A stretch of DNA of 64,000 bases from Escherichia coli (GTDB taxonomy: Bacteria > Pseudomonadota > Gammaproteobacteria > Enterobacterales > Enterobacteriaceae), in the NCBI RefSeq assembly GCF_011045215.1, contig NZ_CP049201.1; one strand, 5' to 3'. Positions 1-64,000 of this stretch are shown here, one piece after another. Every line of letters starts with the position of its first letter. Positions within the stretch are counted from its first letter, which is position 1. Made by a program: the position numbers and the translations under genes. Under the pieces are notes generated by a model. It did not search any database, had not been told where the DNA came from, and worked only from the letters and a program-made list of their open reading frames with translations.

Positions 1-9707: not shown

Positions 9708-11058
9708 AAACCGTGCTCCGCGTCATTCGGAAAATGCCATACAGTACCAGGGCGATAACCGGCACCAGACCAATGGCGATGATATTGCCGTTGAAGATTT
9801 CCAGCAGCCAGAAGCGGAACGGGTTACCGCCATCAAGGAAACTGGAAACCTGGCCGCTGGAGCCTTCGGCAAATTTGAAGTTAACGTCTTTCGCCATGCC
9901 GGTAATAAACGGTGCGATTTTAGTCGCAATCCACAGGTCGGCAATAATCACCGGGATCGCCGCCAGAACGGTGCGGAAAATATTGCCACGGCTGGCTAAA
10001 GCAATCATCGACGCCATTACCGCCAGGTTGGCAAGGTCGCCAAGCGGCAGGACTTCATTACCTGGGAGGACAAACGCGATAAAGACCGAGATTGGCGTTA
10101 GCAGCAGGGCGGTGGAGATAATCGCCGGATTACCTACGGCAACGGCGATATCCAGTCCGATATAGAGATCGTCACGGTCAGGGTATTTGGCATTGAGATA
10201 CTTTTTAATGGCTTCAGACAGCGGTAATAAACCTTCCATCAGGATGCGAACCATGCGTGGCAGGATGAACATCACACCGCCAATGCTGATGCCAAGCAGC
10301 AACACTTTTTTGAAATCGTATCCTGCAATCACGCCGAGCAGTATGCCCAGAATAGTGCCAACCATCATCGGTTCGCCGAAGATGCCAAACTTTTTCTGTA
10401 CGGTTTCCGGGTCGATATGAATACGATTGAGGCCGGGGATATGGTCGATGATTTTGTCGACCAGCAGACCGACCGGGAAGAACACCACCGAAGAGAGCGT
10501 CGGCAATGAGATCCCTTCCAGTCCAAAGTATTTTTGTACCAGTGGCGCAGACCAGTCGGCGAGTTTAAGTACTACCACCGCAGCAATCGCCGCCGCCAGC
10601 AAACCAAAGAACAGGCTGCCGGTGCTGTAATAAACCAACGTACCAGCAAGGGCAAAATGCCAGTAGTTCCACATATCTACGTCAACGGTACGGGTTTTAT
10701 TTAACGCCAGCATCGCCACGTTAATCAGAATGGTCAGGGGAATAACAAACGGGGCAATTGGCGAACCCCATGTAATAGCGGAAAGCGGCGGCCAGCCTAA
10801 ATCTACCACCGGTAAATTAATTCCGGTGCGTTCAACCATCGCCTGGGCCGCTGGCCCGACATTGCTGGTCAGAATATCGAAAATGGCATAAATACCGACA
10901 AAACCAATGCCGACTGTTAATGACGAACGTAAGGCTTTAGCGGGTTTTACTTTAAAACAGAGAGCAAGAATAAATAACACCAACGGCAACATTACCGTCG
11001 GGCCAAATCCCAATATATATTGCACAATATTATAGAGGGTATGCGCGATATCGTTCAT
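9700..11058 (-). CDS. PTS EIIC permease, galactitol (GatC)-type
   Basis: Polytopic membrane protein with GatC-like blocks. Start placed at the ATG (MNDIAH...) that sits 7 bp after an AAGAGG ribosome-binding site; the ORF track extends 10 codons further upstream to 11088. Confidence 0.8.
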   Translation of the reverse strand: MNDIAHTLYNIVQYILGFGPTVMLPLVLFILALCFKVKPAKALRSSLTVGIGFVGIYAIFDILTSNVGPAAQAMVERTGINLPVVDLGWPPLSAITWGSPIAPFVIPLTILINVAMLALNKTRTVDVDMWNYWHFALAGTLVYYSTGSLFFGLLAAAIAAVVVLKLADWSAPLVQKYFGLEGISLPTLSSVVFFPVGLLVDKIIDHIPGLNRIHIDPETVQKKFGIFGEPMMVGTILGILLGVIAGYDFKKVLLLGISIGGVMFILPRMVRILMEGLLPLSEAIKKYLNAKYPDRDDLYIGLDIAVAVGNPAIISTALLLTPISVFIAFVLPGNEVLPLGDLANLAVMASMIALASRGNIFRTVLAAIPVIIADLWIATKIAPFITGMAKDVNFKFAEGSSGQVSSFLDGGNPFRFWLLEIFNGNIIAIGLVPVIALVLYGIFRMTRSTVYA

Positions 11059-11134
11059 AATAAACCTCTTTTTCAGGCGAGAGCGCACCTCGCGTTAGCG
11101 CCTGATGGAGTGGGTTGAAATTAATTATTATTAA

Positions 11135-11416
11135 TTAATTTTTAAGGATCGAAACAATTTGCGCCAGTACTTTCTCTTCGCCAATACCGGTAATAATCGG
11201 CAAGCCGTTAACTACCGGGACGTCGAGTTCATAAGGCACTTTAGTCGTTGAGACTACCAGTGCTACGCCATCAGTATTTCCAGGTAAAGAGGCAACGTTG
11301 GTTTGGGAATAATTGACGTTAAGACCGTGCTCTTTACAATATTCCATGACTTTTTCTGTTACCGCCGTGGATGTGGCAATACCCGTGGCGCAGACAAATA
11401 AAATGGTTTGACTCAT
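11135..11416 (-). CDS. PTS EIIB component, GatB-type
   Basis: 93-aa ORF with N-terminal phospho-Cys motif (FVCATGIATS). Confidence 0.8.
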   Translation of the reverse strand: MSQTILFVCATGIATSTAVTEKVMEYCKEHGLNVNYSQTNVASLPGNTDGVALVVSTTKVPYELDVPVVNGLPIITGIGEEKVLAQIVSILKN

Positions 11417-11886
11417 ATTTCACCTCGTTCTTTCATTTTGTTTAAGATTACTGTGTGTATTTCTGTTGTTTCCATCGCAAGCAGGGCTTGCATAAAGGGC
11501 GTATCCTGAATCATTTCCATAATCCAGCCCAGGGCATTTAATTGTTTATTACTTTCGCTTAAGGCGAGCAAAAAAATCACCCTGACAGGTACGGGGTCAG
11601 GATCGCCGCCCATATCGGCAAACTCTACCGATTCCGGCAGGATGCCGACGGCAATTGCATTGTGCCTGACATGTTTATGGTCCGTGTGCGGAATAGCGAC
11701 GCACGGTGGTTCGGTAGGCAGCCCCGTTGGGTACGTCGCCTCACGTTTCAGTACGTGATCGGCAAAATCAGGGACGACCAGCTCGGCGGCAACCAACGGT
11801 TGCGCTAACTGACGGATGATCTGTTCAACGCTTAACCCTGCCGGAAGTCGTTGAATATAATTTTCCTGAAAATGTATGCCTTGCAT
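11413..11886 (-). CDS. PTS EIIA component (type 2; mannitol/fructose/galactitol family)
   Basis: 157-aa ORF; active-site His context (AIPHTD); ATGA overlap with the EIIB gene. Confidence 0.8.
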   Translation of the reverse strand: MQGIHFQENYIQRLPAGLSVEQIIRQLAQPLVAAELVVPDFADHVLKREATYPTGLPTEPPCVAIPHTDHKHVRHNAIAVGILPESVEFADMGGDPDPVPVRVIFLLALSESNKQLNALGWIMEMIQDTPFMQALLAMETTEIHTVILNKMKERGEI

Positions 11887-11910
11887 TTTATTCCTCTTAA
11901 AAAAGTGTAC

Positions 11911-12666
11911 TTAACTCACTTCCCGCCGTTGCAGTACGGTGCCAAGATAATATTTATTTCCTTTTAACCAGACGTTGCCAAACTCAATGGGTAATCCTCG
12001 GGAGAAAAAGACTAACTGCTCCAGATGCAAAACGGGTGCGTCTTCACTGATATCTAAAAAATGACCACGTTCATTACCAATTAATCGCGCGGCATAGCGA
12101 CTTTCCGAGTAACGAATTTTTCTTTGCGACAAACTTTCTATTGTTGGAAATAAATTGTGTTGATTAAAATCGATTTCCGCAATACCAGGGCATAGCTCAA
12201 TATTGATACGGTTCTCTATCAGCATCGCTTTTTCATCACCAATTGAGCGTAAGCGTTCAAGGTAAAGAATATCCTGACCGGGCGTTATTCTTAATTTCTC
12301 TGCCACATAACGATTAGCCGGTTCAATCCGTGACGTAATAACTTCAGTGGTAAAATGTATTTTCTGGCTTTCCAGCGATTCCGCGAATGACAATAATCCT
12401 TCACCTAACGGATATGCCACGTTCTCTTTTTTGACAAATGTTCCCTTACCCTGGACCTGTATTAACACGCCTTCTTTTACCAGTTGGGCGACCGCTTTTT
12501 TAACGGTTCCCCGACTCACTTCCAGCATATCCATAATCTGGTATTCCGAAGGAATGCGATCGTCTTCCACCAGATCTCCGGTATAAATACTTTCTCTTAT
12601 CCACTCCACCACTTGTTGATAGAGCGGTATTTGTGACGACTTACTTAATGATTTCATGGCGCGCAC
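11911..12666 (-). CDS. GntR/HutC-family transcriptional regulator (winged-helix plus UTRA effector domain)
   Basis: 251-aa ORF; N-terminal GntR-type HTH (SEYQIMDMLEVSRGTVKKAVAQLVKEGVL) and UTRA-like C-terminal domain; first gene of the PTS operon. Confidence 0.8.
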   Translation of the reverse strand: MRAMKSLSKSSQIPLYQQVVEWIRESIYTGDLVEDDRIPSEYQIMDMLEVSRGTVKKAVAQLVKEGVLIQVQGKGTFVKKENVAYPLGEGLLSFAESLESQKIHFTTEVITSRIEPANRYVAEKLRITPGQDILYLERLRSIGDEKAMLIENRINIELCPGIAEIDFNQHNLFPTIESLSQRKIRYSESRYAARLIGNERGHFLDISEDAPVLHLEQLVFFSRGLPIEFGNVWLKGNKYYLGTVLQRREVS

Positions 12667-12680
12667 CTGAACATTTACAG

Positions 12681-12704
12681 TTGTCTATGGACAATCATGG
12701 ACAA
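12681..12704 (-). promoter_or_regulatory. Candidate operator of the GntR-family regulator
   Basis: TTGTC-tatg-GACAA inverted repeat plus a third GGACAA half-site (ttgtctatggacaatcatggacaa), 15-38 bp upstream of the regulator start. Confidence 0.45.
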
Positions 12705-12821
12705 CTTCAAGCGTATAGTAGGTGAACGGGAGAAAAAGAGGATCGAAGCGTCTCACATTTTGAGGGACCAAATCGTGATCAAAAAAATGTGACGTGAGTC
12801 GATATTTGTCAGAAGTTTACT

Positions 12822-12845
12822 GCGCCGTAAGGAAATAACGGCGCG
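12822..12845 (-). terminator. Hairpin just downstream of nikR (candidate terminator)
   Basis: Inverted repeat CGCCGT / ACGGCG with 9-nt loop immediately after the nikR stop; weak U-tract. Confidence 0.35.
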
Positions 12846-12855
12846 TTGGTAGGTG

Positions 12856-15659
<2,804 letters not shown>

Positions 15660-15663
<4 letters not shown>

Positions 15664-16604
15664 GCGTGCGCTCCTTCATGACGACGAATGCGCGGGTCCA
15701 GCGCGGCGTTGAGCAAATCGACAATCAAATTACAGACCACAAAAACCACCACCATCATCAGCGTAAAGCACTGGATCACCGGATAGTCACGGTTAAAAAT
15801 CGCCGACACCGCATAGCGCCCGACGCCAGGCCAGGCAAAGATGTTTTCGATAATCATCGTCCCGCCAATCAGTTCGCCAATGTGCATCCCCACGGCGGTG
15901 ATCATCGGCAGCGAGGCATTGCGCAGGATGTGGCGACGTTCGGTCTGTTTGTCGTTCAGGCCGCGCAGACGCGCCCAGGTGACGTGACGCTGACCGGCGA
16001 CGTCCAGCATACTGGCGCGCAGCAGCCGTGCGTTAATCGCCAGCGACATAAAGGCAATGGAAACCGCAGGCAAAATGATGTGCTGCCAGCCGCCGTAGCC
16101 CATCGCGGGTAGCCATTGCAGATACACCGAAAACGCCATCACCAGTAAAAATGCCAGCCAGAAGTTAGGCATCGACACGCCAAGAAACGCGATGAAACGT
16201 ACGGCGAAATCCGGCAGACGGTCACGATGGCGCGCCGCCCAGATACCGAGCGGTACGGAAGTGAGCAGAATTAATACCAGCGCCGCACCTGCAAGTTCCA
16301 GCGTGGCGGGCAGGAAGTTCAGCATATCGTCCAGTACCGGGCGTTGGCTGGCGAATGAGATACCAAAGTCAAGATGCAGCGCCTTCCACAACCAGGTGCC
16401 GTACTGGACGTACAGCGGCTGATCCAGTCCCAGCATGGAGCGGGTAGAGGCCAGCATCTCCGGCGTCGGCGGCAGGTTAGACAGACGCAAATAATCGAGC
16501 GCCGGGTCGCCGGTACCGAGGCGCAGCATCAGAAAAATGATCACCGAGGCGGCGAGCACCATCGGGATCAGCAGCAGAAAGCGGCGTAATACGTAACGCA
16601 ACAT
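15660..16604 (-). CDS. nikB: Nickel ABC transporter permease
   Basis: 314-aa polytopic ORF; overlaps nikC and nikA. Confidence 0.9.
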
Positions 16605-18178
16605 TAAGGTTTCACCGGTTTAATCTGTTCGAACGGAATTTCGGTGGCGATCGGCGCGTAGGGGATGTTACCCAGCTCCGGTTTTGATACCACCATCATT
16701 GAGATGTAACTGATAGGCAGATAAACCGCCTCGTCATGCAGACGGGTCAGAATGTCGCGATACAGTGCCTGACGTTGTGCTTCGTCATGGGTCGCCAGCA
16801 CTTCGCCGATCTCTTTATCAATCAGCGGCTTGTCGGCTAATCCTTGCTGTGCCTGGAAGTCAGCGTGCGACGGTACGCGCATTGAACTCAGGAAGGCGTG
16901 TGGATCGTATGGCGCGCCCCAGGTGCGGTGGAAAATCATGCCAAAACGACCGTCGCGCTGACGAGCATAGATACTGCTCTCTTCTTCGCCAATCAGCGAG
17001 ACATCTGCGCCAATCTGGCGCATATCAGCCTGAATGATTTCCGCCATCGATTTGCTTAACGCATCGGTGCCGATGAACGACAGTTCAATGCGCAGCGGCT
17101 GACCATTTTTCTCGCGGATGTCTTTGCCCGCAGGCAGCGTCCAACCGGCTTTTTCCAGCAACGCTTTCGCTTTCTGCGGATCGTACTGGCGCGGTTTCAG
17201 GCCGAGATTAGCGTAAGGCACAGAAGGGGCAAACAGGGTGTCGGCGACCTGCTGGGTGCCATATAACGCGTTATCAATCAGCGATTTTTTGTTTACCGCG
17301 TAATTAAGAGCTTCACGTACTGCCAGCTCGTTGGTGGGGGCTTTGGCGGTATTGAGCGCCAGCATCACGGTTTCGATCGGCTGTGACAGTTGGGTGTGGT
17401 AAGCCGGATTCTGGCTAAAGCGGGCGAAGGTATCGAGCGGTAATAACCCTTCGTTTCCGTACAGCAGGTCGATATCGCCAGTTTCAAACGCTACCGCGCG
17501 GGTCGTCGGGTCCGGGATGACGTTAAAAGTGATCTTCTTAATCGCCGGCTTTTCGCCCCAGTAGTTTTCGTTACGGACGAAGACATCGTACTGATTCAGT
17601 TTCGATTCCTGCAAAACCCACGGCCCGGTGCCAATCGGCGCTTTAATCCCGTTCATGGTTTCATGGTTTTTAAACTGCGAGGGGGCGATAAAGCGGAAAG
17701 GGCGCGGCAGGGCCAGTTCTTGCAGGAAAGGATAGTAGGCGCTTTTCAGGGTGATTTGCAGCTCTGTTTTACTGAGTGCTTTGACATCAACAATCTGGTT
17801 TGCCAGCTCCAGCCAGGCGTGACGTTGACGGTTATCGAGCACTGCGCGGAAGTTTTCTGCCGCCGCCTCTGCATCAAACGGTTCGCCGTTAGAGAATTTC
17901 ACGTCATCACGCAGGGTGAAGGTCCAGGTTTTACCATCTTCTGAATGAGTCCAGCTTTTTGCCAGCCACGGGATCACCGAACCATCAGCCTGATATTTCA
18001 CCAGCGGTTCATAAACCATGCTCTGGGCGAACATCTGGTTAGGCGTGTAAAGGTGCGGGTTTAGTGGCCCGACATTCACCGGCCAGGCGGTGGTGATTTC
18101 ATCTGGTGCAGCGGCATGGACGATAAAAGACGCACAAGCCAGCAGCGCAAATAGAGTGCGGCGGAGTGTGGAGAGCAT
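16604..18178 (-). CDS. nikA: Periplasmic nickel-binding protein
   Basis: 524-aa ORF with signal peptide and family 5 solute-binding fold. Confidence 0.9.
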
Positions 18179-18215
18179 GGTAACCCCAATGGATTAAAAT
18201 AGATGGCGGAAATAA

Positions 18216-18243
18216 GTATGACGATTTTAAGTATTCGTCATAC
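18216..18243 (-). promoter_or_regulatory. NikR operator in the nikA promoter
   Basis: GTATGA-N16-TCATAC read directly (gtatgacgattttaagtattcgtcatac), about 40 bp upstream of the nikA start. Confidence 0.8.
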
Positions 18244-18288
18244 TGATTACCTGTTCTGGATCAATAGATGGGCAGTCGGGTGGGCGGA

Positions 18289-18876
18289 TCAGTTAACTGA
18301 ATCGATCCATTGCACACTGTCGGCGGTGAGCGTAAAGGGAGTAGGGGTGCAGATCGCCAGGCTTAAATTTTCTAGCTGACAATGGCTGACTGACAGCGAG
18401 GAGTGATAGGTGCTGTCTACGCTGACGATTTGCCAGGCGCTGCCACCACGCTGTTTAACGATGGCTTCTTTGCGCGTCCAGATGCGCCAGAACATTTCCA
18501 GTTGCTGATCAGGATGCACGGCGTCCATCTCAGCGTGTTCCCCGAGGCTGAATACGGCGTTCGCCAGCCAGCGCCAGTTGGCGCGCGGGCGAATCACTTC
18601 GATATCGCAGCCGACTTCGCCTTCATCACTCAACAGCAGAGCGATATCGTCACCGCTATGGCTTAAGTTGAACCATAGCGGCGTTTCCGGCGCGAATGCA
18701 GGTTTGCCTTGTTCGCCATAGATGATCTCCGGTAGCGGGGAAAGCGTGTGCGAAAGCAATGCACGCCCCGCCAGCCAGCGTTCGCGTCGTGGACCTTGCG
18801 GTGCTTGCTCGCGTAAACCCGGTGGCAGTGGAGCTGCGCTTAAGGTCGAAACTTTCCCCAGAACTATCCGATACAT
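18289..18876 (-). CDS. acpT: 4'-phosphopantetheinyl transferase AcpT
   Basis: 195-aa product starting MYRIVLGK (the ORF-track extension to 18996 is probably spurious). Its start codon lies 1 bp after the stop of the last ketosynthase gene of the upstream cluster. Confidence 0.85.
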   Translation of the reverse strand: MYRIVLGKVSTLSAAPLPPGLREQAPQGPRRERWLAGRALLSHTLSPLPEIIYGEQGKPAFAPETPLWFNLSHSGDDIALLLSDEGEVGCDIEVIRPRANWRWLANAVFSLGEHAEMDAVHPDQQLEMFWRIWTRKEAIVKQRGGSAWQIVSVDSTYHSSLSVSHCQLENLSLAICTPTPFTLTADSVQWIDSVN

Positions 18877-18877
18877 A

Positions 18878-20107
18878 TCAGGGCCAACGTTTAATGATGA
18901 TGGATGTATTAATGCCGCCAAAGGCAAAGTTGTTACTCTGCAAAAACTCACAATCAACCTTGCGGGCTTCATGCATGATGTAATCCAGCGCGCCACAATT
19001 CGGGTCTGGTTTATTCAGGTTTAGCGTAGGCGCAAACCAACCTTCGCGCATCATTTGCAGACTCATCCAGGCTTCGAGCGCGCCACAGGCACCAAGCGTA
19101 TGACCAAAATAACTTTTCAGCGAGGAGAGCGGCACATTATCACCGTAAATGGTTGCTGTCGCCAGACTTTCTGCCATATCACCGCGATCGGTCGCCGTAC
19201 CATGCGCTGAAATATAGCCGATATCTTGTGCGCTTAACCCGGCGATTTTCAGCGATTGCTCCATACAATACTGCATGGTTTCGCTCTGCGGCTGGGTAAT
19301 ATGTGCCGCGTCGCAGTTAGTCGCAAAGCCGACGATTTCACCGTAAATGGTCGCGCCGCGCGCTTTGGCGTGCTCCAGTTCTTCGAGAATGAGCGTACCT
19401 GCGCCTTCACCAATCACCAGCCCGTCGCGGTTTTCATCGAACGGTGAAGGTGTGGTTTTCGGCGCATCATTGTGCTGGCTGGTGGCGAAAAGCGTATCAA
19501 ATACCGCTGCTTCTGAAGGACATAACTCTTCGGCACCACCAGCAACCATCACCGTTTGATAACCGTGGCGAATGGCTTCCCACGCATAACCGATTGCCTG
19601 GCTGCCGGAAGTACAGGCGCTGGAGGTTGGGATCACCCGCCCGCGCAGGCCGAAAAAGAGGCCAGTATTAACGGCGGTGGTGTGCGGCATCATCTGCACA
19701 TAGGTGGTGCCAGTGATGTTATTGGTGTGCTTTTCCGTCAGCATGGTGGCGAACTCGCTTACCGGGCCGGTACTGCCGGTCGATGAACCGTACGCAATGC
19801 CCGTTTCGCCGCTGGTTAATATCGGATCGCCAATCAACCCTGCCTGCTCTAACGCCAGCTCGCTGGCACGGGTCGACATTTGCGACACGCGGCCCATCGC
19901 ACGGATACGCTTGCGGGTGTAGTGCTCCGGTAGCGTGAAATCATCAACAGGCGCGCCAAGCAGGGTGTGCAGCCCATCGTAGACCTGCCACTCCGGCATT
20001 TTGCGCACCGCATTTTCATATGCCAGTAAGCGTGCAGAAACGTCCTGCCAGTTTTCACCAAAGGCAGTCACGCCGCCCATTCCTGTAATCACTACGCGAC
20101 GTGTCAT
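18878..20107 (-). CDS. Beta-ketoacyl-ACP synthase (KAS I/II type), last biosynthetic gene of the APE-type cluster
   Basis: 409 aa; Cys-His-His triad contexts (SSACTSG, HGTAT, GHTLGA). By cluster order this would be apeR in the Xenorhabdus nomenclature as I recall it (unverified). Confidence 0.85.
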   Translation of the reverse strand: MTRRVVITGMGGVTAFGENWQDVSARLLAYENAVRKMPEWQVYDGLHTLLGAPVDDFTLPEHYTRKRIRAMGRVSQMSTRASELALEQAGLIGDPILTSGETGIAYGSSTGSTGPVSEFATMLTEKHTNNITGTTYVQMMPHTTAVNTGLFFGLRGRVIPTSSACTSGSQAIGYAWEAIRHGYQTVMVAGGAEELCPSEAAVFDTLFATSQHNDAPKTTPSPFDENRDGLVIGEGAGTLILEELEHAKARGATIYGEIVGFATNCDAAHITQPQSETMQYCMEQSLKIAGLSAQDIGYISAHGTATDRGDMAESLATATIYGDNVPLSSLKSYFGHTLGACGALEAWMSLQMMREGWFAPTLNLNKPDPNCGALDYIMHEARKVDCEFLQSNNFAFGGINTSIIIKRWP

Positions 20108-20835
20108 AACATCCCTCCGTTGATGGAAATAACCTGGCGGGTGACGTAACCCGCAATATCAGACATTAAATAACTGGCAAGCCCGGCAACTTCTTCCGCC
20201 TGGCCCATACGTTTCATGGGGATCATCGACATTGCCTCTTTCAGAGCGCTCTCTTCCATTTCGATCATCCCGGTATCAATAAGCCCCGGCGCGATGCAGT
20301 TGACGGTGATTTTGCGCTTCGCGAGTTCGATAGCCAGCGCTTTTGTTGCGCCGATAATTCCGGCTTTGGCAGCGCTGTAATTCACCTGGCCGCGATTGCC
20401 CATTACGCCGGAAACCGAGGATAGCGTGATGATGCGCCCACCCTGGCGTGCGCCGATCATCGGCATAATGCACGGCTGAATGACGTTGTAGAAACTGTCG
20501 AGGTTGGTGTGGATCACCGCATCCCAGTCGTCATCGCTTAAAGCCGGAAAAGCGGCATCGCGGGCGATCCCGGCGTTACTGACCACGCCGTACCAGGCAC
20601 CGTGTTGCGCGATCTCATGCTCCAGCACTTCCCGACACTGTTCGCGGTTTGCGACGTCGAAACTGAGCAAACGCCCGTTACCCCCATTGGCGACAATGGC
20701 ATTCAGCGTTTCCTGAGCGCCTGTGGCGTCACGGTGATAGTGAACGCCAATGTTAAAGCCGTCTGCCGCCAGTTGGCAGGCGATGGCGCGACCAATGCCT
20801 TTGCTGGCACCAGTAACCAGAACTGAACGACTCAT
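20104..20835 (-). CDS. 3-oxoacyl-ACP reductase (SDR, FabG-like)
   Basis: 243 aa; TGASKGIGRAIA cofactor motif, NAG, YSAAK catalytic motif. Would be apeQ by order (unverified). Confidence 0.85.
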   Translation of the reverse strand: MSRSVLVTGASKGIGRAIACQLAADGFNIGVHYHRDATGAQETLNAIVANGGNGRLLSFDVANREQCREVLEHEIAQHGAWYGVVSNAGIARDAAFPALSDDDWDAVIHTNLDSFYNVIQPCIMPMIGARQGGRIITLSSVSGVMGNRGQVNYSAAKAGIIGATKALAIELAKRKITVNCIAPGLIDTGMIEMEESALKEAMSMIPMKRMGQAEEVAGLASYLMSDIAGYVTRQVISINGGML

Positions 20836-21299
20836 CAGGACGCTCCTTGTTGAAACAGGGTGGTAAGTTCTTCCGCGGTCGGCTGGAAGGTGTTAATGCG
20901 GCCCGTCGCCTCGCCGTCGTTGATGCTGCACTCAAAACTGCCGAAGCGATCGTCCTGCATCAGCAGTTTGACGGTAATGGTCAGCGTCTGGCCTGCGGGC
21001 AGAATGCCAGTGGTGCAAAGCAATTCACGCGCGCCCAGTATCATCCCTAACTCAATACTGTTTTTGCCTTGCTGGTGGCGATGCCAGCCAGACCAGACGC
21101 CGACGGTTTGCGCCATCAGTTCAAGGGCAAACCAGCCAGGGAGATTGCCGTCCGGGTCGAGAAACGGTGCCAGTACGCCACTGGGCGAAACCGTCACGCG
21201 GCACACCGCGCTGTCATCGCTGACGCTCACCACGTCTTCCAGCAGTAACATGGGCGCGTCGTGGGGCAGATAAGCGCCGGGGGATAAATAGTGGCTCAC
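20835..21299 (-). CDS. Hot-dog fold 3-hydroxyacyl-ACP dehydratase (FabA/FabZ-like)
   Basis: 154 aa, hot-dog-fold size and composition; sits between KR and KS genes. Would be apeP by order (unverified). Confidence 0.7.
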   Translation of the reverse strand: MSHYLSPGAYLPHDAPMLLLEDVVSVSDDSAVCRVTVSPSGVLAPFLDPDGNLPGWFALELMAQTVGVWSGWHRHQQGKNSIELGMILGARELLCTTGILPAGQTLTITVKLLMQDDRFGSFECSINDGEATGRINTFQPTAEELTTLFQQGAS

Positions 21300-22474
21300 G
21301 AAACCCTCCCGAGCAGAATGCTGGCGTTATTGCCGCCAAAGGCGAAGGAATTGGACAGGATCACCGGACGTGCCAGCGGCTGTGGTTTTTCGATAATGCC
21401 GCACGGTGGCAGCGTGGGATCGCACGGCGACAGGCTGAAGTCCTGAGCGGGCAGCGGTAAATCACGCTGTAAAATCAACATGCTGATTGCCGCCTCGGTA
21501 ATGCCCGCCGCGCCCAGCGTGTGGCCGGTCAAATGTTTGGTGGAACTGCACGGTACGCGTTCGCCAAACAGGGCGTTAACCACCATTGATTCAATCTGAT
21601 CGTTGAGTTGTGTGGCGGTGCCGTGCAGGTTGATATAGCCGACGTCATCTGGCGTAAGCTGTGCATCGTTCAGCGCCTGATTAATAGCGCGGATCGCTCC
21701 TTCGCCCTGCGGATGCGGGGCTGAAATATGGTAAGCGTCGCTCGATTCACCAACGCCCAGCAACGCGATGGGCTGCGGTTCCCGGGTCAGCAGCATTAGC
21801 CCCGCCCCTTCACCAATGGTGATACCTGCGCGGTCACGACCAAACGGCTGACATAAGGTTGGCGACAGCGATTCGAGGCTGTGAAAACCGTTAATCGGCA
21901 TCCGGCTCAGGGTGTCTGCGCCACCCACAATGGCGGCATCGACCAGCCCCGCTTCGATAAGCCTGCGCCCGCTGATTATCGCTCTGGCGCTGGAAGAGCA
22001 GGCGGTTGAAAGGGTATAGGCCGGGCCGTCGAGCGCCAGCCAGTGGCTGAGAAAACGCGACGGATCGCCGAGTTCCTGTTGCGCGTAGTGCCATGTGGTG
22101 CTCGGCTGCCCGTGGGTGCGCAGGTTAACGTGCGTGTCGCCTTCATGCAGGCCGGAGGTGCTGGTGCCAAGTACAATCGCGATGCGCTCGCGACCATATT
22201 TCGCGATAGCGTCATCAACCTGCGGCTGGATCTGCGCCAGCGCCGCCAGCAGGATCTGATTGTTGCGCGAGCGGTGCGCAGCGAATTTTTCCGGGATAAG
22301 CGGAAGCTCGCCATCCACGCCAGCCAGGACCGCCTGCGGATGCCCCTGCAACCAGCCTGCGCGCGGGCGCATGCCGGGAGCAACACCGCGAGTCAGGTTG
22401 GTTGCGATTTCGTCAAGGTTATTTCCCAGGGCGTTGATCATGCCGACGGCGGAAATATAAATCATATCAGTCAC
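21296..22474 (-). CDS. Beta-ketoacyl synthase (elongating KS)
   Basis: 392 aa; active-site contexts STACSSS, HGTATQ, GHTLGA. Would be apeO by order (unverified). Confidence 0.85.
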   Translation of the reverse strand: MTDMIYISAVGMINALGNNLDEIATNLTRGVAPGMRPRAGWLQGHPQAVLAGVDGELPLIPEKFAAHRSRNNQILLAALAQIQPQVDDAIAKYGRERIAIVLGTSTSGLHEGDTHVNLRTHGQPSTTWHYAQQELGDPSRFLSHWLALDGPAYTLSTACSSSARAIISGRRLIEAGLVDAAIVGGADTLSRMPINGFHSLESLSPTLCQPFGRDRAGITIGEGAGLMLLTREPQPIALLGVGESSDAYHISAPHPQGEGAIRAINQALNDAQLTPDDVGYINLHGTATQLNDQIESMVVNALFGERVPCSSTKHLTGHTLGAAGITEAAISMLILQRDLPLPAQDFSLSPCDPTLPPCGIIEKPQPLARPVILSNSFAFGGNNASILLGRVS

Positions 22475-23051
22475 CTAAGTATTGAATGGTGATGTGGTAT
22501 TTAAAGACATGCTGCTCAATGCTGATTGGCACGCGTTTTCCCTGGCGATTCAGATAGGTGATTTCCGTGACCAGTTTGCCGCTGGCGTTACGCAGCTCGC
22601 GTTTGTCACCGTTGTCGCGAAGTGTCCATCCTGCGGGAAGTTGCGGTTGCCAGGCGCTAATCGGCCAGTGGCTGAGCATCACGTCAGCCAGTACCTGACT
22701 TGCGGGCGGTAACTGTGGGACGACGATGGATTGCTCGGCGCGTAGCCCTTGCGCATCGTAGGTCACCAGAAACAGGCGAATGCCGACCGACGACAGCCCG
22801 GCAAGGGTGATTTTCTGATCGTCGGCGTTAAGCATTACTAGCAGCGACTGGGTGTTGCCGTTGAAGCTGCCGGTTAACAGTTGCTGGGAATTGACGGCGG
22901 GTGAAATCCCCGGTGCCGGCAGCGTGATGCGCGTGCCAGGTTGCAGCCACGCCTGCGGGCGGCCTTCCTGTTCCGGTTGCGAGTGGCTACAGCCGGTGAG
23001 GATAAGCGTAGCGGTCAGGGCGAACGCTCGCCAGAAGGTAGGTTTGATCAT
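22467..23051 (-). CDS. Lipoprotein (DUF3261-like)
   Basis: 194 aa; signal peptide with lipobox (LTGC). Confidence 0.7.
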   Translation of the reverse strand: MIKPTFWRAFALTATLILTGCSHSQPEQEGRPQAWLQPGTRITLPAPGISPAVNSQQLLTGSFNGNTQSLLVMLNADDQKITLAGLSSVGIRLFLVTYDAQGLRAEQSIVVPQLPPASQVLADVMLSHWPISAWQPQLPAGWTLRDNGDKRELRNASGKLVTEITYLNRQGKRVPISIEQHVFKYHITIQYLGD

Positions 23052-25366
23052 TTTTTTGTTCTCTTTTTATCGGGCATAGCCAGCGGCGAAAGCAGGAAGG
23101 CGGTGAAAATACCGCTCACCAGCACAATGCCAAAACTGCTGATGGCCTGGGTGGCGCTGAATACCAGCATTCCCAGCGTCAGCAAGGTGGTGAGCATTGC
23201 CAGTGTGATCGCCAGTAGCGAAGTTAACGGCGTACCGCGCGGATTACTGAAAAACAACGTGTAGTTGATACCGATGCCAAGTACCAGCACCAGCGCCAGC
23301 AGCGAAAAGAGATTCACCGCCTGCCCGCTCATCGCCAGCACCGCCAGACCACAGCCCAGCGAAAGCACCGAAGGCACCAGGCTGATAAGCCCTTTGCGCC
23401 AGCCGAGACGGGCCACTGCGCCGCAGGCAATCACTGCCAGCGCCACCAGCAACAAGCCGGTTAAGACGTAGCGGTAAAGTGCGAACAATTCATCAAAGGT
23501 GCTTTTGCGATCAACCCAGGCAATGCCGCAAGGGTAATATGTGGCGATTTCCTGCATCAACGCGCTACTTTTAACCCCTTCAACCGGCACCAGTACGCCG
23601 CTTTCGCCATTTTCCAGCGTCAGCCACAGCAGACGCCAGCCTTCACTGGCGGGGCTTGCCAGCCATTCATCAACGTTCACTGGCATGGCGTTGAGATCTG
23701 GTTTCACCGCCGTCAGCCCGGCGTTTTGCAGTGCTTTTGTTACCGTCGGGGCCGCCGTTTTCAGCAGGTCTAAATCTTCCTCCTGTCGCGCCAGAGAGTT
23801 CAGCGGAATAGTGCGGTAATTGCTGATAAGACCGTCTTTTTTCGCCTTCTCCAGCGAGGAGGTAAATGTCTCCAGCCGTCCCAATGTTTGCTGTGGGGAG
23901 TCGCCGTAAACCACAAACCATTTTTGATCGACGCTTTGCCCGGTCAGGGCGGTAATGGCTTTCTCCTGGGTCAGAATATGCTGCGGTAGCGCCTGTAACT
24001 GCGAGATATCGTCATCGACGCGCAGCATTGACATCCCCGCCAGCGAAAACAGCGCCAGCGCGACGGGCAGACCCAGCGACAGTTTTTTATTACGCCGCCA
24101 CGCTGCCAGCCAGCGTAGCATCAGCGCCATCGCCGGAACCGGACGCACCGGCAGGCCACGGCACAGCCACGGATGCCAGAACAGGACGGTCAGACAAGAG
24201 GCGCTCAACCCGACGGCGGCAAAAATCGCCATCTGGCGAATGCCTGGGAAGGGGGCGAGCATCATAATCAGATACGCCGCCACGGTGGTGAGCAGCGCCA
24301 GTAGCAAGGCATTGCGTACTTTCGCCAGGCTTTGCCACGGCGAAACGTCGTTGCCGTGCACCATCCGCTCGGTGAGATAATAGAGCGTGTAGTCAGCGGA
24401 AATGCCGATAACGCTCATGCTCATTACCAGCGTCATCAGGTGTAATTCACCGAAAATCAATAAAGTGGCGACCGTTCCCGCCAGCGCGCCGATGCCGATG
24501 GAAATCACGCAAAGCAGCAACGGGCGCAAAGAGCGGAACACCGCCACAATCAGCAATATCACCCCCAGCAGCGTTGCCACGCCCAGGGTTGAGATATCCT
24601 GCTTCGCCTGTTGGCTGGCGTAATCGCTGTAAAACACCGTGCCGCGCGAAAGCAGCTGCGCCTGCGGGTAACGCGTTTTCAGATCCTTTTCCAGCGTATT
24701 CAGGGTCGTGATGAGCTGGTGGGTTTGCTGCATATCAAACGACGATCCCGCCAGTTCACCGTGCAGCAGATACCAGTAGTTGCCCTGGGGATCCTGCGTC
24801 ACCAGCCAGCCGTCCATCAGCCGCAAACGCTGGCCGTTTTTCGCCATCGCCAGCTGCGAGCCGCGCATTAACATCAGCGGATCGTTTTGCAGCTCCTTGC
24901 CGCTTACCCCGGAGAACGCAGAATAAAGCTGGGAGAGGATCCACTGCGCCTGCGCTTCGCCGCCGTTTTGCAGGCGCGCGCGGGTGTCGGGGTCAATCAG
25001 GCCGTTGCGGTGCTGCCAGAAAAACGCTCCCCACGCTTGCTGGCTGGCGGCATCCATTGGCCCTTTAACGTCGCCGAGCGCAGCGGATTTTTGCAGCAGC
25101 GTCAGCCACTCCTGAGCGACCAAAGGATTAGCCTCTTTACCGGGGCTGACCAGCCACACCAGTTGGCGGTCAAGACGCTGCATAAAGCCGTCATTCAGCG
25201 CCGGAGGAATATCGCCCATCGTCTGTTTGGGTAACATAGCCAGCACGCTACTGTTCAGCCGTGATTGCGGCAGCAGGATCAGCAACGCCGCCGCCATGAC
25301 CAGGCAGACTAGCCCCCATAACAGCGCGGGGCGTTTACTGGGCGGCAAAACGTTGGCGTTCGTCAT
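23048..25366 (-). CDS. MMPL/RND-superfamily membrane exporter
   Basis: 772 aa; two blocks of transmembrane helices each following an extracytoplasmic domain, typical of MMPL-type lipid exporters. Confidence 0.75.
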   Translation of the reverse strand: MTNANVLPPSKRPALLWGLVCLVMAAALLILLPQSRLNSSVLAMLPKQTMGDIPPALNDGFMQRLDRQLVWLVSPGKEANPLVAQEWLTLLQKSAALGDVKGPMDAASQQAWGAFFWQHRNGLIDPDTRARLQNGGEAQAQWILSQLYSAFSGVSGKELQNDPLMLMRGSQLAMAKNGQRLRLMDGWLVTQDPQGNYWYLLHGELAGSSFDMQQTHQLITTLNTLEKDLKTRYPQAQLLSRGTVFYSDYASQQAKQDISTLGVATLLGVILLIVAVFRSLRPLLLCVISIGIGALAGTVATLLIFGELHLMTLVMSMSVIGISADYTLYYLTERMVHGNDVSPWQSLAKVRNALLLALLTTVAAYLIMMLAPFPGIRQMAIFAAVGLSASCLTVLFWHPWLCRGLPVRPVPAMALMLRWLAAWRRNKKLSLGLPVALALFSLAGMSMLRVDDDISQLQALPQHILTQEKAITALTGQSVDQKWFVVYGDSPQQTLGRLETFTSSLEKAKKDGLISNYRTIPLNSLARQEEDLDLLKTAAPTVTKALQNAGLTAVKPDLNAMPVNVDEWLASPASEGWRLLWLTLENGESGVLVPVEGVKSSALMQEIATYYPCGIAWVDRKSTFDELFALYRYVLTGLLLVALAVIACGAVARLGWRKGLISLVPSVLSLGCGLAVLAMSGQAVNLFSLLALVLVLGIGINYTLFFSNPRGTPLTSLLAITLAMLTTLLTLGMLVFSATQAISSFGIVLVSGIFTAFLLSPLAMPDKKRTKK

Positions 25367-25940
25367 CGGTCAGTTGCGCTGGCGTCAGTTGATGTTGGGT
25401 AAGAGCAATATCGGTGCGATCGCCCTGTTTATCATTAAGTTGAATGCTCTCCAGATAGGTTTTCCCGGCGAGATCGATGGTGTTGAAAATTTTATCCAGC
25501 GGCGTGGTGGTCGGCGTCAGGCGCAGCGTCCAGCGGCCTTCGCCTTTGTCAGCAAATTCGACGCGGAAGTTTTGTTCCAGCACTTTGCGATCGGCCTGGA
25601 ACAGCGCGCGCAGCAGGTGGTTAAACTGGAACATCTGCGGGTTGTTTTCTGCCGTGATGATTTGCGGCGGCTGACCGTTGATCACCTGCACCATGCGTTT
25701 ATCGTCCAGTAATAGCTGCATGGGGAATGGTGAGGTTTGATCCCACAACAGCCCCTGGTCGCGGGCGATCAACATCTGGCCCTGAGATCGCAGCGGCTGC
25801 GGCAGATCTTTAATCGTCCGGGTTTGATCGAAATGGGCGCGGATCACCGGTTGTTCGGTAAAGCGTTGCTGAAGATCGTCCAGGGTCAGGGCGCTCACAA
25901 ACGGGCTAATCAGCAGCGCCAGCAGCGGTAAAAATTTCAT
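25335..25940 (-). CDS. LolA-like outer-membrane lipoprotein carrier
   Basis: 201 aa with signal peptide; LolA-family length and composition; 32-bp overlap with the MMPL gene. Confidence 0.65.
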   Translation of the reverse strand: MKFLPLLALLISPFVSALTLDDLQQRFTEQPVIRAHFDQTRTIKDLPQPLRSQGQMLIARDQGLLWDQTSPFPMQLLLDDKRMVQVINGQPPQIITAENNPQMFQFNHLLRALFQADRKVLEQNFRVEFADKGEGRWTLRLTPTTTPLDKIFNTIDLAGKTYLESIQLNDKQGDRTDIALTQHQLTPAQLTDDERQRFAAQ

Positions 25941-26359
25941 GGTTTGACTCCCATGCGTTCAAACAGAATATCGGGGCTGACAAAGCACAGTTCGCGACTT
26001 TGCTCGTCGACCGCGACCTGAATGGTGTATCCGGTGGTGGCGCGTTTGCCCGTTTCGGCATCGAAAATCTGATAGCCAATCCGCAGACGGTTTTCGAACT
26101 CTTCGATATGCGCACGCACGCGGATGCGTTGCTCAAAGGTGAGGGCGTGGCGATATTTCACCCGCGCATCGACCACTGGCCACAAATAACCGGACTCTTT
26201 CATCTGCCGATAGCCGTAATTGAACTGGTTGAGCAGCGCCTCGCGAGCCACTTCAAAGTAGCGAAAATAGTTACCGTGCCAGGCCACGCCCATCATATCG
26301 ACGTCGTGAAAGGGAATGGTCAGCTCGACTTCAGCGGTAAATCGGGGATCGTTAAGCAC
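25937..26359 (-). CDS. Acyl-CoA/acyl-ACP thioesterase (4HBT / YbgC-like hot-dog)
   Basis: 140 aa; 4HBT-type N-terminal motif (IPFHDVDMMGVAWHGNYFRYFE). Confidence 0.8.
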   Translation of the reverse strand: MLNDPRFTAEVELTIPFHDVDMMGVAWHGNYFRYFEVAREALLNQFNYGYRQMKESGYLWPVVDARVKYRHALTFEQRIRVRAHIEEFENRLRIGYQIFDAETGKRATTGYTIQVAVDEQSRELCFVSPDILFERMGVKP

Positions 26360-26362
26360 CCT

Positions 26363-28039
26363 TTACTCCTTGTCCTGAATTTCCGGCAGTTGCCAGAAAT
26401 CGAAAAAATTAAACCAGTCGAGGGGCGACTGGAGCGCGTAATGTTCCAGACGCGCGGCGTAGTGGTCGATAGCGTTTTGCAGCGCCTGCTGGCGTTCGCC
26501 ACGCGGCAGTTGCAGCGGGTCGGCAAAGCTTTCGCAGTGAATATGCAGCTTGCCGTGCTGGCGTAGGGCGAAAATCAGATTCACCGGGCAGCGCAAAATA
26601 GACGCGAGAATAAACGGTCCCTGTGGGAAAGGCGCAGGCTGGCCCATAAACGAACTCCAGCAGACGCGCCAGTCGCCGCCGCGTTGCGGGGTGACGGCGA
26701 TACGGTCACCGACAATCGCCACCCATTCCCCGTTATCCAGCTTCTCTTTCAGCAGGATGGCGGTTTCTGGGCCGATATCTGTTACCGGCATCAGGTTAAT
26801 GCCTGCCTGAGGAGCCATCTCCTGCATTATCTGTTTAAAGCGTTGGGCGTTTTCGCTAAACACCAGCGCGTTAATGGTTTTGTAGCCCTGAATTTTTGCC
26901 AGCGCCCGGCACACTTCCACATCGCCAAGATGCGAGGCCAGCAGCAATTTGCCGCGCGGATCGCGGACGTCAAGCGCCGCTTCTGCGCCTGGCGCAAACA
27001 GCACATCACGCCCCAGTTGTAGCTCGCCGCGCCAGCTGGCGATTTTGTCGAGCATGGCATTACCGAAACGTAGAAAGTGCTGATAGCTGTTGAGTTTTGC
27101 CGCCTGTGGTTGATGCTGTCGTACACGGGCGAGCCAGTCTTGCGACGCTTTGCGCGCACGAGAAGCAGTGAGCCAGTAGACGCCCACCACCGGGTAAAGC
27201 AGCGCGCTAAACGCCGTTCTTCCCAGCAGACGCCAGACCAGCAGCATCAGGCGCATTCCCCATAACCCTTTCACCTCACTCTGCCGCGCCCAGTGGCTGG
27301 AAGAACGGCGCATCAGCAGTGAAGGAATACGCGGCAACATGCCGAAAAATAGACGCGTGTGCATGAGCGAGATGCGGACGTTATCTTTCAGGGCATCAAA
27401 ATGCGAAAGCCCGTCCAGCGGATAGGTGACGCGGGTCGGCACGAAATAACTGGTGTTTCCCTGCCAGTAGAGGCGCACCATCACTTCGGTGTCGAAATCC
27501 ATCCGCTTGCCGATGGTGGCGTGTTTTGCCAGTTGCAGCGTTGGCGCAACCGGATAAACGCGAAAGCCGCACATGCTGTCTTTCAGTTGCAGGGAGAGCG
27601 TTTCGATCCATACCCAGACGTGAGTGACCCAGCGCCCATACAGCCGTGAGCGGGGGATGGAGTCATCGTAAATTGGCTGGCCGGAGATCAACGCCGCAGG
27701 GTGTTGTTCAGCGAGTGCCAGCAGTTTGGGGATATCTTCAATCGCATGTTGACCATCAGCATCTACCTGCACCGCATGGCTGAACCCCGCGTCTGCCGCT
27801 GCCTGTAAGCCGCGCATCACCGCCGCGCCTTTACCTGCGTTTTCTGCCAGGCGGATTAAGGTCACGCCAGGCTGTTCGCTAATCAGATTATCCAGTTGCT
27901 GTTGCGTGGCGGCATCGCTGCCGTCGTCCACCACAATACAAGGCAGATTAAATGGCTTAAGACGCGCCAGCACGCCCGGCATCATCGCGCCGTGGTTGTA
28001 GCAGGGGATCAACACGCAGGGAGAAAAGTTTACCGACAT
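26363..28039 (-). CDS. Two-domain protein: N-terminal family 2 glycosyltransferase fused to a C-terminal acyltransferase-like domain
   Basis: 558 aa; GT2 motifs (VVDDGSD, DxD-type VQVDADGQH) in the first ~230 aa, followed by membrane-associated and acyltransferase-like segments. Confidence 0.7.
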   Translation of the reverse strand: MSVNFSPCVLIPCYNHGAMMPGVLARLKPFNLPCIVVDDGSDAATQQQLDNLISEQPGVTLIRLAENAGKGAAVMRGLQAAADAGFSHAVQVDADGQHAIEDIPKLLALAEQHPAALISGQPIYDDSIPRSRLYGRWVTHVWVWIETLSLQLKDSMCGFRVYPVAPTLQLAKHATIGKRMDFDTEVMVRLYWQGNTSYFVPTRVTYPLDGLSHFDALKDNVRISLMHTRLFFGMLPRIPSLLMRRSSSHWARQSEVKGLWGMRLMLLVWRLLGRTAFSALLYPVVGVYWLTASRARKASQDWLARVRQHQPQAAKLNSYQHFLRFGNAMLDKIASWRGELQLGRDVLFAPGAEAALDVRDPRGKLLLASHLGDVEVCRALAKIQGYKTINALVFSENAQRFKQIMQEMAPQAGINLMPVTDIGPETAILLKEKLDNGEWVAIVGDRIAVTPQRGGDWRVCWSSFMGQPAPFPQGPFILASILRCPVNLIFALRQHGKLHIHCESFADPLQLPRGERQQALQNAIDHYAARLEHYALQSPLDWFNFFDFWQLPEIQDKE

Positions 28040-28413
28040 AGGCGGATCTTCCCGCTACTGGCGGTGTGGCGGGCGTCACCGTCGTGACGCTGATAGCTAA
28101 AGCTCAGAATCTGGCGATCTTCCTGCCAGTTAAGCGTGAGCGTGACGCGGTTTTCCGGCAGCAACGGAGACTGGAATTTTATGTTCTGAATGGAGTGAAA
28201 ACGCCAGCCAGGCGCGAGCAGGGCAAGCGCGTAACTCATGGCCCAGTCGATTTGCGCAACTCCTGGGAGTAATGGTTGCACGGCAAAATGGCCGCGAAAC
28301 CAGAACAGATCTGCCCTGAGATGCAAAACAATCTCAAGGTGATTCGCTTGTGCCTGATGGCGCTCGATTTCATGGGGCTTCATGAAATAACTCCTGTAAT
28401 TGCGCATAGACAC
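28030..28413 (-). CDS. FabZ/FabA-like hot-dog dehydratase
   Basis: 127 aa; FabZ-type motif (FRGHFAVQPLLPGV). The start may lie at an internal Met (MKPHE...). Confidence 0.75.
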   Translation of the reverse strand: MSMRNYRSYFMKPHEIERHQAQANHLEIVLHLRADLFWFRGHFAVQPLLPGVAQIDWAMSYALALLAPGWRFHSIQNIKFQSPLLPENRVTLTLNWQEDRQILSFSYQRHDGDARHTASSGKIRLCR

Positions 28414-29731
28414 GCTTGTTCATACTGTTTACTGGCATTTCATCAATAACGCGCCAGTAACGCGGAATGGCAACCGGCTCCAGCATCGGGCGCAGTAATC
28501 GCCGCCAGGCTATTTCCTGGCTATGCCCGCCGCCGTGCTGCCATTGCAGGCGAGCTTCGTCATCCAGCACCAGCAAAACGCCAATGCACTGACGCCCGCC
28601 GCGTGTAACAGGAACTGCCGCCGCCTCGCGAATACCGTCCAGTGCCAGCAGACGTTGTTCCACTTCCTGGAGTGAAATGCGTTTTTCTTCAATTTTAACG
28701 ATGCGTCCGCGACGCCCCATCAGATGGAACTGGCCGTCTTCGCTAAACTGTAAGATATCGTCGAGTAACAGGCCGTTATCTTCCGCCATCAGCGGTGAAA
28801 AGAGACGAAAAGAATCACCTTCGGCCTGGAACTGCATACCTGGGAGGGGTAGCCAGCGGCGTTGCTCTTGTTCGCGGTAGCGCCAGGCGATGACGCCGGT
28901 TTCCGTGCTGCCGTAGATTTCATCAGGCCAGACGCGCAGCCAGCTTGCGGTGTGTTGTACATCCTGCCACGGCAGCTCACCGCCAGCAGAGAGAAGCACC
29001 TGAACGGGTGGCGGAGAAAGCTGGGTATCCAGGCGCTTCAAAAATGCCGGGCTGCTGATGAAGATATAGCGATGCTGATGACTCAACGCGGCAAACTGTT
29101 CGACATACCAGAGCATGGCGGCGTGCAGCGGTAATCCCAACGCCATGGGCAGGAAAACGCGAAAAGTCAGGCCGTACAAATGCTGCGGCAATACGGAACC
29201 GACGACACGACAACCCGCCAGACGTGCGCCTAATCGTTCAGCCAGCAGTTCTGCTTCACGATCCAGCAAATGAACAGGTTTAATCACCCGTTTCGGCTGT
29301 CCCGTGGAACCGGAGGTAAACAGCTCGATAAAAGCCTCTGGCGCTATAGCGGAAAAGGTGAAGGATTGTGTCGCGATTTGTGGAGAACTTGCTACCAACA
29401 GCAATGAACCTTGCCAGTTAAGTTCGCTGTCGCTAAGCACACCATCAAAAAGTTCACGTTGCTCGTTAAGCTGGATAACACGGTTATGCCCCGGAAGCAC
29501 CGGCGTTTTTCCGGCGTGTAGCGTGGCGAGCAGGGCAACGATAAACAGATAGCTGTTCTCAAAGCACAGCGCCCAGCGTTCACCTGGCTGTTGCTGCAAG
29601 CGGCAGATAAGTTGCGCGACATCGTGACGCAAATCGCCCAGCGTCCAGGTGCTTTCGTCCAGCCACGCAATGGGCGTGTCATCAGGGCGTGGCGCAGTCA
29701 GCCAGCGTGCAAGCGGTAAGGTCTGCTTCAT
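28370..29731 (-). CDS. AMP-dependent synthetase/ligase (adenylating enzyme; candidate aryl starter-unit activator)
   Basis: AMP-binding motif TSGSTGQPK. Start placed at the Met that forms an ATGA overlap with the upstream gene's stop (plus strand 29728-29731 reads tcat); the ORF track extends to 29770. Confidence 0.8.
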   Translation of the reverse strand: MKQTLPLARWLTAPRPDDTPIAWLDESTWTLGDLRHDVAQLICRLQQQPGERWALCFENSYLFIVALLATLHAGKTPVLPGHNRVIQLNEQRELFDGVLSDSELNWQGSLLLVASSPQIATQSFTFSAIAPEAFIELFTSGSTGQPKRVIKPVHLLDREAELLAERLGARLAGCRVVGSVLPQHLYGLTFRVFLPMALGLPLHAAMLWYVEQFAALSHQHRYIFISSPAFLKRLDTQLSPPPVQVLLSAGGELPWQDVQHTASWLRVWPDEIYGSTETGVIAWRYREQEQRRWLPLPGMQFQAEGDSFRLFSPLMAEDNGLLLDDILQFSEDGQFHLMGRRGRIVKIEEKRISLQEVEQRLLALDGIREAAAVPVTRGGRQCIGVLLVLDDEARLQWQHGGGHSQEIAWRRLLRPMLEPVAIPRYWRVIDEMPVNSMNKRVYAQLQELFHEAP

Positions 29732-30309
29732 GCGCGATCTCTTTTCATCACCTGACGGCGCACCAGCCATTCACCAGCCATTAATGTTCCCATCAACAAA
29801 TAAGCAATCATGCCGTTCCAGGCGGTCCATAACGACATATCGGCATAAAGCGCGGTAAAGAGGGCAATTCCACCGTTGATGATGAAAAAGCCGCACCAGA
29901 TTTGCGTGACGCGGCGGGTATAGCGCATGCCCTTTTCCGGCAGATCTGGCTCCTGCAAACGCGCCAGCCGCTCAACTATCGGCATTGCCGACCACAGCGA
30001 ACCGCCAAAAACCGCCAGCATGACCGCGTTAACCACTACCGGGTAAAACAGCAGTAGCTGGTGTGTTTTCAACAGAACGCTGGCGACACATAATGCGATG
30101 CCCACGACAGCGACGATTTGTGTGACGACCTGGAGCGGCCCCGCCTGGCGACGGGTCTGGCGCAGGCGCAACAAAAGCAGCAACGCTATTAGCGGCAACA
30201 GCCAGTGCAGGCCGTTATGCGCTAAGCCAAACCAAATCACAAACGGCCAGGCGAGCAGCAATAATCCAGTCAGCAGCTTAATCATCGGTAGCGAGCGAAT
30301 GCCCGACAT
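29728..30309 (-). CDS. Small polytopic membrane protein of unknown function
   Basis: 193 aa, about 5 predicted hydrophobic helices; embedded in the operon with coupled stop/start. Confidence 0.6.
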   Translation of the reverse strand: MSGIRSLPMIKLLTGLLLLAWPFVIWFGLAHNGLHWLLPLIALLLLLRLRQTRRQAGPLQVVTQIVAVVGIALCVASVLLKTHQLLLFYPVVVNAVMLAVFGGSLWSAMPIVERLARLQEPDLPEKGMRYTRRVTQIWCGFFIINGGIALFTALYADMSLWTAWNGMIAYLLMGTLMAGEWLVRRQVMKRDRA

Positions 30310-30313
30310 CAGA

Positions 30314-30565
30314 TCAGGCTTCTTGTAGCAGGCGTTCTACAGCCTCGACGACATCCTGGACTGTACGCACTGCTTTAAACTCTTCCGGCTTGATTTTCTT
30401 ACCGGTTTTCTTTTGCAGGTGCACAATCATGTCAACGGCGTCGATGCTGTCCAGTTCCAGATCTTCGTACAGGCGCGCTTCAGGTTTGATGTCCTGCGGA
30501 TCGATTTCAAACAGCTTAACCAGCAGGGCTGAGACTTCCTGATAGACGGTTTGTTGTTCTGTCAT
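30314..30565 (-). CDS. Acyl carrier protein
   Basis: 83 aa; phosphopantetheine attachment motif (LELDSIDAVD). Confidence 0.85.
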   Translation of the reverse strand: MTEQQTVYQEVSALLVKLFEIDPQDIKPEARLYEDLELDSIDAVDMIVHLQKKTGKKIKPEEFKAVRTVQDVVEAVERLLQEA

Positions 30566-30576
30566 GATGGCTTTCC

Positions 30577-30834
30577 TCAGGCACGTTGCGCAGCAATGAA
30601 AGAGGCCAGAGTGGCGACGGAGAAAAAGTGCTGACGCATCTCTTCGCTTTCCGCAGAGAGCACGATGCCGTACTCATTTTTTACTGCCAGTCCCAGTTCC
30701 AGGGCATCGATAGAGTCCAGCCCTAAACCGTCGCCAAACAGCGGCGCGTCGGTATCGATATCATCAGGCGTCAACTCGTCCAGATTGAGGGTGCTGATGA
30801 TGAGGTTTTTAATTTCCAGATAAAGCGCTTGCAT
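30577..30834 (-). CDS. Acyl carrier protein (second, divergent copy)
   Basis: 85 aa; attachment motif (LGLDSIDALE). Confidence 0.85.
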   Translation of the reverse strand: MQALYLEIKNLIISTLNLDELTPDDIDTDAPLFGDGLGLDSIDALELGLAVKNEYGIVLSAESEEMRQHFFSVATLASFIAAQRA

Positions 30835-31630
30835 TATTTATTCCTGAGAGAGGTAAACAACCTTGTTGTAATTGAAGCAAAAGATGCCGGTTTAACTGCC
30901 TTGCTGCCAGCGCCGGTTCTTGTGAAGTTGCATCGTAAAATTTATTGATTTCAACCCGACCATGGACTGCAACCGTAAAAAACGGCCGGTCAGGTGGAAC
31001 GTCATACCATTTACTTTGTTTATCCAGCAGATGCTCGCTACAGCCGATCGTCACGATGCGTAAATCGCTGGCACAGCGCACGGCAATATTCGCCGCCCCG
31101 CGCTGCAGCGTCATTTTTTCACCGGGCTTCGTTCGCGTGCCTTCGGGGAAAATCAGGATAGTGTCACCCTGTGCCAGTCGCTGTTGGCAGCGGGGTAACA
31201 GGGTTTCAGCTTCGCTGTTGATTAAATAATCTGCCGCCCGCACGACGCCGCCAAGAAAAGGATTTTTTAACAGCGCGCTTTTCACCAGGCAGTCAGTTTC
31301 TGGCATGACTGACGCCAGCAGCACGTAATCGATCAGCGTGGGATGATTGGCTACGACGAGGCAACCGCGTTCCTGACGTAAAATTTCAGCGCCATCAATA
31401 CGATAATCCAGCACGCCAAGCCCTTTCGCGACAGTTAAAAACAGGCGAAAACTGGCGGCAATGCTGCGACGCGCCAAACGACGGCGGCGGGAAGTATCCC
31501 ACACCAAAACTAACAATATGTTAAACCACACGACAGAAAGCAGCAGGCCGCCGAGACCAAACAGGGCAAAACATAACCCGGTCATGACCAGTCGCCAGGT
31601 CCACTCCAGACGTGACATCAGCTTACTCAT
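30809..31630 (-). CDS. Lysophospholipid acyltransferase (PlsC-like)
   Basis: HX4D acyltransferase motif (NHPTLID). Start placed at the Met giving an ATGA overlap with the upstream gene (plus strand 31627-31630 reads tcat); the ORF track extends to 31648. Confidence 0.8.
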   Translation of the reverse strand: MSKLMSRLEWTWRLVMTGLCFALFGLGGLLLSVVWFNILLVLVWDTSRRRRLARRSIAASFRLFLTVAKGLGVLDYRIDGAEILRQERGCLVVANHPTLIDYVLLASVMPETDCLVKSALLKNPFLGGVVRAADYLINSEAETLLPRCQQRLAQGDTILIFPEGTRTKPGEKMTLQRGAANIAVRCASDLRIVTIGCSEHLLDKQSKWYDVPPDRPFFTVAVHGRVEINKFYDATSQEPALAARQLNRHLLLQLQQGCLPLSGINNASALSGN

Positions 31631-32352
31631 CTGTGGCTCCAGCGCCATTGCACGCGCTCGCCAGGCAGTGAAAATGTGTCTACATTTTGTAAATAGTGCT
31701 GTAAAAACAACATGCTTTGCGGCAGTGTTGTTTCATTGCCCGCAATGGCTGACTGCGTTTCACATTGCCAGTCATCGCCAGCTTCAATCACCAGCGCGAC
31801 GGCGTACGGCCAGGTCGGCATTTCTGCAGGCAGTTGTGGGTGATAAAACTCGGGCAGAAAACCGTCAAAATCGACCATCAGCACGCGCTGGTATCCCGCT
31901 TGTAACAGGCTAAGCACTTCACACAAACCTTGCTGGAAAGTGTCGCGACCAGCAGAAAGCGATGACGAAACGATCGGCTGTTTGGCCGCAATGGTCAGGT
32001 TACCCACGGAAGAGTTGTGTACTGAAAGTGCAAAGTCGGTCGGAGAAAGCGCCTGTTCGGTTGCCAGTGCATGAACAATGCGGTAATTGCGCTCCAGTTC
32101 GCCATGACGACTGGTATACAAAACGGCGTCTGGCTGATGGCGGCGTAGCATTGCCAGACCGCATTCAACAGCCAGTTTGCTGCCTGAACTGAGGCGGCGG
32201 GCGGTCATCATTGGCAGTTCACTTAATTTTGCCAACGGCGCGGCAGGGTCAATCGCCCACGGCTGGCGCGACCATGCTTGCCATTGCTGCGCTTCGCTAA
32301 GTCCAGGCGCCAGTGCCTGCCAGTCGGTAATATTTAATGTAAATTTCATCAA
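31627..32352 (-). CDS. Short ketosynthase-like protein (chain-length-factor-like KS partner)
   Basis: 241 aa with KS-like sequence but much shorter than a full KS and no clear Cys-His-His triad (SVHNSSVG where the active-site Cys block would be). Confidence 0.65.
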   Translation of the reverse strand: MMKFTLNITDWQALAPGLSEAQQWQAWSRQPWAIDPAAPLAKLSELPMMTARRLSSGSKLAVECGLAMLRRHQPDAVLYTSRHGELERNYRIVHALATEQALSPTDFALSVHNSSVGNLTIAAKQPIVSSSLSAGRDTFQQGLCEVLSLLQAGYQRVLMVDFDGFLPEFYHPQLPAEMPTWPYAVALVIEAGDDWQCETQSAIAGNETTLPQSMLFLQHYLQNVDTFSLPGERVQWRWSHR

Positions 32353-32389
32353 CGCGCGCCCGCGGTAAACCCAAATTATTAAGTGACGA

Positions 32390-33457
32390 TTATTTCTTTT
32401 GGCATATCAAAAGTGTATGCCCAACGCCTAAATTATCGTGGCGCTCTGCTACCTGGAATCCTGCTTTATTCAGATAGTCGTAAAATTTCTCTGCACTATA
32501 GAAACGGCTGTTACCGTTTGCCATGCAGGTAAAATAAAGTGAGGACGCGTTCAGGCTAAACGATGCTGCTTCAAACCGCTGCGCATCCCAGAACAACTCC
32601 ATGATGCAAACTTTTGCGCCAGGCTTCATTACGCTGGCAATTTTGCTGAGTATGCTAATTATTTGTTCGGGTGAAAAACAGTCTAAAAATTGGCTCATCC
32701 ACCAGATATCAGCCTCGCCCGGTAATGGGGCATCGCTTAGCATATCCACCGCATGGAAATCTATGCGATCAGAAAAACCTGCATTCGCGATATTTTCTTT
32801 CGCTAGTACGATTTGTTGTGGCAGATCTAATAACGTCACGGCGATGTTTTCATTGTATTTGCAGCAACGCAAAGCCCACTTACCCGTATTGCCGCCTACA
32901 TCGTACAATGTTGTGGGGTTGTTGGCGAATACATAAGGCAGTGCGGCGTTAAATGCGCCATCTGAATAGTAATGATCAAACGCAAACCAGCTTTCACGAG
33001 CGGCGTCTGGTAATTGCGAAAGTGCCGGATATATCGTCGACCAGTCGCCAAATACTTTTAACCCGGAAGGTTTTCCTTCATTGAGTGAATCGGCGAGGAA
33101 GAAGAGCCCCTGGTAACAGACATCCTGGGTGAAATCCATATTCACGCGAGTCATAGTGTCATGCAGGAGGTAATGACCGATTTTCGCCAGGTAATAAATT
33201 CCCTCTTTACAGGTAATAATTCGCCCGCTTAAGCCCATATCTAACAGAACGCTGGCAGCATATTCGTTGATATGGCTATGTTCGGTGATATCAGCCAGCG
33301 TTGCGCCATGTTTGCCTTGCCGATCCAGATATGAAAGTACACCCGCATTACGTAGGCAGAGTGCTGTTTGAAAAAGCATAGGGGCAAAGGCAATGCGTTG
33401 AGCTTCGGTAATCGCATCCAGTGCGCTAAGAGAATCCTGTTCGTACATGTTGGGCAC
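32390..33457 (-). CDS. SAM-dependent O-methyltransferase (class I)
   Basis: 355 aa; SAM-binding motif (LYDVGGNTGKWA) within a C-terminal Rossmann-like domain. Would be apeB by order (unverified). Confidence 0.8.
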   Translation of the reverse strand: MPNMYEQDSLSALDAITEAQRIAFAPMLFQTALCLRNAGVLSYLDRQGKHGATLADITEHSHINEYAASVLLDMGLSGRIITCKEGIYYLAKIGHYLLHDTMTRVNMDFTQDVCYQGLFFLADSLNEGKPSGLKVFGDWSTIYPALSQLPDAARESWFAFDHYYSDGAFNAALPYVFANNPTTLYDVGGNTGKWALRCCKYNENIAVTLLDLPQQIVLAKENIANAGFSDRIDFHAVDMLSDAPLPGEADIWWMSQFLDCFSPEQIISILSKIASVMKPGAKVCIMELFWDAQRFEAASFSLNASSLYFTCMANGNSRFYSAEKFYDYLNKAGFQVAERHDNLGVGHTLLICQKK

Positions 33458-33516
33458 AACCTGTTAAGAGGGAATTAAATTATTATCGGACCGCAACGGC
33501 CCGACTTTAGGAAGAA

Positions 33517-33906
33517 TTATAAATCTGCGCCCGCTGACAAATTCAGTTGAATATCTTTGTCGAGATTGCGGACCCAGCGATTGTAGTTTTTATGAATTTG
33601 TCCGCCTGACGCTTGTAGGTTCTGGCTATTTTCATAATTGATATCGTAGCTGGATGCCGTGTAGTTAATGCGTATTTCCGCTGAATGATCGCGTGACTGT
33701 TGACGTGCTTTAATTATGCCTTGTCCGGCTTCGGACATAATCCATTTGCGTTCAACGCCAGCTTTCAGAATCGCTTTTTTCACTTGTTCCTGGGTATGAC
33801 CAGCGCTGACGGTTGAGTGAACCTGATCAATTGGCGCAGTACGCGCGCAACCTGCTAAAGCACCCACAACAGCAATAGCCGCAAACCATTTCATGTAATG
33901 TCTCAT
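33517..33906 (-). CDS. Small lipoprotein of unknown function leading the cluster
   Basis: 129 aa; signal peptide plus lipobox (LAGC); the real start may be the internal Met at MKWFAAI. Confidence 0.6.
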   Translation of the reverse strand: MRHYMKWFAAIAVVGALAGCARTAPIDQVHSTVSAGHTQEQVKKAILKAGVERKWIMSEAGQGIIKARQQSRDHSAEIRINYTASSYDINYENSQNLQASGGQIHKNYNRWVRNLDKDIQLNLSAGADL

Positions 33907-34236
33907 TAGAACCCCATTAAAGTATTGTTTTTACGAGTAAAGCAAGATTTAACTGTAATTGCTGGCATCACTATTCTTTATTTAGAGAAAAAATTACTTG
34001 TGAGATAAGTCAGTAAGTGCACATCAGAGTAAAAATCTCTGAAATGACTAAATTACTGCCAGCAGGGACCAACTATAAGTGAGTGAGAAAAATGAGGCAA
34101 TAAAAATAACACAATGTTATCAGTGCATTCTTTGAGAAGGATTTAATCGCTATTCGGCGTTTATATATATTTGACTTAAGGAATGGTTTTTTTAAATTAA
34201 TTTTCTGAATAATGTTTCATCATTTCCTCAAATCAA

Positions 34237-34265
34237 ATGGCCACTGTTAGATAAACGGTGGCCAT
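34237..34265 (-). terminator. Hairpin downstream of yhhT (candidate terminator)
   Basis: 8-bp inverted repeat ATGGCCAC / GTGGCCAT with 13-nt loop, 20 bp after the yhhT stop. Confidence 0.4.
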
Positions 34266-34285
34266 TGCCTGCTCAGGAGGTGCTA

Positions 34286-35335
34286 TTAACCCGGTAACCG
34301 ACTTTTCGGTCTGCCCGGCCCCAGTAAAATCGCCAGTTTGCTACCGCCTTTGGTGGTTTCCATCCAGATTTTACACACGCTGGTTAATGGCACCGAAAGT
34401 AGCATCCCTACCGGGCCGAGCAGCCATCCCCAAATTAACAATGAAAGAAATACCACCATGGTGGACATCCCCAGGCGATGGCCCATCATCCGTGGTTCTA
34501 AAATATTGCCGATAACCATATGGACAACTAAAAACAATGCGCCGACCAGAATACATTCGTAAACACCATTAAACAGCAGCACCTGAATCATTGGCGGTAC
34601 GGCGGAAATTACCGCGCCGATATTGGGCACGTAGTTGAGCAAAAACGCCAGTACTGCCCACATCAGCGCAAACTGCACCCCCATCAGCTCCAGCCCCAGC
34701 CAGACGATGACACCTGTCCATAAACTGAGTAGCGTCTTCAATGCAAGATAGTGCGAAACACCTTTTAAGGCGCGGTGTAGTCCGGCGATATGAATCTGTG
34801 GATTATTCAATGCAAAACGCATTTTGTAAGGGACGTGGCGCACTTCAAACAGCATAAAAACTACGGTCATCACCAGCAAAAGCACGCTCGCCATTGCCCC
34901 GGAAAGCCCGGTCATTAGCGCTGTGGTGAAGGTAACCACTTTTTCCGAGTCCATCCGCTGCAGCATTCGCTCCGGCGACATATGCAAATTAAGAAAAGGC
35001 AACATCTCCTGCAATTTAAAAAGTTTGCGCGTCAGCTCCTTATTAAACTTCGGCAGCATAGAGATAAATTCGTTAAACGATGCCGCCAGTACGCCGACCA
35101 GCGCGGTTAGTGTGATCAGCATCACCACCACCACAATCGTAATGGCAACGGGGCGTTTTACTCCCCGTCGAATAAACCAGGTAACGAGCGGGTTGAGGAC
35201 GATGGCAAAAAACAGCGCCAGTAACAGCTGCACAATGATATCTGCCGCTGCGTGAATGCCCGCGAGGATCACTACCAGCGAGGCCAGCTTGAGCAGAATG
35301 TGCATGCCCGTTTTATCGGGTTGAGGGGTTTCCAT
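34286..35335 (-). CDS. yhhT: AI-2E/PerM-family membrane transporter
   Basis: 349-aa product starting METPQPDKTG; the ORF track adds a 27-codon upstream extension. Confidence 0.88.
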   Translation of the reverse strand: METPQPDKTGMHILLKLASLVVILAGIHAAADIIVQLLLALFFAIVLNPLVTWFIRRGVKRPVAITIVVVVMLITLTALVGVLAASFNEFISMLPKFNKELTRKLFKLQEMLPFLNLHMSPERMLQRMDSEKVVTFTTALMTGLSGAMASVLLLVMTVVFMLFEVRHVPYKMRFALNNPQIHIAGLHRALKGVSHYLALKTLLSLWTGVIVWLGLELMGVQFALMWAVLAFLLNYVPNIGAVISAVPPMIQVLLFNGVYECILVGALFLVVHMVIGNILEPRMMGHRLGMSTMVVFLSLLIWGWLLGPVGMLLSVPLTSVCKIWMETTKGGSKLAILLGPGRPKSRLPG

Positions 35336-35466
35336 TGGGGCTTCCTTGTGACTTTTTGTATTAAGTGTAGCGGGAGTCACGCCAGCAATATTCTGATTCT
35401 TACTGCTGATTTTCACGTCAGCACGTGGTAAAAATGAAACACTGTTGTAAAAATGTGGTGATCCTC

Positions 35467-36684
35467 ATGCCCGAACCCGTAGCCGAACCCGCGCTAAACG
35501 GATTGCGCCTGAATTTGCGCATTGTCTCCATTGTCATGTTTAACTTCGCCAGCTACCTCACCATCGGGTTGCCGCTCGCTGTATTACCGGGCTATGTCCA
35601 TGATGTGATGGGCTTTAGCGCTTTCTGGGCAGGATTGGTTATCAGCCTGCAATATTTTGCCACCTTGCTGAGCCGTCCTCATGCCGGACGTTACGCCGAT
35701 TTGCTGGGCCCCAAAAAGATTGTCGTCTTCGGTTTATGCGGCTGCTTTTTGAGCGGTCTGGGATATCTGACGGCAGGATTAACCGCCAGTCTGCCCGTCA
35801 TCAGCCTGTTATTACTTTGCCTGGGACGCGTCATCCTTGGGATTGGGCAAAGTTTTGCCGGAACGGGATCGACCCTGTGGGGCGTTGGCGTGGTTGGCTC
35901 GCTGCATATCGGGCGGGTGATTTCGTGGAACGGCATTGTCACTTATGGGGCGATGGCGATGGGTGCGCCGTTAGGCGTCGTGTTTTATCACTGGGGCGGC
36001 TTGCAGGCGTTAGCGTTAATCATTATGGCCGTGGCGCTGGTGGCCATTTTGTTGGCGCTCCCGCGTCCGACGGTAAAAGCCAGTAAAGGCAAACCGCTGC
36101 CGTTTCGCGCGGTGCTTGGGCGCGTCTGGCTGTACGGTATGGCGCTGGCACTGGCTTCCGCCGGATTTGGCGTCATCGCCACCTTTATCACGCTGTTTTA
36201 TGACGCTAAAGGTTGGGACGGTGCGGCTTTCGCGCTGACGCTGTTTAGCTGTGCGTTTGTCGGTACGCGTTTGTTATTCCCTAACGGCATTAACCGTATC
36301 GGCGGCTTAAACGTAGCGATGATTTGCTTTAGCGTTGAGATAATCGGCCTGCTACTGGTTGGCGTGGCGACTATGCCGTGGATGGCGAAAATCGGCGTCT
36401 TACTGGCGGGGGCCGGGTTTTCGCTGGTGTTCCCGGCATTGGGTGTAGTGGCGGTAAAAGCGGTTCCGCAGCAAAATCAGGGGGCGGCGCTGGCAACTTA
36501 CACCGTATTTATGGATTTATCGCTTGGCGTGACTGGACCACTGGCTGGGCTGGTGATGAGCTGGGCGGGCGTACCGGTGATTTATCTGGCGGCGGCGGGA
36601 CTGGTCGCAATCGCGTTATTACTGACGTGGCGATTAAAAAAACGGCCTCCGGAACACGTCCCTGAGGCCGCCTCATCATCTTAA
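35467..36684 (+). CDS. yhhS: MFS transporter
   Basis: 405-aa product starting MPEPVAEPALNG; 12 predicted TM helices. Confidence 0.88.
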   Translation: MPEPVAEPALNGLRLNLRIVSIVMFNFASYLTIGLPLAVLPGYVHDVMGFSAFWAGLVISLQYFATLLSRPHAGRYADLLGPKKIVVFGLCGCFLSGLGYLTAGLTASLPVISLLLLCLGRVILGIGQSFAGTGSTLWGVGVVGSLHIGRVISWNGIVTYGAMAMGAPLGVVFYHWGGLQALALIIMAVALVAILLALPRPTVKASKGKPLPFRAVLGRVWLYGMALALASAGFGVIATFITLFYDAKGWDGAAFALTLFSCAFVGTRLLFPNGINRIGGLNVAMICFSVEIIGLLLVGVATMPWMAKIGVLLAGAGFSLVFPALGVVAVKAVPQQNQGAALATYTVFMDLSLGVTGPLAGLVMSWAGVPVIYLAAAGLVAIALLLTWRLKKRPPEHVPEAASSS

Positions 36685-36687
36685 AAC

Positions 36688-37245
36688 TTACTGAATAACC
36701 AGCGTATTAATGATGTTTTCTGCGGTGGTCTGCGCTTTTTGCTGATCGTCAGCTGGCAGAGTAATTTGCATGGTCAGCAGTTGATTACCCACGTTACCCA
36801 GAATAACGGAAGAGTACGCCGTCTGGCCTTTCGCGGAGATAATACTGTCTAACTGCTGCATTTTGTGACCTTTCAGCTCAATGGCTTTATTGGTTACCAC
36901 TTGCAGCTGCGGATCGCGGCTACGTTGCTGATCTTCCAGACGCTTCGCCAGCACCGCCAGATCTTCTTTCGGATCATCGCCCATGATGACGATGACTGCT
37001 TTCTGCCCGGTGGCGTCGGACCAGACATGCATGTTATTGGCCTGCGTTCCCAGCTTACCGCTCTGGTCGGTCATATCCGCTGGCAGCGAGAAACTTAACT
37101 TGCCATCAAGCAGGTTGACGGGATTCCCGGTAGCGTTACTTTCCGCGACCGAACCCTGCGCCGTAGCGTTAGTGTCTTTATCATCACAGGCCGCAAGCCC
37201 CATAACCAGCAGGCCAATTCCGACATATTTAACCAGATTGCGCAT
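36688..37245 (-). CDS. dcrB: Periplasmic lipoprotein DcrB
   Basis: 185-aa product starting [20 protein letters not shown] (lipobox). Confidence 0.88.
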
Positions 37246-37317
37246 TGACTTCTTCCTTTCGATAAACGGCCATAACGGCTCATTCATCCATCTTATCACA
37301 ACTCTGATAACGAACCT

Positions 37318-37983
37318 TTAACTCGCCTGCAAAGCGTTGATTTCGGATTTATCTGCCAGTCTTTTCAACAGCATATTGAGTAATACGCCATACATTGGCA
37401 GGAAGAAAACGATACTGATTAACACTTTGAAACAGTAATCGACCAGCGCGATTTCCATCCAGTGTTCAGCCATAAAGGCATCCGGGCTACGCCAGAAGGC
37501 AATGAAGAAAAAGGCCAGCGTGTCGCTGACGTTACCGAACAGTGTGGACGCTGTCGGTGCCAGCCACCAGCGGCGACTCTGACGCAGGCGGTTAAAAACG
37601 TGCACGTCGAGGATCTGTCCCAGCGCGTAGGCCATGAAACTGGCGGTGGCGATACGGGCGACAAACAGGTTGAAGTGGGCGAGTGCGCCGAATCCCTGCC
37701 ATGAACCCATATAGAATAGCGACGAGATGACGTAGGAGATCAGCAATGCCGGGATCATCACCGCAAAGATGATACGACGGGCCAGTGGTGCGCCAAAAAT
37801 ACGTACGGTCAGGTCGGTAGCGAGAAAGATAAACGGAAAGCTAAACGCGCCCCAGGTGGTATGGAAACCAAAAATGGAGACGGGAAGCTGAACCAGATAG
37901 TTACTGGAGGTGATCACCAGCAGGTGAAATAACGATAACCAGAACAACGCCTTATAGCGTTGCGTTTGCGAGAAAACGTTCAT
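37318..37983 (-). CDS. yhhQ: Queuosine-precursor transporter family inner-membrane protein
   Basis: 221-aa polytopic ORF in the conserved position. Confidence 0.88.
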   Translation of the reverse strand: MNVFSQTQRYKALFWLSLFHLLVITSSNYLVQLPVSIFGFHTTWGAFSFPFIFLATDLTVRIFGAPLARRIIFAVMIPALLISYVISSLFYMGSWQGFGALAHFNLFVARIATASFMAYALGQILDVHVFNRLRQSRRWWLAPTASTLFGNVSDTLAFFFIAFWRSPDAFMAEHWMEIALVDYCFKVLISIVFFLPMYGVLLNMLLKRLADKSEINALQAS

Positions 37984-38203
37984 ATTGTACCTTTTTGATT
38001 AACCATTGGGGTGAGGGAACCCAATACGTACGACACGTCTGTTACCTTAACATAATAACGTGCTTACCCTTTTTTCGAGCCGCCGCATGATACTGCTTTA
38101 CGTTGACAATGCAATGGTTAATTTTCACGCAATCGTTAACCTGGTTTGCTTACGGACTCACAGGGCGTAAACTAGCGCCGTTTTTTTATGTGATGAGAAG
38201 AAA

Positions 38204-38449
38204 ATGACCGATCTCTTTTCCAGCCCTGACCACACACTCGACGCACTTGGCCTGCGCTGCCCGGAACCCGTAATGATGGTGCGCAAAACAGTGCGCAATA
38301 TGCAGCCAGGTGAAACGTTGCTGATTATTGCTGACGATCCGGCGACGACCCGCGATATTCCTGGGTTTTGTACCTTTATGGAACACGAACTGGTTGCTAA
38401 AGAGACGGATGGACTGCCTTATCGTTATTTGATTCGTAAAGGCGGTTGA
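38204..38449 (+). CDS. tusA: Sulfur carrier protein TusA
   Basis: 81 aa; CPxP motif (LRCPEPV). Confidence 0.92.
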
Positions 38450-38518
38450 TGGGGGCAGATTGGCTTCGATGCCGCCTTTTCCCCTCACCCTAACCCTCTC
38501 CCCAGAGGAGCGAGGGGA

Positions 38519-38544
38519 CCGATCGCGCTCAATGTTGCGATCGG
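38519..38544. terminator. Palindromic hairpin between convergent tusA and zntA
   Basis: 8-bp inverted repeat CCGATCGC / GCGATCGG with 9-nt loop, followed by TTTG on the plus strand. Confidence 0.45.
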
Positions 38545-38550
38545 TTTGCC

Positions 38551-40749
38551 TTATCTCCTGCGCAACAATCTTAACGCATTCGCTGTCACCAGCACCGTCG
38601 CACCCGTATCTGCCAGCACCGCCAGCCATAGTCCGGTCATTCCTAACAGCGTGGTGACGAGGAAGATCCCTTTCAGCCCCAGCGCAATAGTGATGTTCTG
38701 GCGGATATTGGCGTGAGTGGCGCGTGCCAGTTCAATCATTTGCACCAGACCGCGCAGGTGGTTATGGGTTAATGCTGCGTCGGCGGTTTCCAGCGCCACG
38801 TCTGTGCCGCTGCCCATTGCAATCCCGATGGCGGCAGCTTTCATCGCTGGCGCGTCGTTAATACCGTCACCGACCATCGCCAGCGGCGCATGTTGATTCA
38901 GCTCGGTCACCGCTTTGACTTTATCTTCCGGCAACAGGCCCGCTTTAAACTCCAGCCCCAGCTCCCCGGCGATTGCCGCCGCAGCGCGTGGATTATCGCC
39001 GGTGAGGATCACTCCTTTAACCCCCAGCGCGTTCAGTTCACTGATGGCAGTTGCAGCGTCGGCGCGCAGGGTATCCTGTAACGCAATGACACCAAGCACG
39101 TCATCGTTACGTACTACCAGCACTACCGTTTGCCCGGCGCTTTCCAGTTCGTTAATTAAACCAGCAAATGCATCAGCGGGATGTTTCCCGGCAGCGCAAA
39201 TCAATACGCGCTCACCGTTAACCTGCGCTTCAATGCCAGACCCGACCAGCGCCCGCTGTGATTCGGCGGCGGGAATGGCGAGTGCAGCAACCTGTGCTTC
39301 GCGCACGATGGCCTGCGCCAGTGGATGCGTCGCGCCTTGCTCGACCGCCGCCGCCAGTGTCAGCAGTTCAGATTCACTAATACCCGTTGCCGGATGAATC
39401 GCGGTAACGCGCGGTTTACCGACGGTCAGCGTACCGGTTTTATCAAACGCCACCTGGGTAACACGACCTAGCTGCTCCAGCGCCGCACCGCCTTTAATTA
39501 ACGCCCCACGACGTGCCGCTGCTGCCAGCCCGGAGGTAATCGCCGCGGGCGTGGAGATAACTAACGCACACGGGCAGCCAATCAGCAGCAGCGTCAGGCC
39601 TTTATAAATCCACTCTTGCCAGCTGGCGGCAAACAGCAGCGGCGGCACCAGCGTTACCAGCAGGGCGACGGCCATAATCGCTGGCGTATAAATACGGCTG
39701 AAACGGTCGATAAACCGCTCAATGGGAGCGCGACGCTCTTCGGCTTCTTCGATCAGTTTCAGAATCCGGTCAATGGCGCTGGCTCCCGGTTCGGACAATA
39801 CTTCCAACGTCACCAGACGGTCTACGCTGGTGGCGCCTGCAGGAACTTTATCGCCCGTCGCACGCTCCACCGGAATGGATTCGCCGGTCAGGGCGCTTTC
39901 ATCAAAACTGGCAAAGGGTGAGAGCAGTTTACCGTCGGCAGGCAAACGCCCACCCGCCGCAACTTCAATCACATCGCCAGGGCGCAGGCTGTTAATTGCC
40001 ACCTCTTCACGCTCACCGTTACGCAGGCGCGTGGCGTTTTCTGGTTTCAGCGCCATTAACGCGCTGACGCCCTGACGCGCGCGGCTGGCGGCCCAACCTT
40101 CTAGTCGTTCACCAATCAAAAACAGCAGCAACACCATCGCAGCTTCAGCCGTTGCGCCAATAAACAGCGCACCAATAGCGGCTACGCTCATTAACGTTTC
40201 AATGGCGAAGTAACTGCCTGATTTGATCAGCCGTAATGCCTGACGAGCAATCGGGTACAGCCCAACCAGCGTGGTCGCGATAAACGCCAGTTGCCCGAAC
40301 GGATGATTGAACTGCTCCAGACCCCAGCTGATTGCCATCATCACGATTAGCGTAATCAGCGGCAGATTCTCTTTCAGGCGCGATTCTTGTTGTTCTTCGG
40401 CGGCCTGTTCATCGCGTAGGGAATAGCCCGCTTTTTGCACCGCAGATTCAACCTGGGCACGGATGTCATTGTCGGCATCCACCACCAGTTTTTCGGTGGC
40501 GAACAACACCTGCACCTGATTCACGCCTGCAAGCTGGCGCACGGCGTTTTCTACCTTGCGCGCACAGGCGGCGCAGTCCATGCCGCTGACTTTCCAGCTA
40601 TAGCGGGTGCCGGAGACGTTTTCAGAGAGCGTTGGCGTGCTGGAACATGCGCCGTCGCAGCAACAGTCGTTGGCGTTCTGTACCGTGGTTAGCGGTTTGA
40701 ACGCAGCAAATTGAGGGGCTTTCTTGCCGTGATTGTCAGGAGTCGACAT
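38551..40749 (-). CDS. zntA: Zn/Cd/Pb-exporting P1B-type ATPase
   Basis: 732 aa; N-terminal Cys-rich stretch and GMDCAAC metal-binding motif, CPC motif, DKTGT phosphorylation site. Confidence 0.92.
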   Translation of the reverse strand: MSTPDNHGKKAPQFAAFKPLTTVQNANDCCCDGACSSTPTLSENVSGTRYSWKVSGMDCAACARKVENAVRQLAGVNQVQVLFATEKLVVDADNDIRAQVESAVQKAGYSLRDEQAAEEQQESRLKENLPLITLIVMMAISWGLEQFNHPFGQLAFIATTLVGLYPIARQALRLIKSGSYFAIETLMSVAAIGALFIGATAEAAMVLLLFLIGERLEGWAASRARQGVSALMALKPENATRLRNGEREEVAINSLRPGDVIEVAAGGRLPADGKLLSPFASFDESALTGESIPVERATGDKVPAGATSVDRLVTLEVLSEPGASAIDRILKLIEEAEERRAPIERFIDRFSRIYTPAIMAVALLVTLVPPLLFAASWQEWIYKGLTLLLIGCPCALVISTPAAITSGLAAAARRGALIKGGAALEQLGRVTQVAFDKTGTLTVGKPRVTAIHPATGISESELLTLAAAVEQGATHPLAQAIVREAQVAALAIPAAESQRALVGSGIEAQVNGERVLICAAGKHPADAFAGLINELESAGQTVVLVVRNDDVLGVIALQDTLRADAATAISELNALGVKGVILTGDNPRAAAAIAGELGLEFKAGLLPEDKVKAVTELNQHAPLAMVGDGINDAPAMKAAAIGIAMGSGTDVALETADAALTHNHLRGLVQMIELARATHANIRQNITIALGLKGIFLVTTLLGMTGLWLAVLADTGATVLVTANALRLLRRR

Positions 40750-40791
40750 GGCATCCTCCGGTTAAGTTTTTTCTCATTAACCGAAGGATAC

Positions 40792-40813
40792 ACTCTGGAG
40801 TCGACTCCAGAGT
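40792..40813 (-). promoter_or_regulatory. ZntR (MerR-family) operator within the zntA promoter
   Basis: Perfect 22-bp palindrome ACTCTGGAGTCGACTCCAGAGT, 43 bp upstream of the zntA start. Confidence 0.8.
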
Positions 40814-40822
40814 CAAGTTTTA

Positions 40823-41449
40823 TCAGAGATACAGCGAGCGGACGATGAGGAAGTGACCGGCAAAGTAGCAGGCCGCAGCAATCGCGTTATCCGCACGGAA
40901 GCGTCGGCGATAGTGGCTACCCAGCCAGACAAAGTTACTGATAAACAGCAACGAAGCGCCGACAAACGCAGAGAGTGCCGGAGCGGTCGGACGGAAGAAC
41001 CACAGTTCACCTGCCAGCCACACCATCACCAGCGTCATGCCGATAAACGTGCAGATAGGCCAACGATACTCTTCCAGCCGCGTCCAGATAATCGCCAGTA
41101 ACAGCGCGCCCAGAACCAGCAGTACCAACGGCAGAGGCCAGAAGAAAGAGAGCGTCATCTGACTGGCGAAATAGATGGTGTACAGCAGGTGCGAGAGGAA
41201 AAACGCGCCGATGGCGTACATCAGACGTTGACGTGGCAACAGGGTTAGCGCATCGCCCAGCAGTGAGGCGCACAGCCCTGCCAGCACCAGATAGCTAATG
41301 GCGTCGAACATCGGCGCTTGCCAGGCCAGTAACAACAGGAGAAGAAGGGTTAACGGTTTAAACACCCAGCGTTGCCAGGTTGGCCCACGATACGATGCAT
41401 CCACAGATAGCCATGCGGAAAGACAGACAGCGATAAACGACCAAAGCAT
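40823..41449 (-). CDS. yhhN: YhhN-family membrane protein
   Basis: 208-aa polytopic ORF in the conserved position. Confidence 0.85.
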
Positions 41450-41589
41450 CTTAGTTCCTTGAATTCGTTATTTTTTCGTAAGCGGAATGCCTACGGTCTT
41501 GCTTCCAGTTTAGTGGCGAGGGTGGACGGATGACAACACCATAACTGGCAGGGTATGCTTAATTCCGCATTTTCCGATGAGGGATAAAG

Positions 41590-41949
41590 ATGAGCAAACC
41601 ACCTCTTTTCTTTATTGTTATCATTGGCTTAATCATCGTCGCCGCATCGTTTCGTTTTATGCAACAGCGACGGGAAAAAGCTGATAATGATATGGCACCG
41701 CTCCAGCAAAAGCTGGTGGTGGTGAGCAACAAGCGGGAAAAACCGATTAACGATCGCCGTTCGCGCCAGCAGGAAGTGACTCCGGCAGGCACCAGTATAC
41801 GCTATGAGGCAAGCTTCAAACCGCAAAGCGGAGGAATGGAGCAGACGTTTCGCCTCGACGCCCAGCAGTACCACGCCCTGACAGTGGGCGATAAAGGTAC
41901 GCTGAGCTATAAAGGAACGCGCTTTGTTAGCTTTGTTGGCGAACAATAA
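41590..41949 (+). CDS. yhhM: DUF2500 protein
   Basis: 119 aa with N-terminal TM helix. Confidence 0.85.
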   Translation: MSKPPLFFIVIIGLIIVAASFRFMQQRREKADNDMAPLQQKLVVVSNKREKPINDRRSRQQEVTPAGTSIRYEASFKPQSGGMEQTFRLDAQQYHALTVGDKGTLSYKGTRFVSFVGEQ

Positions 41950-41951
41950 GG

Positions 41952-42221
41952 TTATTTTTTAACTTTAAATTTCTTCTGCCAGACCAGCAGTTCAAACACG
42001 CCGAAAAGGAAAATCCGCACCTTTTCGGCGGTGGTCATCTGCGGGCCATCTTTCGGTAAAGTGGATTTCAATAGCGCCAGCTGCATACCATGCATCAGCA
42101 CGGTAAAAATCAGCGCCACGTTAACGAAAATATTCAGCGGGCGCGGGAAGGGATGCACCAGGTTGAGGATTAAAAATCCCCAAACGCAGAGCATTAACAA
42201 ACGTCCAATATTAATCAGCAT
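41952..42221 (-). CDS. yhhL: Small inner-membrane protein (DUF1145)
   Basis: 89-aa product starting MLINIGRLLML; the ORF-track N-terminal extension was discarded. Confidence 0.8.
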   Translation of the reverse strand: MLINIGRLLMLCVWGFLILNLVHPFPRPLNIFVNVALIFTVLMHGMQLALLKSTLPKDGPQMTTAEKVRIFLFGVFELLVWQKKFKVKK

Positions 42222-42807
42222 CACTTTCTCCTTGTGCTTCGCGTTGATACAGCCGATAAGCCACCTGACCCGCCACTTTTTCCCGATGCAATGACCAGTT
42301 TGCCGGAACAGTGGGCAGACCGTTTTCGACTTCGCTTTCGACATAAATCAGGGCTTCGTCAGCCAGCCAGCCGTTATCTTCCAGTAAATTTATCGTCTCT
42401 TCTAACAAGCCACGGCGGAACGGTGGATCGACAAACACGATATTATGCGGTGTGCCTTTTTGCGCCAGGAATGACATCGCGTTGCTGTTCACCACGCGTG
42501 CATTGCCTGCTTTTAGTGTCGCCAGATTCTTAATTAACTGCTGAGAAACCGCGCGATCCATCTCAATCAACGTGGCCCCCGCAGCGTAGCGCGATAACGC
42601 TTCCAGTCCCAGCGCGCCGCTTCCGGCGAAGCAATCCAGACATTGGGCGTCAACAATGACCGGAGCCAGCCAGTTAAACAACGTTTCGCGTACGCGGTCG
42701 GTGGTGGGGCGCAGACCTGGGCTATCAGGAACCGGGAGTTTACGGCCTCGCCACTGCCCGCCAATAATGCGGATTTGGCCGCTGCCGGAATGATTCGGTT
42801 TTTTCAT
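42211..42807 (-). CDS. rsmD: 16S rRNA m2G966 methyltransferase
   Basis: 198 aa; SAM-MTase motifs (LDCFAGSGALGLE, VFVDPPF). Confidence 0.9.
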   Translation of the reverse strand: MKKPNHSGSGQIRIIGGQWRGRKLPVPDSPGLRPTTDRVRETLFNWLAPVIVDAQCLDCFAGSGALGLEALSRYAAGATLIEMDRAVSQQLIKNLATLKAGNARVVNSNAMSFLAQKGTPHNIVFVDPPFRRGLLEETINLLEDNGWLADEALIYVESEVENGLPTVPANWSLHREKVAGQVAYRLYQREAQGESDAD

Positions 42808-42956
42808 GATAAATTGCTCAATCCGCCAGATAACACATACTTGCAGGCGGTGATGTGAATTAAGTTAAGTGATAGACTATTTCATCATTTTTTTAGCTGC
42901 TATGTACATAGCGTTAACGCTGTGCCATGAAGCAACAGCGAGGAGTGTAGTCGCAA

Positions 42957-44453
42957 ATGGCGAAAGAAAAAAAACGTGGCTTTTTTTCCTGGCTGGGCTT
43001 TGGTCAAAAAGAGCAGACCCCGGAAAAAGAGACAGAAGTTCAGAATGAACAACCGGTTGTAGAAGAAATCGTTCAGGCGCAAGAGCCTGCGAAGGCTTCG
43101 GAACAAGCCGTTGAAGAGCAGCCGCAGGCGCATACTGAAGCCGAGGCGGAAACTTTTGCTGCCGACGTTGTGGAAGTCACTGAACAGGTAGCTGAAAGTG
43201 AAAAAGCGCAGCCTGAAGCGGAAGTCGTTGCACAGCCGGAACCGGTCGTAGAAGAAACGCCGGAGCCAGTGGCTATCGAGCGTGAAGAACTGCCGTTGCC
43301 GGAAGACGTCAACGCCGAAGAGGTTTCGCCAGAAGAGTGGCAGGCTGAAGCGGAAACCGTAGAGATTGTCGAAGCGGCGGAAGAAGAAGCGGCTAAAGAA
43401 GAAATCACCGACGAAGAGCTGGAAGCACAGGCGCTGGCAGCCGAAGCGGCAGAAGAGGCGGTGATGGTGGTTCCTCCGGCAGAAGAAGAGCAGCCGGTGG
43501 AAGAAATCGCTCAGGAGCAGGAAAAACCAACCAAAGAAGGTTTCTTCGCGCGCCTGAAACGCAGCCTGTTAAAAACCAAAGAAAATCTCGGTTCCGGATT
43601 TATCAGCCTGTTCCGCGGTAAAAAAATCGACGATGATCTTTTTGAAGAGCTGGAAGAACAGCTGTTGATCGCCGATGTGGGCGTGGAAACCACACGTAAA
43701 ATTATCACCAATCTGACGGAAGGCGCATCCCGCAAGCAGCTTCGTGATGCCGAGGCGCTCTATGGCCTGCTGAAAGAAGAGATGGGCGAGATTCTGGCGA
43801 AAGTCGATGAGCCGCTGAATGTTGAAGGTAAAACGCCGTTCGTGATCCTGATGGTGGGCGTCAACGGTGTGGGTAAAACCACGACGATTGGTAAGCTGGC
43901 ACGTCAGTTTGAGCAGCAGGGTAAATCGGTGATGCTGGCGGCGGGCGATACTTTCCGTGCAGCAGCGGTTGAACAGCTTCAGGTCTGGGGTCAGCGCAAC
44001 AATATTCCGGTGATTGCCCAGCATACCGGTGCGGATTCCGCCTCTGTTATCTTCGACGCCATTCAGGCAGCTAAAGCGCGTAATATCGACGTCCTGATTG
44101 CCGATACCGCCGGACGTCTGCAGAACAAATCGCATCTGATGGAAGAGTTGAAGAAAATCGTCCGCGTGATGAAGAAACTCGACGTTGAAGCGCCGCATGA
44201 AGTTATGCTGACTATTGATGCCAGCACCGGGCAGAACGCGGTAAGCCAGGCCAAACTGTTCCACGAAGCTGTTGGCTTAACCGGCATCACGCTAACGAAA
44301 CTGGACGGCACGGCGAAAGGCGGGGTAATTTTCTCGGTGGCTGACCAGTTTGGTATCCCTATCCGCTACATTGGTGTCGGCGAACGTATTGAGGATTTGC
44401 GTCCGTTTAAGGCGGACGACTTTATAGAGGCACTTTTTGCCCGAGAGGATTAA
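42957..44453 (+). CDS. ftsY: Signal recognition particle receptor FtsY
   Basis: Acidic low-complexity A domain followed by NG domain with GTPase motifs (GVNGVGKTT, DTAGR, TKLD). Confidence 0.92.
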   Translation: MAKEKKRGFFSWLGFGQKEQTPEKETEVQNEQPVVEEIVQAQEPAKASEQAVEEQPQAHTEAEAETFAADVVEVTEQVAESEKAQPEAEVVAQPEPVVEETPEPVAIEREELPLPEDVNAEEVSPEEWQAEAETVEIVEAAEEEAAKEEITDEELEAQALAAEAAEEAVMVVPPAEEEQPVEEIAQEQEKPTKEGFFARLKRSLLKTKENLGSGFISLFRGKKIDDDLFEELEEQLLIADVGVETTRKIITNLTEGASRKQLRDAEALYGLLKEEMGEILAKVDEPLNVEGKTPFVILMVGVNGVGKTTTIGKLARQFEQQGKSVMLAAGDTFRAAAVEQLQVWGQRNNIPVIAQHTGADSASVIFDAIQAAKARNIDVLIADTAGRLQNKSHLMEELKKIVRVMKKLDVEAPHEVMLTIDASTGQNAVSQAKLFHEAVGLTGITLTKLDGTAKGGVIFSVADQFGIPIRYIGVGERIEDLRPFKADDFIEALFARED

Positions 44454-44455
44454 CA

Positions 44456-45124
44456 ATGATTCGCTTTGAACATGTCAGCAAGGCTTATCTCGGTGGGAGA
44501 CAGGCGCTGCAGGGCGTTACGTTCCATATGCAGCCGGGTGAGATGGCGTTTCTGACCGGTCATTCCGGCGCAGGGAAAAGTACCCTCCTGAAGCTGATCT
44601 GTGGGATTGAGCGGCCCAGCGCCGGGAAAATCTGGTTTAGCGGCCATGACATCACGCGTCTGAAAAACCGTGAAGTTCCGTTTCTGCGCCGCCAGATTGG
44701 CATGATTTTCCAGGATCACCATCTACTGATGGACCGTACTGTCTACGATAACGTGGCGATCCCGCTGATTATCGCCGGTGCCAGCGGTGACGATATTCGT
44801 CGCCGGGTGTCGGCGGCGCTGGATAAAGTCGGGCTACTGGACAAAGCGAAGAACTTCCCTATTCAGCTTTCCGGCGGTGAACAACAGCGTGTTGGCATTG
44901 CCCGCGCGGTGGTGAACAAGCCCGCTGTACTGCTGGCGGACGAACCGACCGGTAACCTGGACGACGCGTTGTCGGAAGGGATTCTACGTCTGTTTGAAGA
45001 GTTTAACCGCGTTGGGGTAACCGTATTGATGGCAACGCACGACATCAACCTGATTTCACGGCGTTCCTATCGCATGCTCACCCTGAGCGATGGTCACTTG
45101 CATGGAGGCGTGGGCCATGAATAA
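44456..45124 (+). CDS. ftsE: Cell-division ABC ATPase FtsE
   Basis: 222 aa; Walker A (GHSGAGKST), signature (LSGGEQQRV). Confidence 0.92.
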
Positions 45125-46175
45125 GCGCGATGCAATCAATCATATCCGGCAGTTTGGCGGGCGTCTGGATCGCTTCCGTAAATCGGTCGGCGGCTCTGGC
45201 GACGGCGGTCGTAACGCACCGAAACGCGCGAAATCCTCGCCAAAACCGGTAAATCGCAAAACCAACGTTTTCAACGAACAGGTGCGCTATGCCTTCCACG
45301 GCGCATTGCAGGATCTGAAAAGCAAACCGTTCGCCACGTTTTTAACGGTGATGGTTATCGCCATCTCTCTGACGCTGCCCAGCGTCTGTTATATGGTGTA
45401 CAAAAACGTTAACCAGGCGGCGACGCAGTATTATCCGTCACCGCAAATCACTGTTTATCTGCAAAAAACGCTGGACGATGACGCTGCTGCGGGCGTGGTG
45501 GCACAGTTGCAGGCCGAGCAAGGCGTGGAGAAAGTGAATTATCTTTCTCGTGAAGACGCACTGGGTGAGTTCCGTAACTGGTCTGGTTTTGGTGGTGCGC
45601 TGGATATGCTGGAAGAAAACCCGCTTCCGGCAGTGGCGGTGGTGATCCCGAAACTCGATTTTCAGGGGACGGAATCACTGAATACGCTGCGCGATCGTAT
45701 CACGCAGATTAACGGCATTGACGAAGTGCGGATGGATGACAGCTGGTTTGCCCGTCTGGCGGCGTTGACCGGGCTGGTCGGGCGCGTTTCGGCGATGATC
45801 GGCGTGTTGATGGTGGCGGCAGTGTTCCTCGTCATCGGTAACAGTGTACGCCTGAGTATCTTTGCTCGTCGTGACTCCATTAACGTGCAGAAACTGATTG
45901 GTGCAACGGATGGTTTCATCCTGCGCCCGTTCCTGTACGGTGGCGCATTGCTGGGGTTTTCTGGCGCATTGTTGTCACTAATTTTGTCAGAAATTCTGGT
46001 ACTGCGATTGTCATCGGCGGTTGCGGAAGTGGCACAGGTTTTCGGAACGAAGTTTGATATCAATGGATTATCGTTCGATGAATGCCTGCTATTGCTGCTG
46101 GTATGCTCGATGATTGGCTGGGTGGCAGCGTGGCTTGCCACGGTACAACATTTACGCCACTTTACGCCTGAATAA
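45117..46175 (+). CDS. ftsX: Cell-division ABC-like permease FtsX
   Basis: 352-aa product starting [10 protein letters not shown]; start overlaps the ftsE stop by 8 bp. Confidence 0.9.
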
Positions 46176-46299
46176 TAAAAGCGTGTTATACTCTTTCCCT
46201 GCAATGGGTTCCGTAGCAGGGAAAGAGACCCCGTTGTCTCTTCCCGGTATTTCATCTCTATGTCACATTTTGTGCGTAATTTATTCACAAGCTTGCATT

Positions 46300-46326
46300 G
46301 AACTTGTGGATAAAATCACGGTCTGA
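46300..46326 (+). promoter_or_regulatory. Sigma-E-dependent rpoH promoter (P3) with overlapping DnaA box
   Basis: GAACTT at 46300-46305, 16-bp spacer, TCTGA at 46322-46326; TGTGGATAA (DnaA box, reverse strand) at 46306-46314. Confidence 0.7.
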
Positions 46327-46419
46327 TAAAACAGTGAATGATAACCTCGTTGCTCTTAAGCTCTGGCACAGTTGTTGCTACCACTGAAGCGCCAGAAGAT
46401 ATCGATTGAGAGGATTTGA

Positions 46420-47274
46420 ATGACTGACAAAATGCAAAGTTTAGCTTTAGCCCCAGTTGGCAACCTGGATTCCTACATCCGGGCAGCTAACGCGTGGCCG
46501 ATGTTGTCGGCTGACGAGGAGCGGGCGCTGGCTGAAAAGCTGCATTACCATGGCGATCTGGAAGCAGCTAAAACGCTGATCCTGTCTCACCTGCGGTTTG
46601 TTGTTCATATTGCTCGTAATTATGCGGGCTATGGCCTGCCACAGGCGGATTTGATTCAGGAAGGTAACATCGGCCTGATGAAAGCAGTGCGCCGTTTTAA
46701 CCCGGAAGTGGGTGTGCGCCTGGTCTCCTTCGCCGTTCACTGGATCAAAGCAGAGATCCACGAATACGTCCTGCGTAACTGGCGTATTGTCAAAGTTGCG
46801 ACCACCAAAGCGCAGCGCAAACTGTTCTTCAACCTGCGTAAAACCAAGCAGCGTCTGGGCTGGTTTAACCAGGATGAAGTCGAAATGGTGGCCCGTGAAC
46901 TGGGCGTAACCAGCAAAGACGTACGTGAGATGGAATCACGTATGGCGGCACAGGACATGACCTTTGACCTGTCTTCCGACGACGATTCCGATAGCCAACC
47001 GATGGCACCGGTGCTCTATCTGCAGGATAAATCATCTAACTTTGCCGACGGCATTGAAGATGATAACTGGGAAGAGCAGGCAGCAAACCGTCTGACCGAT
47101 GCGATGCAGGGGCTGGACGAACGCAGCCAGGACATCATCCGCGCGCGCTGGCTGGACGAAGACAACAAGTCCACGTTGCAGGAACTGGCTGACCGTTACG
47201 GTGTTTCCGCTGAACGTGTACGCCAGCTGGAAAAGAACGCGATGAAAAAACTGCGCGCTGCTATAGAAGCGTAA
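46420..47274 (+). CDS. rpoH: RNA polymerase heat-shock sigma factor sigma-32
   Basis: 284-aa ORF starting [15 protein letters not shown] with sigma-70-family regions 2 and 4. Confidence 0.95.
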
Positions 47275-47295
47275 TTTCCGCTATTAAGCAGAGAA

Positions 47296-47328
47296 CCCTG
47301 GATGCGAGTCCGGGGTTTTTGTTTTTTG
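47296..47328 (+). terminator. rpoH intrinsic terminator
   Basis: GC-rich hairpin (ccctggatgcgagtccgggg) followed by TTTTTGTTTTTT. Confidence 0.7.
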
Positions 47329-47544
47329 GGCCTCTACAATAATCAATTTCCCCTCCGGCAAAACGCCAATCCCCACGCAGATTGTTAATAAACTGTCAAA
47401 ATAGCTATTCCAATATCATAAAAATCGGGTATGTTTTAGCAGAGTATGCTGCTAAAGCACGGGTAGTCATGCATAAAACGAAATAAAGTGCTGAACAACA
47501 ACATCACAACACACGTAATAACCAGAAGAATGGGGATTCTCAGG

Positions 47545-48648
47545 ATGAACATAAAGGGTAAAGCGTTACTGGCAGGATGTATCGCGCTGGCATTCAGCAA
47601 TATGGCTCTGGCAGAAGATATTAAAGTCGCGGTCGTGGGCGCAATGTCCGGTCCGGTTGCGCAGTACGGTGACCAGGAGTTTACCGGCGCAGAGCAGGCG
47701 GTTGCGGATATCAACGCTAAAGGCGGCATTAAAGGCAACAAACTGCAAATAGTAAAATATGACGATGCCTGTGACCCGAAACAGGCGGTTGCGGTGGCGA
47801 ACAAAGTCGTTAACGACGGCATTAAATATGTGATTGGTCACCTCTGTTCTTCATCAACGCAGCCTGCGTCTGACATCTACGAAGACGAAGGCATTTTAAT
47901 GATCACCCCAGCGGCAACCGCGCCGGAGCTGACCGCCCGTGGCTATCAGCTGATCCTGCGCACCACCGGCCTGGACTCCGACCAGGGGCCGACGGCGGCG
48001 AAATATATTCTTGAGAAAGTGAAACCGCAGCGTATTGCTATCGTTCACGACAAACAGCAATACGGCGAAGGTCTGGCGCGAGCGGTGCAGGACGGCCTGA
48101 AGAAAGGCAATGCTAACGTGGTGTTCTTTGATGGTATCACCGCCGGGGAAAAAGATTTCTCAACGCTGGTGGCGCGTCTGAAAAAAGAGAATATCGACTT
48201 CGTTTACTACGGCGGTTATCACCCGGAAATGGGGCAAATCCTGCGTCAGGCACGCGCGGCAGGGTTGAAAACTCAGTTTATGGGGCCGGAAGGCGTGGCT
48301 AACGTCTCGCTGTCTAACATTGCGGGCGAATCAGCGGAAGGGCTGCTGGTGACCAAGCCGAAGAACTACGATCAGGTTCCGGCGAACAAACCCATTGTTG
48401 ACGCCATCAAAGCGAAAAAACAGGACCCAAGCGGCGCATTCGTCTGGACCACCTACGCCGCGCTGCAATCTTTGCAGGCGGGCCTGAATCAGTCTGACGA
48501 TCCGGCTGAAATCGCCAAATACCTGAAAGCGAACTCCGTGGATACCGTAATGGGACCGCTGACGTGGGATGAGAAAGGTGATCTGAAAGGCTTTGAGTTC
48601 GGTGTGTTTGACTGGCACGCCAACGGCACAGCGACCGATGCGAAGTAA
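47545..48648 (+). CDS. livJ: Periplasmic Leu/Ile/Val-binding protein
   Basis: 367-aa product starting [23 protein letters not shown] (signal peptide); close paralog of the livK product in this window. Confidence 0.9.
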
Positions 48649-48705
48649 TCATTAATCGGCAACTTTGGGTTGCCGCCAAATTGCTAATATCGAGTACGTT
48701 GCTTC

Positions 48706-48807
<102 letters not shown>

Positions 48808-48847
48808 ATTTCTCGTTGGTCATCACTTTTGAAATCAAACTTGACGA

Positions 48848-49231
48848 TTAACGCTTTTCCCAGCCGCCCTGTTGTGCCGTAAATCCCAGTGCCTGCATAA
48901 ACGCCGTCATCACACCGCGATCTTCCACGCCTGCATCCGCCATCCACCAGGATGAAACGCTGGGATTATCACGCAAAACCTCTTCCAGTAGATATTGCCC
49001 CACGCCGCGACGTCGGGTGACTTCCCGCACGCGCAGGGAATCCAGTGTTCCCCCAATGCCGCTCAAGGTTACGCGTACAGCCGCAAGCAGGCGCTCGTTA
49101 AAACGCGCGGCGTAGATGCGGTGGTTATCGTCAACCTGTAAAGAGGAAGGGGAATACTCCGGCCAGATCTTTTGCAGGTCAATCCGGTCCTGGTCGCTAA
49201 AGTTTTCTAATCGAATGATGGTCAGCTTCAT
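48848..49231 (-). CDS. panM: PanD maturation factor (GNAT-like)
   Basis: 127-aa ORF starting MKLTIIRLENFSDQD; conserved position between livJ and livK. Confidence 0.88.
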   Translation of the reverse strand: MKLTIIRLENFSDQDRIDLQKIWPEYSPSSLQVDDNHRIYAARFNERLLAAVRVTLSGIGGTLDSLRVREVTRRRGVGQYLLEEVLRDNPSVSSWWMADAGVEDRGVMTAFMQALGFTAQQGGWEKR

Positions 49232-49654
49232 GGGTAACCCGTGTAAATCACAAAAGTGGAACCAGTGTAGCGAAATAATTTAATCGGAGGCTTTCTCTTT
49301 TTTATTTCTTTTGGCAGGTGATTAATTTTTTAACAGCAATAATTGCAAAGTTAAAACATTAGAGAATGAAAAATACCCAGCATAATCCCCTGAATGGTAG
49401 TGAATTATTCCGCCCTTTGTGCCGTTATTTTATGCTGACAAAGGCACTTTTTTCTGTTTATCTATCAATAAATTCAGAATATTATCTGTTCTTAATCGAC
49501 TGAAAAATAGGGACTTTAATCGCTATTATCACAAAATACTGCGCTAAACCCTTAATCAGACAGGCAAAAACAGTGCAGTATAAAAAAAGAACAGTCTGAT
49601 TTGTTAACACATAAAAACAAAGCAACACAACATCACGAATGGGGATTTTTGACT

Positions 49655-50764
49655 ATGAAACGGAATGCGAAAACTATCATCGCAGGGATGATTGCACTGG
49701 CAATTTCACACACCGCTTTAGCCGACGATATTAAAGTTGCCGTTGTCGGCGCGATGTCCGGCCCGATTGCCCAGTGGGGCGATATGGAATTTAACGGCGC
49801 GCGTCAGGCGATTAAAGACATTAATGCCAAAGGGGGAATTAAGGGCGACAAGCTGGTTGGCGTGGAATATGACGACGCCTGCGACCCGAAACAAGCCGTT
49901 GCGGTCGCCAACAAAATCGTTAATGACGGCATTAAATACGTTATTGGTCATCTGTGTTCTTCTTCTACCCAGCCTGCGTCAGATATCTATGAAGACGAAG
50001 GTATTCTGATGATCTCGCCGGGGGCGACCAACCCGGAGCTGACCCAACGCGGTTATCAACACATCATGCGTACTGCCGGGCTGGACTCTTCCCAGGGGCC
50101 AACGGCGGCAAAATACATTCTTGAGACGGTGAAGCCCCAGCGCATCGCCATCATTCACGACAAACAACAGTATGGCGAAGGGCTGGCGCGTTCGGTGCAG
50201 GACGGGCTGAAAGCGGCTAACGCCAACGTCGTCTTCTTCGACGGTATTACCGCCGGGGAGAAAGATTTCTCCGCGCTGATCGCCCGCCTGAAAAAAGAAA
50301 ACATCGACTTCGTTTACTACGGCGGTTACTACCCGGAAATGGGGCAGATGCTGCGCCAGGCCCGTTCCGTTGGCCTGAAAACCCAGTTTATGGGGCCGGA
50401 AGGTGTGGGTAATGCGTCGTTGTCGAACATTGCCGGTGATGCCGCCGAAGGCATGTTGGTCACTATGCCAAAACGCTATGACCAGGATCCGGCAAACCAG
50501 GGCATCGTTGATGCGCTGAAAGCAGACAAGAAAGATCCGTCCGGGCCTTATGTCTGGATCACTTACGCGGCGGTGCAATCTCTGGCAACTGCCCTTGAAC
50601 GTACCGGCAGCGATGAGCCGCTGGCGCTGGTGAAAGATTTAAAAGCAAACGGTGCAAACACCGTGATTGGGCCGCTGAACTGGGATGAAAAAGGCGATCT
50701 TAAGGGATTTGATTTTGGTGTCTTCCAGTGGCACGCCGACGGTTCATCCACGGCAGCCAAGTGA
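49655..50764 (+). CDS. livK: Periplasmic leucine-specific binding protein
   Basis: 369-aa product starting [23 protein letters not shown]. Confidence 0.9.
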
Positions 50765-50811
50765 AAATCCCACCGCCCGTGAAATGCGGGCGGGTTTAGA
50801 AAGGTTACCTT

Positions 50812-51738
50812 ATGTCTGAGCAGTTTTTATATTTCTTGCAGCAGATGTTTAACGGCGTCACGCTGGGCAGTACCTACGCGCTGATAGCCATCGGCTACAC
50901 CATGGTTTACGGCATTATCGGCATGATCAACTTCGCCCACGGCGAGGTTTACATGATTGGCAGCTACGTCTCTTTTATGATCATCGCCGCGCTGATGATG
51001 CTGGGCATTGATACCGGCTGGCTGCTGGTAGCGGCGGGATTCGTCGGCGCAATCGTCATTGCCAGCGCCTACGGCTGGAGTATCGAACGGGTGGCTTACC
51101 GCCCGGTGCGTAACTCTAAGCGCCTGATTGCACTCATCTCGGCAATCGGTATGTCCATCTTCCTGCAAAACTACGTCAGCCTGACTGAAGGTTCGCGCGA
51201 CGTGGCGCTGCCCAGCTTGTTTAATGGTCAGTGGGTAGTGGGTCATAGCGAAAACTTCTCTGCCTCTATTACCACCATGCAGGCGGTGATCTGGATTGTC
51301 ACCTTCCTCGCCATGCTGGCGCTGACGATTTTCATTCGTTATTCCCGTATGGGGCGCGCCTGCCGTGCCTGCGCCGAAGATCTGAAAATGGCGAGCCTGC
51401 TTGGCATTAACACCGACCGGGTGATTGCTTTGACCTTTGTGATTGGCGCGGCGATGGCGGCGGTGGCGGGCGTACTGCTCGGTCAGTTCTACGGCGTCAT
51501 TAACCCCTATATCGGCTTTATGGCCGGGATGAAAGCCTTTACCGCTGCGGTGCTCGGTGGGATTGGCAGCATTCCGGGAGCGATGATTGGCGGGCTGATT
51601 CTGGGGATTGCGGAGGCGCTCTCTTCTGCCTATCTGAGTACGGAATATAAAGATGTGGTCTCATTCGCCCTGCTGATTCTGGTGCTGCTGGTGATGCCGA
51701 CCGGTATTCTGGGTCGCCCGGAGGTAGAGAAAGTATGA
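50812..51738 (+). CDS. livH: Branched-chain amino-acid ABC permease
   Basis: 308-aa polytopic ORF. Confidence 0.9.
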
Positions 51739-53012
51739 AACCGATGCATATTGCAATGGCGTTGCTCTCTGCCGCGATGTTTTTTGTCCTGGCGGGCGTC
51801 TTTATGGGCGTACAACTGGAGCTGGATGGCACCAAACTGGTGGTCGACACGGCTTCAGACATCCGTTGGCAGTGGGTGTTTATCGGCACGGCGGTGGTCT
51901 TTTTCTTCCAGCTTTTGCGACCGGCTTTCCAGAAAGGGTTGAAAAGCGTTTCCGGACCGAAGTTTATTCTGCCCGCCATTGATGGCTCCACGGTGAAGCA
52001 AAAGCTGTTTCTCGTGGCGCTGCTGGTGCTTGCGGTGGCGTGGCCGTTTATGGTCTCACGCGGGACGGTGGATATCGCCACCCTGACCATGATCTACATT
52101 ATCCTCGGCCTCGGGCTGAACGTGGTTGTAGGGCTTTCTGGCCTGCTGGTGCTGGGTTACGGCGGCTTTTACGCCATCGGCGCTTACACCTTTGCGCTGC
52201 TCAATCACTATTACGGTCTGGGGTTCTGGACCTGTTTGCCGATTGCCGGGTTAATGGCAGCGGCGGCGGGCTTCCTGCTCGGCTTCCCGGTGTTGCGTTT
52301 ACGTGGCGACTATCTGGCGATCGTTACCCTCGGTTTCGGCGAAATTGTGCGCATATTGCTGCTCAATAACACTGAAATCACCGGTGGCCCGAACGGAATT
52401 AGTCAGATCCCGAAACCGACTTTCTTCGGCCTCGAGTTCAGCCGTACCGCCCGCGAAGGCGGCTGGGACACGTTCAGTAATTTCTTTGGCCTGAAATACG
52501 ATCCCTCCGATCGCGTCATCTTCCTCTACCTGGTGGCGTTGCTGCTGGTGGTGCTAAGCCTGTTTGTCATTAACCGCCTGCTGCGGATGCCGCTGGGGCG
52601 TGCGTGGGAAGCGTTGCGTGAAGACGAGATCGCCTGCCGTTCGCTGGGCTTAAGCCCGCGTCGTATCAAGCTGACTGCCTTTACCATCAGCGCCGCGTTT
52701 GCCGGTTTTGCCGGAACGCTGTTTGCTGCGCGTCAGGGCTTTGTCAGCCCGGAATCCTTCACCTTTGCCGAATCGGCGTTTGTGCTGGCGATAGTGGTGC
52801 TCGGCGGTATGGGCTCGCAATTTGCGGTAATTCTGGCGGCAATTTTGCTGGTGGTGTCGCGCGAGTTGATGCGTGATTTCAACGAATACAGCATGTTAAT
52901 GCTCGGTGGTTTGATGGTGCTGATGATGATCTGGCGTCCGCAGGGCTTGCTGCCCATGATGCGCCCGCAACTGAAGCTGAAAAACGGCGCAGCGAAAGGA
53001 GAGCAGGCATGA
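51735..53012 (+). CDS. livM: Branched-chain amino-acid ABC permease
   Basis: 425-aa polytopic ORF; ATGA overlaps at both ends. Confidence 0.9.
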
Positions 53013-53776
53013 GTCAGCCATTATTATCTGTTAACGGCCTGATGATGCGCTTCGGCGGCCTGCTGGCGGTGAACAACGTCAATCTTGAACTGTACCCGCA
53101 GGAGATCGTCTCGTTAATCGGCCCTAACGGTGCCGGAAAAACCACGGTCTTCAACTGCCTGACCGGTTTCTACAAACCCACCGGCGGCACCATTTTACTG
53201 CGCGATCAGCATCTGGAAGGTTTGCCGGGGCAGCAAATCGCCCGCATGGGCGTGGTGCGTACCTTCCAGCATGTGCGTCTGTTCCGTGAAATGACGGTAA
53301 TTGAAAACCTGCTGGTGGCGCAGCATCAGCAACTGAAAACCGGGCTGTTCTCAGGCCTGTTGAAAACGCCGTCTTTCCGTCGCGCCCAAAGTGAAGCGCT
53401 CGACCGCGCCGCCACCTGGCTTGAGCGCATTGGTTTGCTGGAACACGCCAACCGTCAGGCGAGTAACCTGGCCTACGGTGACCAGCGCCGTCTGGAGATC
53501 GCCCGCTGCATGGTGACGCAGCCGGAGATTTTAATGCTCGACGAACCTGCGGCAGGTCTTAACCCGAAAGAAACGAAAGAGCTGGATGAGCTGATTGCCG
53601 AACTGCGCAATCATCACAACACCACTATCTTGTTGATTGAACACGATATGAAGCTGGTGATGGGAATTTCGGACCGAATTTACGTGGTCAATCAGGGGAC
53701 GCCGCTGGCAAACGGTACGCCGGAGCAAATCCGTAATAACCCGGACGTGATCCGTGCCTATTTAGGTGAGGCATAA
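53009..53776 (+). CDS. livG: Branched-chain amino-acid ABC ATPase
   Basis: 255 aa; Walker A (GPNGAGKTT). Confidence 0.9.
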
Positions 53777-53777
53777 G

Positions 53778-54491
53778 ATGGAAAAAGTCATGTTGTCCTT
53801 TGACAAAGTCAGCGCCCACTACGGCAAAATCCAGGCGCTGCATGAGGTGAGCCTGCATATCAATCAGGGCGAGATTGTCACGCTGATTGGCGCGAACGGG
53901 GCGGGGAAAACCACCTTGCTCGGCACGTTATGCGGCGATCCGCGCGCCACCAGCGGGCGAATTGTGTTTGATGATAAAGACATTACCGACTGGCAGACGG
54001 CGAAAATCATGCGCGAAGCGGTAGCGATTGTCCCGGAAGGGCGTCGTGTCTTCTCGCGGATGACGGTGGAAGAGAACCTGGCGATGGGCGGCTTTTTTGC
54101 CGAACGTGATCAGTTTCAGGAGCGCATAAAGTGGGTGTATGAGCTGTTTCCACGTCTTCATGAGCGTCGTGTTCAGCGGGCGGGCACCATGTCCGGCGGT
54201 GAACAGCAGATGCTGGCGATTGGTCGTGCGCTGATGAGCAACCCGCGTTTGTTGTTGCTTGATGAGCCATCGCTCGGTCTTGCGCCGATTATCATCCAGC
54301 AAATTTTCGACACCATCGAGCAGCTGCGCGAGCAGGGGATGACTATCTTCCTCGTCGAGCAGAACGCCAACCAGGCGCTGAAGCTCGCTGATCGCGGCTA
54401 CGTGCTGGAAAACGGTCATGTGGTGCTCTCCGATACTGGTGATGCGCTACTGGCGAATGAAGCGGTGAGAAGTGCGTATTTAGGCGGGTAA
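53778..54491 (+). CDS. livF: Branched-chain amino-acid ABC ATPase
   Basis: 237-aa product starting MEKVMLSF; Walker A (GANGAGKTT), signature (MSGGEQQM). Confidence 0.9.
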   Translation: MEKVMLSFDKVSAHYGKIQALHEVSLHINQGEIVTLIGANGAGKTTLLGTLCGDPRATSGRIVFDDKDITDWQTAKIMREAVAIVPEGRRVFSRMTVEENLAMGGFFAERDQFQERIKWVYELFPRLHERRVQRAGTMSGGEQQMLAIGRALMSNPRLLLLDEPSLGLAPIIIQQIFDTIEQLREQGMTIFLVEQNANQALKLADRGYVLENGHVVLSDTGDALLANEAVRSAYLGG

Positions 54492-54500
54492 ATTATCAAT

Positions 54501-54535
54501 AACCCGGCAGCTAAGTTCTGCCGGGTTATTCGTCC
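54501..54535 (+). terminator. Hairpin after livF (candidate terminator)
   Basis: 8-bp stem CCCGGCAG / CTGCCGGG with 7-nt loop, followed by TTATT. Confidence 0.5.
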
Positions 54536-54609
54536 GTATACAGACTTGTTTCAACTGACCGGGAGGATTAAAACCAGACCACTTATTTGCCACGGAAAGG
54601 TTCCCTCCC

Positions 54610-55356
54610 ATGCATTATGCCGTTGTCGCCATGCTTGAAATGCTTTGCTGTATCCACGCTTACCGTACCGGACAAGAGCGATATTGGTTTTTTATCATCT
54701 TCTGTTTTCCGGTGATTGGTTGCGTGGCGTATTTTGTCATGGTGATGCTGCCAGAAACGGGCGCTGACCGTCACGGGCGTACCTTTCTGATGCGCCTGCA
54801 GGACAAACTCAACCCTGAGCGCCACCTGCGCAAATTAACCGAAGAACTGGCGATTGCCGAGACGAATCAAAACCATTATGCGTTGGCTAATGAACTGGCG
54901 CGTCTGGGGCGTTATCACGAAGCTGTTCCCCATTATCAGCAGGCGTTAAGCGGGATATTCGCCCATGAAGCGGCAATGATGCTAAGCCTGGCGCAGGCAC
55001 AGTTTGCTATTCAGGAGTTCGCCGCCTGTCAGCAGACGCTGGAAGATGTGATGCGTTATAACCCTGATTTTCATTCGGCAGACGGGCATTTGTTATTTGC
55101 CAGAACGTTAGCCGCACAAGAAAAATACGCTGATGCGGAAAGCGAGTTTGAAGTATTGATTTCTTATTACCCCGGCCCGCAGGCGCGTATTTACTATGCG
55201 GAAATGTTGGCGAAAATGAGTCGGTTACGTGAAGCCAACGAGCAGTATGTTGCCGTAGTTGATACGGCTAAACGCTCAAGACCTCATTATAGAAAACACC
55301 ACCGGGAATGGATTAAGACCGCCAATGAACGGCTGAAGCAGAGTGTGGTGCAATGA
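54610..55356 (+). CDS. Hypothetical membrane-anchored TPR-like protein
   Basis: 248-aa ORF with E. coli-like codon usage; hydrophobic N-terminal ~45 aa (two likely TM helices) then helical repeat-like sequence rich in Ala/Leu/Tyr/Gln; hairpins with T-runs follow at 55366-55400 and 55486-55519. Confidence 0.6.
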   Translation: MHYAVVAMLEMLCCIHAYRTGQERYWFFIIFCFPVIGCVAYFVMVMLPETGADRHGRTFLMRLQDKLNPERHLRKLTEELAIAETNQNHYALANELARLGRYHEAVPHYQQALSGIFAHEAAMMLSLAQAQFAIQEFAACQQTLEDVMRYNPDFHSADGHLLFARTLAAQEKYADAESEFEVLISYYPGPQARIYYAEMLAKMSRLREANEQYVAVVDTAKRSRPHYRKHHREWIKTANERLKQSVVQ

Positions 55357-55365
55357 AAATCTTCT

Positions 55366-55400
55366 TTGCCGTTAGACCAGTGTCGCGGCAATCTTTTGTT
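55366..55400 (+). terminator. Hairpin plus T-run immediately after the TPR-like ORF
   Basis: TTGCCG / CGGCAA stem with 14-nt loop, followed by TCTTTTGTT. Confidence 0.4.
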
Positions 55401-55485
55401 AAAATTGAAAAATGTAGCTCTCATCGGGCAGCAAAACTGGACGCAGAATTTGCTGCCATTTTTGCTCTTCATGGTAAGGAGTTCT

Positions 55486-55519
55486 GGCGATTAGCTGGCC
55501 GTTAATCGCCTCTTTTCAG
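55486..55519 (+). terminator. Second hairpin plus T-run upstream of the ugpB promoter
   Basis: 8-bp stem GGCGATTA / TAATCGCC with 9-nt loop, followed by TCTTTTC. Confidence 0.45.
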
Positions 55520-55568
55520 TGCATTCTCGGGATATCCGTGCCCCATCTCCCATTTTCCCTCACCCACG

Positions 55569-55598
55569 CCGTCACCGCCTTGTCATCTTTCTGACACC
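55569..55598 (+). promoter_or_regulatory. Pho box array (PhoB binding) in the ugpB promoter
   Basis: Three 7-mers at 11-bp phase (ccgtcac, ttgtcat, ctgacac) approximating CTGTCAT direct repeats, about 120-150 bp upstream of ugpB. Confidence 0.5.
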
Positions 55599-55715
55599 TT
55601 ACTATCTTACAAATGTAACAAAAAAGTTATTTTTCTGTAATTCGAGCATGTCATGTTACCCCGCGAGCATAAAACGCGTGAATTCGCGCATTCGGTACAA
55701 CAAGAGAGATAAACG

Positions 55716-57032
55716 ATGAAACCGTTACATTATACAGCTTCAGCACTGGCGCTCGGACTGGCGTTAATGGGGAATGCACAGGCAGTGACGACCATTCCGT
55801 TCTGGCATTCTATGGAAGGGGAACTGGGTAAAGAGGTGGATTCTCTGGCCCAACGTTTTAACGCCGAAAACCCGGATTACAAAATTGTACCGACCTATAA
55901 AGGCAACTACGAACAGAATTTAAGCGCGGGGATTGCCGCATTTCGTACCGGCAACGCGCCGGCTATTTTGCAGGTTTATGAAGTTGGCACCGCCACCATG
56001 ATGGCGTCTAAGGCCATTAAACCGGTATATGACGTGTTTAAAGAGGCGGGGATTCAATTCGATGAGTCGCAGTTTGTGCCGACGGTTTCCGGTTACTACT
56101 CCGACAGCAAAACGGGCCACTTACTCTCCCAGCCATTCAACAGCTCGACCCCCGTTCTCTATTACAACAAAGACGCCTTCAAGAAAGCAGGATTAGACCC
56201 GGAACAGCCGCCGAAAACCTGGCAGGATCTGGCGGACTATTCTGCAAAACTGAAAGCCTCCGGTATGAAGTGCGGCTACGCCAGCGGCTGGCAGGGCTGG
56301 ATCCAACTGGAAAACTTTAGCGCCTGGAACGGTCTGCCGTTTGCCAGCAAAAACAACGGCTTTGACGGCACGGATGCGGTGCTGGAGTTCAACAAGCCGG
56401 AGCAGGTGAAACACATCGCCATGCTCGAAGAGATGAACAAGAAGGGCGATTTCAGCTACGTCGGGCGTAAGGATGAATCCACCGAGAAGTTCTATAACGG
56501 TGATTGCGCGATGACCACCGCCTCTTCCGGTTCTCTCGCTAATATTCGTGAGTACGCCAAATTTAACTATGGCGTAGGCATGATGCCTTACGACGCCGAT
56601 GCGAAAGATGCACCGCAAAACGCCATTATCGGCGGGGCCAGCCTGTGGGTGATGCAGGGCAAAGATAAAGAAACGTATACCGGCGTGGCGAAGTTCCTCG
56701 ACTTCCTCGCGAAGCCAGAAAACGCTGCCGAGTGGCATCAGAAAACCGGTTATCTGCCAATCACCAAAGCAGCGTATGACCTGACCCGTGAGCAGGGCTT
56801 TTATGAGAAAAACCCAGGGGCGGATACCGCGACGCGTCAGATGCTGAATAAGCCGCCGTTGCCGTTCACCAAAGGGCTGCGTCTGGGCAACATGCCGCAG
56901 ATCCGCGTGATTGTGGATGAAGAGCTGGAGAGCGTGTGGACCGGTAAGAAGACACCACAGCAGGCACTGGATACCGCCGTTGAGCGTGGAAATCAGTTGC
57001 TGCGCCGCTTTGAGAAATCGACGAAGTCTTAA
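55716..57032 (+). CDS. ugpB: Periplasmic sn-glycerol-3-phosphate-binding protein
   Basis: 438-aa ORF with signal peptide ([23 protein letters not shown]). Confidence 0.92.
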
Positions 57033-57043
57033 TCAGTGTAATG

Positions 57044-57110
57044 TCGGATGCGTTTCGCTTATCTGACCTGGCATCGCGTGTAGGCCGGATAAGCGAAGCG
57101 CATCCGGCAC
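57044..57110. repeat. REP/BIME-type element between ugpB and ugpA
   Basis: tgtaggccggataagcgaagcgcatccggcac preceded by a partial inverted copy (tcggatgcgtttcgcttatctgacctg). Confidence 0.7.
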
Positions 57111-57129
57111 AGTTCAGGAATTAACCGTA

Positions 57130-58017
57130 ATGTCATCATCCCGTCCGGTGTTCCGCTCGCGCTGGCTGCCTTATCTGCTGGTCGCGCCGCAGCTCATCAT
57201 CACCGTTATCTTTTTTATCTGGCCTGCGGGCGAAGCGTTGTGGTACTCGCTGCAAAGCGTCGATCCGTTTGGTTTCTCCAGCCAGTTTGTCGGCCTGGAT
57301 AACTTCGTCGCGCTGTTTCATGACAGCTACTATCTCGACTCCTTCTGGACGACGATAAAATTCAGCACCTTTGTCACCGTCAGCGGTTTGCTGGTATCGC
57401 TGTTCTTTGCGGCGCTGGTGGAGTACATCGTGCGCGGCAGTCGTTTCTATCAAACCTTGATGCTGCTGCCGTATGCCGTGGCTCCCGCTGTTGCCGCCGT
57501 ATTGTGGATCTTCCTGTTTAACCCCGGTCGCGGGCTGATCACCCATTTTCTCGCTGAGTTCGGCTACGACTGGAACCACGCGCAAAACAGCGGTCAGGCA
57601 ATGTTTCTGGTGGTGTTTGCCTCAGTATGGAAGCAAATCAGCTACAACTTCCTGTTCTTCTATGCCGCGCTGCAATCCATTCCCCGTTCGTTGATCGAAG
57701 CCGCAGCCATCGACGGTGCAGGGCCGATTCGCCGCTTCTTTAAGATTGCGCTGCCGCTTATCGCCCCAGTGAGCTTCTTCCTGCTGGTAGTGAACCTGGT
57801 GTATGCCTTCTTCGACACCTTCCCGGTGATCGACGCCGCCACGTCCGGCGGGCCGGTTCAGGCCACCACGACGCTGATTTATAAGATCTACCGCGAAGGC
57901 TTTACCGGACTGGATCTGGCTTCGTCTGCCGCACAGTCGGTGGTGTTGATGTTCCTCGTCATCGTGCTGACGGTGGTGCAGTTCCGCTATGTTGAAAGCA
58001 AGGTGCGTTACCAATGA
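57130..58017 (+). CDS. ugpA: G3P ABC permease
   Basis: 295-aa polytopic ORF. Confidence 0.9.
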
Positions 58018-58859
58018 TTGAGAACCGTCCGTGGCTGACGATATTCAGCCATACCATGCTGATCCTCGGGATCGCGGTGATCCTATTCCCGCTGTACGTG
58101 GCGTTTGTCGCGGCGACGCTGGATAAACAGGCCGTCTACGCCGCGCCGATGACGCTCATCCCCGGCACGCATCTGCTGGAAAACATCCACAACATCTGGG
58201 TAAACGGGGTAGGCACAAATAGTGCGCCGTTCTGGCGGATGTTGCTTAACAGCTTCGTGATGGCGTTCAGCATTACGCTCGGCAAAATTACCGTCTCGAT
58301 GCTCTCGGCATTCGCCATTGTCTGGTTTCGTTTTCCGCTGCGTAACCTCTTTTTCTGGATGATTTTTATCACCCTGATGTTGCCGGTTGAAGTACGTATC
58401 TTCCCGACGGTGGAAGTCATCGCCAACCTGAAGATGCTCGACAGCTACGCCGGTTTAACGCTGCCGCTGATGGCCTCGGCGACCGCGACGTTTCTTTTCC
58501 GCCAGTTCTTTATGACCCTACCGGATGAACTGGTGGAAGCCGCGCGGATCGACGGCGCGTCGCCAATGCGCTTCTTTTGCGACATCGTTTTTCCGTTGTC
58601 CAAAACTAATCTGGCGGCGTTGTTTGTGATCACCTTTATTTACGGCTGGAACCAGTATTTGTGGCCGTTGTTGATTATTACCGACGTGGATCTCGGCACC
58701 ACCGTGGCAGGGATCAAAGGGATGATCGCCACTGGCGAAGGCACCACAGAATGGAACTCGGTGATGGCTGCGATGTTGTTAACCCTGATCCCACCAGTAG
58801 TGATTGTTTTAGTGATGCAGCGTGCCTTCGTGCGCGGCCTGGTCGATAGTGAGAAATAA
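58014..58859 (+). CDS. ugpE: G3P ABC permease
   Basis: 281-aa polytopic ORF; ATGA overlap with ugpA. Confidence 0.9.
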
Positions 58860-58860
58860 G

Positions 58861-59931
58861 ATGGCAGGACTGAAATTACAGGCAGTAACTAAAAGCTGGG
58901 ATGGCAAAACCCAGGTGATTAAACCGCTGACCCTTGATGTGGCGGATGGCGAATTTATCGTGATGGTCGGCCCGTCAGGCTGCGGGAAATCGACGCTGCT
59001 GCGCATGGTTGCCGGGCTGGAGCGGGTGACGGAAGGCGATATCTGGATCAACGACCAGCGGGTGACCGAAATGGAGCCGAAAGATCGCGGGATTGCGATG
59101 GTGTTCCAGAACTACGCGCTTTATCCGCATATGAGTGTTGAAGAAAACATGGCGTGGGGGCTGAAAATTCGCGGCATGGGCAAGCAGCAAATTGCCGAGC
59201 GCGTTAAAGAAGCGGCGCGCATTCTGGAGCTGGACGGTCTGCTTAAGCGCCGCCCGCGCGAGCTTTCCGGCGGTCAGCGTCAGCGTGTGGCGATGGGCCG
59301 CGCGATTGTGCGCGATCCGGCGGTGTTCCTGTTTGATGAGCCACTCTCTAACCTCGATGCCAAGCTGCGCGTACAGATGCGTCTTGAACTGCAACAGCTG
59401 CACCGTCGCCTGAAAACGACTTCACTCTACGTTACTCACGATCAGGTTGAGGCGATGACCCTCGCCCAGCGAGTAATGGTGATGAACGGCGGCGTTGCTG
59501 AACAGATTGGCACGCCAGTTGAAGTCTACGAAAAGCCCGCCAGCCTGTTTGTGGCGAGTTTTATTGGCAGTCCGGCGATGAATCTGCTGACAGGCCGCGT
59601 GAATAATGAAGGCACGCATTTCGAACTGGACGGCGGTATTGAGCTGCCGCTAAACGGTGGCTACCGTCAGTATGCCGGGCGTAAAATGACTCTCGGCATT
59701 CGCCCGGAACATATTGCGCTAAGCTCGCAAGCAGAAGGTGGCGTACCGCTGGTGATGGATACGCTGGAGATCCTCGGCGCAGATAACCTGGCGCACGGAC
59801 GCTGGGGCGAACAGAAGCTGGTGGTGCGACTGGCGCATCAGGAGCGCCCGACGGCAGGCAGCACGCTGTGGCTGCATCTGGCGGAAAATCAGCTGCATCT
59901 TTTTGATGGTGAAACAGGACAACGAGTATGA
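58861..59931 (+). CDS. ugpC: G3P ABC ATPase
   Basis: 356-aa product starting MAGLKLQAV; Walker A (GPSGCGKST), signature (LSGGQRQRV). Confidence 0.9.
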
Positions 59932-60671
59932 GTAACTGGCCTTATCCCCGCATCGTCGCTCATCGTGGCGGCGGTAAGCTGGCCCCGGAAAACACCCTGG
60001 CGGCAATCGACGTCGGGGCAAAATACGGTCATAAGATGATCGAATTTGACGCGAAGTTATCGAAAGATGGCGAGATCTTTCTGCTCCATGACGACAATCT
60101 CGAACGTACCAGCAACGGCTGGGGCGTCGCGGGTGAACTGAACTGGCAGGATTTACTACGTGTGGATGCAGGCAGTTGGTACGGCAAAGCGTTTAAAGGT
60201 GAGCCGCTGCCGTTGCTTTCGCAGGTGGCGGAACGCTGTCGCGAACATGGGATGATGGCGAATATCGAAATCAAACCCACCACTGGCACTGGGCCATTAA
60301 CGGGCAAAATGGTGGCGCTGGCGGCACGCGAGCTGTGGGCCGGTATGACGCCGCCGCTACTGTCATCGTTTGAGATTGATGCTTTAGAAGCCGCACAACA
60401 GGCAGTACCAGAACTGCCGCGCGGTTTGTTGCTGGATGAGTGGCGCGACGACTGGCGAGAACTGACCGCGCGGCTGGGCTGCGTCTCTATTCATCTCAAT
60501 CATAAGTTGCTCGATAAAGCGCGAGTGATGCAGTTGAAAGACGCCGGATTACGGATTCTGGTTTATACCGTCAATAAACCCCAGCGCGCGGCAGAGTTGC
60601 TGCGCTGGGGCGTGGATTGCATCTGTACCGATGCGATTGATGTGATTGGTCCGAACTTTACGGCCCAATAG
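59928..60671 (+). CDS. ugpQ: Glycerophosphodiester phosphodiesterase
   Basis: 247-aa ORF starting [15 protein letters not shown] (GDPD-family HR(G)G motif). Confidence 0.9.
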
Positions 60672-61098
60672 TTTTCAACGGTATATCAGGCTGCGGCGTG
60701 CCGGGCTGATTCAGCATGTCGCCGTTTCTCCTCTCCGGCAACATATGCTGCTGATTCAACGAACTATCCGGATTACGGTTGCTGTTTAACATCCCGCCAT
60801 TGGTGTTGGGCAGCATTTGCTGCCGGGCGGGATTTCGCTCCCCCGGCTGTGACTGCAACACCCGCTGAGAATTATTGTTTATCTGGTTTTCTAAATGCTG
60901 TTGTTGCAACTGAGTTTGCGTTTTCAGTTGCTGATTCAGCATCCCTTTTTGCTGGATTTGCTGAGTCTGCATCTGGGTTTGCATCCGCTGCTGACTGGGG
61001 ATCTGATACCCCGGCTGGTTAGGGTTGTTCAGAGTATTAATGGGCTGTGCAAAGCCGACAAACGGCAGGAGTGCCGTAAGAATCAGAAGTCGTTTCAT
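60658..61098 (-). CDS. yhhA: Secreted Gln-rich low-complexity protein (DUF2756)
   Basis: 146 aa; signal peptide then Q/N-rich repeats; 3' end overlaps ugpQ convergently by 14 bp. Confidence 0.85.
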
Positions 61099-61217
61099 CG
61101 CGTATCCTCCTCTGAAGATATTCTTTAAGTTTACTCCTTTCCTGCAATCATCAGGATTAATTCAGAGTTATATACCAGGCTTAGCTGGGGTTGCCCCTTA
61201 ATCTCTGGAGAATAACG

Positions 61218-62963
61218 ATGATAAAACCGACGTTTTTACGCCGGGTGGCCATTGCTGCTCTGTTCACAGGAAGTTGTTTTAGTACGGTAGCCGCGCCACC
61301 TGCGCCGTCTCCTGTTTCTTACGGCGTGGAGGAAGATGTCTTTCATCCGGTACGCGCGAAACAGGGGATGGTGGCATCTGTAGATGCTACTGCCACTCAG
61401 GTGGGGGTGGATATCCTCAAGGAGGGCGGGAATGCCGTTGATGCCGCCGTGGCTGTGGGCTACGCGCTGGCGGTAACGCATCCGCAGGCAGGGAATCTGG
61501 GCGGTGGTGGTTTTATGCTGATCCGCTCGAAAAATGGCAATACCACCGCTATCGATTTCCGCGAAATGGCACCCGCCAAAGCGACCCGCGATATGTTCCT
61601 TGATGACCAGGGCAACCCGGACAGCAAAAAATCACTCACTTCGCATCTGGCTTCCGGCACGCCCGGTACGGTCGCTGGTTTCTCGCTGGCGTTGGATAAA
61701 TACGGCACAATGCCGTTGAACAAAGTGGTGCAGCCAGCGTTTAAACTGGCACGCGATGGTTTTATCGTTAACGACGCGCTGGCTGACGATCTCAAAACCT
61801 ACGGGAGCGAAGTGCTGCCGAATCACGAAAACAGCAAGGCTATCTTCTGGAAAGAGGGCGAGCCGCTGAAAAAGGGCGACAAGCTGGTGCAGGCGAACCT
61901 GGCAAAGAGCCTGGAGATGATTGCCGAAAACGGCCCGGACGAATTCTACAAAGGCACGATAGCGGAACAGATTGCCCAGGAGATGCAGAAAAACGGTGGC
62001 CTGATCACTAAAGAAGATTTAGCGGCGTATAAAGCGGTCGAACGCACACCGATAAGCGGCGATTATCGCGGGTATCAGGTTTACTCCATGCCACCGCCAT
62101 CCTCCGGCGGGATCCATATCGTACAAATCCTCAATATTCTGGAAAACTTCGATATGAAGAAATACGGTTTTGGCAGCGCCGACGCGATGCAGATCATGGC
62201 AGAAGCGGAGAAATATGCCTACGCTGACCGCTCGGAATATCTTGGCGACCCGGATTTTGTGAAAGTCCCGTGGCAGGCGCTGAACAATAAAGCCTATGCC
62301 AAATCTATTGCCGAGCAAATCGATATCAATAAAGCGAAACCGTCCAGCGAGATTCGCCCTGGCAAGCTTGCGCCTTATGAGAGTAATCAAACTACCCATT
62401 ACTCAGTGGTGGATAAAGACGGTAACGCCGTGGCGGTGACCTATACGCTGAACACCACCTTCGGTACGGGTATTGTCGCGGGCGAGAGCGGTATTCTGCT
62501 TAATAACCAGATGGATGATTTCTCCGCCAAACCGGGCGTACCGAACGTTTACGGGCTGGTGGGCGGTGATGCCAACGCGGTCGGGCCGAATAAACGCCCA
62601 CTGTCGTCGATGTCACCAACCATTGTGGTGAAAGACGGTAAAACCTGGCTGGTTACCGGTAGCCCTGGCGGGAGCCGGATTATTACCACCGTGCTGCAAA
62701 TGGTGGTGAATAGCATCGATTATGGCATGAACGTCGCCGAAGCGACCAATGCGCCGCGTTTCCAACATCAGTGGTTGCCGGACGAGCTGCGTGTCGAAAA
62801 AGGGTTTAGCCCGGATACGCTCAAGCTGCTGGAAGCAAAAGGTCAGAAAGTGGCGCTGAAAGAGGCGATGGGCAGTACACAAAGCATTATGGTTGGGCCG
62901 GACGGTGAGTTGTACGGCGCATCCGACCCGCGCTCGGTGGATGATTTAACGGCGGGGTACTAA
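61218..62963 (+). CDS. ggt: Gamma-glutamyltranspeptidase
   Basis: 580-aa product starting MIKPTFLRRVAIAALF (signal peptide); Ntn-hydrolase family (the autocatalytic Thr is expected within QTTHYSVVD). Confidence 0.92.
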   Translation: MIKPTFLRRVAIAALFTGSCFSTVAAPPAPSPVSYGVEEDVFHPVRAKQGMVASVDATATQVGVDILKEGGNAVDAAVAVGYALAVTHPQAGNLGGGGFMLIRSKNGNTTAIDFREMAPAKATRDMFLDDQGNPDSKKSLTSHLASGTPGTVAGFSLALDKYGTMPLNKVVQPAFKLARDGFIVNDALADDLKTYGSEVLPNHENSKAIFWKEGEPLKKGDKLVQANLAKSLEMIAENGPDEFYKGTIAEQIAQEMQKNGGLITKEDLAAYKAVERTPISGDYRGYQVYSMPPPSSGGIHIVQILNILENFDMKKYGFGSADAMQIMAEAEKYAYADRSEYLGDPDFVKVPWQALNNKAYAKSIAEQIDINKAKPSSEIRPGKLAPYESNQTTHYSVVDKDGNAVAVTYTLNTTFGTGIVAGESGILLNNQMDDFSAKPGVPNVYGLVGGDANAVGPNKRPLSSMSPTIVVKDGKTWLVTGSPGGSRIITTVLQMVVNSIDYGMNVAEATNAPRFQHQWLPDELRVEKGFSPDTLKLLEAKGQKVALKEAMGSTQSIMVGPDGELYGASDPRSVDDLTAGY

Positions 62964-62970
62964 GGTTAGT

Positions 62971-63000
62971 GGCCCTCTTCGTGGGAAGAGGGCTATTTTG
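62971..63000. terminator. Bidirectional hairpin terminator between ggt and yrhB
   Basis: 9-bp stem GCCCTCTTC / GAAGAGGGC with 4-nt loop, followed by TATTTTG. Confidence 0.7.
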
Positions 63001-63285
63001 TCAGGGCAAGCCGAAGGTAGCCTTTTTTATTTCGTAATCCTGTAGATATTCTTCCAGCGGCTTTGCCGTTCCCAGAGAATGAATTTCACCACTGTCTTTA
63101 TCAATAATAAAAGGTGCGTTACCAGCTAAGCGCGCGGCCTCATCTCCAGTTTCGAGAAATTCTCGTGCTTCGAAACAGAAATACCAGCCCTGGCTAAAGC
63201 GTCCATGTAGAGTAATGACGACCGGGAGATCTGCATCATCAAGGTAATGGTTCGCTTTCGCGAATGCGTCGTGATAAGTAATCAT
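63001..63285 (-). CDS. yrhB: Small heat-stable chaperone-like protein
   Basis: 94-aa ORF starting MITYHDAFAKANHYLDD in the conserved position next to ggt. Confidence 0.75.
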   Translation of the reverse strand: MITYHDAFAKANHYLDDADLPVVITLHGRFSQGWYFCFEAREFLETGDEAARLAGNAPFIIDKDSGEIHSLGTAKPLEEYLQDYEIKKATFGLP

Positions 63286-63734
63286 AATTATAATAAATAT
63301 TATTGTTGAGTGTTATATTATTATTCCTGTGTGATACCTTGAGCAAAGGTGCATTCATCTTCGTCAAAGATATTATTAAATGCTGGTTTTGAAAAAAGTT
63401 CATCGGATAAGATATAGTCACGAAATAAGTATCTGCTAATATTTTGTGATTTCTTTTTCAGAACGTCGAACGGGATTTTCTTATTTAAGATATCAGAATC
63501 TTATGATTTGGGTAAAATTCTAAATAAATAAACATGTCACTAAAATCATCATAGCCATTAGCTATTTCGGCTAAAATAGAGACTACATGTCTTCGGTCCA
63601 TCTCACTTAAGGAGTGTAGTTCCGTTGTAAGTTTTTCCATAGCTTGCATTGCTAAATTTCGAACAAGGAATTTTCTGGTGGTAATCTCTAAAAAGATGGC
63701 ATGGTTTACAATGATTTTTGTTTCCTTTTGATTA

Positions 63735-63998
63735 TTATGAACAACTGTCCATGATTTCGTTTAAGAATGAAGAGAAATCACTAAACGAACTGAATATATT
63801 TTCTGTGCCAATATTATCTCTAATTTCAAAAAAGTTACTTTTAATGTCATAAGTAAATATTGAAATGCTATCATCCCCGATCACTAACCGTTCTTGTAGA
63901 TCAGGGTTTATGAAATCATCATTATTTCTATAAAATTCATTTACGGCAAAAAGGTTTTTAACTGAAGGTTCTGGAATCGAGAGGCTAAATAATCGTAA
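63735..63998 (-). CDS. 3'-terminal 87 codons of an unidentified AT-rich gene that continues beyond the window end
   Basis: Manual reverse-strand translation gives an open frame from the window edge to a TAA at 63735-63737 (...IGTENIFSSFSDFSSFLNEIMDSCS*); absent from the ORF track because its start codon lies outside the window. Confidence 0.35.
   Translation of the reverse strand, partial: LRLFSLSIPEPSVKNLFAVNEFYRNNDDFINPDLQERLVIGDDSISIFTYDIKSNFFEIRDNIGTENIFSSFSDFSSFLNEIMDSCS

Positions 63999-64000: not shown

Follow-up and report, generated by a model that had tools for sequence, protein, structure and literature searches.

Gene cluster and predicted operator

The window, by which we mean the whole 64-kb stretch of DNA analysed here, carries an island in which a regulator gene, PTS genes and genes for associated proteins probably form one transcription unit (Table 1). 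The regulator stop codon and the start of the IIA gene are separated by a 24-bp gap. The gene content, consisting of a Gat-type PTS, an FGGY kinase and an aldolase without a dehydrogenase, points to a pathway that converts a ketose into a ketose bisphosphate and then into trioses. A local tblastn search places the regulator gene together with those for the aldolase, IIA, IIB, IIC and the kinase; this grouping is conserved in Enterobacterales, Gilliamella, Enterococcus, Selenomonas/Centipeda, lactobacilli and Atopobiaceae. Within E. coli, 1637 of 5426 complete genomes carry the island. Among these is O157:H7 EDL933, whose intergenic region is identical to that of the window. Over the segment used as query (11900-12860), the window matches strain PapM-32-1 with 100% identity, and the PGAP annotation cited in Table 1 is that of the identical strain.

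At the island's far edge, a HicA/HicB toxin-antitoxin pair (approximately 6370-7000) is located between yhhJ and the aldolase gene; HicA is annotated as frameshifted. On the nikR side, a hairpin (GCGCCGT-N9-ACGGCGC, 12822-12844) occurs just after the nikR stop codon and is not followed by a T-run. Given this lack and an empty terminator scan (see below), read-through from nikR into the island operon is possible.

Table 1. Coordinates of the predicted operator, the promoter elements and the genes of the island
Feature	Position	Strand	Basis or context
Predicted operator	12681..12704	-	sequence, statistics, orthologue conservation, matrix score
Core palindrome TTGTCCATAGACAA	12681-12694	-	within predicted operator
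Auxiliary direct unit TTGTCCATGA	12695-12704	-	within predicted operator
Conserved block around operator, AAG...C	12680-12707	-	orthologue conservation
Inferred -10 hexamer TACTAT	12715..12720	-	conserved TAnnAT column block in 20 aligned promoters
Proximal CRP-like site TGTGAGACGCTTCGAT, TGTGA-GACGCT-TCGAT	12742..12757	-	TGTGA half nearly invariant in alignment
Distal CRP-like site TGTGACGTGAGTCGAT, TGTGA-CGTGAG-TCGAT	12788..12803	+	aligns with better orthologue sites
GntR/HutC-subfamily regulator gene, 248 aa	11911..12657	-	Pfam GntR + UTRA; PGAP annotation
Regulator SD AGGTG	12664-12668	-	upstream of regulator start
PTS IIA	11413-11886	-	same transcription unit, downstream of regulator
PTS IIB	11135-11416	-	same transcription unit
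PTS IIC, Gat (galactitol) type	9700-11058	-	same transcription unit
FGGY kinase	8199-9707	-	same transcription unit
HPr-like protein	7940-8209	-	same transcription unit
Class II ketose-bisphosphate aldolase	7048-7908	-	same transcription unit
nikR	12856-13257	-	upstream of regulator gene

The original prediction placed a GntR-family regulator next to the repeat, and the Pfam matches confirm this. An N-terminal GntR wHTH domain (4e-16) and a C-terminal UTRA domain (8e-28) both exceed the gathering score. Because it combines a GntR wHTH with a UTRA domain (chorismate-lyase fold), the regulator belongs to the HutC subfamily. Its scores against the NCBIfam models HutC and PhnF are far below the cut-offs. 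The effector domain (residues 79-248) corresponds to PDB entry 3hfi, which is described there as "Putative regulator".

The predicted operator reads TTGTCTATGGACAATCATGGACAA on the plus strand. This sequence can be divided into TTGTC TATG GACAA TCAT GGACAA, which is letter for letter the TTGTC-N4-GACAA, 4-bp gap and GGACAA that were initially noticed at 12681-12704. Read on the minus strand, which is that of the regulator gene, it is TTGTCCATGA-TTGTCCATAG-ACAA. It therefore consists of two direct 10-bp units, the second of which forms a palindrome, TTGT-N6-ACAA, with the ACAA that follows. The overall layout is TTGT-N6-TTGT-N6-ACAA, with the TTGT units 10 bp apart, and the operator ends 23 nt before the annotated ATG at 12657. 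A repeat finder reports two copies of the 8-nt direct repeat ATGGACAA with a spacing of 10 bp, and an outer 11-nt inverted repeat (12679-12689 and 12696-12706). The ATGGACAA pair represents direct repeats at helical-turn spacing, as found in operators of the FarR/MngR/NagQ type.

The HutC-subfamily consensus, NyGTMTAKACNy, has a GT/AC gap of 4 nt, and the predicted operator does not fit it. Its gap (TTGT-CCATAG-ACAA) is 6 nt in all lineages compared. Thus, of the short inverted repeat of HutC type that was originally proposed, the palindrome stands, but its spacing is N6 instead of N4 and it is combined with direct 10-bp units.

The pattern TTGTC-N4-GACAA has two matches in the window, versus 0.09 expected from shuffles, and the full 24-mer occurs only once. 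We rejected the second match of the shorter pattern (53793-53806) as unrelated, since it falls within coding sequence where two genes overlap, and its score with the matrix described below is low. The gene at that position overlaps the end of the preceding gene, and its product, which starts with MEKVMLSFDKV, is presumably LivF-like.

Conservation and specificity of the block

A scan of one genome per species yielded 80 loci that encode relatives of the regulator. The 24-bp block is found at the equivalent position before the orthologous regulator gene in about 35 Enterobacterales genomes, including the Salmonella STM3779-3785 island. The operator pattern also precedes the regulator gene beyond Enterobacterales, in Gilliamella, Selenomonas and Enterococcus. 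Across 20 promoters from about 15 Enterobacterales genera, the block starts at -47 from the start codon and is nearly invariant, while the flanks diverge. A comparison of the 130 nt upstream of the start codon gave the close-relative consensus GTTGTaCATgaTTGTCyATAGACAAC, and the information content falls sharply at both edges of the block. Within Escherichia, the operator is invariant, and none of the intergenic SNPs falls in it, in the -10 element or in the proximal CRP-like site.

The closest relatives share a conserved 5′ leader over its entire length, as far as the start codon. Therefore, conservation among these relatives is not specific to the operator, and the case rests on distant lineages and on sites upstream of second operons.

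Among the more distant lineages, those whose regulators are 66-71% identical keep TTGTkCATAsTyGTAyAyAGAyGA while all flanking sequence differs. The pattern is kept in Raoultella, Erwinia, Serratia, Buttiauxella, Gilliamella, Selenomonas/Centipeda and Enterococcus, where regulators are only 55-71% identical. The number of units varies. Gilliamella has three to four phased direct units, with the final half-site, ACAA, replaced by a degenerate GATG. The Selenomonas operator is symmetric and has four units. In the Enterococcus avium group (L040-L046), the approximately 130 nt upstream of the regulator gene contain up to eight TTGTACA-like units, which appear to be in a 10-bp register.

When the window was searched with a 24-nt matrix, a single site was found (12704..12681, 32.9 bits); the next unrelated match scored 7.5. 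A leave-out matrix, for which only lineages with a regulator of 71% identity or less served as training set, gave the site 27.8 bits; the next unrelated match scored 7.8, and the highest score among 100 shuffled windows was 20.9. No second operator was detected by matrix anywhere in the operon or the 64-kb window. The operator of the Salmonella STM3785 orthologue, which was outside the training set, scored 37.9 bits.

Some genomes have a split cluster of two operons, with the PTS and kinase genes in one and the regulator, aldolase and HPr genes in the other. In 16 such genomes, a second site on which the matrix was not trained lies upstream of the IIA gene and scores 26-31 bits. Apart from the operator sites, nothing above 10 bits was found in these loci of 14-15 kb. 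The site is thus kept upstream of both the regulator and the target genes in orthologous loci. The specificity of the matrix and the conservation of the block are direct observations, as are the sequence itself, the domains of the regulator and its gene context.

Pantoea sp. BAV 3049 (L021) has the operator only before its PTS operon (31 bits), with none upstream of the regulator gene. Therefore, autoregulation is not universal in this family.

Collinsella homologues (43% identity) and the promoters of the Enterococcus avium group score only 8-16 bits with the 24-nt matrix, despite their related GTCTATA or TTGTACA units. We did not use them as evidence of the exact architecture. In Collinsella and other Coriobacteriia (L058-L081), the 43%-identical regulators occur in a different context. 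Weak related repeats there (GTCTATA units, 10-13 bits) are found close to a divergent aldolase gene, and also some 4 kb downstream of the regulator gene.

Predicted promoter elements and CRP-like sites

We aligned 20 close orthologous promoters from about 15 genera. The alignment has four conserved islands: TAnnAT, a nearly invariant TGTGA site, a distal CRP site and the leader, which shows no variation between the operator and the start codon and includes the Shine-Dalgarno sequence AGGTG. The TAnnAT island corresponds to a hexamer 10 nt upstream of the operator, which we interpret as the -10 element. Transcription would then start near 12708, i.e., 7 nt past this element, and the operator would occupy roughly +5 to +28. 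A scan of 12500-13000 for consensus promoters and terminators found nothing, and no -35 element. Because of this empty scan, the -10 element and the start site are based on conservation only.

The proximal CRP-like site is located at a constant -45.5 from the operator in the close promoters, and its TGTGA half has one variable column across the 20 promoters. It would be centred about -41.5 from the inferred start; -41.5 is the position of class II CRP sites. We rejected the possibility that TGTGAC in this site is a -35 element, as it is about 30 nt from the -10 element. An equivalent site with 1-3 mismatches is present in nine of ten more distant Enterobacterales promoters; none was found in L031. 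In distant Enterobacterales regulator promoters, the CRP site is -43.5 to -46.5 from the operator, and Gilliamella promoters contain a perfect CRP site. Promoters of PTS operons in split clusters have their CRP site at -62.5 to -64.5 from the operator, and several of them contain what we read as a -35-like element, TTGAAG.

The distal CRP-like site has a near-constant position of -91.5 (-90.5 to -92.5) relative to the operator, or about -87.5 from the inferred start. It aligns with TGTGA-N6-TCACA sites having 0-2 mismatches in 15 other genomes, Salmonella included. In Escherichia and Citrobacter it is degenerate, with the distal half decayed to ATCGA or CACGA. The distal and proximal sites together form a 20-nt imperfect inverted repeat.

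Both sites in the window have 3 mismatches to TGTGA-N6-TCACA. In the window alone, CRP matches with at most 2 mismatches are already as frequent as in shuffles, so that sites with 3 mismatches are at chance level. The significance of the distal site therefore comes only from the comparison with orthologous promoters. The weak CRP-like match that had been pointed out upstream of the repeat is present in the sequence, although its coordinates are 12788-12803 and not 12787-12802, and in this comparison it aligns with near-perfect CRP sites in orthologues. The stronger candidate CRP site in E. coli is the one at 12742-12757, which was missed at that stage.

The block between the two CRP-like sites (12763-12787) is kept in about 15 Enterobacterales genera as aTGATCc...gaTTt.GaaC; in the window, it reads TTTTTTTGATCACGATTTGGTCCCTCAAAA on the regulator strand. 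In this conserved TGATC block, we found no convincing match to IHF, Cra or CytR-like sites.

In nearly all Gammaproteobacterial regulon promoters examined, the operator is accompanied by a CRP site whose distance from it hardly varies. In Enterococcus, our reading is that a cre-like sequence, TGATACCGATTACA, located between the -35 and -10 elements, replaces the CRP sites. Given that a CRP or cre-like box accompanies the operator, the regulon would be subject to catabolite control as well as specific repression in all genomes that have it.

Relatives, proposed regulation and alternatives

The best full-length PDB match to the regulator (E-value 1e-22) is NagR (YvoA), which has the same two-domain architecture. 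As with the dre sites of NagR and DasR, the predicted operator is a palindromic site overlapping a promoter that serves a PTS or catabolic operon. The inducer of NagR is a sugar phosphate. In the NagR-DNA structure, Arg38 reads G-5, Arg48 reads G-4 and Gly69 in the wing reaches the minor groove (PMC4333415). R49 and G70 of our regulator align with Arg48 and Gly69, and both are invariant in 28 homologues. By contrast, the equivalent of Arg38 is Tyr39, and the operator has T, not G, at the corresponding position. The difference between the NagR half-site, TGGT, and the TTGT found here fits this replacement. The dre sites also have a GT/AC gap of 4 nt, whereas the operator has 6 nt and an extra direct half-site one turn upstream.

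HutC operators have half-sites identical to those of the predicted operator, e.g., TTGTATAGACAA and TTGTCTAGACAA in the portion of the HutC site tables of PMC4494728 that we consulted. However, they are TTGT-N4-ACAA, while the operator is TTGT-N6-ACAA with a direct repeat, and the regulon differs. In the same portion of these tables, only canonical N4 HutC sites are listed, and neither this regulator nor its motif is among them. The 4-nt GT/AC spacing holds for most members of the HutC subfamily, with FarR, NagQ and SdhR listed as exceptions; FarR (TGTATTAWTT, 10 nt) and NagQ (TGGTATT) recognise direct repeats (PMC4494728). The operators of FarR/MngR and NagQ thus resemble the predicted operator, whose units are likewise repeated directly, 10 bp apart. 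The FarR unit differs from the unit here (TTGTnCATnn), and the Enterobacterales array ends in an inverted half, which makes it a true palindrome. A precedent for a wider spacing is AraR, in whose two DNA complexes the half-sites are separated by 6 or 8 nt (as cited in PMC4333415). AraR illustrates that a wHTH dimer of the GntR family can accept two extra base pairs between half-sites, but its effector domain is of the LacI type and its half-site differs.

The closest described counterpart of the island is the orthologous cluster STM3779-STM3785 of Salmonella enterica. Its regulator is 83% identical, and it has the same gene set, operator, -10 element and two CRP sites as the window. It occupies a different chromosomal location, and the HPr and aldolase genes are in the opposite order. 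Judging by Pfam content, its neighbours there would be genes of the uhp locus. The Salmonella island has been reported as a complete PTS of unknown specificity (PMC3604774), and expression of STM3784 was ArcA-dependent in a microarray study (PMC3075218). Our literature search found no study of the regulator or the operator, including those of the Salmonella orthologue.

We consider it probable, at roughly 85%, that the repeat serves as operator to a catabolic operon encoding a HutC-subfamily repressor, a galactitol-family PTS, an FGGY kinase, an HPr-like protein and a class II aldolase. Since it lies just downstream of the conserved -10 element, the operator would govern the whole operon and not only the regulator gene. 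The original prediction envisaged an autoregulatory operator; the comparative data argue strongly for the operator, while autoregulation alone appears too narrow a role.

As to binding, repression, the transcription start, CRP dependence and the inducer, we infer the following scheme. A repressor dimer would bind the TTGT-N6-ACAA palindrome, with Arg49 and the wing residue Gly70 reading the G of each TTGT, like Arg48 and Gly69 of NagR. The third TTGT, exactly one helical turn upstream, could provide a second, cooperative contact. Because the block is immediately past the -10 element (roughly +5 to +28), the bound repressor would block RNA polymerase at the start site. The phosphorylated form of the PTS substrate would bind the UTRA domain, leading to release of the repressor. 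Activation would come from cAMP-CRP at about -41.5 and at the weaker upstream site, and the promoter is expected to need it because it has no -35 element. Since the regulator is cotranscribed with the structural genes, it would be negatively autoregulated together with them.

The site could instead be purely autoregulatory, with the PTS, kinase and aldolase genes under a promoter of their own, and genomes with split clusters do have separate regulator and PTS promoters. However, each operon of the split clusters has its own copy of the operator, which indicates that the structural genes are targets. In the window, moreover, the regulator and IIA genes are only 24 bp apart, and a second site was found by matrix in neither the operon nor the 64 kb. 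We therefore regard a purely autoregulatory site as unlikely. Slightly less likely still is that the block is bound not by the adjacent regulator but by another protein, such as a global sugar regulator or a GntR paralogue. Co-occurrence with the regulator gene does not prove that the regulator binds, and N6 spacing is atypical for the HutC subfamily. Nonetheless, the block is co-inherited with this regulator in Proteobacteria, Bacilli and Negativicutes with differing neighbourhoods, and the TTGT half-site matches the recognition residues, in that Arg49 is kept and the equivalent of Arg38 is lost.

We also considered that the block works as RNA, with a 5′ leader hairpin governing translation or stability. 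It would be transcribed if the start is near 12708, and the leader folds into a 10-bp hairpin (-12.6 kcal/mol). This fold is no better than those of shuffles (z = -1.15; 29 of 200 shuffles were as good), and an Rfam scan of the region gave no match. Furthermore, it is the sequence that is conserved and not the pairing: the Raoultella-type TTGTATACAGATGA cannot pair, and Gilliamella and Enterococcus carry runs of direct repeats instead. An RNA element is accordingly very improbable. Finally, the repeat might have arisen by chance and have no function: palindromes of 5+5 nt are common, and a second TTGTC-N4-GACAA occurs in the window, inside a gene. Yet only 0.09 matches are expected per window, and conservation of the block extends across phyla and also holds within the species. 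To judge from these comparative data, a functionless chance repeat is excluded, and we give it the least weight of all.

Returning to a repressor acting on this operator, its mode of binding might be other than that of a simple dimer on a palindrome. We tentatively suggest, as a possibility that we doubt more than we favour, that the regulator polymerises along one face of the DNA on TTGT units 10 bp apart. The site in the window has three such units, those of Gilliamella and Selenomonas have four, and the number reaches eight in the Enterococcus avium group. If true, array binding would be a cooperative N6 mode that has not been described structurally for HutC-subfamily repressors.

It is well supported by the comparative data that the predicted operator is of a HutC-subfamily type within a CRP-dependent catabolic promoter, with N6 spacing and phased direct repeats as modest peculiarities. 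In other respects, this would be an ordinary repressor-plus-CRP catabolic promoter. As a well-sampled HutC-subfamily site with these two properties, it is useful to models of DNA recognition in the GntR family, and the matrix can now be used to find further members of the regulon. The layout of operator and promoter provides an experimental handle on an accessory island whose PTS is orthologous to that of Salmonella STM3779-3785. If the array reading is true, the operator would also be the handle on the sugar of this PTS island, which E. coli O157:H7, Salmonella subspecies I and gut Firmicutes have in common.

Follow-up and report, generated by a model that had tools for sequence, protein, structure and literature searches.

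The acpT gene as the probable last gene of an intact aryl-polyene cluster in Escherichia coli

The analyzed window, a stretch of 64,000 nucleotides from Escherichia coli, contains an intact 18-gene aryl-polyene (APE) cluster, apeA–apeR, on its minus strand; acpT follows it as the 19th gene, and there are no internal stops in any of the 19 genes. Gene names, roles and the apeA–apeR order are given according to the E. coli aryl-polyene cluster described in PMC8253772. Judging by the ORFs, the family matches and the identity to the Nissle-type cluster, the canonical E. coli-type gene set is present in the canonical order: a ketosynthase/chain-length-factor pair, an initiating ketosynthase, two acyl carrier proteins (ACPs), an adenylating ligase, a ketoreductase, two dehydratases, a methyltransferase, and Lol/MMPL export genes. 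The spacer between yhhT and apeA (33907–34285) is AT-rich, 379 nt in length, and has a hairpin after the yhhT stop. It contains a sigma-70-like site, TTGCCT-17-TATAGT, at 34100–34072, which is a match to the consensus only, and this spacer is likely to be the promoter region of the ape operon. Rfam and tRNA scans over the whole window gave no matches.

The first four genes, apeA (lipoprotein), apeB (FlxJ-family methyltransferase), apeC (chain-length factor) and apeD (lysophospholipid acyltransferase), occupy positions 30809–33906 and were assigned by ORFs, family matches and RefSeq; the ApeC chain-length factor has no catalytic Cys. They are followed by the two ACP genes and, at 26363–30309, by apeG (membrane protein), apeH (adenylating aryl-ACP ligase), apeI (dehydratase) and apeJ (glycosyl/acyltransferase), identified in the same way. 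The next block (22467–26359) includes apeK (thioesterase), apeL (LolA-like), apeM (MMPL/RND transporter) and apeN (DUF3261), ORFs whose product names are the RefSeq names of O157 genes with 98% identity. The elongating ketosynthase apeO (21296–22465) matches NF006618, the dehydratase apeP (20835–21299) gives a weak FabZ match, and the ketoreductase FabG2 gene apeQ (20104–20835) matches TIGR01831; all three have RefSeq O157 homologues. The cluster ends with apeR (18878–20107), a terminal beta-ketoacyl-ACP synthase of 409 aa (NF006587, 778 bits). Its catalytic set is complete, with Cys165, His302 and His336 in the motifs SACTSG, HGTAT and GHTLGA.

The two ACPs are the predicted substrates of AcpT. 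ApeE (30577–30834, minus strand, 85 aa; NF006617, 90.8 bits) has a DSI attachment motif at residues 40–42 with Ser41, and ApeF (30314–30565, minus strand, 83 aa; NF003757, 146 bits) has the same motif at residues 39–41 with Ser40. The CFT073-type product, an outer-membrane aryl-polyene lipid, was shown by heterologous expression of the CFT073 cluster (PMC8253772), and the cluster of the window is predicted to make an aryl-polyene pigment lipid.

The acpT gene (18289–18876, minus strand) encodes an Sfp-type 4′-phosphopantetheinyl transferase (PPTase) of 195 aa. Residues 1–195 of the protein align with positions 1–195 of the NCBIfam NF007676 AcpT equivalog profile with a score of 396 bits (cutoff 174). 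Both sequence signatures of group II PPTases, the metal-binding (G)xD(x)E and W/F-x-x-KE-x-x-K, are present as GCDIE at residues 89–93 and WTRKEAIVK at residues 133–141, and Pfam PF01648 is precomputed for nearly all AcpT homologues. The protein is predicted to transfer phosphopantetheine from CoA to a carrier-protein serine, an activity reported in vitro for the identical EDL933 protein (cited in PMC8253772). Downstream, the 110-nt spacer between acpT and nikA (18179–18288) has no canonical intrinsic terminator; it includes the palindrome GTATGA-N16-TCATAC, which we take to be the NikR operator.

The direct read of the minus strand at the apeR–acpT junction (18874–18880) is ...AAA CGT TGG CCC TGA T ATG TAT CGG..., with the TGA stop of apeR at 18880–18878, a lone T at 18877 and the acpT ATG at 18876–18874. 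A sequence-only reading of the same DNA had reported a phosphopantetheinyl transferase gene, acpT, starting 1 bp after the stop of a terminal ketosynthase gene on the same strand, as well as two cluster ACPs within 30314–30834. The direct read and the ORF listing confirm all of these coordinates, and the profile matches and motifs given above agree with the gene assignments. That reading also called acpT fused to the operon; the 1-nt spacing is right, but the wording is loose, since apeR and acpT are separate ORFs in different frames. In the ORF listing, the acpT frame reaches back to a GTG at 18996. The RefSeq start in O157:H7, K-12 and others is the ATG at 18876, and translation from this ATG gives the full-length match to the AcpT model (1–195 of 195). 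A gap of 1 nt is by itself ordinary within the ape cluster, because from apeC onward neighbouring genes either overlap or lie no more than 11 nt apart.

A consensus scan of positions 16500–21500 revealed no sigma-70-like or terminator-like minus-strand sites at the junction or close to it, where an independent promoter and terminator would have spoken against the co-transcription proposed by the sequence-only reading; the scan is sensitive to near-consensus sigma-70 sites only, and a weak promoter inside apeR could escape it. For acpT, the 20 nt 5′ of the ATG pair with the anti-Shine-Dalgarno sequence at −1.5 kcal/mol at best; the preceding genes apeR, apeQ and apeP reach −10.0, −8.3 and −10.8 kcal/mol, respectively. 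The sequence features that mark operon membership and coupling are thus all found for apeR–acpT: a common strand, a short stop–start distance, no intervening promoter or terminator in the scan, and a weak distal Shine-Dalgarno site. They support the proposal that acpT would be co-transcribed and translationally coupled with the cluster. As for expression data, the EDL933 RpoS transcriptome paper reports seven island genes that are jointly raised in the rpoS mutant; it makes no mention of acpT, and acpT, yhhU and the adjacent Z numbers were not found in its supplements.

According to the proposed mechanism, acpT would share one mRNA with apeA–apeR, and its translation would come mainly from ribosomes that finish apeR at the UGA and, one nucleotide further on, start again at the acpT AUG. 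This reinitiation route is proposed because acpT is essentially without a Shine-Dalgarno sequence, and we consider it reasonably probable as the specific way in which acpT is translated. Such coupling would yield a low supply of AcpT locked to the operon.

The junction was compared across Enterobacterales by taking one genome per species, which gave 80 loci with ApeR at 82–98% identity. An AcpT homologue stands directly after ApeR at 61 of these 80 loci, always with a gap of at most 3 nt. Counted from the homologous ATG, the gap is −1 nt at one locus, +1 at 25, +2 at 31 and +3 at four. At three species junctions, a GTG start with an overlap of −4 was considered and rejected, the homologous ATG at +2 being the better reading. 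The junction is beyond what chance would give, because 61 of the 80 loci keep the gap within −1 to +3 nt. The identity of AcpT at the linked loci goes down to 35–40% (Atlantibacter, Hafnia, Yersinia nurmii and a Citrobacter freundii strain). The nikA gene is absent downstream in 56 of the 61 linked loci and present in five, namely in Escherichia sp. E1V33, Superficieibacter, two Citrobacter amalonaticus and C. sedlakii; therefore, acpT travels with the cluster and not with the nickel operon. At the other 19 loci, no AcpT homologue follows ApeR (Serratia, Edwardsiella, Mangrovibacter, Erwinia, several Pantoea, Brenneria, Xenorhabdus, Winslowiella and two others), and a search of all their ORFs with the AcpT profile HMM found no hidden AcpT-like PPTase within about 4 kb of apeR.

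The weak Shine-Dalgarno site of acpT is also common to these species. The median pairing is −2.3 kcal/mol for acpT and −9.5 kcal/mol for apeR, and sites weaker than −4 kcal/mol make up 89% of the acpT sites versus 1% of the apeR sites. This bears on the possibility that acpT lies on the operon transcript but ribosomes load directly at its weak or non-canonical site, with no termination–reinitiation. A moderate Shine-Dalgarno match of −6.8 kcal/mol in seven of the 61 species would fit such loading, as would the K-12-type genomes, which retain just 19 nt of apeR and keep a selected and presumably translated acpT. However, the prevalence of weak sites at acpT and the gaps, none of which exceeds 3 nt, argue against it, and direct loading seems rather unlikely; termination–reinitiation at the apeR stop is the route that we prefer.

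The region can be compared directly with O-island 138 of the O157:H7 strain EDL933. As in the window, the island and acpT are located between yhhT and nikA, with 18 genes, then acpT, and the junction TGA-T-ATG. Between the stop of yhhT and the start of nikA, the two sequences are 98.2% identical without gaps over 16,107 nt, and there is no difference of substance between them; the arrangement that the sequence-only reading had described as intact is indeed so. The AcpT and ApeE proteins are identical to those of EDL933, and ApeF differs by one residue, A30T. Over the apeR–acpT region, the window is 100% identical to strain SCU-316 and not to an O157 strain. As cited in PMC8253772, De Lay and Cronan (2006, Mol Microbiol 61:232) found that AcpT of EDL933 activates the ApeE and ApeF homologues in vitro and that acpT of K-12 is an orphan. 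The sequence-only reading had referred to this work and had named the two ACPs as natural substrates of AcpT, and both points agree with the account in PMC8253772. The biochemistry carries over from EDL933 because AcpT and ApeE are identical and ApeF is one residue apart.

We consider it very probable that the ape operon has acpT as its last cistron and that AcpT is the enzyme that turns apo-ApeE and apo-ApeF into their holo forms. AcpT would transfer the 4′-phosphopantetheine arm from CoA to the conserved serine in each of the two proteins; without this arm, the ApeH ligase and the ketosynthases would be unable to load or extend the aryl polyene chain. An alternative would be that AcpT is co-located with the cluster yet plays a minor part in vivo, ApeE and ApeF being activated mainly by AcpS or EntD, whereas AcpT has its role elsewhere, for example, in the envelope. 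Three observations point that way: the 19 species loci without an AcpT-like gene within 4 kb of apeR; the purifying selection on orphan acpT described below; and a report that overexpressed acpT suppresses the yejM (lapC) envelope mutant of K-12 (PMC8745692). However, the in vitro activation of the EDL933 homologues by AcpT, as cited in PMC8253772, stands against it, and an AcpT irrelevant to the pathway would hardly account for the tight linkage conserved in 61 species. We regard this alternative as very unlikely and retain AcpT as the probable activating enzyme.

The distribution of the junction within the species was analyzed in 5,426 complete E. coli genomes. The acpT gene is present in 5,425 of them and full-length apeR in 824; apeR is contiguous with acpT in 569. 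A K-12-type scar junction was found in 4,856 genomes, which together with the 569 linked genomes make up exactly the 5,425 acpT-bearing ones. About 4,600 of the 5,426 genomes have no APE cluster anywhere. In about 255 genomes (824 minus 569), Nissle among them, the cluster lies away from acpT, and a Nissle-type downstream junction was detected in 162.

The K-12 orphan (b3475, formerly yhhU) differs from the gene of the window by one non-synonymous and five synonymous substitutions. As in the window, nikA lies downstream, and the 19 nt that precede the ATG show no difference. Unlike the window, MG1655 has the order yhhT, a 54-nt spacer, acpT and nikA, and the 15.6-kb cluster is absent, in agreement with the remark of the sequence-only reading that acpT has no such neighbours in K-12. 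In the K-12-type junction, a filler of 38 nt separates the yhhT stop from the final 19 nt of apeR, which are followed by acpT. These 19 nt, CATTAAACGTTGGCCCTGA (18878–18896 of the window, minus strand), are kept 5′ of acpT as a scar, and in every K-12-type match among the matches listed, homology breaks off at query position 1215. The filler gave no match in the window with up to three mismatches allowed. The Nissle-type apeR ends with the same codons as CATTAAACGTTGGCCCTGA, with two synonymous differences.

It could be supposed that acpT is a resident gene with its own expression signals, beside which an APE island landed by accident in some E. coli. Such an insertion would agree with the presence of acpT in 5,425 genomes and of an adjoining cluster in only 569, with the occurrence of the cluster elsewhere on an integrase-bearing island, and with the upkeep of acpT where there is no cluster. 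However, the 19 nt of apeR in K-12-type genomes are genuine codons, as the Nissle copy demonstrates, and they point to a deletion; in addition, acpT is without a Shine-Dalgarno sequence of its own, and the apeR–acpT junction of at most 3 nt recurs in 61 species, of which 56 lack a downstream nikA. Insertion of the island beside a resident acpT was rejected on account of the scar, and an accident of this kind appears extremely improbable. The K-12 state is a deletion and not an empty insertion site, because CATTAAACGTTGGCCCTGA comprises genuine apeR codons, with which the independent Nissle copy of apeR ends as well. De Lay and Cronan (2006) likewise speak of a deletion in the title of their paper.

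The linked arrangement is taken to be the ancestral one. In most E. coli, including K-12, a single old deletion would have removed the 15.6-kb cluster but spared acpT and the last 19 nt of apeR, and some lineages, e.g., Nissle, would later have regained a cluster on a mobile island without acpT. The latter type is known as the APEEc cluster of uropathogenic CFT073 (Cimermancic 2014; Johnston 2021, PMC8253772) and is represented here by the Nissle-derived SYNB1934. It has the same 18 genes in the same apeA–apeR order as the window, with 90–96% DNA identity; the middle of apeH (about 28484–29484 of the window) is too divergent for megablast alignment. Unlike the cluster of the window, it is located on an integrase-bearing island beside dgcT. 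Its homology to the window extends from inside apeA to the last base of the apeR stop, with no PPTase behind, and the CFT073 cluster is described as having no dedicated PPTase (PMC8253772). Nissle-like lineages would have to rely on the orphan acpT acting in trans. Since the cluster occurs without a neighbouring acpT at 19 of the 80 species loci and in about 255 E. coli genomes, adjacency is not obligatory.

Orphan acpT was compared in five scar genomes (K-12 J53, N96, GPEC1356, p11A and 2013C-3277), all of which have an intact 195-codon ORF and a common scar. The pairwise dN/dS values among them are about 0.05–0.30 at dS up to 0.23, in a sample that is small and with a scar that could have spread by recombination. 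If the scar is identical by descent, the substitutions arose after the deletion, and acpT is therefore under purifying selection without its neighbours. As acpT is evidently expressed and selected where apeR is gone, it must also be expressed by a route other than coupling to apeR. Clusters that were re-acquired and are served in trans may explain this upkeep in part; only about 255 genomes have such a cluster. A second, cluster-independent function of AcpT is a tentative possibility: the roughly 4,600 genomes devoid of the cluster keep acpT intact behind one old scar, and such a function would agree with the genetic connection to the envelope protein YejM/LapC that has been reported.

The association of AcpT with the APE cluster and its two carrier proteins, and the orphan state in K-12, were already published in 2006 and are rediscovered here. 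The conservation of the junction across species may not have been spelled out before and would extend the known fact. Current APE papers describe the cluster as lacking a PPTase, in contrast to the view of acpT as its 19th gene. We propose that the boundaries of the APE cluster in Enterobacteriaceae should take in acpT; its annotation could be changed to that of a conserved gene of the enterobacterial cluster, the 19th. The best-studied E. coli APE cluster, that of the CFT073 type, is an exception and probably depends on the orphan acpT in trans. The linkage also bears on heterologous expression in hosts without acpT and on mutant design.

EntD (enterobactin), ClbA (colibactin) and Sfp (surfactin) are group II PPTases encoded alongside the carrier proteins that they activate. 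AcpT differs from them in that it is shorter (195 aa) and is encoded at the 3′ end of its cluster, at a stop–start junction and without a Shine-Dalgarno sequence. The scores of AcpT on the HetI and AusB models are far under their cutoffs.

In K-12-type genomes, in which the aryl-polyene (APE) cluster is deleted and acpT is kept as an orphan, the yhhT–acpT spacer is 54 nt long (4967–5020 in locus L002 and 6916–6969 in locus L089). It is made up of a 38-nt filler, ATGAGGCGACAAGTGATACGATACGCACTTTCATTTTC, followed by the final 19 nt of apeR, which correspond to window positions 18878–18896. No match to the filler was found within the window with up to three mismatches allowed. The yhhT stop codon also differs between the K-12-type and island-bearing forms (GGA TGA versus GGT TAA).

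Immediately past the yhhT stop in the island-bearing genome (window about 34230–34285), there is a hairpin, ATGGCCAC-N13-GTGGCCAT, with TTTGATTTG after it. The structure resembles a terminator, but its loop exceeds the length accepted by the terminator scan. This hairpin is absent from the K-12-type spacer, and therefore acpT in K-12 may be read through from yhhT. The orphaned acpT genes (421–1008 or 5021–5608 in the scar-type loci L002 and L085–L088) are intact, and comparisons between these genomes gave dN/dS values of 0.05–0.30, with dS up to 0.23, which indicates purifying selection on acpT after the loss of the ape cluster.

On the other side of acpT, no canonical intrinsic terminator was found in the 110-nt acpT–nikA spacer (window 18179–18288); thus, ape operon transcripts might read through into nikABCDE. 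The only strong hairpin of this spacer is the palindrome GTATGA-N16-TCATAC, which we take to be the nikA promoter's NikR operator.

Mutation of rpoS in EDL933 raises the expression of seven genes of O-island 138 (Z4851, Z4852, Z4854, Z4855, Z4857, Z4860, and Z4861) 2- to 6-fold; acpT is not among the genes named in that study (PMC2907692). RpoS therefore controls the cluster negatively, and the cluster acts as a co-regulated unit.

The Nissle/CFT073-type copy of the cluster is located on an integrase-bearing island adjoining dgcT; unlike that of the window, it lacks acpT, its end coinciding exactly with the stop codon of apeR (L003, the Nissle-type locus, 3476–18233 versus window 33642–18878). 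The middle of apeH (window about 28484–29484) gave no megablast alignment between the two copies; the two types of E. coli cluster thus have starter-unit ligases that are mosaic or divergent relative to each other. In O157:H7 Balcarce_14.2, RefSeq marks apeD (acyltransferase; L001 5481–6302) and apeH (AMP-dependent synthetase; L001 7380–8741) as pseudogenes with internal stops, whereas both genes are intact in EDL933 and in the window.

The nikR–yhhJ interval of the window (7048–12666) encodes a GntR regulator, PTS IIA/IIB/IIC, an FGGY kinase, HPr, and a class II aldolase. Its layout matches that of O157:H7 (L001 24454–30063), in which a HicAB pair comes after this block; K-12 presumably has another insert, rhsB, there.

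Follow-up and report, generated by a model that had tools for sequence, protein, structure and literature searches.

The window analysed here, 64,000 nt of contig NZ_CP049201.1 from Escherichia coli assembly GCF_011045215.1, carries 18 consecutive open reading frames (ORFs), all on the minus strand, at positions 18878-33906 between yhhT and acpT. In E. coli K-12 MG1655 these two genes are 54 nt apart, without any ape genes between them. The locus raises the question of what the 18 genes encode and how they came to stand there. We are highly confident that 18878-33906 is a complete aryl polyene (APE) cluster, apeA-apeR, at the native enterobacterial yhhT-acpT site, with acpT translationally coupled to apeR. 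This identification is based on collinearity and protein identity with the cluster of E. coli CFT073, NCBIfam matches, PGAP and Pfam names, and motifs. The cluster is an already known system.

Gene content and integrity of the cluster

The block is flanked by yhhT (34286-35335) on one side and by acpT (18289-18876), followed by nikA, on the other. The features are as follows.

apeA-yhhT intergenic region, 33907..34285, minus strand: AT-rich; presumed cluster promoter region
apeA, 33517..33906, minus strand: small lipoprotein (129-aa ORF; the PGAP start at 33894 gives 125 aa)
apeB, 32390..33448, minus strand: SAM-dependent methyltransferase, aryl head group methylation
apeC, 31627..32349, minus strand: truncated ketosynthase-like chain length factor
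apeD, 30809..31630, minus strand: lysophospholipid (PlsC-type) acyltransferase
apeE, 30577..30834, minus strand: acyl carrier protein for the APE chain
apeF, 30314..30565, minus strand: second acyl carrier protein
apeG, 29728..30309, minus strand: integral membrane protein, COG4648 family
apeH, 28370..29731, minus strand: adenylate-forming acyl-ACP synthetase, aryl starter activation
apeI, 28030..28383, minus strand: hot-dog dehydratase, ApeP partner
apeJ, 26363..28039, minus strand: GT2 glycosyltransferase-acyltransferase fusion
apeK, 25937..26359, minus strand: 4HBT/YbgC-type thioesterase
apeL, 25335..25940, minus strand: LolA-like carrier
apeM, 23048..25366, minus strand: MMPL/RND-type exporter
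apeN, 22467..23051, minus strand: DUF3261 lipoprotein, LolB-like
apeO, 21296..22465, minus strand: elongating ketosynthase, ApeC partner
apeP, 20835..21299, minus strand: hot-dog dehydratase
apeQ, 20104..20835, minus strand: 3-ketoacyl-ACP reductase (FabG2)
apeR, 18878..20107, minus strand: initiating ketosynthase
acpT, 18289..18876, minus strand: phosphopantetheinyl transferase

None of the 18 ORFs contains an internal stop, and all have the lengths of their PGAP-annotated homologues in E. coli GPT24-02. Protein lengths equal those in CFT073 in 17 of 18 cases, the exception being ApeH (453 aa vs 452); apeA has the CFT073 length (129 aa) only with the upstream ATG at 33906. Junctions were recorded as overlapping or at most 11 nt apart in 16 of 17 cases, the larger gaps being 40 nt (apeC-apeB) and 68 nt (apeB-apeA). 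A preliminary description of this DNA had reported 18 minus-strand genes absent from K-12, and all 18 are indeed intact; its title, which spoke of 17 genes, departs from the accepted E. coli cluster of 18 (apeA-apeR).

We assigned functions through NCBIfam, the PGAP names of identical or near-identical proteins and precomputed Pfam hits on orthologues, which together recovered each function that the preliminary description had listed. The core APE functions are all present with their catalytic motifs kept. The set that defines an ape cluster in published APE work is complete, comprising ketosynthases (KS; apeO and apeR), acyl carrier proteins (ACP; apeE and apeF), a chain length factor (CLF; apeC), dehydratases (DH; apeI and apeP), a ketoreductase (KR; apeQ) and a transporter (apeM). 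Scores exceeded the curated NCBIfam cut-offs for ApeR (NF006587, 778 bits vs 470), ApeO (NF006618, 558 vs 407), ApeQ (TIGR01831 FabG2, 476 vs 339), ApeE (NF006617, 90.8 vs 70), ApeF (NF003757, 146 vs 65) and AcpT (NF007676 AcpT equivalog, 396 vs 174). Both ketosynthases keep the Cys-His-His triad, which in ApeO lies in the motifs TACSS, HGTAT and GHTLG, and the phosphopantetheine-attachment serines lie within GLDSID (ApeE) and ELDSID (ApeF). In alignment with ApeR and ApeO, ApeC has its active-site Cys replaced (ACxS to HNSS) and lacks the C-terminal half, hence both His residues; an identical protein is named “beta-ketoacyl synthase chain length factor” by PGAP, and ApeC orthologues carry PF13723. 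A protein 99% identical to ApeP is named “ApeP family dehydratase” (orthologues with PF22817), and ApeI matched FabZ weakly, with PF22818 (ApeI-like) on its orthologues. ApeH matched the AMP-binding family and, in part, 4-coumarate-CoA ligase, and has the motifs A3 (TSGSTGQPK) and A5 (YGSTE).

ApeB matched the NCBIfam FlxJ-family methyltransferase (E = 2e-142, 474 bits), under the 560-bit equivalog cut-off. It had been described as an O-methyltransferase; the family (Methyltransf_2) holds, but the methyl groups that ApeB transfers in the characterised pathway go onto the ring of the 4-hydroxy-3-methylphenyl head group, a role taken from an apeB deletion in Xenorhabdus doucetiae that gave desmethyl APE lipids. 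ApeD has an AGP_acyltrn domain (E = 3e-15) with the motifs HX4D (HPTLID) and FPEGTR, and ApeJ combines GT2 families at its N-terminus with a lipid acyltransferase at its C-terminus (residues 411-549). ApeK matched the YbgC/FadM family (E = 1e-16), and ApeL matched LolA (E = 2e-16) and flexirubin LolA2 (E = 9e-15), both under cut-off. ApeM matched the HAE3, HpnN and MMPL families (PGAP name, “MMPL family transporter”). ApeN begins with a lipobox (...LILTGC); a protein 98.5% identical to it is named “DUF3261 domain-containing protein”, and its orthologues carry PF11659. ApeA, which gave no family match in Pfam or NCBIfam, has a lipobox by motif inspection (...VGALAGC) and is 100% identical to the PGAP “lipoprotein” WP_001301470.1. 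The ApeG sequence is hydrophobic and gave no significant Pfam match; WP_000014371.1, 96% identical to it, is named “COG4648 family protein”.

Comparison with E. coli CFT073 and the predicted product

The CFT073 cluster, APE_Ec (c1204-c1186; Cimermancic et al. 2014; Johnston et al. 2021, PMC8253772), agrees with the window copy in all 18 genes and in their order, orientation, overlaps and catalytic motifs. Between CFT073 and the window, 14 of the 18 proteins are 94-100% identical (ApeB, 94%; ApeD, 97%; ApeJ, 98%; ApeL and ApeR, 99.5%; ApeK, 100%) and the remaining four 64-81%. This protein comparison had been proposed as a check, and the synteny and high similarity that it returned bear out the APE identity claimed earlier. 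The two copies differ in position: that of CFT073 lies in an island near dgcT, adjoining an integrase gene and without an adjacent acpT, whereas the window copy stands at the yhhT-acpT core locus, where its apeR is coupled to acpT.

The four less similar proteins fall in two patches, both sharply bounded and about 66% identical to CFT073 at the nucleotide level, whereas the cluster elsewhere is 93-100% identical. The first is the following.

Divergent block, 28100..29920: about 66% identical to the CFT073-type sequence; most of apeI, the whole of apeH and the apeG 3' end (about 190 nt)

At about 28100, a stretch of 40 nt is enough for sliding-window identity to drop from 100% to about 60%; it is regained at about 29920. 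The second patch runs from about 33240 to the cluster end and covers the apeB 5' end, apeA and the promoter region. Identities to CFT073 are 72% for ApeI, 66% for ApeH, 81% for ApeG and 64% for ApeA. By contrast, ApeH is 95-97% identical to its orthologues in E. fergusonii and Escherichia sp. E1V33 and 74% identical to that of Citrobacter rodentium. At ApeH, ApeI and ApeA, the C. rodentium orthologues are closer to the window proteins than those of CFT073 are. The mosaic copy thus appears to be that of CFT073. The two patches seem to be an unreported detail.

Could the same machinery make a chemically different aryl polyene, with the native ApeH, ApeI and ApeG alleles selecting another aryl starter or chain length? 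The sharp 1.8-kb block lies over the starter-activating ligase, and differences in head group and chain length between genera are known for the APE family. We nevertheless consider a different product unlikely. Among 182 columns at least 95% conserved in 120 ApeH homologues, the window allele, which has A3 and A5, keeps 178, and both alleles keep 177-178; conservation at these positions means that nothing in the patches points to different chemistry. Within the family, identities of 65-75% between ApeH orthologues are usual. X. doucetiae, although of another genus, has an APE moiety identical to the CFT073 hydrolysis product, so ApeH divergence of this degree can be reconciled with an unchanged 4-hydroxybenzoate starter. 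Moreover, identities to the CFT073 proteins are 95-99.5% for ApeC and the ketosynthases.

We retain the reading of an APE cluster with the known type of product, and transfer the mechanism by orthology from the characterised clusters of X. doucetiae and CFT073 (PMC8253772; bioRxiv 10.1101/2020.12.19.423268). The holo forms of ApeE and ApeF would be made by AcpT. ApeH would adenylate 4-hydroxybenzoate, made from chorismate via UbiC, and load it directly on ApeE, and ApeR would catalyse the initial malonyl-ACP condensation. The ApeO:ApeC heterodimer (ketosynthase and chain length factor), ApeQ and ApeI:ApeP would then iterate without enoyl reduction to give a conjugated hexaene, with ring methylation by ApeB and, probably, proofreading of ACP loading by ApeK. 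ApeD and ApeJ would assemble the final lipid, which ApeM, with ApeG, ApeL, ApeN and possibly ApeA, would move to the outer membrane; there the APE lipid is expected to quench reactive oxygen species and promote biofilm formation. The Xenorhabdus lipid has a glycerol-phosphate-GalNAc backbone bearing the aryl polyene and two acyl chains, one saturated and the other a conjugated C26:5 chain for whose assembly ApeF is the presumed carrier; the APE lipid anchor has been solved in Xenorhabdus only.

acpT is functionally the 19th gene of the ape unit. Its ATG lies 1 nt past the apeR stop codon, a spacing also present in C. rodentium, Klebsiella and E. fergusonii, and the O157:H7 homologues of ApeE and ApeF are modified by AcpT (De Lay and Cronan 2006, as cited in PMC8253772). 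At the other end, 33907..34285 is the sole sizeable non-coding gap (about 45% GC). It contains a single, weak sigma-70-like site (minus strand, 34100-34072), no more than in shuffled sequence, and is unrelated to the CFT073 sequence upstream of apeA (28-44% aligned identity). Because of this unrelated promoter region and the 66% identity of ApeH to that of CFT073, the head group and regulation given for the window cluster are extrapolated. Under laboratory conditions the Xenorhabdus cluster is silent. For the E. coli cluster, pigment was studied in two settings, an E. coli Top10 host carrying the cluster on a cosmid and an engineered APE+ derivative of CFT073. The sequence itself shows which genes are present, their order and intactness, the catalytic motifs, orthology and the ancestral site of the cluster; we infer both the exact product and expression of the cluster in the GCF_011045215.1 strain.

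Position of the cluster between yhhT and acpT

The preliminary description had read the block as a horizontally acquired insertion between acpT and yhhT. As an island gained in this lineage, the block would be consistent with its presence at yhhT-acpT, linked to acpT, in just 569 of 5426 complete E. coli genomes, with the O157 literature name O-island OI-138, and with the second copy in other E. coli strains, whose island setting, with IS elements and an integrase gene close by, indicates that the cluster is mobile. However, E. fergusonii, Escherichia sp. E1V33, C. rodentium and Klebsiella share the order yhhS-yhhT-apeA..apeR-acpT, and ape protein identities across these four lineages drop roughly with taxonomic distance. 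In K-12, and likewise in the other genomes examined with an empty site, the acpT start codon is directly preceded by the last 19 nt of apeR, including the stop codon. Neither a tRNA gene nor a flanking direct repeat of at least 9 nt was found at the cluster borders, and in a syntenic genome no integrase is annotated between a point about 20 kb past acpT and one about 5 kb past yhhT.

The claim of a GC-richer block held as a slight excess, 55.4% against 52.7% in the rest of the window (2.7 points), but not as a mark of acquisition: the proposed comparison with the flanks found this excess to be common to neighbouring core genes, adjacent acpT (56.6%) and the nik genes (up to 60%) being as GC-rich. 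Insertion in this lineage is already contradicted by the synteny and the apeR remnant, and we regard it as highly unlikely. Taking the synteny, the remnant, the absent border features and the shared GC content together, comparative sequence evidence shows that yhhT-acpT is the ancestral ape site and that the empty K-12 site is a derived state, produced by deletion, with the 19-nt apeR remnant as its scar.

Other known systems

A sister pigment family, of flexirubin/dialkylresorcinol or xanthomonadin type, is barely conceivable in place of an enterobacterial APE: the flexirubin models matched (FlxJ, 474 bits; FlxB, 266; LolA2_flexi, 55) but under their equivalog cut-offs (560, 340 and 125 bits), DarB-family matches were marginal and confined to ApeR (22-24 bits vs cut-offs of 450-550), no DarA, tyrosine ammonia-lyase, halogenase or XanB2-like gene is among the 18, and gene order together with near-identity to the characterised CFT073 cluster contradicts such an identity.

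The APE cluster of X. doucetiae, apeB-apeR (Grammbitter et al. 2019 JACS; bioRxiv 10.1101/2020.12.19.423268), is the source of the ape gene names, hence of their alphabetical order, and also of the biochemical mechanism and lipid structure. Its authors describe it as highly similar to that of CFT073; the genus differs, and the likeness is by description. The link drawn earlier to the O157:H7 island with the AcpT substrates was confirmed: O-island 138 (De Lay and Cronan 2006, Mol Microbiol 61:232) has the same locus, genes and acpT linkage at about 97-98% nucleotide identity, and the window copy differs from it only as an allele. Among complete genomes, the best match over the full length was 98.6%, and the window apeH is closest to that of a Galapagos freshwater isolate (99.8%, vs 97.1% for O157:H7).

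Gene content and class of the cluster

Between yhhT and acpT, we found 18 consecutive ORFs on the minus strand filling window positions 18878-33906. The features needed to follow this section are as follows.

18289-18876, minus strand: acpT, the phosphopantetheinyl transferase gene
18878-33906, minus strand: the 18 ORFs, apeA to apeR
29728-30309, minus strand: apeG
33517-33906, minus strand: apeA

With gene starts taken from the PGAP annotation of an E. coli genome 98.6% identical to the window (L001), all 18 genes were intact and equal in length to their L001 homologues. Seventeen of the 18 lengths also equaled those of the characterised reference, the CFT073 locus; the exception was ApeH, at 453 aa versus 452. 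The length of apeA equaled that in CFT073 only when read from an upstream ATG. Gene junctions were overlapping or at most 11 nt apart in 16 of 17 cases, with larger gaps only between apeC and apeB (40 nt) and between apeB and apeA (68 nt). Such tight packing is the layout typical of a polycistronic unit. An AT-rich gap of 391 nt separated the cluster from yhhT upstream; at the other end, the acpT ATG lay 1 nt past the apeR stop codon, with the nik operon then following downstream.

Two of the gene overlaps were long and were also present in other genera. The apeL and apeM genes overlapped by 32 nt (25335-25366), identically in Citrobacter rodentium, Klebsiella and Escherichia fergusonii, and apeD and apeE overlapped by 26 nt (30809-30834), as they do in C. 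rodentium, against 20 nt in Klebsiella and E. fergusonii. Their presence across genera suggests conserved translational coupling.

Six proteins matched NCBIfam models with scores over the curated cut-off.

NCBIfam matches over the curated cut-off
Full-length ketosynthases: NF006587, 778 bits; NF006618, 558 bits
FabG2 ketoreductase: 476 bits
Both carrier proteins: over the curated cut-off
AcpT equivalog: 396 bits, against a cut-off of 174

Domain-level matches identified a PlsC-type acyltransferase, an AMP-binding ligase, two FabZ-like hot-dog proteins, a GT2-acyltransferase fusion, a YbgC-type thioesterase, a LolA-like protein and an MMPL transporter. Identical or near-identical proteins carried the PGAP labels 'ApeP family dehydratase', 'beta-ketoacyl synthase chain length factor', 'DUF3261 domain-containing protein', 'COG4648 family protein' and 'lipoprotein', and the Pfam families ApeI-like, ApeP-like and Ketoacyl-synt_2 were assigned to orthologues. 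When ApeR, ApeO and ApeC were aligned together, the first two carried Cys-His-His, and in ApeC the catalytic Cys was replaced and the C-terminal half was missing, a pattern consistent with the pairing of predicted active ketosynthases (ApeO and ApeR) with an inactive, truncated chain length factor. Sequence inspection located the phosphopantetheine serine in both ACPs (ApeE and ApeF), HX4D in ApeD and lipoboxes in ApeA and ApeN. From family matches and motifs, the lipid attachment and export set (ApeD, ApeJ, ApeK, ApeL, ApeM, ApeN and ApeG) was present, with 81-100% identity to the CFT073 proteins. The intact apeH gene encodes a product that keeps 178 of the 182 conserved columns and carries motifs A3 and A5; its identity to CFT073 ApeH was only 66%, and sequence alone does not give its substrate. 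Neither ApeA nor ApeG had a significant Pfam match, and ApeA matched no NCBIfam family; no cluster protein diverged more than ApeA, at ~64-65% identity to CFT073 and 69% to Klebsiella.

Grammbitter et al. define the core of an ape cluster as ketosynthases (apeO and apeR), ACPs (apeE and apeF), a chain length factor (apeC), dehydratases (apeI and apeP), a ketoreductase (apeQ) and a transporter (apeM). All nine genes were present and intact in the window. The aryl polyene (APE) cluster of CFT073, whose genes c1204-c1186 were named apeA-apeR by Johnston et al. 2021 (Table 1; PMC8253772), had the same order as the window across all 18 genes; protein identities spanned 64-100%, and 14 of the proteins were 94-100% identical. 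Against a flexirubin or dialkylresorcinol cluster, the matches obtained to FlxJ (474 bits), FlxB (266 bits) and LolA2 (55 bits) fell below the respective cut-offs of 560, 340 and 125; DarB-family matches were marginal and limited to ApeR (22-24 bits versus cut-offs of 450-550), and there was no DarA, tyrosine ammonia-lyase or halogenase gene among the 18 cluster genes. Because the core set is present, the order is that of CFT073 and the flexirubin models scored under cut-off, the region is an enterobacterial-type APE cluster, an already known system, and the window adds no new one. The preliminary description had named this 18-gene block between yhhT and acpT an aryl polyene cluster lacking from K-12 and had asked for similarity and synteny with a characterised APE cluster: the ORFs were intact, both similarity and 18-of-18 collinearity with CFT073 were found alongside the core set, and in MG1655 yhhT and acpT were 54 nt apart with nothing between them.

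Only the CFT073 and Xenorhabdus clusters have been shown to yield a yellow, cell-bound aryl polyene pigment absorbing at ~430-440 nm (PMC8253772). In the window, the gene for a group II phosphopantetheinyl transferase (acpT), the activity of which is known only from the literature, adjoined the cluster encoding its ACP substrates, a linkage kept in four other lineages.

The pathway proposed for the window genes is the mechanism in the literature, carried over by orthology at every step. AcpT would activate ApeE and ApeF; for the O157:H7 homologues of these two proteins, modification by AcpT was shown by De Lay and Cronan (2006; cited through PMC8253772). ApeH would adenylate 4-hydroxybenzoate, leading to ACP loading without a CoA intermediate, and this loading is probably proofread by ApeK. 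Chain extension would be started by ApeR and continued by ApeO:ApeC, with ApeQ and the ApeI and ApeP dehydratases acting in each round, and the ring would be methylated by ApeB. A glycerol-phosphate-GalNAc backbone would receive the chains via ApeD and ApeJ, and the lipid would be exported via ApeM, ApeG, ApeL and ApeN to the outer membrane, where it may protect from reactive oxygen species and promote biofilm formation.

Ancestral position and the empty site

The preliminary description also took the cluster for an insertion gained by horizontal acquisition, which synteny, an apeR scar, border searches and a small GC excess did not bear out. E. fergusonii, C. rodentium and Klebsiella all shared the order tusA-yhhQ-dcrB-yhhS-yhhT-apeA..apeR-acpT, with acpT starting 1 nt past apeR in all three. 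A search of genome contigs with ApeH yielded two loci, and the synteny in other genera came from contigs encoding orthologues. By tblastn, yhhT, 18 ape genes and acpT were ordered as in the window in Escherichia sp. E1V33, and the cluster was followed by acpT in Enterobacter sp. Bisph1, where yhhT was not found. Identity to the window proteins dropped roughly with taxonomic distance; for ApeR, it was 98% in E1V33, 97% in E. fergusonii, 93% in C. rodentium and 92% in Klebsiella.

The last 19 nt of apeR including its stop codon, CATTAAACGTTGGCCCTGA (window 18878-18896), directly preceded the acpT ATG in two genomes with no ape genes between yhhT and acpT, namely K-12 MG1655 (L015, yhhT-acpT interval at 5916-5969) and the empty-site strain L004. 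At the empty site, a 34-nt filler (GGCGACAAGTGATACGATACGCACTTTCATTTTC in K-12) linked the yhhT stop codon to this remnant; neither the window nor the ape loci that we fetched contained a match to it of at least 11 nt. We sampled ten empty-site genomes at even intervals through the ranking, and all ten aligned exactly to the end-point of the apeR remnant. The mobile CFT073 copy had the same apeR end with two base differences, followed by unrelated DNA. Because an apeR remnant lies before acpT and its end-point is shared by the sampled genomes, the empty site is a deletion scar and not the ancestral state. This corrects the direction of the evolutionary event, which is of use to those working on the system: the K-12 arrangement is a deletion that left an apeR scar. 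The title of De Lay and Cronan's paper, 'a genome rearrangement has orphaned ... AcpT', fits an ancestral position for the cluster.

A mobile genomic island was rejected, given that there was no tRNA gene in the whole window and no Rfam family in 18000-35500, no direct or inverted repeats of at least 9 nt between the borders (18700-19000 and 33800-34400), no integrase annotated in the syntenic strain XH990 from ~20 kb beyond acpT to ~5 kb beyond yhhT, and an occupied site in Citrobacter, Klebsiella and E. fergusonii. The cluster had been described as GC-richer than the flanking core genes; a small excess was indeed present (55.4% versus 52.7%), but it was shared by acpT (56.6%) and the nik genes. 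GC content was 46% in apeA and apeB.

Beyond the nik operon, the window contained a low-GC stretch (44-45%) at ~11000-13000. In XH990, the segment past nikR (L012 7768-14058) encoded a GntR regulator, PTS IIA/IIB/IIC, an FGGY kinase, an HPr-like protein and an aldolase, and also held a hicAB toxin-antitoxin pair.

Distribution and variation in E. coli

In bacteria, APE clusters form one of the most widespread cluster families, and APE lipids protect Gram-negative bacteria from oxidative stress and promote biofilm formation. The acpT-apeR junction was detected in 569 out of 5426 complete E. coli genomes, and the window-type apeH in 566. The window is an intact example of this chromosomal, acpT-linked form, which is carried by ~1 in 10 complete E. 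coli genomes. The CFT073-type apeH was present in 259 genomes, including Nissle 1917 and NC101; the two copies of this type that we inspected each lay in an island, had an integrase gene and IS elements close by, and lacked an adjoining acpT.

Among acpT-linked E. coli clusters, apeH (28400-29700) was unusually variable, at 93.6-99.8% nucleotide identity. Only three genomes matched the window apeH at 99% identity or more, and for 160 the identity was 90-95%; TB06052, a Galapagos freshwater isolate, came closest at 99.8%. For the whole 17.5-kb region, the best match in a complete E. coli genome was 98.6%.

In strain ERL03-1416 (L005), apeH (11871-13232) was interrupted by two internal stops and apeD (14310-15131) by one, and PGAP annotated both as pseudogenes. 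Both genes were annotated as intact in O157:H7 F3113 (L013), so the decay is specific to the ERL03-1416 strain or its assembly, and we do not propose decay of the cluster throughout the O157:H7 lineage.

Probable mosaic structure of the CFT073 copy

We compared the window with the CFT073 locus (L003) and with locus L002. Nucleotide identity between CFT073 and the window was 93-100% over most of the cluster but fell to ~66% in two patches, with edges sharper than 40 nt.

Patches of divergence between CFT073 and the window (cluster on the minus strand)
~28100-29920: most of apeI, the whole of apeH and the 3' end of apeG
~33240 to the cluster end: the 5' end of apeB, apeA and the upstream region

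These sharply bounded patches may be a detail that has not been reported. Within them, the CFT073 proteins were less similar to those of the window than the C. rodentium proteins were: identities were 66% versus 74% for ApeH, 72% versus 79% for ApeI and ~64-65% versus 84% for ApeA, with ApeG equivocal (82% versus 81%). The CFT073 ApeH was 87% identical to ApeH (P0036) of the unclassified Enterobacteriaceae bacterium ESL0689. Given these identities and the ESL0689 match, the mobile, characterised CFT073 copy looks like a mosaic, and the window appears to hold the native alleles. For those working on the system, it is useful that the differences between this laboratory model and the native form fall precisely on the starter-loading enzyme and the promoter region.

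The ApeH alleles of the window and CFT073 kept 177-178 of the 182 columns that were at least 95% conserved among 120 homologues. According to the literature, the Xenorhabdus APE moiety is identical to the CFT073 hydrolysis product, despite the different genus. On these two grounds, there is no evidence of different chemistry. The regions upstream of the window and CFT073 clusters are unrelated, which makes a difference in regulation plausible; a promoter scan upstream of apeA gave no more sites than shuffled sequence did, so we propose no promoter.

A broader proposal, which we consider improbable, is that the acpT-linked window cluster is the native enterobacterial form, that the sole characterised E. 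coli cluster, in CFT073, is a mobile mosaic derivative, and that the differing apeH, apeI, apeG and apeA alleles and unrelated promoter region could make the two differ in regulation or, less probably, in starter choice and product.

Follow-up and report, generated by a model that had tools for sequence, protein, structure and literature searches.

Which task do three consecutive genes for a LolA-like carrier, an MMPL-type transporter and a lipoprotein have in the midst of a pigment cluster of Escherichia coli, and do their products form a route of their own for the pigment lipid through the cell envelope? Such a trio was found in a stretch of 64,000 nucleotides of E. coli DNA (in the following called the window). 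It is apeL-apeM-apeN, a previously described trio within the aryl-polyene (APE) biosynthetic island of E. coli. Since it has already been predicted in print that apeLMN bring the pigment lipid from the inner membrane to the outer one, the corresponding proposal drawn from the window is correct as a prediction, but not new; it arrives again at a hypothesis that has been published for this annotated locus. APE pigment lipids shield Gram-negative bacteria, among them uropathogenic E. coli, against oxidative stress, and they influence biofilm formation.

Identity and genomic context

All three open reading frames, noted as consecutive genes in an earlier reading of the window (the sequence-only reading), are present and lie on the minus strand (Table 1). 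The assignment in that reading to a lipoprotein, an MMPL exporter and a LolA-like carrier was confirmed by Pfam matches to DUF3261, MMPL and LolA/LolA_3, while the gene order given there is the reverse of the order of transcription, which is apeL, apeM, apeN. The long open reading frames, the strong family matches and the conserved synteny exclude a chance arrangement.

Table 1. Positions of the apeLMN genes and their features in the window
Feature	Position	Strand	Description and basis
apeL	25335..25940	-	201-aa LolA-like periplasmic carrier; ORF, Pfam LolA/LolA_3
apeM	23048..25366	-	772-aa MMPL/RND inner-membrane transporter; ORF, Pfam MMPL
apeN	22467..23051	-	194-aa DUF3261 lipoprotein, LolB-like fold; outer-membrane anchoring predicted
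Aryl-polyene cluster apeA-apeR	18878..33894	-	ORFs, NCBIfam, RefSeq orthologous locus, gene table of PMC8253772
apeL/apeM overlap, 32 bp	25335..25366	-	apeL end and apeM start; sequence
apeM/apeN ATGA start/stop overlap	23048..23051	-	preceded by an A7 run
ApeM residues 135-161, periplasmic domain 1	24884..24964	-	81-nt segment; pairwise alignment with P0126
ApeM TM4 Asp325-Tyr326 (motif SADYT)	24389..24394	-	putative proton-relay residues
ApeM TM10 Asn701-Tyr702 (motif GINYT)	23261..23266	-	pseudo-symmetric partner of the TM4 motif
ApeN lipobox L18-T19-G20-C21	22989..23000	-	sequence; C21 invariance in homologues

The trio lies inside the APE cluster, flanked by apeK (thioesterase) and apeO (ketosynthase). 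According to NCBIfam and the RefSeq annotation of the orthologous locus, the cluster comprises type II PKS/FAS-like genes, ACPs, acyltransferases and a methyltransferase. In RefSeq, the orthologous locus is annotated as LolA family protein, MMPL family transporter and DUF3261 protein within an APE cluster between yhhT and acpT, and in the gene table of PMC8253772, apeL is entered as LolA-like, apeM as RND and apeN as DUF3261 LolB-like. Neither an ABC transporter gene nor an anti-sigma or sigma factor gene is annotated in the cluster by RefSeq and NCBIfam, and ApeG, which has been proposed as an 'energiser', showed no significant match to Pfam or NCBIfam. A transporter of the RND type that is coupled to the proton-motive force requires no separate ATPase.

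The DNA of the trio was matched along 3474 nt by 825 genomes of E. coli, at 95-99% identity. Genes, order, cluster, chromosomal site and proposed function are the same as for ApeL/ApeM/ApeN of E. coli CFT073 (c1192/c1191/c1190; PMC8253772) and of Xenorhabdus doucetiae (bioRxiv 10.1101/2020.12.19.423268). No substantive difference to these known trios was observed; the window carries the full-length 772-aa allele of ApeM.

Properties of the three proteins

ApeL begins with a Sec-type signal peptide (MKFLPLLALLISPFVSA/LT) and carries no Cys there, as can be seen in the sequence. It matched the Pfam families LolA (PF03548, E=9e-12) and LolA_3 (PF19574, E=4.2e-11), and its score against the NCBIfam LolA model TIGR00547 (60.4 bits) lies under the curated cut-off of 112 bits. 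The same holds true for the NCBIfam model of the flexirubin LolA2 (LolA2_flexi), which was matched with E=8.7e-15 and 54.6 bits at a cut-off of 125. Judged by these family scores, ApeL is a member of the LolA superfamily and not a LolA orthologue. A solved LolA-family structure, 8T5J, was matched with E=1.2e-22, for which no orthology is claimed; a literature search found no paper describing this PDB entry. Proteins of E. coli that match ApeL with 100% identity were found, and RefSeq names the protein 'LolA family protein'. The homologue searches with ApeM and ApeL returned near-identical relatives only, which added little diversity.

ApeN matched the Pfam family DUF3261 (PF11659, E=6.6e-39) over model positions 2-136 of 137, i.e. 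over its full length. The lipobox claimed in the sequence-only reading is present in the 194-aa protein as L-T-G-C, with Cys21 followed by Ser. When 108 diverse DUF3261 proteins were aligned, Cys21 was the sole column without any variation, and a lipobox-like motif was found in at least 90 of 109 representatives. Since the residue at +2 is Ser and not Asp, sorting to the outer membrane would be expected under the E. coli rule. The fold of ApeN is LolB-like, which is the fold sought in an outer-membrane lipoprotein acceptor (anchoring predicted), and a match to LolB was absent at the sequence level. Because ApeL stays under the NCBIfam cut-offs for true LolA and ApeN has no NCBIfam family match, function cannot be transferred to either protein by orthology.

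For ApeM, the Pfam family MMPL (PF03176) was matched with E=3.6e-8. The AF2 secondary-structure map and the hydropathy show 12 TM helices in a 1+5 / 1+5 arrangement with two periplasmic domains (residues ~35-242 and ~447-619), the pLDDT of the AF2 model being 82.1. The best Foldseek match of this model was HpnN (5KHS, E=2.4e-18, TM 0.63), followed by PfNCR1 and MmpL4/5 (the latter with E about 1e-13, TM 0.55-0.62), all ahead of AcrB-type pumps. HpnN was also matched by sequence (E=1.5e-6). Among the NCBIfam models, HAE3, HpnN and BstA were matched weakly, with 47.3 bits against HpnN TIGR03480 (cut-off 751.85) and 49.5 bits against HAE3 TIGR00921 (cut-off 351.9). On these scores, ApeM is a subfamily related to, but distinct from, HpnN and HAE3, and in the literature it is assigned to a separate 'APPE' RND family (bioRxiv 10.1101/2020.12.19.423268). 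It is 63-64% identical to proteins of Xenorhabdus species.

The polar and charged residues in TM4 and TM10/11 of ApeM are conserved and may form a proton relay. D325 aligns with the Asp of the TM4 motif 'GVDFS' of HpnN (chain residue 344). In 81 orthologues with 44-99% identity, no variation was observed at D325, Y326, Y702 and T726, while N701 is kept in 79 and replaced by Asp in the other two.

Conservation of gene order

Genes for a thioesterase, a LolA-like, an MMPL and a DUF3261 protein and a ketosynthase follow one another in this order in 79 of 80 loci from Enterobacterales. The search for related loci used ApeM as single query and covered the Enterobacterales. The same gene order was observed in two metagenomic clusters, L002 and L085, in which ApeN is 40% and 35% identical, respectively. 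On one contig of 4.9 kb (L088), a DUF3261 gene occurs without an adjoining transporter gene; the contigs of several distant DUF3261 proteins are too short to show any neighbours.

The gene neighbourhood also bears on the possibility that the LolA-fold proteins are not carriers, but lipid-binding regulators of envelope stress in the manner of RseB/MucB, which would report mislocalised pigment lipid. This is extremely improbable, since LolB and LolA proteins outscore RseB/MucB, no gene for a sigma or anti-sigma factor is annotated in the cluster, and the fact that their genes strictly adjoin that of an RND lipid transporter even in distant taxa speaks for transport.

Gene overlaps

The overlap of 32 bp between the genes for the LolA-like and the MMPL protein was confirmed. 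No in-frame start of apeM precedes the ATG at 25366, which is used in RefSeq and is kept in the orthologues. A later start at the TTG of codon 7 or at Met24 inside TM1, which would remove the overlap, was therefore rejected. Among the 79 loci from Enterobacterales with a complete trio, the overlap measures 29-32 bp almost throughout, while in the more distant clusters it amounts to 20 bp (L085) or is absent (L002). Most orthologous loci share the overlap of apeM and apeN (4 bp). Of the 18 junctions of the cluster, 11 have overlapping genes, and some of these lie between biosynthetic genes. The previous interpretation of the apeL/apeM overlap as a sign of tight stoichiometry thus does not hold, given this frequency of overlaps and the short or missing overlap in distant clusters. 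Upstream of the apeM ATG no Shine-Dalgarno sequence was found, and the duplex with the anti-Shine-Dalgarno sequence (dG +0.7) is the weakest in the cluster. At most, the overlap suggests that translation of apeM may depend on translation of apeL.

Proposed export route and alternatives

Altogether, it is assumed, with a probability of roughly 60%, that the trio identified as apeLMN takes the APE lipid out of the inner membrane and delivers it to the outer one, with ApeM, ApeL and ApeN acting in this order. We infer the cargo, the transport direction, the energy coupling and the physical transfer from one protein to the next as follows. The finished APE lipid would be assembled at the cytoplasmic membrane, from which ApeM, as an RND protein of the HpnN/MmpL-like type, would extract it and lift it into its own periplasmic domains. 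The proton-motive force would drive this step via the conserved relay of TM4 Asp-Tyr and TM10 Asn-Tyr. On the way through the periplasm, the half-barrel cavity of soluble ApeL would shield the polyene and acyl chains. At the outer membrane, the LolB-like ApeN, with its anchor in the inner leaflet, would receive the lipid and insert it into this membrane. If true, ApeLMN would be a compact and genetically tractable model of RND-driven lipid trafficking with Lol-type chaperones.

This route is proposed in both APE papers (PMC8253772; bioRxiv 10.1101/2020.12.19.423268). The dedicated inner-to-outer route suggested by the sequence-only reading is reasonable in so far as it matches the published model, the LolB-like ApeN, the HpnN-like ApeM and the deep synteny, but as a hypothesis it existed before. 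The cargo had been named as the polyene lipid; the Xenorhabdus product is not a simple one, but an acylated GalNAc-phosphoglycerol glycolipid of roughly 1.2-1.3 kDa (bioRxiv 10.1101/2020.12.19.423268).

The comparison with the Lol pathway (LolCDE, LolA, LolB) applies to one half only. As in the Lol pathway, a soluble carrier with LolA fold and a predicted outer-membrane lipoprotein with LolB fold are present, and the implied logic, in which acyl chains are shielded across the periplasm and passed to a membrane-anchored acceptor, is common to both. In contrast, the energising extractor at the inner membrane is an RND/MMPL proton antiporter and not an ATP-driven ABC transporter of the LolCDE type, and in place of a triacylated protein, a glycolipid is the presumed cargo.

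The best match to ApeM in both sequence and structure, HpnN of Burkholderia (PDB 5KHN/5KHS/6WU0), is reported as a hopanoid transporter that moves a specialised lipid toward the outer membrane. HpnN and ApeM have 12 TM helices, two periplasmic domains and the conserved TM4 Asp in common, whereas their identity amounts to 16-17% only and the NCBIfam scores lie far under the HpnN cut-offs. To our knowledge, HpnN has no dedicated LolA/LolB-like partners. Since it works without any known ones, carrier and acceptor might be dispensable for lipid transit. A three-part layout also exists in the sterol system BstA/BstB/BstC of Methylococcus, in which an RND lipid transporter of the inner membrane is joined by a carrier in the periplasm and by a protein associated with the outer membrane. 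ApeM matches the BstA model weakly (E=9.9e-8). The periplasmic and outer-membrane parts of the Bst system have unrelated folds, which are not known to be LolA/LolB-like, and its cargo is sterols.

LolA- and LolB-like paralogues within a cluster for an aryl-polyene-type pigment, flexirubin, are known as LolA2/LolB2 from Flavobacterium johnsoniae, for which a transfer of the pigment to the outer membrane is proposed as well (PMC11885536). Phylum and pigment differ from those of apeLMN, and ApeL stays under the cut-off of the LolA2 model. For both systems it has been considered that the cargo is a lipoprotein (PMC8253772; PMC11885536); ApeL and ApeN would then traffic ApeA, ApeN itself or an APE-anchored protein, with ApeM moving the lipid separately. 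The two lipoproteins encoded in the cluster, ApeA and ApeN (RefSeq of the orthologous locus; PMC8253772), are in line with this explanation, which nonetheless appears quite improbable. The apeA deletion retained wild-type pigmentation (PMC8253772), E. coli already possesses the essential Lol system for lipoproteins, and the Xenorhabdus product is a free glycolipid without a protein part (bioRxiv 10.1101/2020.12.19.423268). Moreover, LolA2/LolB2 failed to replace LolA/LolB of E. coli, and phenotypes that depend on lipoproteins were unchanged when LolA2/LolB2 were deleted (PMC11885536).

MmpL transporters are coupled to polyketide lipid synthesis. A further explanation would be that ApeM, possibly with ApeL and ApeN, mainly acts as a flippase or a scaffold, by which an intermediate is drawn from the cytoplasmic leaflet for late assembly, so that the trio would be needed for making the pigment rather than for delivering it. 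In E. coli, deletion of apeM left no detectable APE-related metabolites instead of a build-up of pigment in the inner membrane (PMC8253772), a result that is cited in favour of the export route, but also counts against it, as a pure export defect would most simply predict otherwise. Furthermore, ApeM resembles MmpL4/5, whose solved structures are complexes with AcpM, an acyl carrier protein, and the trio lies amid biosynthetic genes to which it is translationally linked. On the other hand, a blocked export often also costs the product, via feedback or toxicity, and a LolA-like carrier together with a LolB-fold lipoprotein of outer-membrane type is hard to explain without periplasmic transit. 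A role in biosynthesis is considered rather unlikely. The mutants described for apeL and apeN of E. coli are polar apramycin-cassette mutants only (PMC8253772).

The ApeM deletion allele

The 81-nt segment of apeM that encodes part of periplasmic domain 1 is present in the window and is deleted in-frame in many E. coli strains. It was found in 508 of the 825 trio-carrying E. coli genomes, while ~38% of the APE-positive genomes lack it. A wider reading is possible, with the odds somewhat against it: ApeLMN could be a self-contained, proton-driven hybrid lipid route of RND, LolA-like and LolB-like parts, mechanistically distinct from Lol, Lpt and Mla, with translationally coupled apeL and apeM. 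By this 27-residue deletion, about one in three APE-positive E. coli genomes would be remodelling or losing the route. As the pathway idea is already in the literature, the details on coupling and allele alone would be new. The assumption that O157 strains have the deletion allele proved wrong for the O157 strain FDAARGOS_293, which carries the full-length apeM for 772 aa.

Identity and setting of the apeLMN genes

The three open reading frames that the sequence-only reading had described as a LolA-like carrier, an MMPL exporter and a lipoprotein were found exactly where it had placed them, all on the minus strand, and Pfam agrees with the identifications. Transcription runs from the LolA-like gene via the MMPL gene to the lipoprotein gene. 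For the orthologous locus, RefSeq names the products LolA family protein, MMPL family transporter and DUF3261 domain-containing protein. Their neighbours there are ketosynthases, dehydratases, one ketoreductase, two ACPs, an AMP-binding enzyme, acyltransferases and a methyltransferase, in a cluster flanked by yhhT and acpT-nikABCDER; the NCBIfam annotation of the trio's neighbours in the window agrees with this. The surrounding cluster is an aryl-polyene (APE) cluster, and the trio agreed with the ApeL/M/N set in every feature tested. Table 1 of Johnston et al. 2021 (PMC8253772) gives the three products as a LolA-like chaperone (apeL, c1192), an RND transporter (apeM, c1191) and a LolB-like protein of DUF3261 (apeN, c1190).

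Positions in the window of the apeLMN genes, their junctions and associated features
Feature	Position	Strand	Properties
apeL (LolA-like)	25335-25940	-	201 aa; Pfam LolA (E=9e-12) and LolA_3 (E=4e-11)
apeM (MMPL)	23048-25366	-	772 aa; Pfam MMPL (E=3.6e-8)
apeN (lipoprotein)	22467-23051	-	194 aa; Pfam DUF3261 (E=6.6e-39)
apeK/apeL junction			4-bp overlap (ATGA)
apeL/apeM junction			32-bp overlap
apeM/apeN junction			4-bp overlap (ATGA)
apeN/apeO junction	22465 (ATG)		1-nt gap; ATG also RefSeq start
Region upstream of apeM start	25367-25386
Segment deleted in short ApeM allele	24884-24964		residues 135-161; 81 nt
Leu-Val repeat in ApeM TM10	about 23279-23296		residues about 691-696
A7 run before apeN ATG	23052-23058		at the ATGA junction
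acpT	18289-18876
apeG	29728-30309

The 3474-nt trio segment was matched by 825 of 5426 complete E. coli genomes (95-99% identity, chromosomal in every case), and ApeL showed 100% identity to E. coli proteins. Of 80 species-representative Enterobacterales loci, 79 showed the order LolA-like, MMPL, DUF3261, and the longer order thioesterase, LolA-like, MMPL, DUF3261, KS, DH, KR, KS also occurs in two metagenomic clusters, in which ApeN is only 40% and 35% identical. The island has a higher GC content (55-60%) than several stretches of the window that flank it, where GC is roughly 47-51%. The insertion site of the APE island lies between yhhT and acpT-nik, and its borders fall near 18.3 kb and 33.9 kb; acpT is presumably the phosphopantetheinyl transferase gene 'orphaned' in K-12, which lacks the island.

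An Enterobacteriaceae-type apeLMN locus was also found in a record titled 'Chryseobacterium sp. 18061' (CACSKA010000004.1). Since its identities of 82/79/80% are the same as those of 'Citrobacter sp. 18056' (CACSJR010000002.1) from the same project, the assembly is apparently mislabelled or contaminated. A 'Tolumonas sp.' MAG with an ApeM identity of 78% may be mis-binned, too.

Gene overlaps and translation of apeM

The 32-bp overlap between the LolA-like and MMPL genes, from which a tight stoichiometric coupling had been proposed, could be read directly from the sequence. An annotation artefact was rejected, since this ATG is shared by the orthologues, and most Enterobacterales genera have the full 32 bp. 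Counted from the true ATG, it comprises about 29 bp in Atlantibacter, Xenorhabdus, Yersinia and Buttiauxella; of the two metagenomic clusters, one (L085) showed 20 bp and the other (L002) none. The coupling itself found no support. Among the 18 junctions of the cluster, 11 show overlaps (1-32 bp), including those of purely biosynthetic genes (apeD/apeE 26 bp, apeH/apeI 14 bp, apeI/apeJ 10 bp), and the 32-bp overlap is no evidence of a fixed stoichiometry. If anything, ribosomes would re-initiate inefficiently at a start that lies 32 nt upstream of a stop codon.

No Shine-Dalgarno complementarity was detected in the region upstream of the apeM start, and the duplex dG of +0.7 kcal/mol was the weakest of 19 genes (apeL: -6.8). 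The longest overlap of the cluster and its weakest Shine-Dalgarno thus fall on one gene, which is consistent with a translation of apeM that depends on ribosomes translating apeL.

ApeL and ApeN compared to the Lol pathway

The N-terminus of ApeL (MKFLPLLALLISPFVSA, followed by LT) is a Sec-type signal peptide and the whole protein contains no Cys; accordingly, we expect it to be soluble in the periplasm. Among solved structures, residues 23-177 of ApeL matched by far best to 8T5J, which is annotated as a LolA-family 'lipocarrier' (E=1.2e-22); the match to a genuine LolA structure (8ORN_A) was much weaker (E=0.002). Since the NCBIfam scores lie under the curated cut-offs of both LolA (60.4 vs 112 bits) and flexirubin LolA2 (54.6 vs 125 bits), ApeL is a LolA-superfamily paralogue and not the housekeeping LolA. 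The PDB entries 8T5J, 9COZ and 9CWL, crystal structures of a 'LolA family lipocarrier', are apparently unpublished; if the 8T5J gene sits in an APE-type cluster, the question whether the cavity fits a polyene chain could be addressed on an experimental structure.

ApeN carries the lipobox L-T-G-C21, followed by Ser at +2. In E. coli, the +2 residue of a lipoprotein governs its membrane destination, and under this rule outer-membrane targeting of ApeN is predicted. In an alignment of 108 diverse DUF3261 proteins Cys21 was the sole invariant column, and at least 90 of 109 representatives carried a lipobox-like motif.

The proposed logic of the Lol pathway would apply only to the periplasmic half, with a LolA-like carrier and a LolB-like acceptor, and not to the inner-membrane extractor, which is an ABC transporter in the Lol pathway and is not in ApeLMN. 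In addition, the Lol carrier is a LolA equivalog, which ApeL is not. An analogous LolA/LolB-type pair in a pigment cluster is LolA2/LolB2 of flexirubin (PMC11885536).

Fold and putative energy coupling of ApeM

The AF2 model of ApeM (pLDDT 82.1, pTM 0.69) places one periplasmic domain between TM1 and TM2-6, and another between TM7 and TM8-12. The top Foldseek match was the hopanoid transporter HpnN (E=2.4e-18, TM 0.63), followed by Plasmodium NCR1 and MmpL4/5 (E about 1e-14 to 1e-13); the first AcrB-type pumps lay in the same E range with lower TM-scores. ApeM belongs to the lipid-transporting HpnN/MmpL side of the RND superfamily, although it remains under the curated NCBIfam cut-offs of the HpnN and HAE3 subfamilies. 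A separate APPE family is assigned to it in a preprint (bioRxiv 10.1101/2020.12.19.423268).

Asp325 of the TM4 motif SADYT aligned with the Asp of the HpnN TM4 motif. Among 81 orthologues (44-99% identity) D325, Y326, H309, R334, Y702 and T726 were invariant, and N701 was substituted only by Asp, in two of them. MmpL3 has Asp-Tyr pairs, which resemble the TM4 'D-Y' and TM10 'N/D-Y' arrangement of ApeM. By analogy, this arrangement argues for a coupling to the proton motive force, in which case a separate ATP-consuming energiser such as ApeG would not be needed. ApeG, suggested as energy supplier ('COG4648 pyrophosphatase'; PMC8253772 and bioRxiv 10.1101/2020.12.19.423268), showed no significant match in Pfam or NCBIfam.

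Proposed export of the aryl-polyene lipid

In the best explanation, to which we assign a probability of about 0.6, ApeM would extract the APE lipid driven by the proton motive force, ApeL would shield it across the periplasm and the lipid-anchored ApeN would insert it into the outer membrane. The export interpretation of the sequence-only reading is largely right, but it was already published (PMC8253772) and is still hypothetical. For Xenorhabdus, the same route was proposed by Grammbitter et al., and the product shown in their preprint is a large aryl-polyene lipid with a GalNAc-phosphate-glycerol backbone, to which the APE and two acyl chains, one conjugated (C26:5) and one saturated, are attached (bioRxiv 10.1101/2020.12.19.423268). 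In E. coli, deletion of apeM led to the loss of detectable APE metabolites, while for apeL and apeN only polar cassette mutants were obtained and no fractionation of ape mutants was reported (PMC8253772). A role of the trio in biosynthesis coupling or as a flippase would account for this total pigment loss, but we consider it unlikely. Still less probable is a lipoprotein as cargo instead of the lipid, since normal pigment is kept in the apeA deletion and LolA2/LolB2 failed to substitute for E. coli LolA/LolB (PMC11885536). [quoted passage not shown] An RseB-like sensor role is highly improbable.

No later experimental work on the ape trio came up in a literature search by gene names. What the present analysis adds to the export proposal includes the conserved apeL/apeM overlap without a Shine-Dalgarno, structural support for DUF3261 as LolB-like, the conserved putative proton-relay motif of ApeM and, noticed in passing, a common ApeM deletion allele.

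Variants of ApeM

Many E. coli ApeM proteins comprise only 741-751 aa, with an in-frame loss of 27 residues in periplasmic domain 1. The deletion is flanked by an 'LQN...LQN' direct repeat and removes two predicted helices. Of the 825 trio-carrying E. coli genomes, only 508 contained the corresponding segment, and about 38% of the 825 appear to have the deletion allele. Full-length ApeM was found in O157 FDAARGOS_293 and in all other genera examined.

Just before the conserved GINYT motif, the copy number of a Leu-Val dipeptide varies among E. coli strains (LALVLVLG here, LALVLVLVLG in the database homologue P0126), which suggests slippage at a short tandem repeat within a transmembrane helix. 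In one database entry (P0121; 966 aa, single contig), ApeM and ApeN are fused. Since a 1-nt indel in the A7 run would give such a fusion, a sequencing error or a frameshift variant is the probable cause.

Follow-up and report, generated by a model that had tools for sequence, protein, structure and literature searches.

Among the biosynthetic gene clusters of Gram-negative bacteria, those for aryl polyenes (APE) have been described as some of the most widespread. Joining the pigment to its membrane anchor is the role proposed for ApeJ, which would thereby set the head group of the lipid. The copy of apeJ considered here encodes a single 558-aa chain and lies in a 64,000-nucleotide stretch of Escherichia coli DNA (NZ_CP049201.1, in the following the window). 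We consider it likely that apeJ encodes two catalytic modules on one polypeptide, which act sequentially at the cytoplasmic face of the inner membrane in the E. coli APE lipid pathway. The gene and its two-part role are already known in the literature under the name ApeJ; the present analysis adds detail only.

Identity and genomic setting of apeJ

The window contains the target sites of published qPCR primers for apeJ of E. coli CFT073 (c1194): one at 26856-26876, a perfect match, and the other at 26729-26748, where a single position differs. Both sites lie inside the same reading frame and face each other in convergent orientation, and on the basis of these matches the frame was identified as ApeJ (Table 1). 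At the syntenic position of E. coli TB06052, whose chromosome is collinear with the window at 98-99% identity, RefSeq lists a gene of equal length under the name 'glycosyltransferase family 2 protein'. Screening complete E. coli genomes, we found apeJ DNA in 823 of 5426 (about 15%); 824 records matched, and 814 of these show 95-99% identity. The reading frame is a real and conserved gene.

Two explanations were considered and rejected. A chance reading frame or pseudogene is incompatible with the conserved length and the invariant catalytic residues, and a pseudo-enzyme domain with the invariance of both active sites across alpha-, beta- and gammaproteobacteria.

In the literature, Johnston et al. 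2021 (PMC8253772) list CFT073 c1194 as 'apeJ, glycosyltransferase/acyltransferase' and apeD as 'lysophospholipid acyltransferase'. The genes of CFT073 and Xenorhabdus doucetiae share with the window copy the position between apeI and apeK and, in both papers, the description as a two-domain protein; the same position and the combination of GT2 and acyltransferase domains were found here. The window copy adjoins acpT and nikA, and no functional difference is evident. The ApeJ sequence of X. doucetiae was absent from the 80 loci kept from our genome scan and from the named cluster members, and orthology to this characterized protein is therefore drawn from the shared nomenclature and the cluster synteny given in the papers.

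Upstream of apeJ lie apeA-apeH, including apeD, two carrier proteins, apeG (COG4648) and apeH, an adenylating enzyme. Downstream follow apeK, apeL (LolA-like), apeM (MMPL/RND), apeN (DUF3261) and apeO-R, and then acpT and nikABCDE-nikR. The apeD product belongs to the PlsC/LPLAT family, as seen from its match to PF01553 (E=1.3e-19; 70.8 bits, cut-off 23), an HX4D motif at 31328-31345 (HPTLID, aa 102) and a PEGTR motif at aa 168. Reading frames around apeJ are tightly spaced, with apeI and apeJ overlapping at 28030-28039 and a GTG start of apeK 3 nt past the apeJ stop (26359-26365), an arrangement consistent with translational coupling along the operon.

Table 1. Coordinates of apeJ, its modules and motifs, and selected neighbours in the window.
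Feature	Position	Strand	Basis or remark
APE cluster apeA-apeR, containing apeJ	18878..33906	-	family scans, RefSeq syntenic locus, conserved order
apeD, PlsC-type lysophospholipid acyltransferase	30809..31648 (RefSeq start equivalent to 31630)	-	PF01553
apeI, dehydratase	28030..28413	-	PF22818 ApeI-like, E=2.1e-39; 3' end overlaps apeJ start by 10 nt
apeJ, 558-aa bifunctional glycosyl/acyltransferase	26363..28039	-	ORF with ATG start; stop codon 26363-26365
GT2 (GT-A fold) glycosyltransferase module, aa 1-245	27305..28039	-	
DXD motif D93-A-D95 (in DADGQH)	27755..27763	-	translation; invariant in homologues; DPMS/ArnC alignment
Inter-domain linker, aa 246-257	27269..27304	-	low pLDDT; gene boundary in split version L002
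LpxL/LpxM/PatA-type (PF03279-like, LPLAT) acyltransferase module, aa 249-558	26366..27295	-	
HX4E motif H370-L-G-D-V-E375 (predicted catalytic His)	26915..26932	-	invariance and LpxM alignment
D445-R446, block 3, predicted partner of catalytic His	26702..26707	-	invariant in 103/103 aligned sequences
apeK, thioesterase	25937..26359	-	PF13279, E=1.1e-16; begins 3 nt past apeJ stop

A scan of one genome per species yielded 560 apeJ relatives, of which 79 distinct loci from gamma-, beta- and alphaproteobacteria were kept. Linkage to the ape cluster is strict: other ape genes surround apeJ in all 79 loci, nearly always in the order C-D-E-F-G-H-I-J-K-L-M-(N)-O-P-Q-R, and apeD is present in 72 of them. 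By tblastn, apeA is detectable in 29 of these 79 loci, apeB in 22 and apeN in 47. In a Proteobacteria MAG (L068) and a Rhizobiales isolate (L075) apeJ is opposite in strand to the other detected ape genes, unlike the co-directional ape operon that is the usual arrangement elsewhere.

Several further observations concern the surroundings of the cluster. The G+C content is 0.47-0.49 over apeA, apeB and the adjoining yhhT side (32001-36000) compared with 0.55-0.58 over apeD-apeR, and within 18289-34000 the APE cluster is flanked by yhhT and acpT-nikA. The neighbouring acpT encodes a phosphopantetheinyl transferase, which reportedly (De Lay & Cronan 2006) serves the two carrier proteins of this island; a literature search on AcpT and O-island 138 returned nothing relevant. 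Farther away, collinearity with E. coli TB06052 places a HicA/HicB type II toxin-antitoxin pair at about 6370-7000 of the window, between yhhJ and a PTS/aldolase sugar-utilization cluster.

Two modules in one polypeptide

An earlier note on this DNA, made from the letters alone, had read the protein as a GT2 glycosyltransferase followed by a distinct, membrane-associated acyltransferase-like part, had named a Pfam search as one check, and had named a single non-GT fold as one result that would speak against it. For the N-terminal part this reading holds in full. Pfam PF00535 matches aa 8-131 with 74.2 bits, well above the cut-off of 23.3, and the module combines a DXD motif for metal and nucleotide sugar with a GT-A fold in the structural model. 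Among 47 fused homologues of 38-84% identity, D39, K70, D93, D95, Q97, H98, R132 and D183 are invariant in every sequence. The surrounding DADGQH of ApeJ aligns with DADLQH in DPMS and DADLQN in ArnC. The solved structures that could be reached by sequence from this module are exclusively lipid-phosphate glycosyltransferases, namely DPMS (E=7e-7), ArnC and GtrB, and the best NCBIfam match is the polyprenyl-phospho-GalNAc synthase PpgS (E=3e-14). However, the equivalog level is missed both for PpgS (53 bits against 370) and for ArnC (24.6 bits against 529).

For the C-terminal part the Pfam check came out negative: scanning the last 315 residues (aa 244-558) gave no match even at E<=10, and a phmmer search of this part against the PDB gave chance-level matches only. 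The NCBIfam PatA model responded weakly (E=8.6e-4, 18.4 bits against a cut-off of 209). Because these direct Pfam and PDB scans were empty, the domain was assigned through a family profile and the predicted structure. A word-indexed homologue search recovered relatives of 82-99% identity only, which are unfit for a profile, and the necessary diversity came from an exhaustive search of representatives. Used alone as query in the exhaustive search, the C-terminal part found 3010 relatives. Some are about 550-600 aa long and align over their residues ~250-560, others are stand-alone proteins of about 305-335 aa; the existence of the latter beside the longer proteins identifies the C-terminal part as an independent domain.

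In an alignment of 56 sequences, consisting of the query and 55 stand-alone acyltransferase homologues, 48 are matched by PF03279 (Lip_A_acyltrans), with a best E of 2.9e-19. The corresponding family profile reaches LpxM of Acinetobacter baumannii (5kn7) with E=1e-6; homology to the PF03279 family is seen at the level of both profile and fold. The profile alignment places H370-L-G-D-V-E375 on the HFGTWE of LpxM (H122...E127) and D445 on D192. In LpxM, D192 hydrogen-bonds H122, and E127A is the mutant of structure 5knk. None of the 103 sequences departs from H370, G372, D445, R446 or G474, and 102 have E or D at position 375 (47/47 fused, 55/56 stand-alone). The module thus has the histidine of an HX4(D/E) motif together with an acidic block-3 partner, and a putative catalytic dyad, His370/Asp445, is identifiable in the PatA/LpxM-like half of ApeJ.

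The AlphaFold2 model, built on a 47-sequence alignment, has a mean pLDDT of 89.4. In a Foldseek search of the PDB the top match is PatA (E=3.6e-11, target TM 0.71), and GtrB, ArnC and DPMS come next; the N-domain model matches DPMS, ArnC and GtrB, the C-domain model PatA and LpxM. Between them the linker block drops to a pLDDT of 53-64, with aa 254-257 below 50. The single non-GT fold is rejected by these data, as two clearly distinct folds are separated by a low-confidence linker. Of the membrane-associated acyltransferase that the earlier note had described, the acyltransferase is confirmed by the PF03279-type profile and the PatA/LpxM fold, and membrane association is plausible. ApeJ has no strong transmembrane segment by Kyte-Doolittle analysis. 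The analysis shows a moderately hydrophobic stretch at aa 258-292, with a maximum of 1.37, and a hydrophobic or amphipathic helix pair lies at aa 256-291. Stand-alone acyltransferases also have this pair, which assigns it to the acyltransferase module, and the stand-alone GT2 stops at the position corresponding to residue 245. ApeJ probably binds the membrane at its interface, like PatA and LpxM.

The two modules are separable, as natural variants of the gene demonstrate. On a metagenomic contig (L002:9234-10981, Logan SRR32456190), the GT2 and the acyltransferase are separate adjacent genes with a 4-nt overlap. There, the GT2 has 256 aa and is 56% identical to ApeJ aa 3-245, the acyltransferase has 326 aa and is 47% identical to aa 249-558, and the gene order is otherwise syntenic with the ape cluster. 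At the other extreme, a protein of 1185 aa (P0127) combines AMP-binding (ApeH-like), ApeI, GT2 and acyltransferase domains in one chain. The two halves of ApeJ therefore occur split, fused, and further fused with ApeH and ApeI.

A proposed route to the anchored pigment

The product of the X. doucetiae cluster was solved by Grammbitter et al. 2020 (bioRxiv 10.1101/2020.12.19.423268). Its backbone is glycerol-phosphate-GalNAc, with the aryl polyene esterified to O6 of GalNAc, a conjugated C26:5 fatty acid at sn-2 and a saturated acyl chain; the link between sugar and phosphate was published as alpha-GalNAc-1-phosphate. Deletion of apeJ in this organism leads to the accumulation of doubly acylated glycerol-3-phosphate (myristoyl/palmitoyl-cFA-G3P). 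The authors proposed a 'bifunctional glycosyl/acyltransferase ApeJ' that first attaches GalNAc and in a second step transfers APE from ApeE onto this sugar. For E. coli, Johnston et al. found that apeJ and apeD deletions keep partial pigmentation while late intermediates build up, and proposed that ApeJ and ApeD fix the polyene to a glycolipid-type anchor (PMC8253772). A 2026 preprint names the E. coli anchor only as 'an anchor molecule', and our search for later work on the APE lipid returned the 2020 preprint only.

Combining these studies with the two modules suggests the following route. ApeD, a PlsC-type enzyme, would acylate lyso-phosphatidate at sn-2 to diacyl-glycerol-3-phosphate. The GT-A/GT2 module of ApeJ, with D93/D95 as its presumed catalytic centre, would then transfer an N-acetylhexosamine, GalNAc in Xenorhabdus, from a nucleotide sugar onto the lipid phosphate, giving hexosamine-1-phosphate-diacylglycerol. 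The relatives of the N-domain glycosylate a lipid phosphate monoester, a reaction that would yield the sugar-1-phosphate-lipid linkage of the product. In the next step the LpxM/PatA-type module, using His370 with Asp445, would move the aryl polyene from its carrier ApeE to the sugar 6-OH, and the finished lipid would be exported to the outer membrane by ApeM, ApeL and ApeN. We infer this order of steps, the donor substrates and the similarity of the E. coli product to that of Xenorhabdus, whereas the product structure and the deletion phenotypes are taken from the literature. The residues named, D93/D95 and H370/D445, are targets for domain-specific mutants that would separate the two ApeJ steps.

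The nearest structural relative of the acyltransferase module is PatA, the phosphatidylinositol mannoside acyltransferase of Mycobacterium (5f2t, 7ojt), in spite of only ~15-18% identity to the C-module. PatA uses H126 and the block-3 residue E200 to acylate O6 of a hexose, mannose, on a phosphoglycerolipid, and its chemistry at the 6-OH of mannose in phosphatidylinositol mannosides is the one proposed for ApeJ. It differs in being a stand-alone enzyme that uses palmitoyl-CoA, whereas ApeJ is fused and its proposed donor is the ACP-bound aryl polyene. LpxM and LpxL (PF03279; 5kn7) are the best match by sequence profile and share the use of an acyl-ACP donor. In contrast, LpxM transfers its acyl group to a hydroxyacyl chain on lipid A, and E. 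coli ApeJ itself falls below Pfam detection.

The literature also bears on the remaining claims of the earlier note, whose reading of apeJ is supported, though already known. Its expectation of a polyene attached to a glycosylated glycerolipid, and not of a free acid, agrees with the X. doucetiae product made by the same gene family. It had also enlisted the separate PlsC-like enzyme (30809-31630) in the transfer of the polyene. The PlsC assignment stands (PF01553), but polyene transfer by this enzyme does not: according to Grammbitter et al. 2020, ApeD places the second, conjugated C26:5 fatty acid at sn-2, and the aryl polyene is assigned to the acyltransferase domain of ApeJ.

Acceptor, anomer and sugar

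Other acceptors have to be weighed for both modules. The closest relatives of the GT2 module in sequence and structure, DPMS (5mlz), GtrB (5ekp), ArnC (9bhc) and PpgS, share DAD(G/L)QH with ApeJ and act on a lipid phosphate monoester, which in all of them is polyprenyl phosphate and not the diacyl-glycerol-3-phosphate proposed for the ape pathway. One could thus imagine that the module is a true polyprenyl-phosphate glycosyltransferase that supplies an Und-P-sugar for periplasmic modification, leaving the acyltransferase with a different acceptor. We regard this as very improbable. Every equivalog cut-off is widely missed, and DPMS, GtrB and ArnC have a C-terminal transmembrane hairpin that ApeJ lacks: its GT module ends at about aa 245, no transmembrane helices follow the GT-A domain, and 19-residue Kyte-Doolittle windows over aa 216-300 stay at or below 1.4. 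In addition, family scans, the RefSeq locus and the related loci revealed neither a GT-C transferase nor a flippase in the ape cluster, and in the published product the sugar sits on glycerol phosphate. Given the missing hairpin and the scores below every equivalog cut-off, ApeJ should not be classified among the polyprenyl-phosphate glycosyltransferases.

Similarly, the C-domain falls into the family of lipid A secondary acyltransferases, and Johnston et al. had suggested lipid A as a possible anchor (PMC8253772), so that the acyltransferase module might place the polyene on lipid A or an LPS precursor in the manner of LpxL and LpxM. This idea carries hardly any weight in our view, since the Xenorhabdus anchor is glycerophospho-GalNAc and the best fold match, PatA, acylates O6 of a sugar on a phosphoglycerolipid. 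That the module is permanently fused or adjacent to a GT2 likewise argues for a dedicated sugar acceptor.

Closer to the proposed route is a variant that keeps the same enzyme logic with other chemistry, such as a different donor of the glycosyltransferase (for example UDP-GlcNAc), net retention, or transfer of a sugar-1-phosphate. We consider this variant unlikely, though far less remote than the two other acceptors. Against it, the module matches only inverting lipid-phosphate GT2s in sequence, with DADGQH matching DPMS and ArnC, and the apeJ deletion accumulates a phosphate-bearing intermediate, as direct glycosylation of the phosphate predicts.

Under the preferred route, glycosylation of diacyl-glycerol-3-phosphate followed by acylation of the sugar, a surprise might come only from the alpha-anomer puzzle and from the supply of UDP-GalNAc in E. 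coli. DPMS-type GT2 enzymes are known as inverting enzymes, and UDP-alpha-GalNAc would accordingly give a beta product. The published alpha linkage conflicts with this and would not be expected from simple inversion by a DPMS-like GT2 acting on a UDP-alpha-sugar. It is conceivable, if doubtful, that the GT module switched its acceptor from polyprenyl phosphate to phosphatidate and makes an alpha-linked sugar-1-phosphate, that the E. coli sugar is other than GalNAc, or both. If so, an alpha product would mean that a DPMS-like GT2 works with retention or by some other non-canonical mechanism.

As to the sugar itself, Top10, the host of the published cluster expression, is presumably a K-12 derivative, and the K-12 derivative DH1 does not synthesize GalNAc. 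Since the ape cluster lacks an epimerase and E. coli Top10 carrying it nevertheless produces the mature APE lipid (PMC8253772), the sugar in E. coli may not be GalNAc.

Follow-up and report, generated by a model that had tools for sequence, protein, structure and literature searches.

Within the window, that is, the whole 64,000-nt stretch of E. coli DNA analysed here, 19 co-directional minus-strand genes are packed so closely between 18.3 and 33.9 kb that stop and start codons overlap at many junctions. This raises the questions of whether the locus is expressed as one translationally coupled operon and at which codons its genes begin.

Gene content and order of the cluster

On its gene content and order, the region is identified as the acpT-linked aryl-polyene (APE) biosynthetic cluster of E. 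coli, of the "O-island 138" type (apeA-apeR plus acpT). NCBIfam matches comprise AcpT, FabG2, two ketosynthases, two acyl carrier proteins (ACPs) and an FlxJ-type methyltransferase, with scores above the cut-off for FabG2, both ACPs and both ketosynthases, and the acpT product matches positions 1-195 of the 195-position AcpT model. Among the product names that RefSeq gives in 97-99% identical genomes are chain length factor (CLF) and ApeI/ApeP family dehydratase. The core type II PKS/FAS-like set is complete (ketosynthases ApeO/ApeR, CLF ApeC, two ACPs, ketoreductase ApeQ and dehydratases ApeI/ApeP), and the ligase ApeH and the attachment/export genes (ApeD, ApeJ, ApeG, ApeL, ApeM and ApeN) are all present, in apeA-R order. 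The genes, with Shine-Dalgarno (SD) sequences where relevant, are as follows.

33517..33906 (-), apeA, lipoprotein; start 33906 conserved across genera, with SD
32390..33448 (-), apeB, FlxJ-family methyltransferase; ATG 33448, 68 nt past the apeA stop
31627..32349 (-), apeC, chain-length-factor-like ketosynthase partner; ATG 32349, 40 nt past the apeB stop
30809..31630 (-), apeD, lysophospholipid-type acyltransferase; revised start 31630, 273 aa
30577..30834 (-), apeE, acyl carrier protein; ATG 26 nt within the apeD 3' end (ATG in 82/82 loci)
30314..30565 (-), apeF, acyl carrier protein; 11 nt past the apeE stop
29728..30309 (-), apeG, COG4648 membrane protein; 4 nt past the apeF stop, without SD
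28370..29731 (-), apeH, adenylate-forming ligase; revised start 29731, 453 aa
28030..28383 (-), apeI, dehydratase; start 28383, 14-nt overlap with apeH, 117 aa
26363..28039 (-), apeJ, glycosyltransferase/acyltransferase; 10-nt overlap with apeI (10 nt in 73/83 loci)
25937..26359 (-), apeK, thioesterase; GTG start 3 nt past the apeJ stop, strong SD
25335..25940 (-), apeL, LolA-like; ATGA overlap with apeK (80/82 loci), strong SD
23048..25366 (-), apeM, MMPL/RND transporter; ATG 32 nt within the apeL 3' end (60/79 loci), without SD
22467..23051 (-), apeN, DUF3261 protein; ATGA overlap with apeM, SD weak and not above background
21296..22465 (-), apeO, ketosynthase; start 22465, TGA-T-ATG with a 1-nt gap, 389 aa
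20835..21299 (-), apeP, dehydratase; GTGA 4-nt overlap with apeO, strong SD
20104..20835 (-), apeQ, FabG2 ketoreductase; 1-nt overlap with apeP (ATGA register shifted)
18878..20107 (-), apeR, ketosynthase; ATGA overlap with apeQ, GGAGG SD
18289..18876 (-), acpT, phosphopantetheinyl transferase; ATG 1 nt past the apeR stop (TGATATG), without SD

In RefSeq, the apeA start is placed at 33894 in some strains.

E. coli chromosomes with the arrangement nikA-acpT-ape-yhhT are 98.4-98.8% identical to the window, and the best match (98.8%) is a non-O157 environmental strain. O-island 138 of E. coli O157:H7 EDL933 occupies the same locus (nikA-acpT-cluster-yhhT) at ~97% identity with allelic differences only, and an O157:H7 genome in RefSeq has the same start codons as the window. 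This island with acpT in EDL933 was reportedly described by De Lay and Cronan in 2006 (cited in PMC8253772; see also PMC2907692). The CFT073-type cluster and 80 loci of other genera also have a colinear gene order. The CFT073 APE cluster, apeA-apeR = c1186-c1204 (Cimermancic et al. 2014; Johnston et al. 2021, PMC8253772), shares the same 18 genes, order, orientation and junction geometry, and the CFT073-type ApeR and ApeK proteins are identical to those of the window. However, it lies at a different chromosomal locus, has no acpT downstream and shows 80-90% nucleotide identity to the window in the 28.0-32.4 kb segment. Yellow aryl-polyene lipid production is documented for the CFT073 and Xenorhabdus doucetiae clusters only (PMC8253772; bioRxiv 10.1101/2020.12.19.423268). 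The stop/start overlaps are real and conserved, but such close packing is ordinary for this well-known E. coli pigment-lipid cluster, and the operon inference is already known, having been made for the homologous CFT073 cluster by Johnston et al. 2021, where overlapping open reading frames (ORFs) were taken to suggest polycistronic mRNA(s) (PMC8253772).

Start codons and junction geometry

The sequence-only reading had proposed that the ligase and the acyltransferase start at internal methionines rather than at the longer ORF starts, and the comparison of related loci backs this proposal, as do the identical starts in RefSeq. The plus strand does read TCAT at both places where it had been reported, and both ATGs are in frame; in the ligase ORF the ATG is codon 14, in the acyltransferase ORF codon 7.

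29728..29731 (-), ATGA junction of the apeG stop and the apeH start; no SD upstream
31627..31630 (-), ATGA junction of the apeC stop and the apeD start; GGAG 6 nt upstream

Both overlaps are kept in about 75–80% of ~80 Enterobacterales loci. The short ApeH start is found in 81/83 loci (as ATGA in 61/83) and the short ApeD start in 77/82 (as ATGA in 67/82, with an SD in 74% of loci). ApeH homologues have 449-455 aa and no extension in all but five of the 120 matches listed, and the RefSeq annotation of three E. coli genomes uses exactly the short ApeH and ApeD starts. Judged by this comparison, ApeH and ApeD begin at methionines whose ATG overlaps the upstream TGA. Use of the longer starts, at 29770 in the ligase gene and 31648 in the acyltransferase gene, is very unlikely in E. 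coli. Long and short ATGs of both genes are present and open in every E. coli allele examined, and the short ligase start likewise lacks an SD. Nevertheless, the extension is broken or startless in 19/83 loci for the ligase (a stop codon closes 15 and 4 have no start codon) and in 14/82 for the acyltransferase, its residues are identical at 3 of 12 positions between the two E. coli cluster types, and GGAG stands at the correct spacing for 31630 only. Variation within the extensions tracks the upstream reading frame, and the ATG/GTG codons of the long starts are explained by conserved Glu-Trp and Gln-Trp codons that the upstream genes carry in their own frame.

All overlap lengths given by the sequence-only reading were reproduced with longest-ORF coordinates (4 nt at 20104, 21296, 23048 and 25937; 1 nt at 20835; 8 nt at 22467; 10 nt at 28030; 26 nt at 30809; 32 nt at 25335; 44 nt at 28370), but the 44-nt and 8-nt values are artefactual. 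For apeI, the ATG at 28383 occurs in 83/83 related loci and its SD is strong and conserved, while the GTG at 28413 is missing in 21/83; the overlap then shrinks to 14 nt. At apeO, 78/78 loci have ATG at position 22465, 17/78 lack the GTG at 22474, which has no SD, and the overlap becomes a 1-nt gap. Since apeI starts at 28383 and apeO at 22465, these two of the ORF track's long overlaps result from over-extended starts.

With corrected starts, 11 of the 18 junctions overlap and five more are spaced by no more than 11 nt. The distance lies between -8 and +6 nt at 11/18 junctions, compared with 24% of E. coli unidirectional pairs (baseline from PMC10666635; binomial p = 8e-4). Each junction retains its exact geometry in about 80 genomes from many Enterobacterales genera, and on this conservation the geometry is under selection. 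A tightly packed co-directional unit reaching acpT, as originally claimed, is borne out by the acpT ATG, which lies 1-2 nt past the apeR stop in 55/60 loci.

Transcript start and the stem-loop after apeA

Three features bear on where the message begins and how far it extends.

34237..34265 (-), terminator-like hairpin 3' of yhhT, followed by UUUGAUUUG; z = -2.5 against shuffles
33907..34285 (-), AT-rich intergenic region (33% GC) between yhhT and apeA; sole site for a promoter upstream of apeA
33485..33505 (-), GC-rich stem-loop GUCGGGCCG-UUG-CGGUCCGAU, 11 nt past the apeA stop; about -13 kcal/mol (-13.3)

Transcription would most likely begin in the AT-rich spacer upstream of apeA, which contains one weak sigma-70-like match (TTGCCT-17-TATAGT at 34100-34072), and the hairpin after yhhT probably keeps transcription of yhhT out of the ape genes. 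Scans of 17.5-35.8 kb for sigma-70 promoters and intrinsic terminators gave counts equal to those in shuffles. When the 400 nt preceding apeA were aligned for 23 loci, the SD and start were conserved but no promoter was, and this region is not conserved between genera. No Rfam match was found in the cluster. Literature searches on O-island 138 and the ape genes, aimed at mapped operons or transcription start sites, returned only co-regulation data. In an rpoS mutant, seven O-island 138 genes change together (PMC2907692).

Structure 3' of each stop codon of the cluster did not exceed shuffled controls except after apeA, and in the apeB-apeC spacer folding was no stronger than in shuffled sequence. 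The best terminator-like match, inside apeG (29915-29890), was rejected as chance, its structure not being conserved and its T-run being a Phe-Phe codon pair. The hairpin in the acpT-nikA spacer is a GTATGA-N16-TCATAC palindrome, which we take to be of the NikR operator type, and was therefore not counted as a terminator. The stem-loop after apeA is kept in 54/64 distinct loci and is followed by at least five T in 9 nt in 19/64, including the CFT073-type E. coli allele; some CFT073-type alleles carry a clean U-tract, whereas the window has a weak one (tail AAUAAUUUA, 3 U only). Conserved and terminator-like in some loci, this stem-loop suggests attenuation or termination before apeB, an argument for apeA being attenuated or set apart from apeB-acpT. 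Its role is probably to attenuate, terminate or stabilise the message over apeA, and a long message would come from read-through past it, not as one uniform 15 kb transcript.

A division into two units, in which apeA is a terminated monocistronic gene and apeB-acpT is read from its own promoter in or around the apeA 3' end and the hairpin, is unlikely, although several observations agree with it. Besides the stable hairpin with its T-rich tail in some loci, pigmentation survives apeA deletion (PMC8253772), and in the homologous cluster of X. doucetiae a single PBAD before apeB switches on the whole cluster (Grammbitter et al., bioRxiv 10.1101/2020.12.19.423268). However, the apeB ATG follows the hairpin at a distance of only ~39 nt, a stretch that holds the conserved RBS motif TTAACAGGTTGT and has no room for a standard promoter. 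The promoter scan gave no match between hairpin and apeB, and the U-tract in the window is poor.

Probable translational coupling within the cluster

Strong conserved SDs occur at eight genes (apeD, I, K, L, O, P, Q and R), and a scan across related loci detected none above background at apeH, apeM, apeN, apeG and acpT. The cluster fits a polycistronic, partly translationally coupled operon that would include acpT, with apeB or apeC through acpT presumably read from polycistronic mRNA. The SD-less apeH, apeN and acpT, and probably apeM and apeG, would be translated by termination-reinitiation after the upstream gene, while the eight genes with strong SDs may also initiate independently, so that coupling is not required at those junctions. 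Work on native ATGA pairs of E. coli has demonstrated termination-reinitiation (PMC6728339). The coupled pairs of Huber et al. 2019 (PMC6728339; PMC10666635) are alike in being co-directional with -4 or -1 nt overlaps or few-nt gaps and, as there, several downstream genes here lack an SD; however, four ape junctions overlap by 10-32 nt, beyond the range tested for reinitiation (PMC10666635).

It is improbable that the overlaps reflect genome compaction only, with several internal promoters and independent initiation at each gene. The strong SDs at eight genes would suit such an arrangement, Johnston et al. allow 'one or multiple polycistronic mRNAs' (PMC8253772), and in the rpoS mutant the O-island 138 genes change by different factors, from 2x to 6x (PMC2907692). 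Against this, 16 consecutive junctions from apeC to acpT leave no more than 11 nt between genes, so any internal promoter must sit within coding sequence, and promoter-like matches are no more frequent than in shuffles. Moreover, five genes lack an SD above background, and the single inserted promoter was enough in X. doucetiae, where it yielded complete APE lipid, as expected for an operon; that cluster belongs to another genus and is silent under laboratory conditions. The best explanation of the sequence data is very probably an APE cluster with selected junctions and short starts, a polycistronic mRNA with partial coupling, and read-through past the apeA hairpin.

The value of these results lies mainly in annotation hygiene. 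The short starts are the ones to choose in constructs of ApeH (453 aa), ApeD (273 aa), ApeI (117 aa) and ApeO (389 aa), and in-frame deletions need to leave the overlaps intact, as those of Johnston et al. already did (PMC8253772). Polar effects are expected on the SD-less apeH, apeN, apeM and acpT. The hairpin after apeA provides a small lead on how the cluster stays silent. Speculatively, and with little likelihood, it may be a regulated attenuator gating read-through into apeB-acpT, with the SD-less ATGA, TGAnATG and 32-nt-overlap junctions fixing protein ratios, including that of the cluster's own phosphopantetheinyl transferase. If true, this would account for the silence of APE clusters in culture and for their activity once a promoter is inserted before apeB. 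The conserved acpT position, 1-2 nt past apeR with no SD, agrees with the published view that the acpT of K-12 is an orphan of this cluster.

The acpT-linked ape cluster and its relatives

ORF listing and composition delimited 19 co-directional minus-strand ORFs, comprising the aryl-polyene (APE) genes apeA–apeR and acpT, between two flanking genes:

16604-18178, nikA
34286-35416, yhhT

The gene order in the window corresponds to that from apeR to apeA in the characterised aryl-polyene cluster of E. coli CFT073 (PMC8253772), and the cluster sits where O157 carries O-island 138, an island whose acyl carrier proteins (ACPs) are AcpT substrates (De Lay & Cronan 2006, as cited in PMC8253772). NCBIfam scans were consistent with the gene assignments of the cluster, and AcpT, read from a start at 18876, matched the NCBIfam equivalog model end to end. 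E. coli TB06052 is 98.4% identical to the window over 28 kb, and in the RefSeq annotations of this strain and of an O157:H7 strain the order is nikA, acpT, cluster, yhhT. From the acpT side, the cluster there encodes the following: ketosynthase, FabG2, ApeP dehydratase, ketosynthase, DUF3261, MMPL, LolA-like, thioesterase, glycosyltransferase, ApeI dehydratase, AMP-binding ligase, COG4648, two ACPs, acyltransferase, chain-length factor (CLF), methyltransferase and, nearest yhhT, lipoprotein. The MMPL gene apeM (23048-25366) is one codon longer than in TB06052 (2319 versus 2316 nt), and coordinate offsets between the two sequences therefore shift at this gene.

Of 5426 complete E. coli genomes, 824 contain a match to the 28.0-32.4 kb segment, 567 at 95-99% identity and 254 at 80-90%. 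The latter represent the CFT073-type copy, which lies at another locus and lacks acpT. This second ape cluster, found elsewhere on the chromosome in 254 E. coli genomes (compare the A19 and TW10828 sequences), is 80-90% identical over the ligase-to-CLF segment, and two places match in at least one genome. The CFT073 type and the acpT-linked type encode identical ApeR and ApeK proteins, with shared WP accessions. This points to recombination between them. At the 5' end of the cluster (32390-34285), the GC content is 46% in apeA and apeB and 33% in the upstream spacer, and from apeC to acpT it is 51-60% in every gene but one (apeF, 50%). The AT-richness of the 5' end suggests that this DNA has a different origin or is prone to silencing.

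Start codons and junction geometry across genera

For comparison, 80 related loci were picked by ApeH alignment from one-genome-per-species contigs (Citrobacter, Klebsiella, Raoultella, Enterobacter, Lelliottia, Kosakonia, Serratia, Pantoea, Edwardsiella, Atlantibacter, Mangrovibacter and others), and all 19 window proteins were placed on them by tblastn. Gene order was colinear in essentially all of these loci. For every junction we recorded whether the alignment placed a start codon opposite each candidate start, and where that codon lay relative to the upstream stop.

The sequence-only reading had proposed internal starts for the ligase ApeH (29731 instead of 29770) and the acyltransferase ApeD (31630 instead of 31648), and these two revisions are well supported by the alignments. 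The two ATGs lie in frame, as codon 14 and codon 7 of the long ORFs, respectively. The short ligase start is present in 81 of 83 loci (79 as ATG), with a 4-nt overlap with the apeG stop in 61 and an 8-nt overlap in 13; an in-frame stop closes off the long start in 15 loci, and another 4 have no start codon there. Similarly, the short acyltransferase start is present in 77 of 82 loci, as ATGA in 67, and the long one is missing in 14. The long starts look conserved because their ATG/GTG falls within conserved upstream codons: Glu-Trp of ApeG (GA[A/G]TGG) for ApeH and Gln-Trp of ApeC (CA[A/G]TGG) for ApeD. The extensions are not conserved as protein: variation within them tracks the codon period of the upstream gene, and the ligase extensions of the two E. 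coli cluster types share 3 identities in 12 residues, whereas conservation is good in the residues that follow Met14. Among 120 listed ApeH homologues, all but five have 449-455 amino acids and lack the extension. A GGAG motif lies 6 nt upstream of 31630, with a Shine-Dalgarno (SD) sequence at the ApeD start in 74% of loci; none precedes either ligase candidate. Both short starts are already the public annotation, being used by RefSeq in four of the four annotated E. coli genomes examined.

The ten overlap values listed in the same reading, and both TCAT motifs, were reproduced from the sequence, but those at apeH-apeI and apeN-apeO are longest-ORF artefacts. The apeI ATG at 28383 is a start codon in 83 of 83 loci (14-nt overlap in 71), with an SD of -5 kcal/mol or stronger in 94%, and that of apeO at 22465 is ATG in 78 of 78, 1 nt past the apeN stop in 72. 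The alternatives, GTG 28413 for apeI and GTG 22474 for apeO, have no SD and are absent in 21 of 83 and 17 of 78 loci, respectively. The acpT start at 18876, 1 nt past the apeR stop, is present in 58 of 60 loci (at +1 or +2 nt in 55). On the minus strand, apeR-acpT (18874-18880) and apeN-apeO (22463-22469) share the heptamer TGATATG (stop, 1 nt, start). For apeA, the start conserved across genera is 33906 (ATG, GGGG SD; minus strand); RefSeq uses the second ATG, 33894, in TB06052 and O157, and the longer form is annotated in the CFT073 type.

Corrected junction distances (nt; minus, overlap)
apeA-apeB +68
apeB-apeC +40
apeC-apeD -4
apeD-apeE -26
apeE-apeF +11
apeF-apeG +4
apeG-apeH -4
apeH-apeI -14
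apeI-apeJ -10
apeJ-apeK +3
apeK-apeL -4
apeL-apeM -32
apeM-apeN -4
apeN-apeO +1
apeO-apeP -4
apeP-apeQ -1
apeQ-apeR -4
apeR-acpT +1

Eleven of the 18 junctions lie at -8 to +6 nt, against 24% of unidirectional pairs in E. coli K-12 (PMC10666635; binomial p = 8e-4). The geometry particular to each junction is retained across genera with only 50-75% protein identity: the 32-nt apeL-apeM overlap in 60 of 79 loci, the 10-nt apeI-apeJ overlap in 73 of 83, and ATGA at apeK-apeL in 80 of 82 and at apeQ-apeR in 75 of 76. This conservation is a stronger argument than the binomial p for more-than-chance packing. Such packing is what operons normally look like.

Probable translational coupling and the proposed long transcript

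SD strength is bimodal across the cluster: strong and conserved in apeD, I, K, L, O, P, Q and R, and at background level in apeC, G, H, J, M, N and acpT. For apeH, apeN and acpT, which lack an SD and whose starts touch the upstream stop, termination-reinitiation would most likely be the entry route; native ATGA pairs of E. coli have been shown to use it, and it declines steeply with distance (PMC6728339, PMC10666635). For apeM, which starts 32 nt upstream of the apeL stop and has no SD, we only infer a coupling mechanism. The operon and coupling interpretation is standard and already published for the sister cluster.

The single long transcript that had also been proposed is no more than plausible. 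Of the following features, the first two favour it and the third counts against it:

34237-34265, minus strand, terminator-like hairpin (AUGGCCAC...GUGGCCAU then UUGAUUUG) directly past the yhhT stop
33907-34285, spacer upstream of apeA, 33% GC
33485-33505, minus strand, GC-rich, stable stem-loop 11 nt past the apeA stop

The hairpin after yhhT and the AT-rich spacer make a transcription start upstream of apeA a reasonable expectation. Against the single transcript, promoter-like matches were at chance level only, and the spacer showed no conservation between genera. In its favour, from apeC to acpT there is no room for promoters between genes, and no structure exceeded shuffled controls after the stop codons of apeB to apeR. 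In X. doucetiae, one PBAD before apeB activates the entire cluster (bioRxiv 10.1101/2020.12.19.423268); in an rpoS mutant, the expression of seven O-island 138 genes shifts in concert (PMC2907692); and the overlaps had already led Johnston et al. to infer polycistronic mRNA(s) (PMC8253772). The best match of the terminator scan, a 9-bp stem plus UUUUU inside apeG (29890-29915, minus strand), was dismissed as chance: its conservation fails even in a strain with 98.8% identity, and Phe-Phe codons account for the T-run. Downstream of acpT, the only strong hairpin is a perfect palindrome, GTATGA-N16-TCATAC (18216-18243, minus strand), between acpT and nikA, which we take to be of NikR-operator type. 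Read-through of any ape-acpT transcript into nikA is thus conceivable.

The apeA-apeB junction is the only one in the cluster with an excess of folding over shuffles: the 50 nt past apeA have a median fold of -17.0 kcal/mol versus -8.6 (62 distinct loci). The stem is kept with compensatory changes within Enterobacteriaceae, and in more distant genera it is formed by unrelated sequences; a hairpin of -10 kcal/mol or stronger occurs in 54 of 64 distinct loci. In 19 of the 64, the 9 nt that follow it also contain 5 T or more, with a clean U-tract in some lineages, and in the window the tail is U-poor. So stable and structurally conserved a GC-rich stem-loop, 11 nt past the apeA stop, leaves some place for two transcription units split at this point; however, the hairpin and the apeB ATG are 39 nt apart, an interval that contains a conserved RBS motif and is too short for a standard promoter. 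The hairpin would most simply be read as an attenuator or 3' stabiliser inside a read-through transcript. The observation of overlapping junctions is real, yet unsurprising to a specialist; the conserved stem-loop after apeA is its sole modest lead.

Follow-up and report, generated by a model that had tools for sequence, protein, structure and literature searches.

The tandem acyl carrier protein genes apeE and apeF of an Escherichia coli aryl polyene cluster and the joint occurrence of apeF with the acyltransferase gene apeD

Two adjacent open reading frames (ORFs) in a stretch of 64,000 nucleotides of the E. coli contig NZ_CP049201.1 (the whole stretch analysed is referred to as the window) are apeE (upstream) and apeF (downstream), the acyl carrier protein (ACP) pair of an aryl polyene (APE) cluster. 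The probability that this identification is correct together with its functional explanation, in which ApeE is the carrier of the chromophore and ApeF a second carrier, is put at about 0.8. The pair has already been named, dissected genetically and solved by NMR, and is a known gene pair of a known cluster. What is new here is the survey of genome loci, which covers the adjacency of the two genes, their separation into clades and the co-occurrence of apeD and apeF. The biochemistry and genetics all come from orthologues (E. coli CFT073 and O157:H7, X. doucetiae and A. baumannii) rather than from the strain of the window.

Both proteins match the phosphopantetheine (PP)-binding family PF00550 (Pfam gathering score 20.8 bits), ApeE with 33.3 bits (E 5.7e-08) and ApeF with 50.4 bits (E 2.6e-13), and each passes a separate NCBIfam model, namely NF006617 for ApeE (90.8 bits, cut-off 70) and NF003757 for ApeF (146 bits, cut-off 65). 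The motif LDSIDA is found in both, with the conserved serine (D-S-[LI]) where helix 2 begins; the attachment serines are S41 of ApeE (codon 30712-30714) and S40 of ApeF (codon 30446-30448). A preliminary description of this DNA had reported adjacent ACPs of 83 and 85 residues with an LDSID-type site, and this holds, with its coordinates exact. The best PDB match of ApeE is the A. baumannii ApeE (9LS6; E 1.6e-25, 58% identity over 81 residues), the next match having an E-value of merely 2e-04. The best match of ApeF is the A. baumannii ApeF (9L1V; E 5.7e-19, 44% identity over 78 residues), followed by a Thermus thermophilus ACP (1.7e-12), AcpM (about 2e-09) and E. coli AcpP (9e-05). The start of apeF lies 11 nt past the stop codon of apeE, with a GAGGA ribosome-binding site spanning that stop, while the start of apeE is overlapped by 26 nt by the 3′ end of apeD, the gene directly upstream. 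A promoter and terminator scan around the ACP genes gave nothing above shuffle expectation, which is consistent with their being internal genes of an operon.

The ACP genes are part of an unbroken, operon-like array on the minus strand, running from 33906 down to 18878 and consisting of 18 intact collinear genes (Table 1). This array is the APE type II polyketide synthase (PKS)-lipid cluster apeA-R of E. coli. The APE core set is complete, with ketosynthases (O and R), chain-length factor (C), ACPs (E and F), dehydratases (I and P), ketoreductase (Q) and ligase (H), and the lipid and export genes D, J, K, L, M and N are also present. The assignment is based on these genes, on ApeI-like and ApeP-like Pfam matches and on synteny with annotated E. 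coli genomes including CFT073. The aryl ligase had been described as adjacent to the ACPs but is only near them, as apeG lies between. Family searches of the cluster found no malonyl transferase of its own.

Table 1 Genes of the aryl polyene cluster in the window and the adjoining acpT gene.
Gene	Position	Strand	Product	Basis
apeA	33517..33906	-	lipoprotein, first gene of the cluster	no match in the family search
apeB	32390..33457	-	SAM-dependent methyltransferase, FlxJ family	NF053543, 474 bits (below the cut-off of 560)
apeC	31627..32352	-	ketosynthase chain-length factor	PF13723, 225 bits; annotation in locus L001
apeD	30809..31648	-	lysophospholipid/1-acylglycerol-3-phosphate acyltransferase family	PF01553, 70.8 bits; RefSeq annotation of the syntenic gene in L001
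apeE	30577..30834	-	85-aa ACP, ApeE type	PF00550, NF006617, 9LS6
apeF	30314..30565	-	83-aa ACP, ApeF type, more fatty-acid-synthase-ACP-like	PF00550, NF003757, 9L1V
apeG	29728..30309	-	membrane protein, between the ACP genes and the ligase gene	COG4648
apeH	28370..29770	-	adenylate-forming aryl-ACP ligase (4-hydroxybenzoate:ACP ligase)	PF00501, 4-coumarate-CoA-ligase-like match; function from the literature
apeI-apeR	18878..28413	-	all ORFs intact	synteny with annotated L001
apeI	within 18878..28413	-	dehydratase	
apeJ	26363..28039	-	glycosyl/acyltransferase	
apeK	within 18878..28413	-	thioesterase	
apeL	within 18878..28413	-	LolA-like	
apeM	within 18878..28413	-	MMPL transporter	
apeN	within 18878..28413	-	DUF3261	
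apeO	within 18878..28413	-	ketosynthase	
apeP	within 18878..28413	-	dehydratase	
apeQ	within 18878..28413	-	ketoreductase (FabG2)	
apeR	within 18878..28413	-	ketosynthase	
acpT	18289..18876	-	4′-phosphopantetheinyl transferase, directly downstream of apeR	NF007676 AcpT equivalog, 396 bits (cut-off 174)

Of 5426 complete E. coli genomes, 824 carry the APE region on their chromosome. In the annotated genomes with which it is collinear, acpT and nikA lie on one side and yhhT on the other, and the island between acpT and yhhT is O-island 138 of O157:H7. The acpT gene is 'orphaned' in K-12, which is without the APE cluster. ApeJ is a single glycosyltransferase-acyltransferase fusion of 558 residues in the window and in other Enterobacterales loci but is split into two adjacent genes in most other taxa (loci L024-L085 compared). 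In other taxa single ORFs of 650-770 residues match both ApeG (COG4648) and ApeH (aryl-ACP ligase) (L049, 10520-12532; L097, 2363-4390; L173, 10090-12051; L177, 11504-13819; L205, 6288-8456), which suggests that the membrane protein ApeG works with the ligase. Elsewhere, compared with E. coli TB06052, the window is shorter by about 415 bp between tusA and zntA (at about 38538-38551), with a small hypothetical gene among the missing sequence, and the alignment to the reference stretch stops at 62963, the end of ggt. By collinearity with L206, the region at about 6370-12660 corresponds to the interval from yhhJ to nikR of that reference, which contains a hicAB toxin-antitoxin pair as well as a PTS/aldolase/FGGY-kinase sugar island including a GntR regulator. 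Searches of the full 64-kb window found no Rfam family at gathering score, no tRNA and no tmRNA.

From their counterparts in CFT073 and O157:H7 the two genes differ only as alleles. Window ApeE and ApeF are identical to those of CFT073 (c1200 and c1199) at 82 of 85 and 80 of 83 residues, respectively (about 96%), and in the one O157:H7 genome compared ApeE is identical and ApeF differs by one residue; in both strains they are the same genes at the same chromosomal position (acpT-yhhT). The A. baumannii proteins are orthologues sharing the S41/S40 attachment site. The window proteins keep the residues highlighted in the NMR study of the latter (PMC12624758), and these vary little or not at all among homologues. 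ApeE has the glycine-rich motif F33-G34-D-G36-L-G38-L-D-S41 together with G48 and F70, as in A. baumannii; the extended α2-α3 loop reads S-A-E where the reference lid has N-A-E, 'LED' is replaced by L-D-E and K67 by R67. In ApeF the shallow-cavity residues A43, F63, K64 and V66 are all present, with V38 replaced by L38. Residues F33, G36, G38, D40, S41, D43, A44, G48 and F70 of ApeE are invariant in all 81 homologues, while in ApeF D39, S40, D42 and A43 are found in 76/76 homologues, F63 in 75/76 and V66 in 74/76, with K64 nearly invariant.

The ApeE and ApeF sequences share 24 of 81 aligned residues (BLASTP; 30% identity, E 2e-09), indicating that they are homologous but old paralogues. A first search for ApeE homologues was filled up by close Enterobacteriaceae relatives (84% identity and above), and diversity was therefore sampled with a search of 50%-identity representatives. 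An alignment of 54 diverse ApeE-family proteins led to 80 genome loci, 79 of them informative, from the Gamma-, Beta- and Alphaproteobacteria, Corallococcus and one Treponema metagenome-assembled genome, and the six-frame ORFs of these loci were searched with the window ApeA-R proteins. The gene order C-D-E-F-G-H recurs among them, and wherever F is present (75 loci) it directly follows E on the same strand, mostly with gaps of 1-40 nt. Mean identity across the 80 loci is 59% within ApeE, 51% within ApeF and 27% between the two, and in a neighbour-joining tree one clean branch parts the E clade from the F clade. The duplication is thus an old one, and both copies have been maintained. A recent duplication is rejected on the pairwise identity and the clean clades, and the statement of the preliminary description that the ACPs differ substantially and are not recent copies is borne out. 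Natural E-F fusions, or read-through gene calls, occur in the 50%-identity representative library, where P0129 (174 aa), P0169 (182 aa) and P0123 (141 aa) combine an ApeE-type domain with a downstream ApeF-type domain in a single chain; P0201 (774 aa) has an ApeE-type domain at its C-terminus.

Published work on orthologues assigns the two ACPs different partners and phenotypes. For the O157:H7 homologues of both, in vitro activation by AcpT is reported (De Lay & Cronan 2006, cited in PMC8253772). In CFT073, deletion of apeE gives unpigmented cells, whereas deletion of apeF leaves partial pigment with accumulation of yellow intermediates; polyene acid is still made in the latter but the final lipid peak is gone (Johnston et al. 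2021, PMC8253772). In the same study the primary APE lipid peak was confined to the wild type and the apeR deletion, and the HPLC profile of the apeF deletion was said to differ from the apeD-deletion profile. The ligase ApeH is shown to load 4-hydroxybenzoate preferentially on ApeE (Lee et al. 2025, PMC12624758, with reference to Grammbitter et al. 2019), and by NMR it perturbs the spectrum of ApeE and not of ApeF; the aryl substrate is held in a surface pocket of ApeE by the glycine-rich motif, G48 and a mobile lid (PMC12624758). The suggestion that the starter ACP is loaded by the ligase is thus upheld for the orthologues, as is a division of labour between the ACPs. Given the loading preference and the deletion phenotypes, neither ACP of these orthologues is dispensable without a change in product, nor are the two loaded identically.

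For ApeF two proposals have been made, both drawing on X. doucetiae (on its reconstituted APE PKS and on the structure of its APE lipid); this organism belongs to a different genus but has the same C-D-E-F-G-H architecture, an order also seen in the Xenorhabdus locus L013. Because of its shallow cavity, its binding of FabD and its capacity to be malonylated, ApeF was named an 'elongating ACP' (PMC12624758). The solved structure of the full APE lipid contains a second, conjugated C26:5 fatty acyl chain at the glycerol sn-2 position, and ApeF was proposed as the site where this chain is made and ApeD as the enzyme that transfers it, the ApeE-bound chromophore being used by ApeJ (Grammbitter et al. 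2020, bioRxiv 10.1101/2020.12.19.423268). A split into starter and elongation ACPs, as in the preliminary description, matches the main published model and is not new, and its second half is contested.

The distribution of apeD and apeF bears on this question. Among the 79 informative genome loci both genes are present in 75 and both absent in four, with no discordant case. The loci without an F-type ACP are those of Halomonas stenophila (L062), Salinicola socius (L082), Andreprevotia lacus (L066) and Oceanobacter kriegii (L063). A profile search of these four with filters off found no orthologous ApeD; L063 has a generic acyltransferase at 41 bits, compared with 376 bits for a true ApeD. The gene order is plain C-E-G in three of the four. 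As D and F flank E, a single deletion cannot take both and spare E, and the four loci fall in three separate places of the ApeE tree and in two bacterial classes.

A less biased sample was obtained by a DNA-pattern scan of metagenome contigs, which yielded 120 contigs, 95 of them informative. Both D and F are present on 29, D only on two, F only on 16 and neither on 48 (naive Fisher p 8e-11, with kinship ignored and the contigs truncated); the co-occurrence counts ignore phylogeny in the genomes and metagenomes alike. An ApeE-type ACP is found without an F-type ACP on 50 of the 95 contigs, these being truncated, and the F-less clusters retain ketosynthase, reductase and dehydratase genes. The only clear cases of ApeD without ApeF are L128 and L142, high-GC contigs with the order C-D-E-G or D-E-G. 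Thirteen of the 16 F-only contigs have the architecture F-J′-K-O-(B)-E-O, in which the gene for the F-type ACP directly precedes one that is homologous only to the acyltransferase half of ApeJ; here the two ACP types are non-adjacent and ApeD is absent. Contigs of this architecture include L090, L105, L112, L144, L146, L155, L163, L169, L176, L187 and L199, among others. The D-only and F-only contigs show that the coupling of D and F is not obligatory; an absolute coupling, hinted at by the genome set, is rejected in favour of a strong tendency.

Similar architectures are known from related systems. The xanthomonadin and flexirubin clusters are related aryl-polyene type II PKSs with ApeE-like ACPs, a single ACP being reported for the former and non-adjacent ACPs for the latter, and the metagenome contigs include arrangements comparable to both.

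Several explanations other than a functional, specialised pair were weighed. That either or both of the ORFs are spurious, or are decaying, non-functional pseudogenes, has practically no probability. No support for it was found, the sole related point being that the neighbouring apeD of O157:H7 JEONG-1266 (L003, 860-1251) has an internal stop and carries a pseudogene annotation; both ACP genes are intact there, as is apeD in the window. It is ruled out by the significant family scores of both ORFs, the ribosome-binding sites and tight coupling of the two genes, the gene order conserved at 75 of the 79 loci, and the pattern of substitutions within E. coli, where pN (0.013-0.016) is far below pS (0.05-0.15) for both genes. 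That ApeE and ApeF are redundant copies raising flux, like the tandem ACP domains of polyunsaturated fatty acid (PUFA) synthases and mupirocin-type PKSs, is very improbable. In its favour, ApeH loads 4-hydroxybenzoate on both in vitro, albeit much less efficiently on ApeF (Grammbitter et al. 2019, as reported in later papers), and the apeF deletion has merely a partial phenotype. The PUFA synthases and trans-AT PKSs likewise use more than one carrier per pathway ('beads on a string'), but these are near-identical, additive domains of one polypeptide, whereas here there are two proteins from separate ORFs with low identity and different partners. The two clean clades are conserved across classes and phyla, the conserved residue sets of ApeE and ApeF differ, apeF fails to rescue an apeE deletion and the NMR perturbation by ApeH is seen in ApeE only, so that redundancy is already largely refuted.

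More serious is the possibility that ApeF is purely a malonyl shuttle loaded by FabD, with the ketosynthases condensing malonyl units onto the chain carried by ApeE. This model, put forward by Lee et al. 2025 and Johnston et al. 2021, corresponds to the elongation ACP of the preliminary description; we consider it plausible but rather doubt it. It is favoured by the binding of FabD to holo-ApeF in ITC and NMR experiments, the preparation of malonyl-ApeF and the shallow cavity (PMC12624758), by the lack of a malonyl transferase in the cluster, by the PDB matches, in which ApeF is the more fatty-acid-synthase-like of the pair, and by the lowered pigmentation of the apeF deletion. Against it, the chain stays on ApeE and polyene acid is made without apeF, and neither a minus-ApeF control nor a comparison of FabD with ApeE was found in the main text of PMC12624758. 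The model also gives no reason why apeF should be gained or lost jointly with an acyltransferase gene, and about half of the sampled ApeE-type clusters are F-less yet keep their ketosynthase, ketoreductase and dehydratase genes. The elongation role therefore stands in part, in that ApeF can bind FabD and be malonylated, and is weakened by these patterns and by the rival lipid-anchor proposal. The co-occurrence and F-less patterns fit a role of ApeF tied to the acyltransferase step and are difficult to reconcile with ApeF as a required malonyl shuttle; the comparative data thus lean towards a link between ApeF and ApeD.

The most likely role of ApeF, to which we would give nearly even odds, is that it works with ApeD, carrying the second conjugated fatty acyl chain for the glycerolipid anchor. 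This role and malonyl shuttling are not mutually exclusive. The stricter form, in which ApeF is not primarily a malonyl shuttle but a dedicated carrier of the lipid-anchor branch that hands a conjugated acyl chain to ApeD, is put forward tentatively. The lipid-anchor idea itself comes from the 2020 preprint, and new support for it comes from the finding that apeD and apeF tend to be present or absent together while apeE is retained.

By analogy with the orthologues, the pathway in the window would begin with conversion of ApeE and ApeF to their holo forms by the neighbouring AcpT. ApeH would adenylate 4-hydroxybenzoate and load it on Ser41 of ApeE, where the chain would remain while ApeO-ApeC or ApeR, ApeQ and ApeI-ApeP extend it to the polyene, and the finished polyene would then pass from ApeE to the lipid anchor. 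In the orthologues ApeE is indispensable and interacts with ApeO-ApeC, and the same is predicted here; its role as carrier of the chromophore is supported by its invariant diagnostic residues, the preference of ApeH and the unpigmented apeE deletion. ApeF would be a specialised second carrier, dispensable for polyene acid but needed for the finished APE lipid; this auxiliary role is based on the intermediates without a lipid peak in the apeF deletion and on the half of the metagenome contigs that are F-less.

APE clusters have been described as among the most widespread families of bacterial biosynthetic gene clusters; those of uropathogenic E. coli confer protection from oxidative stress and favour the formation of biofilms. 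The use of two different free-standing carriers by a single set of PKS enzymes poses a genuine mechanistic problem. If the lipid-anchor role of ApeF is correct, the tandem ACPs would keep apart two products of a shared type II PKS machinery, the chromophore being built on ApeE and the anchor chain on ApeF. The co-occurrence of apeD and apeF is a modest comparative argument for this hypothesis and provides a testable lead on the cargo of ApeF.
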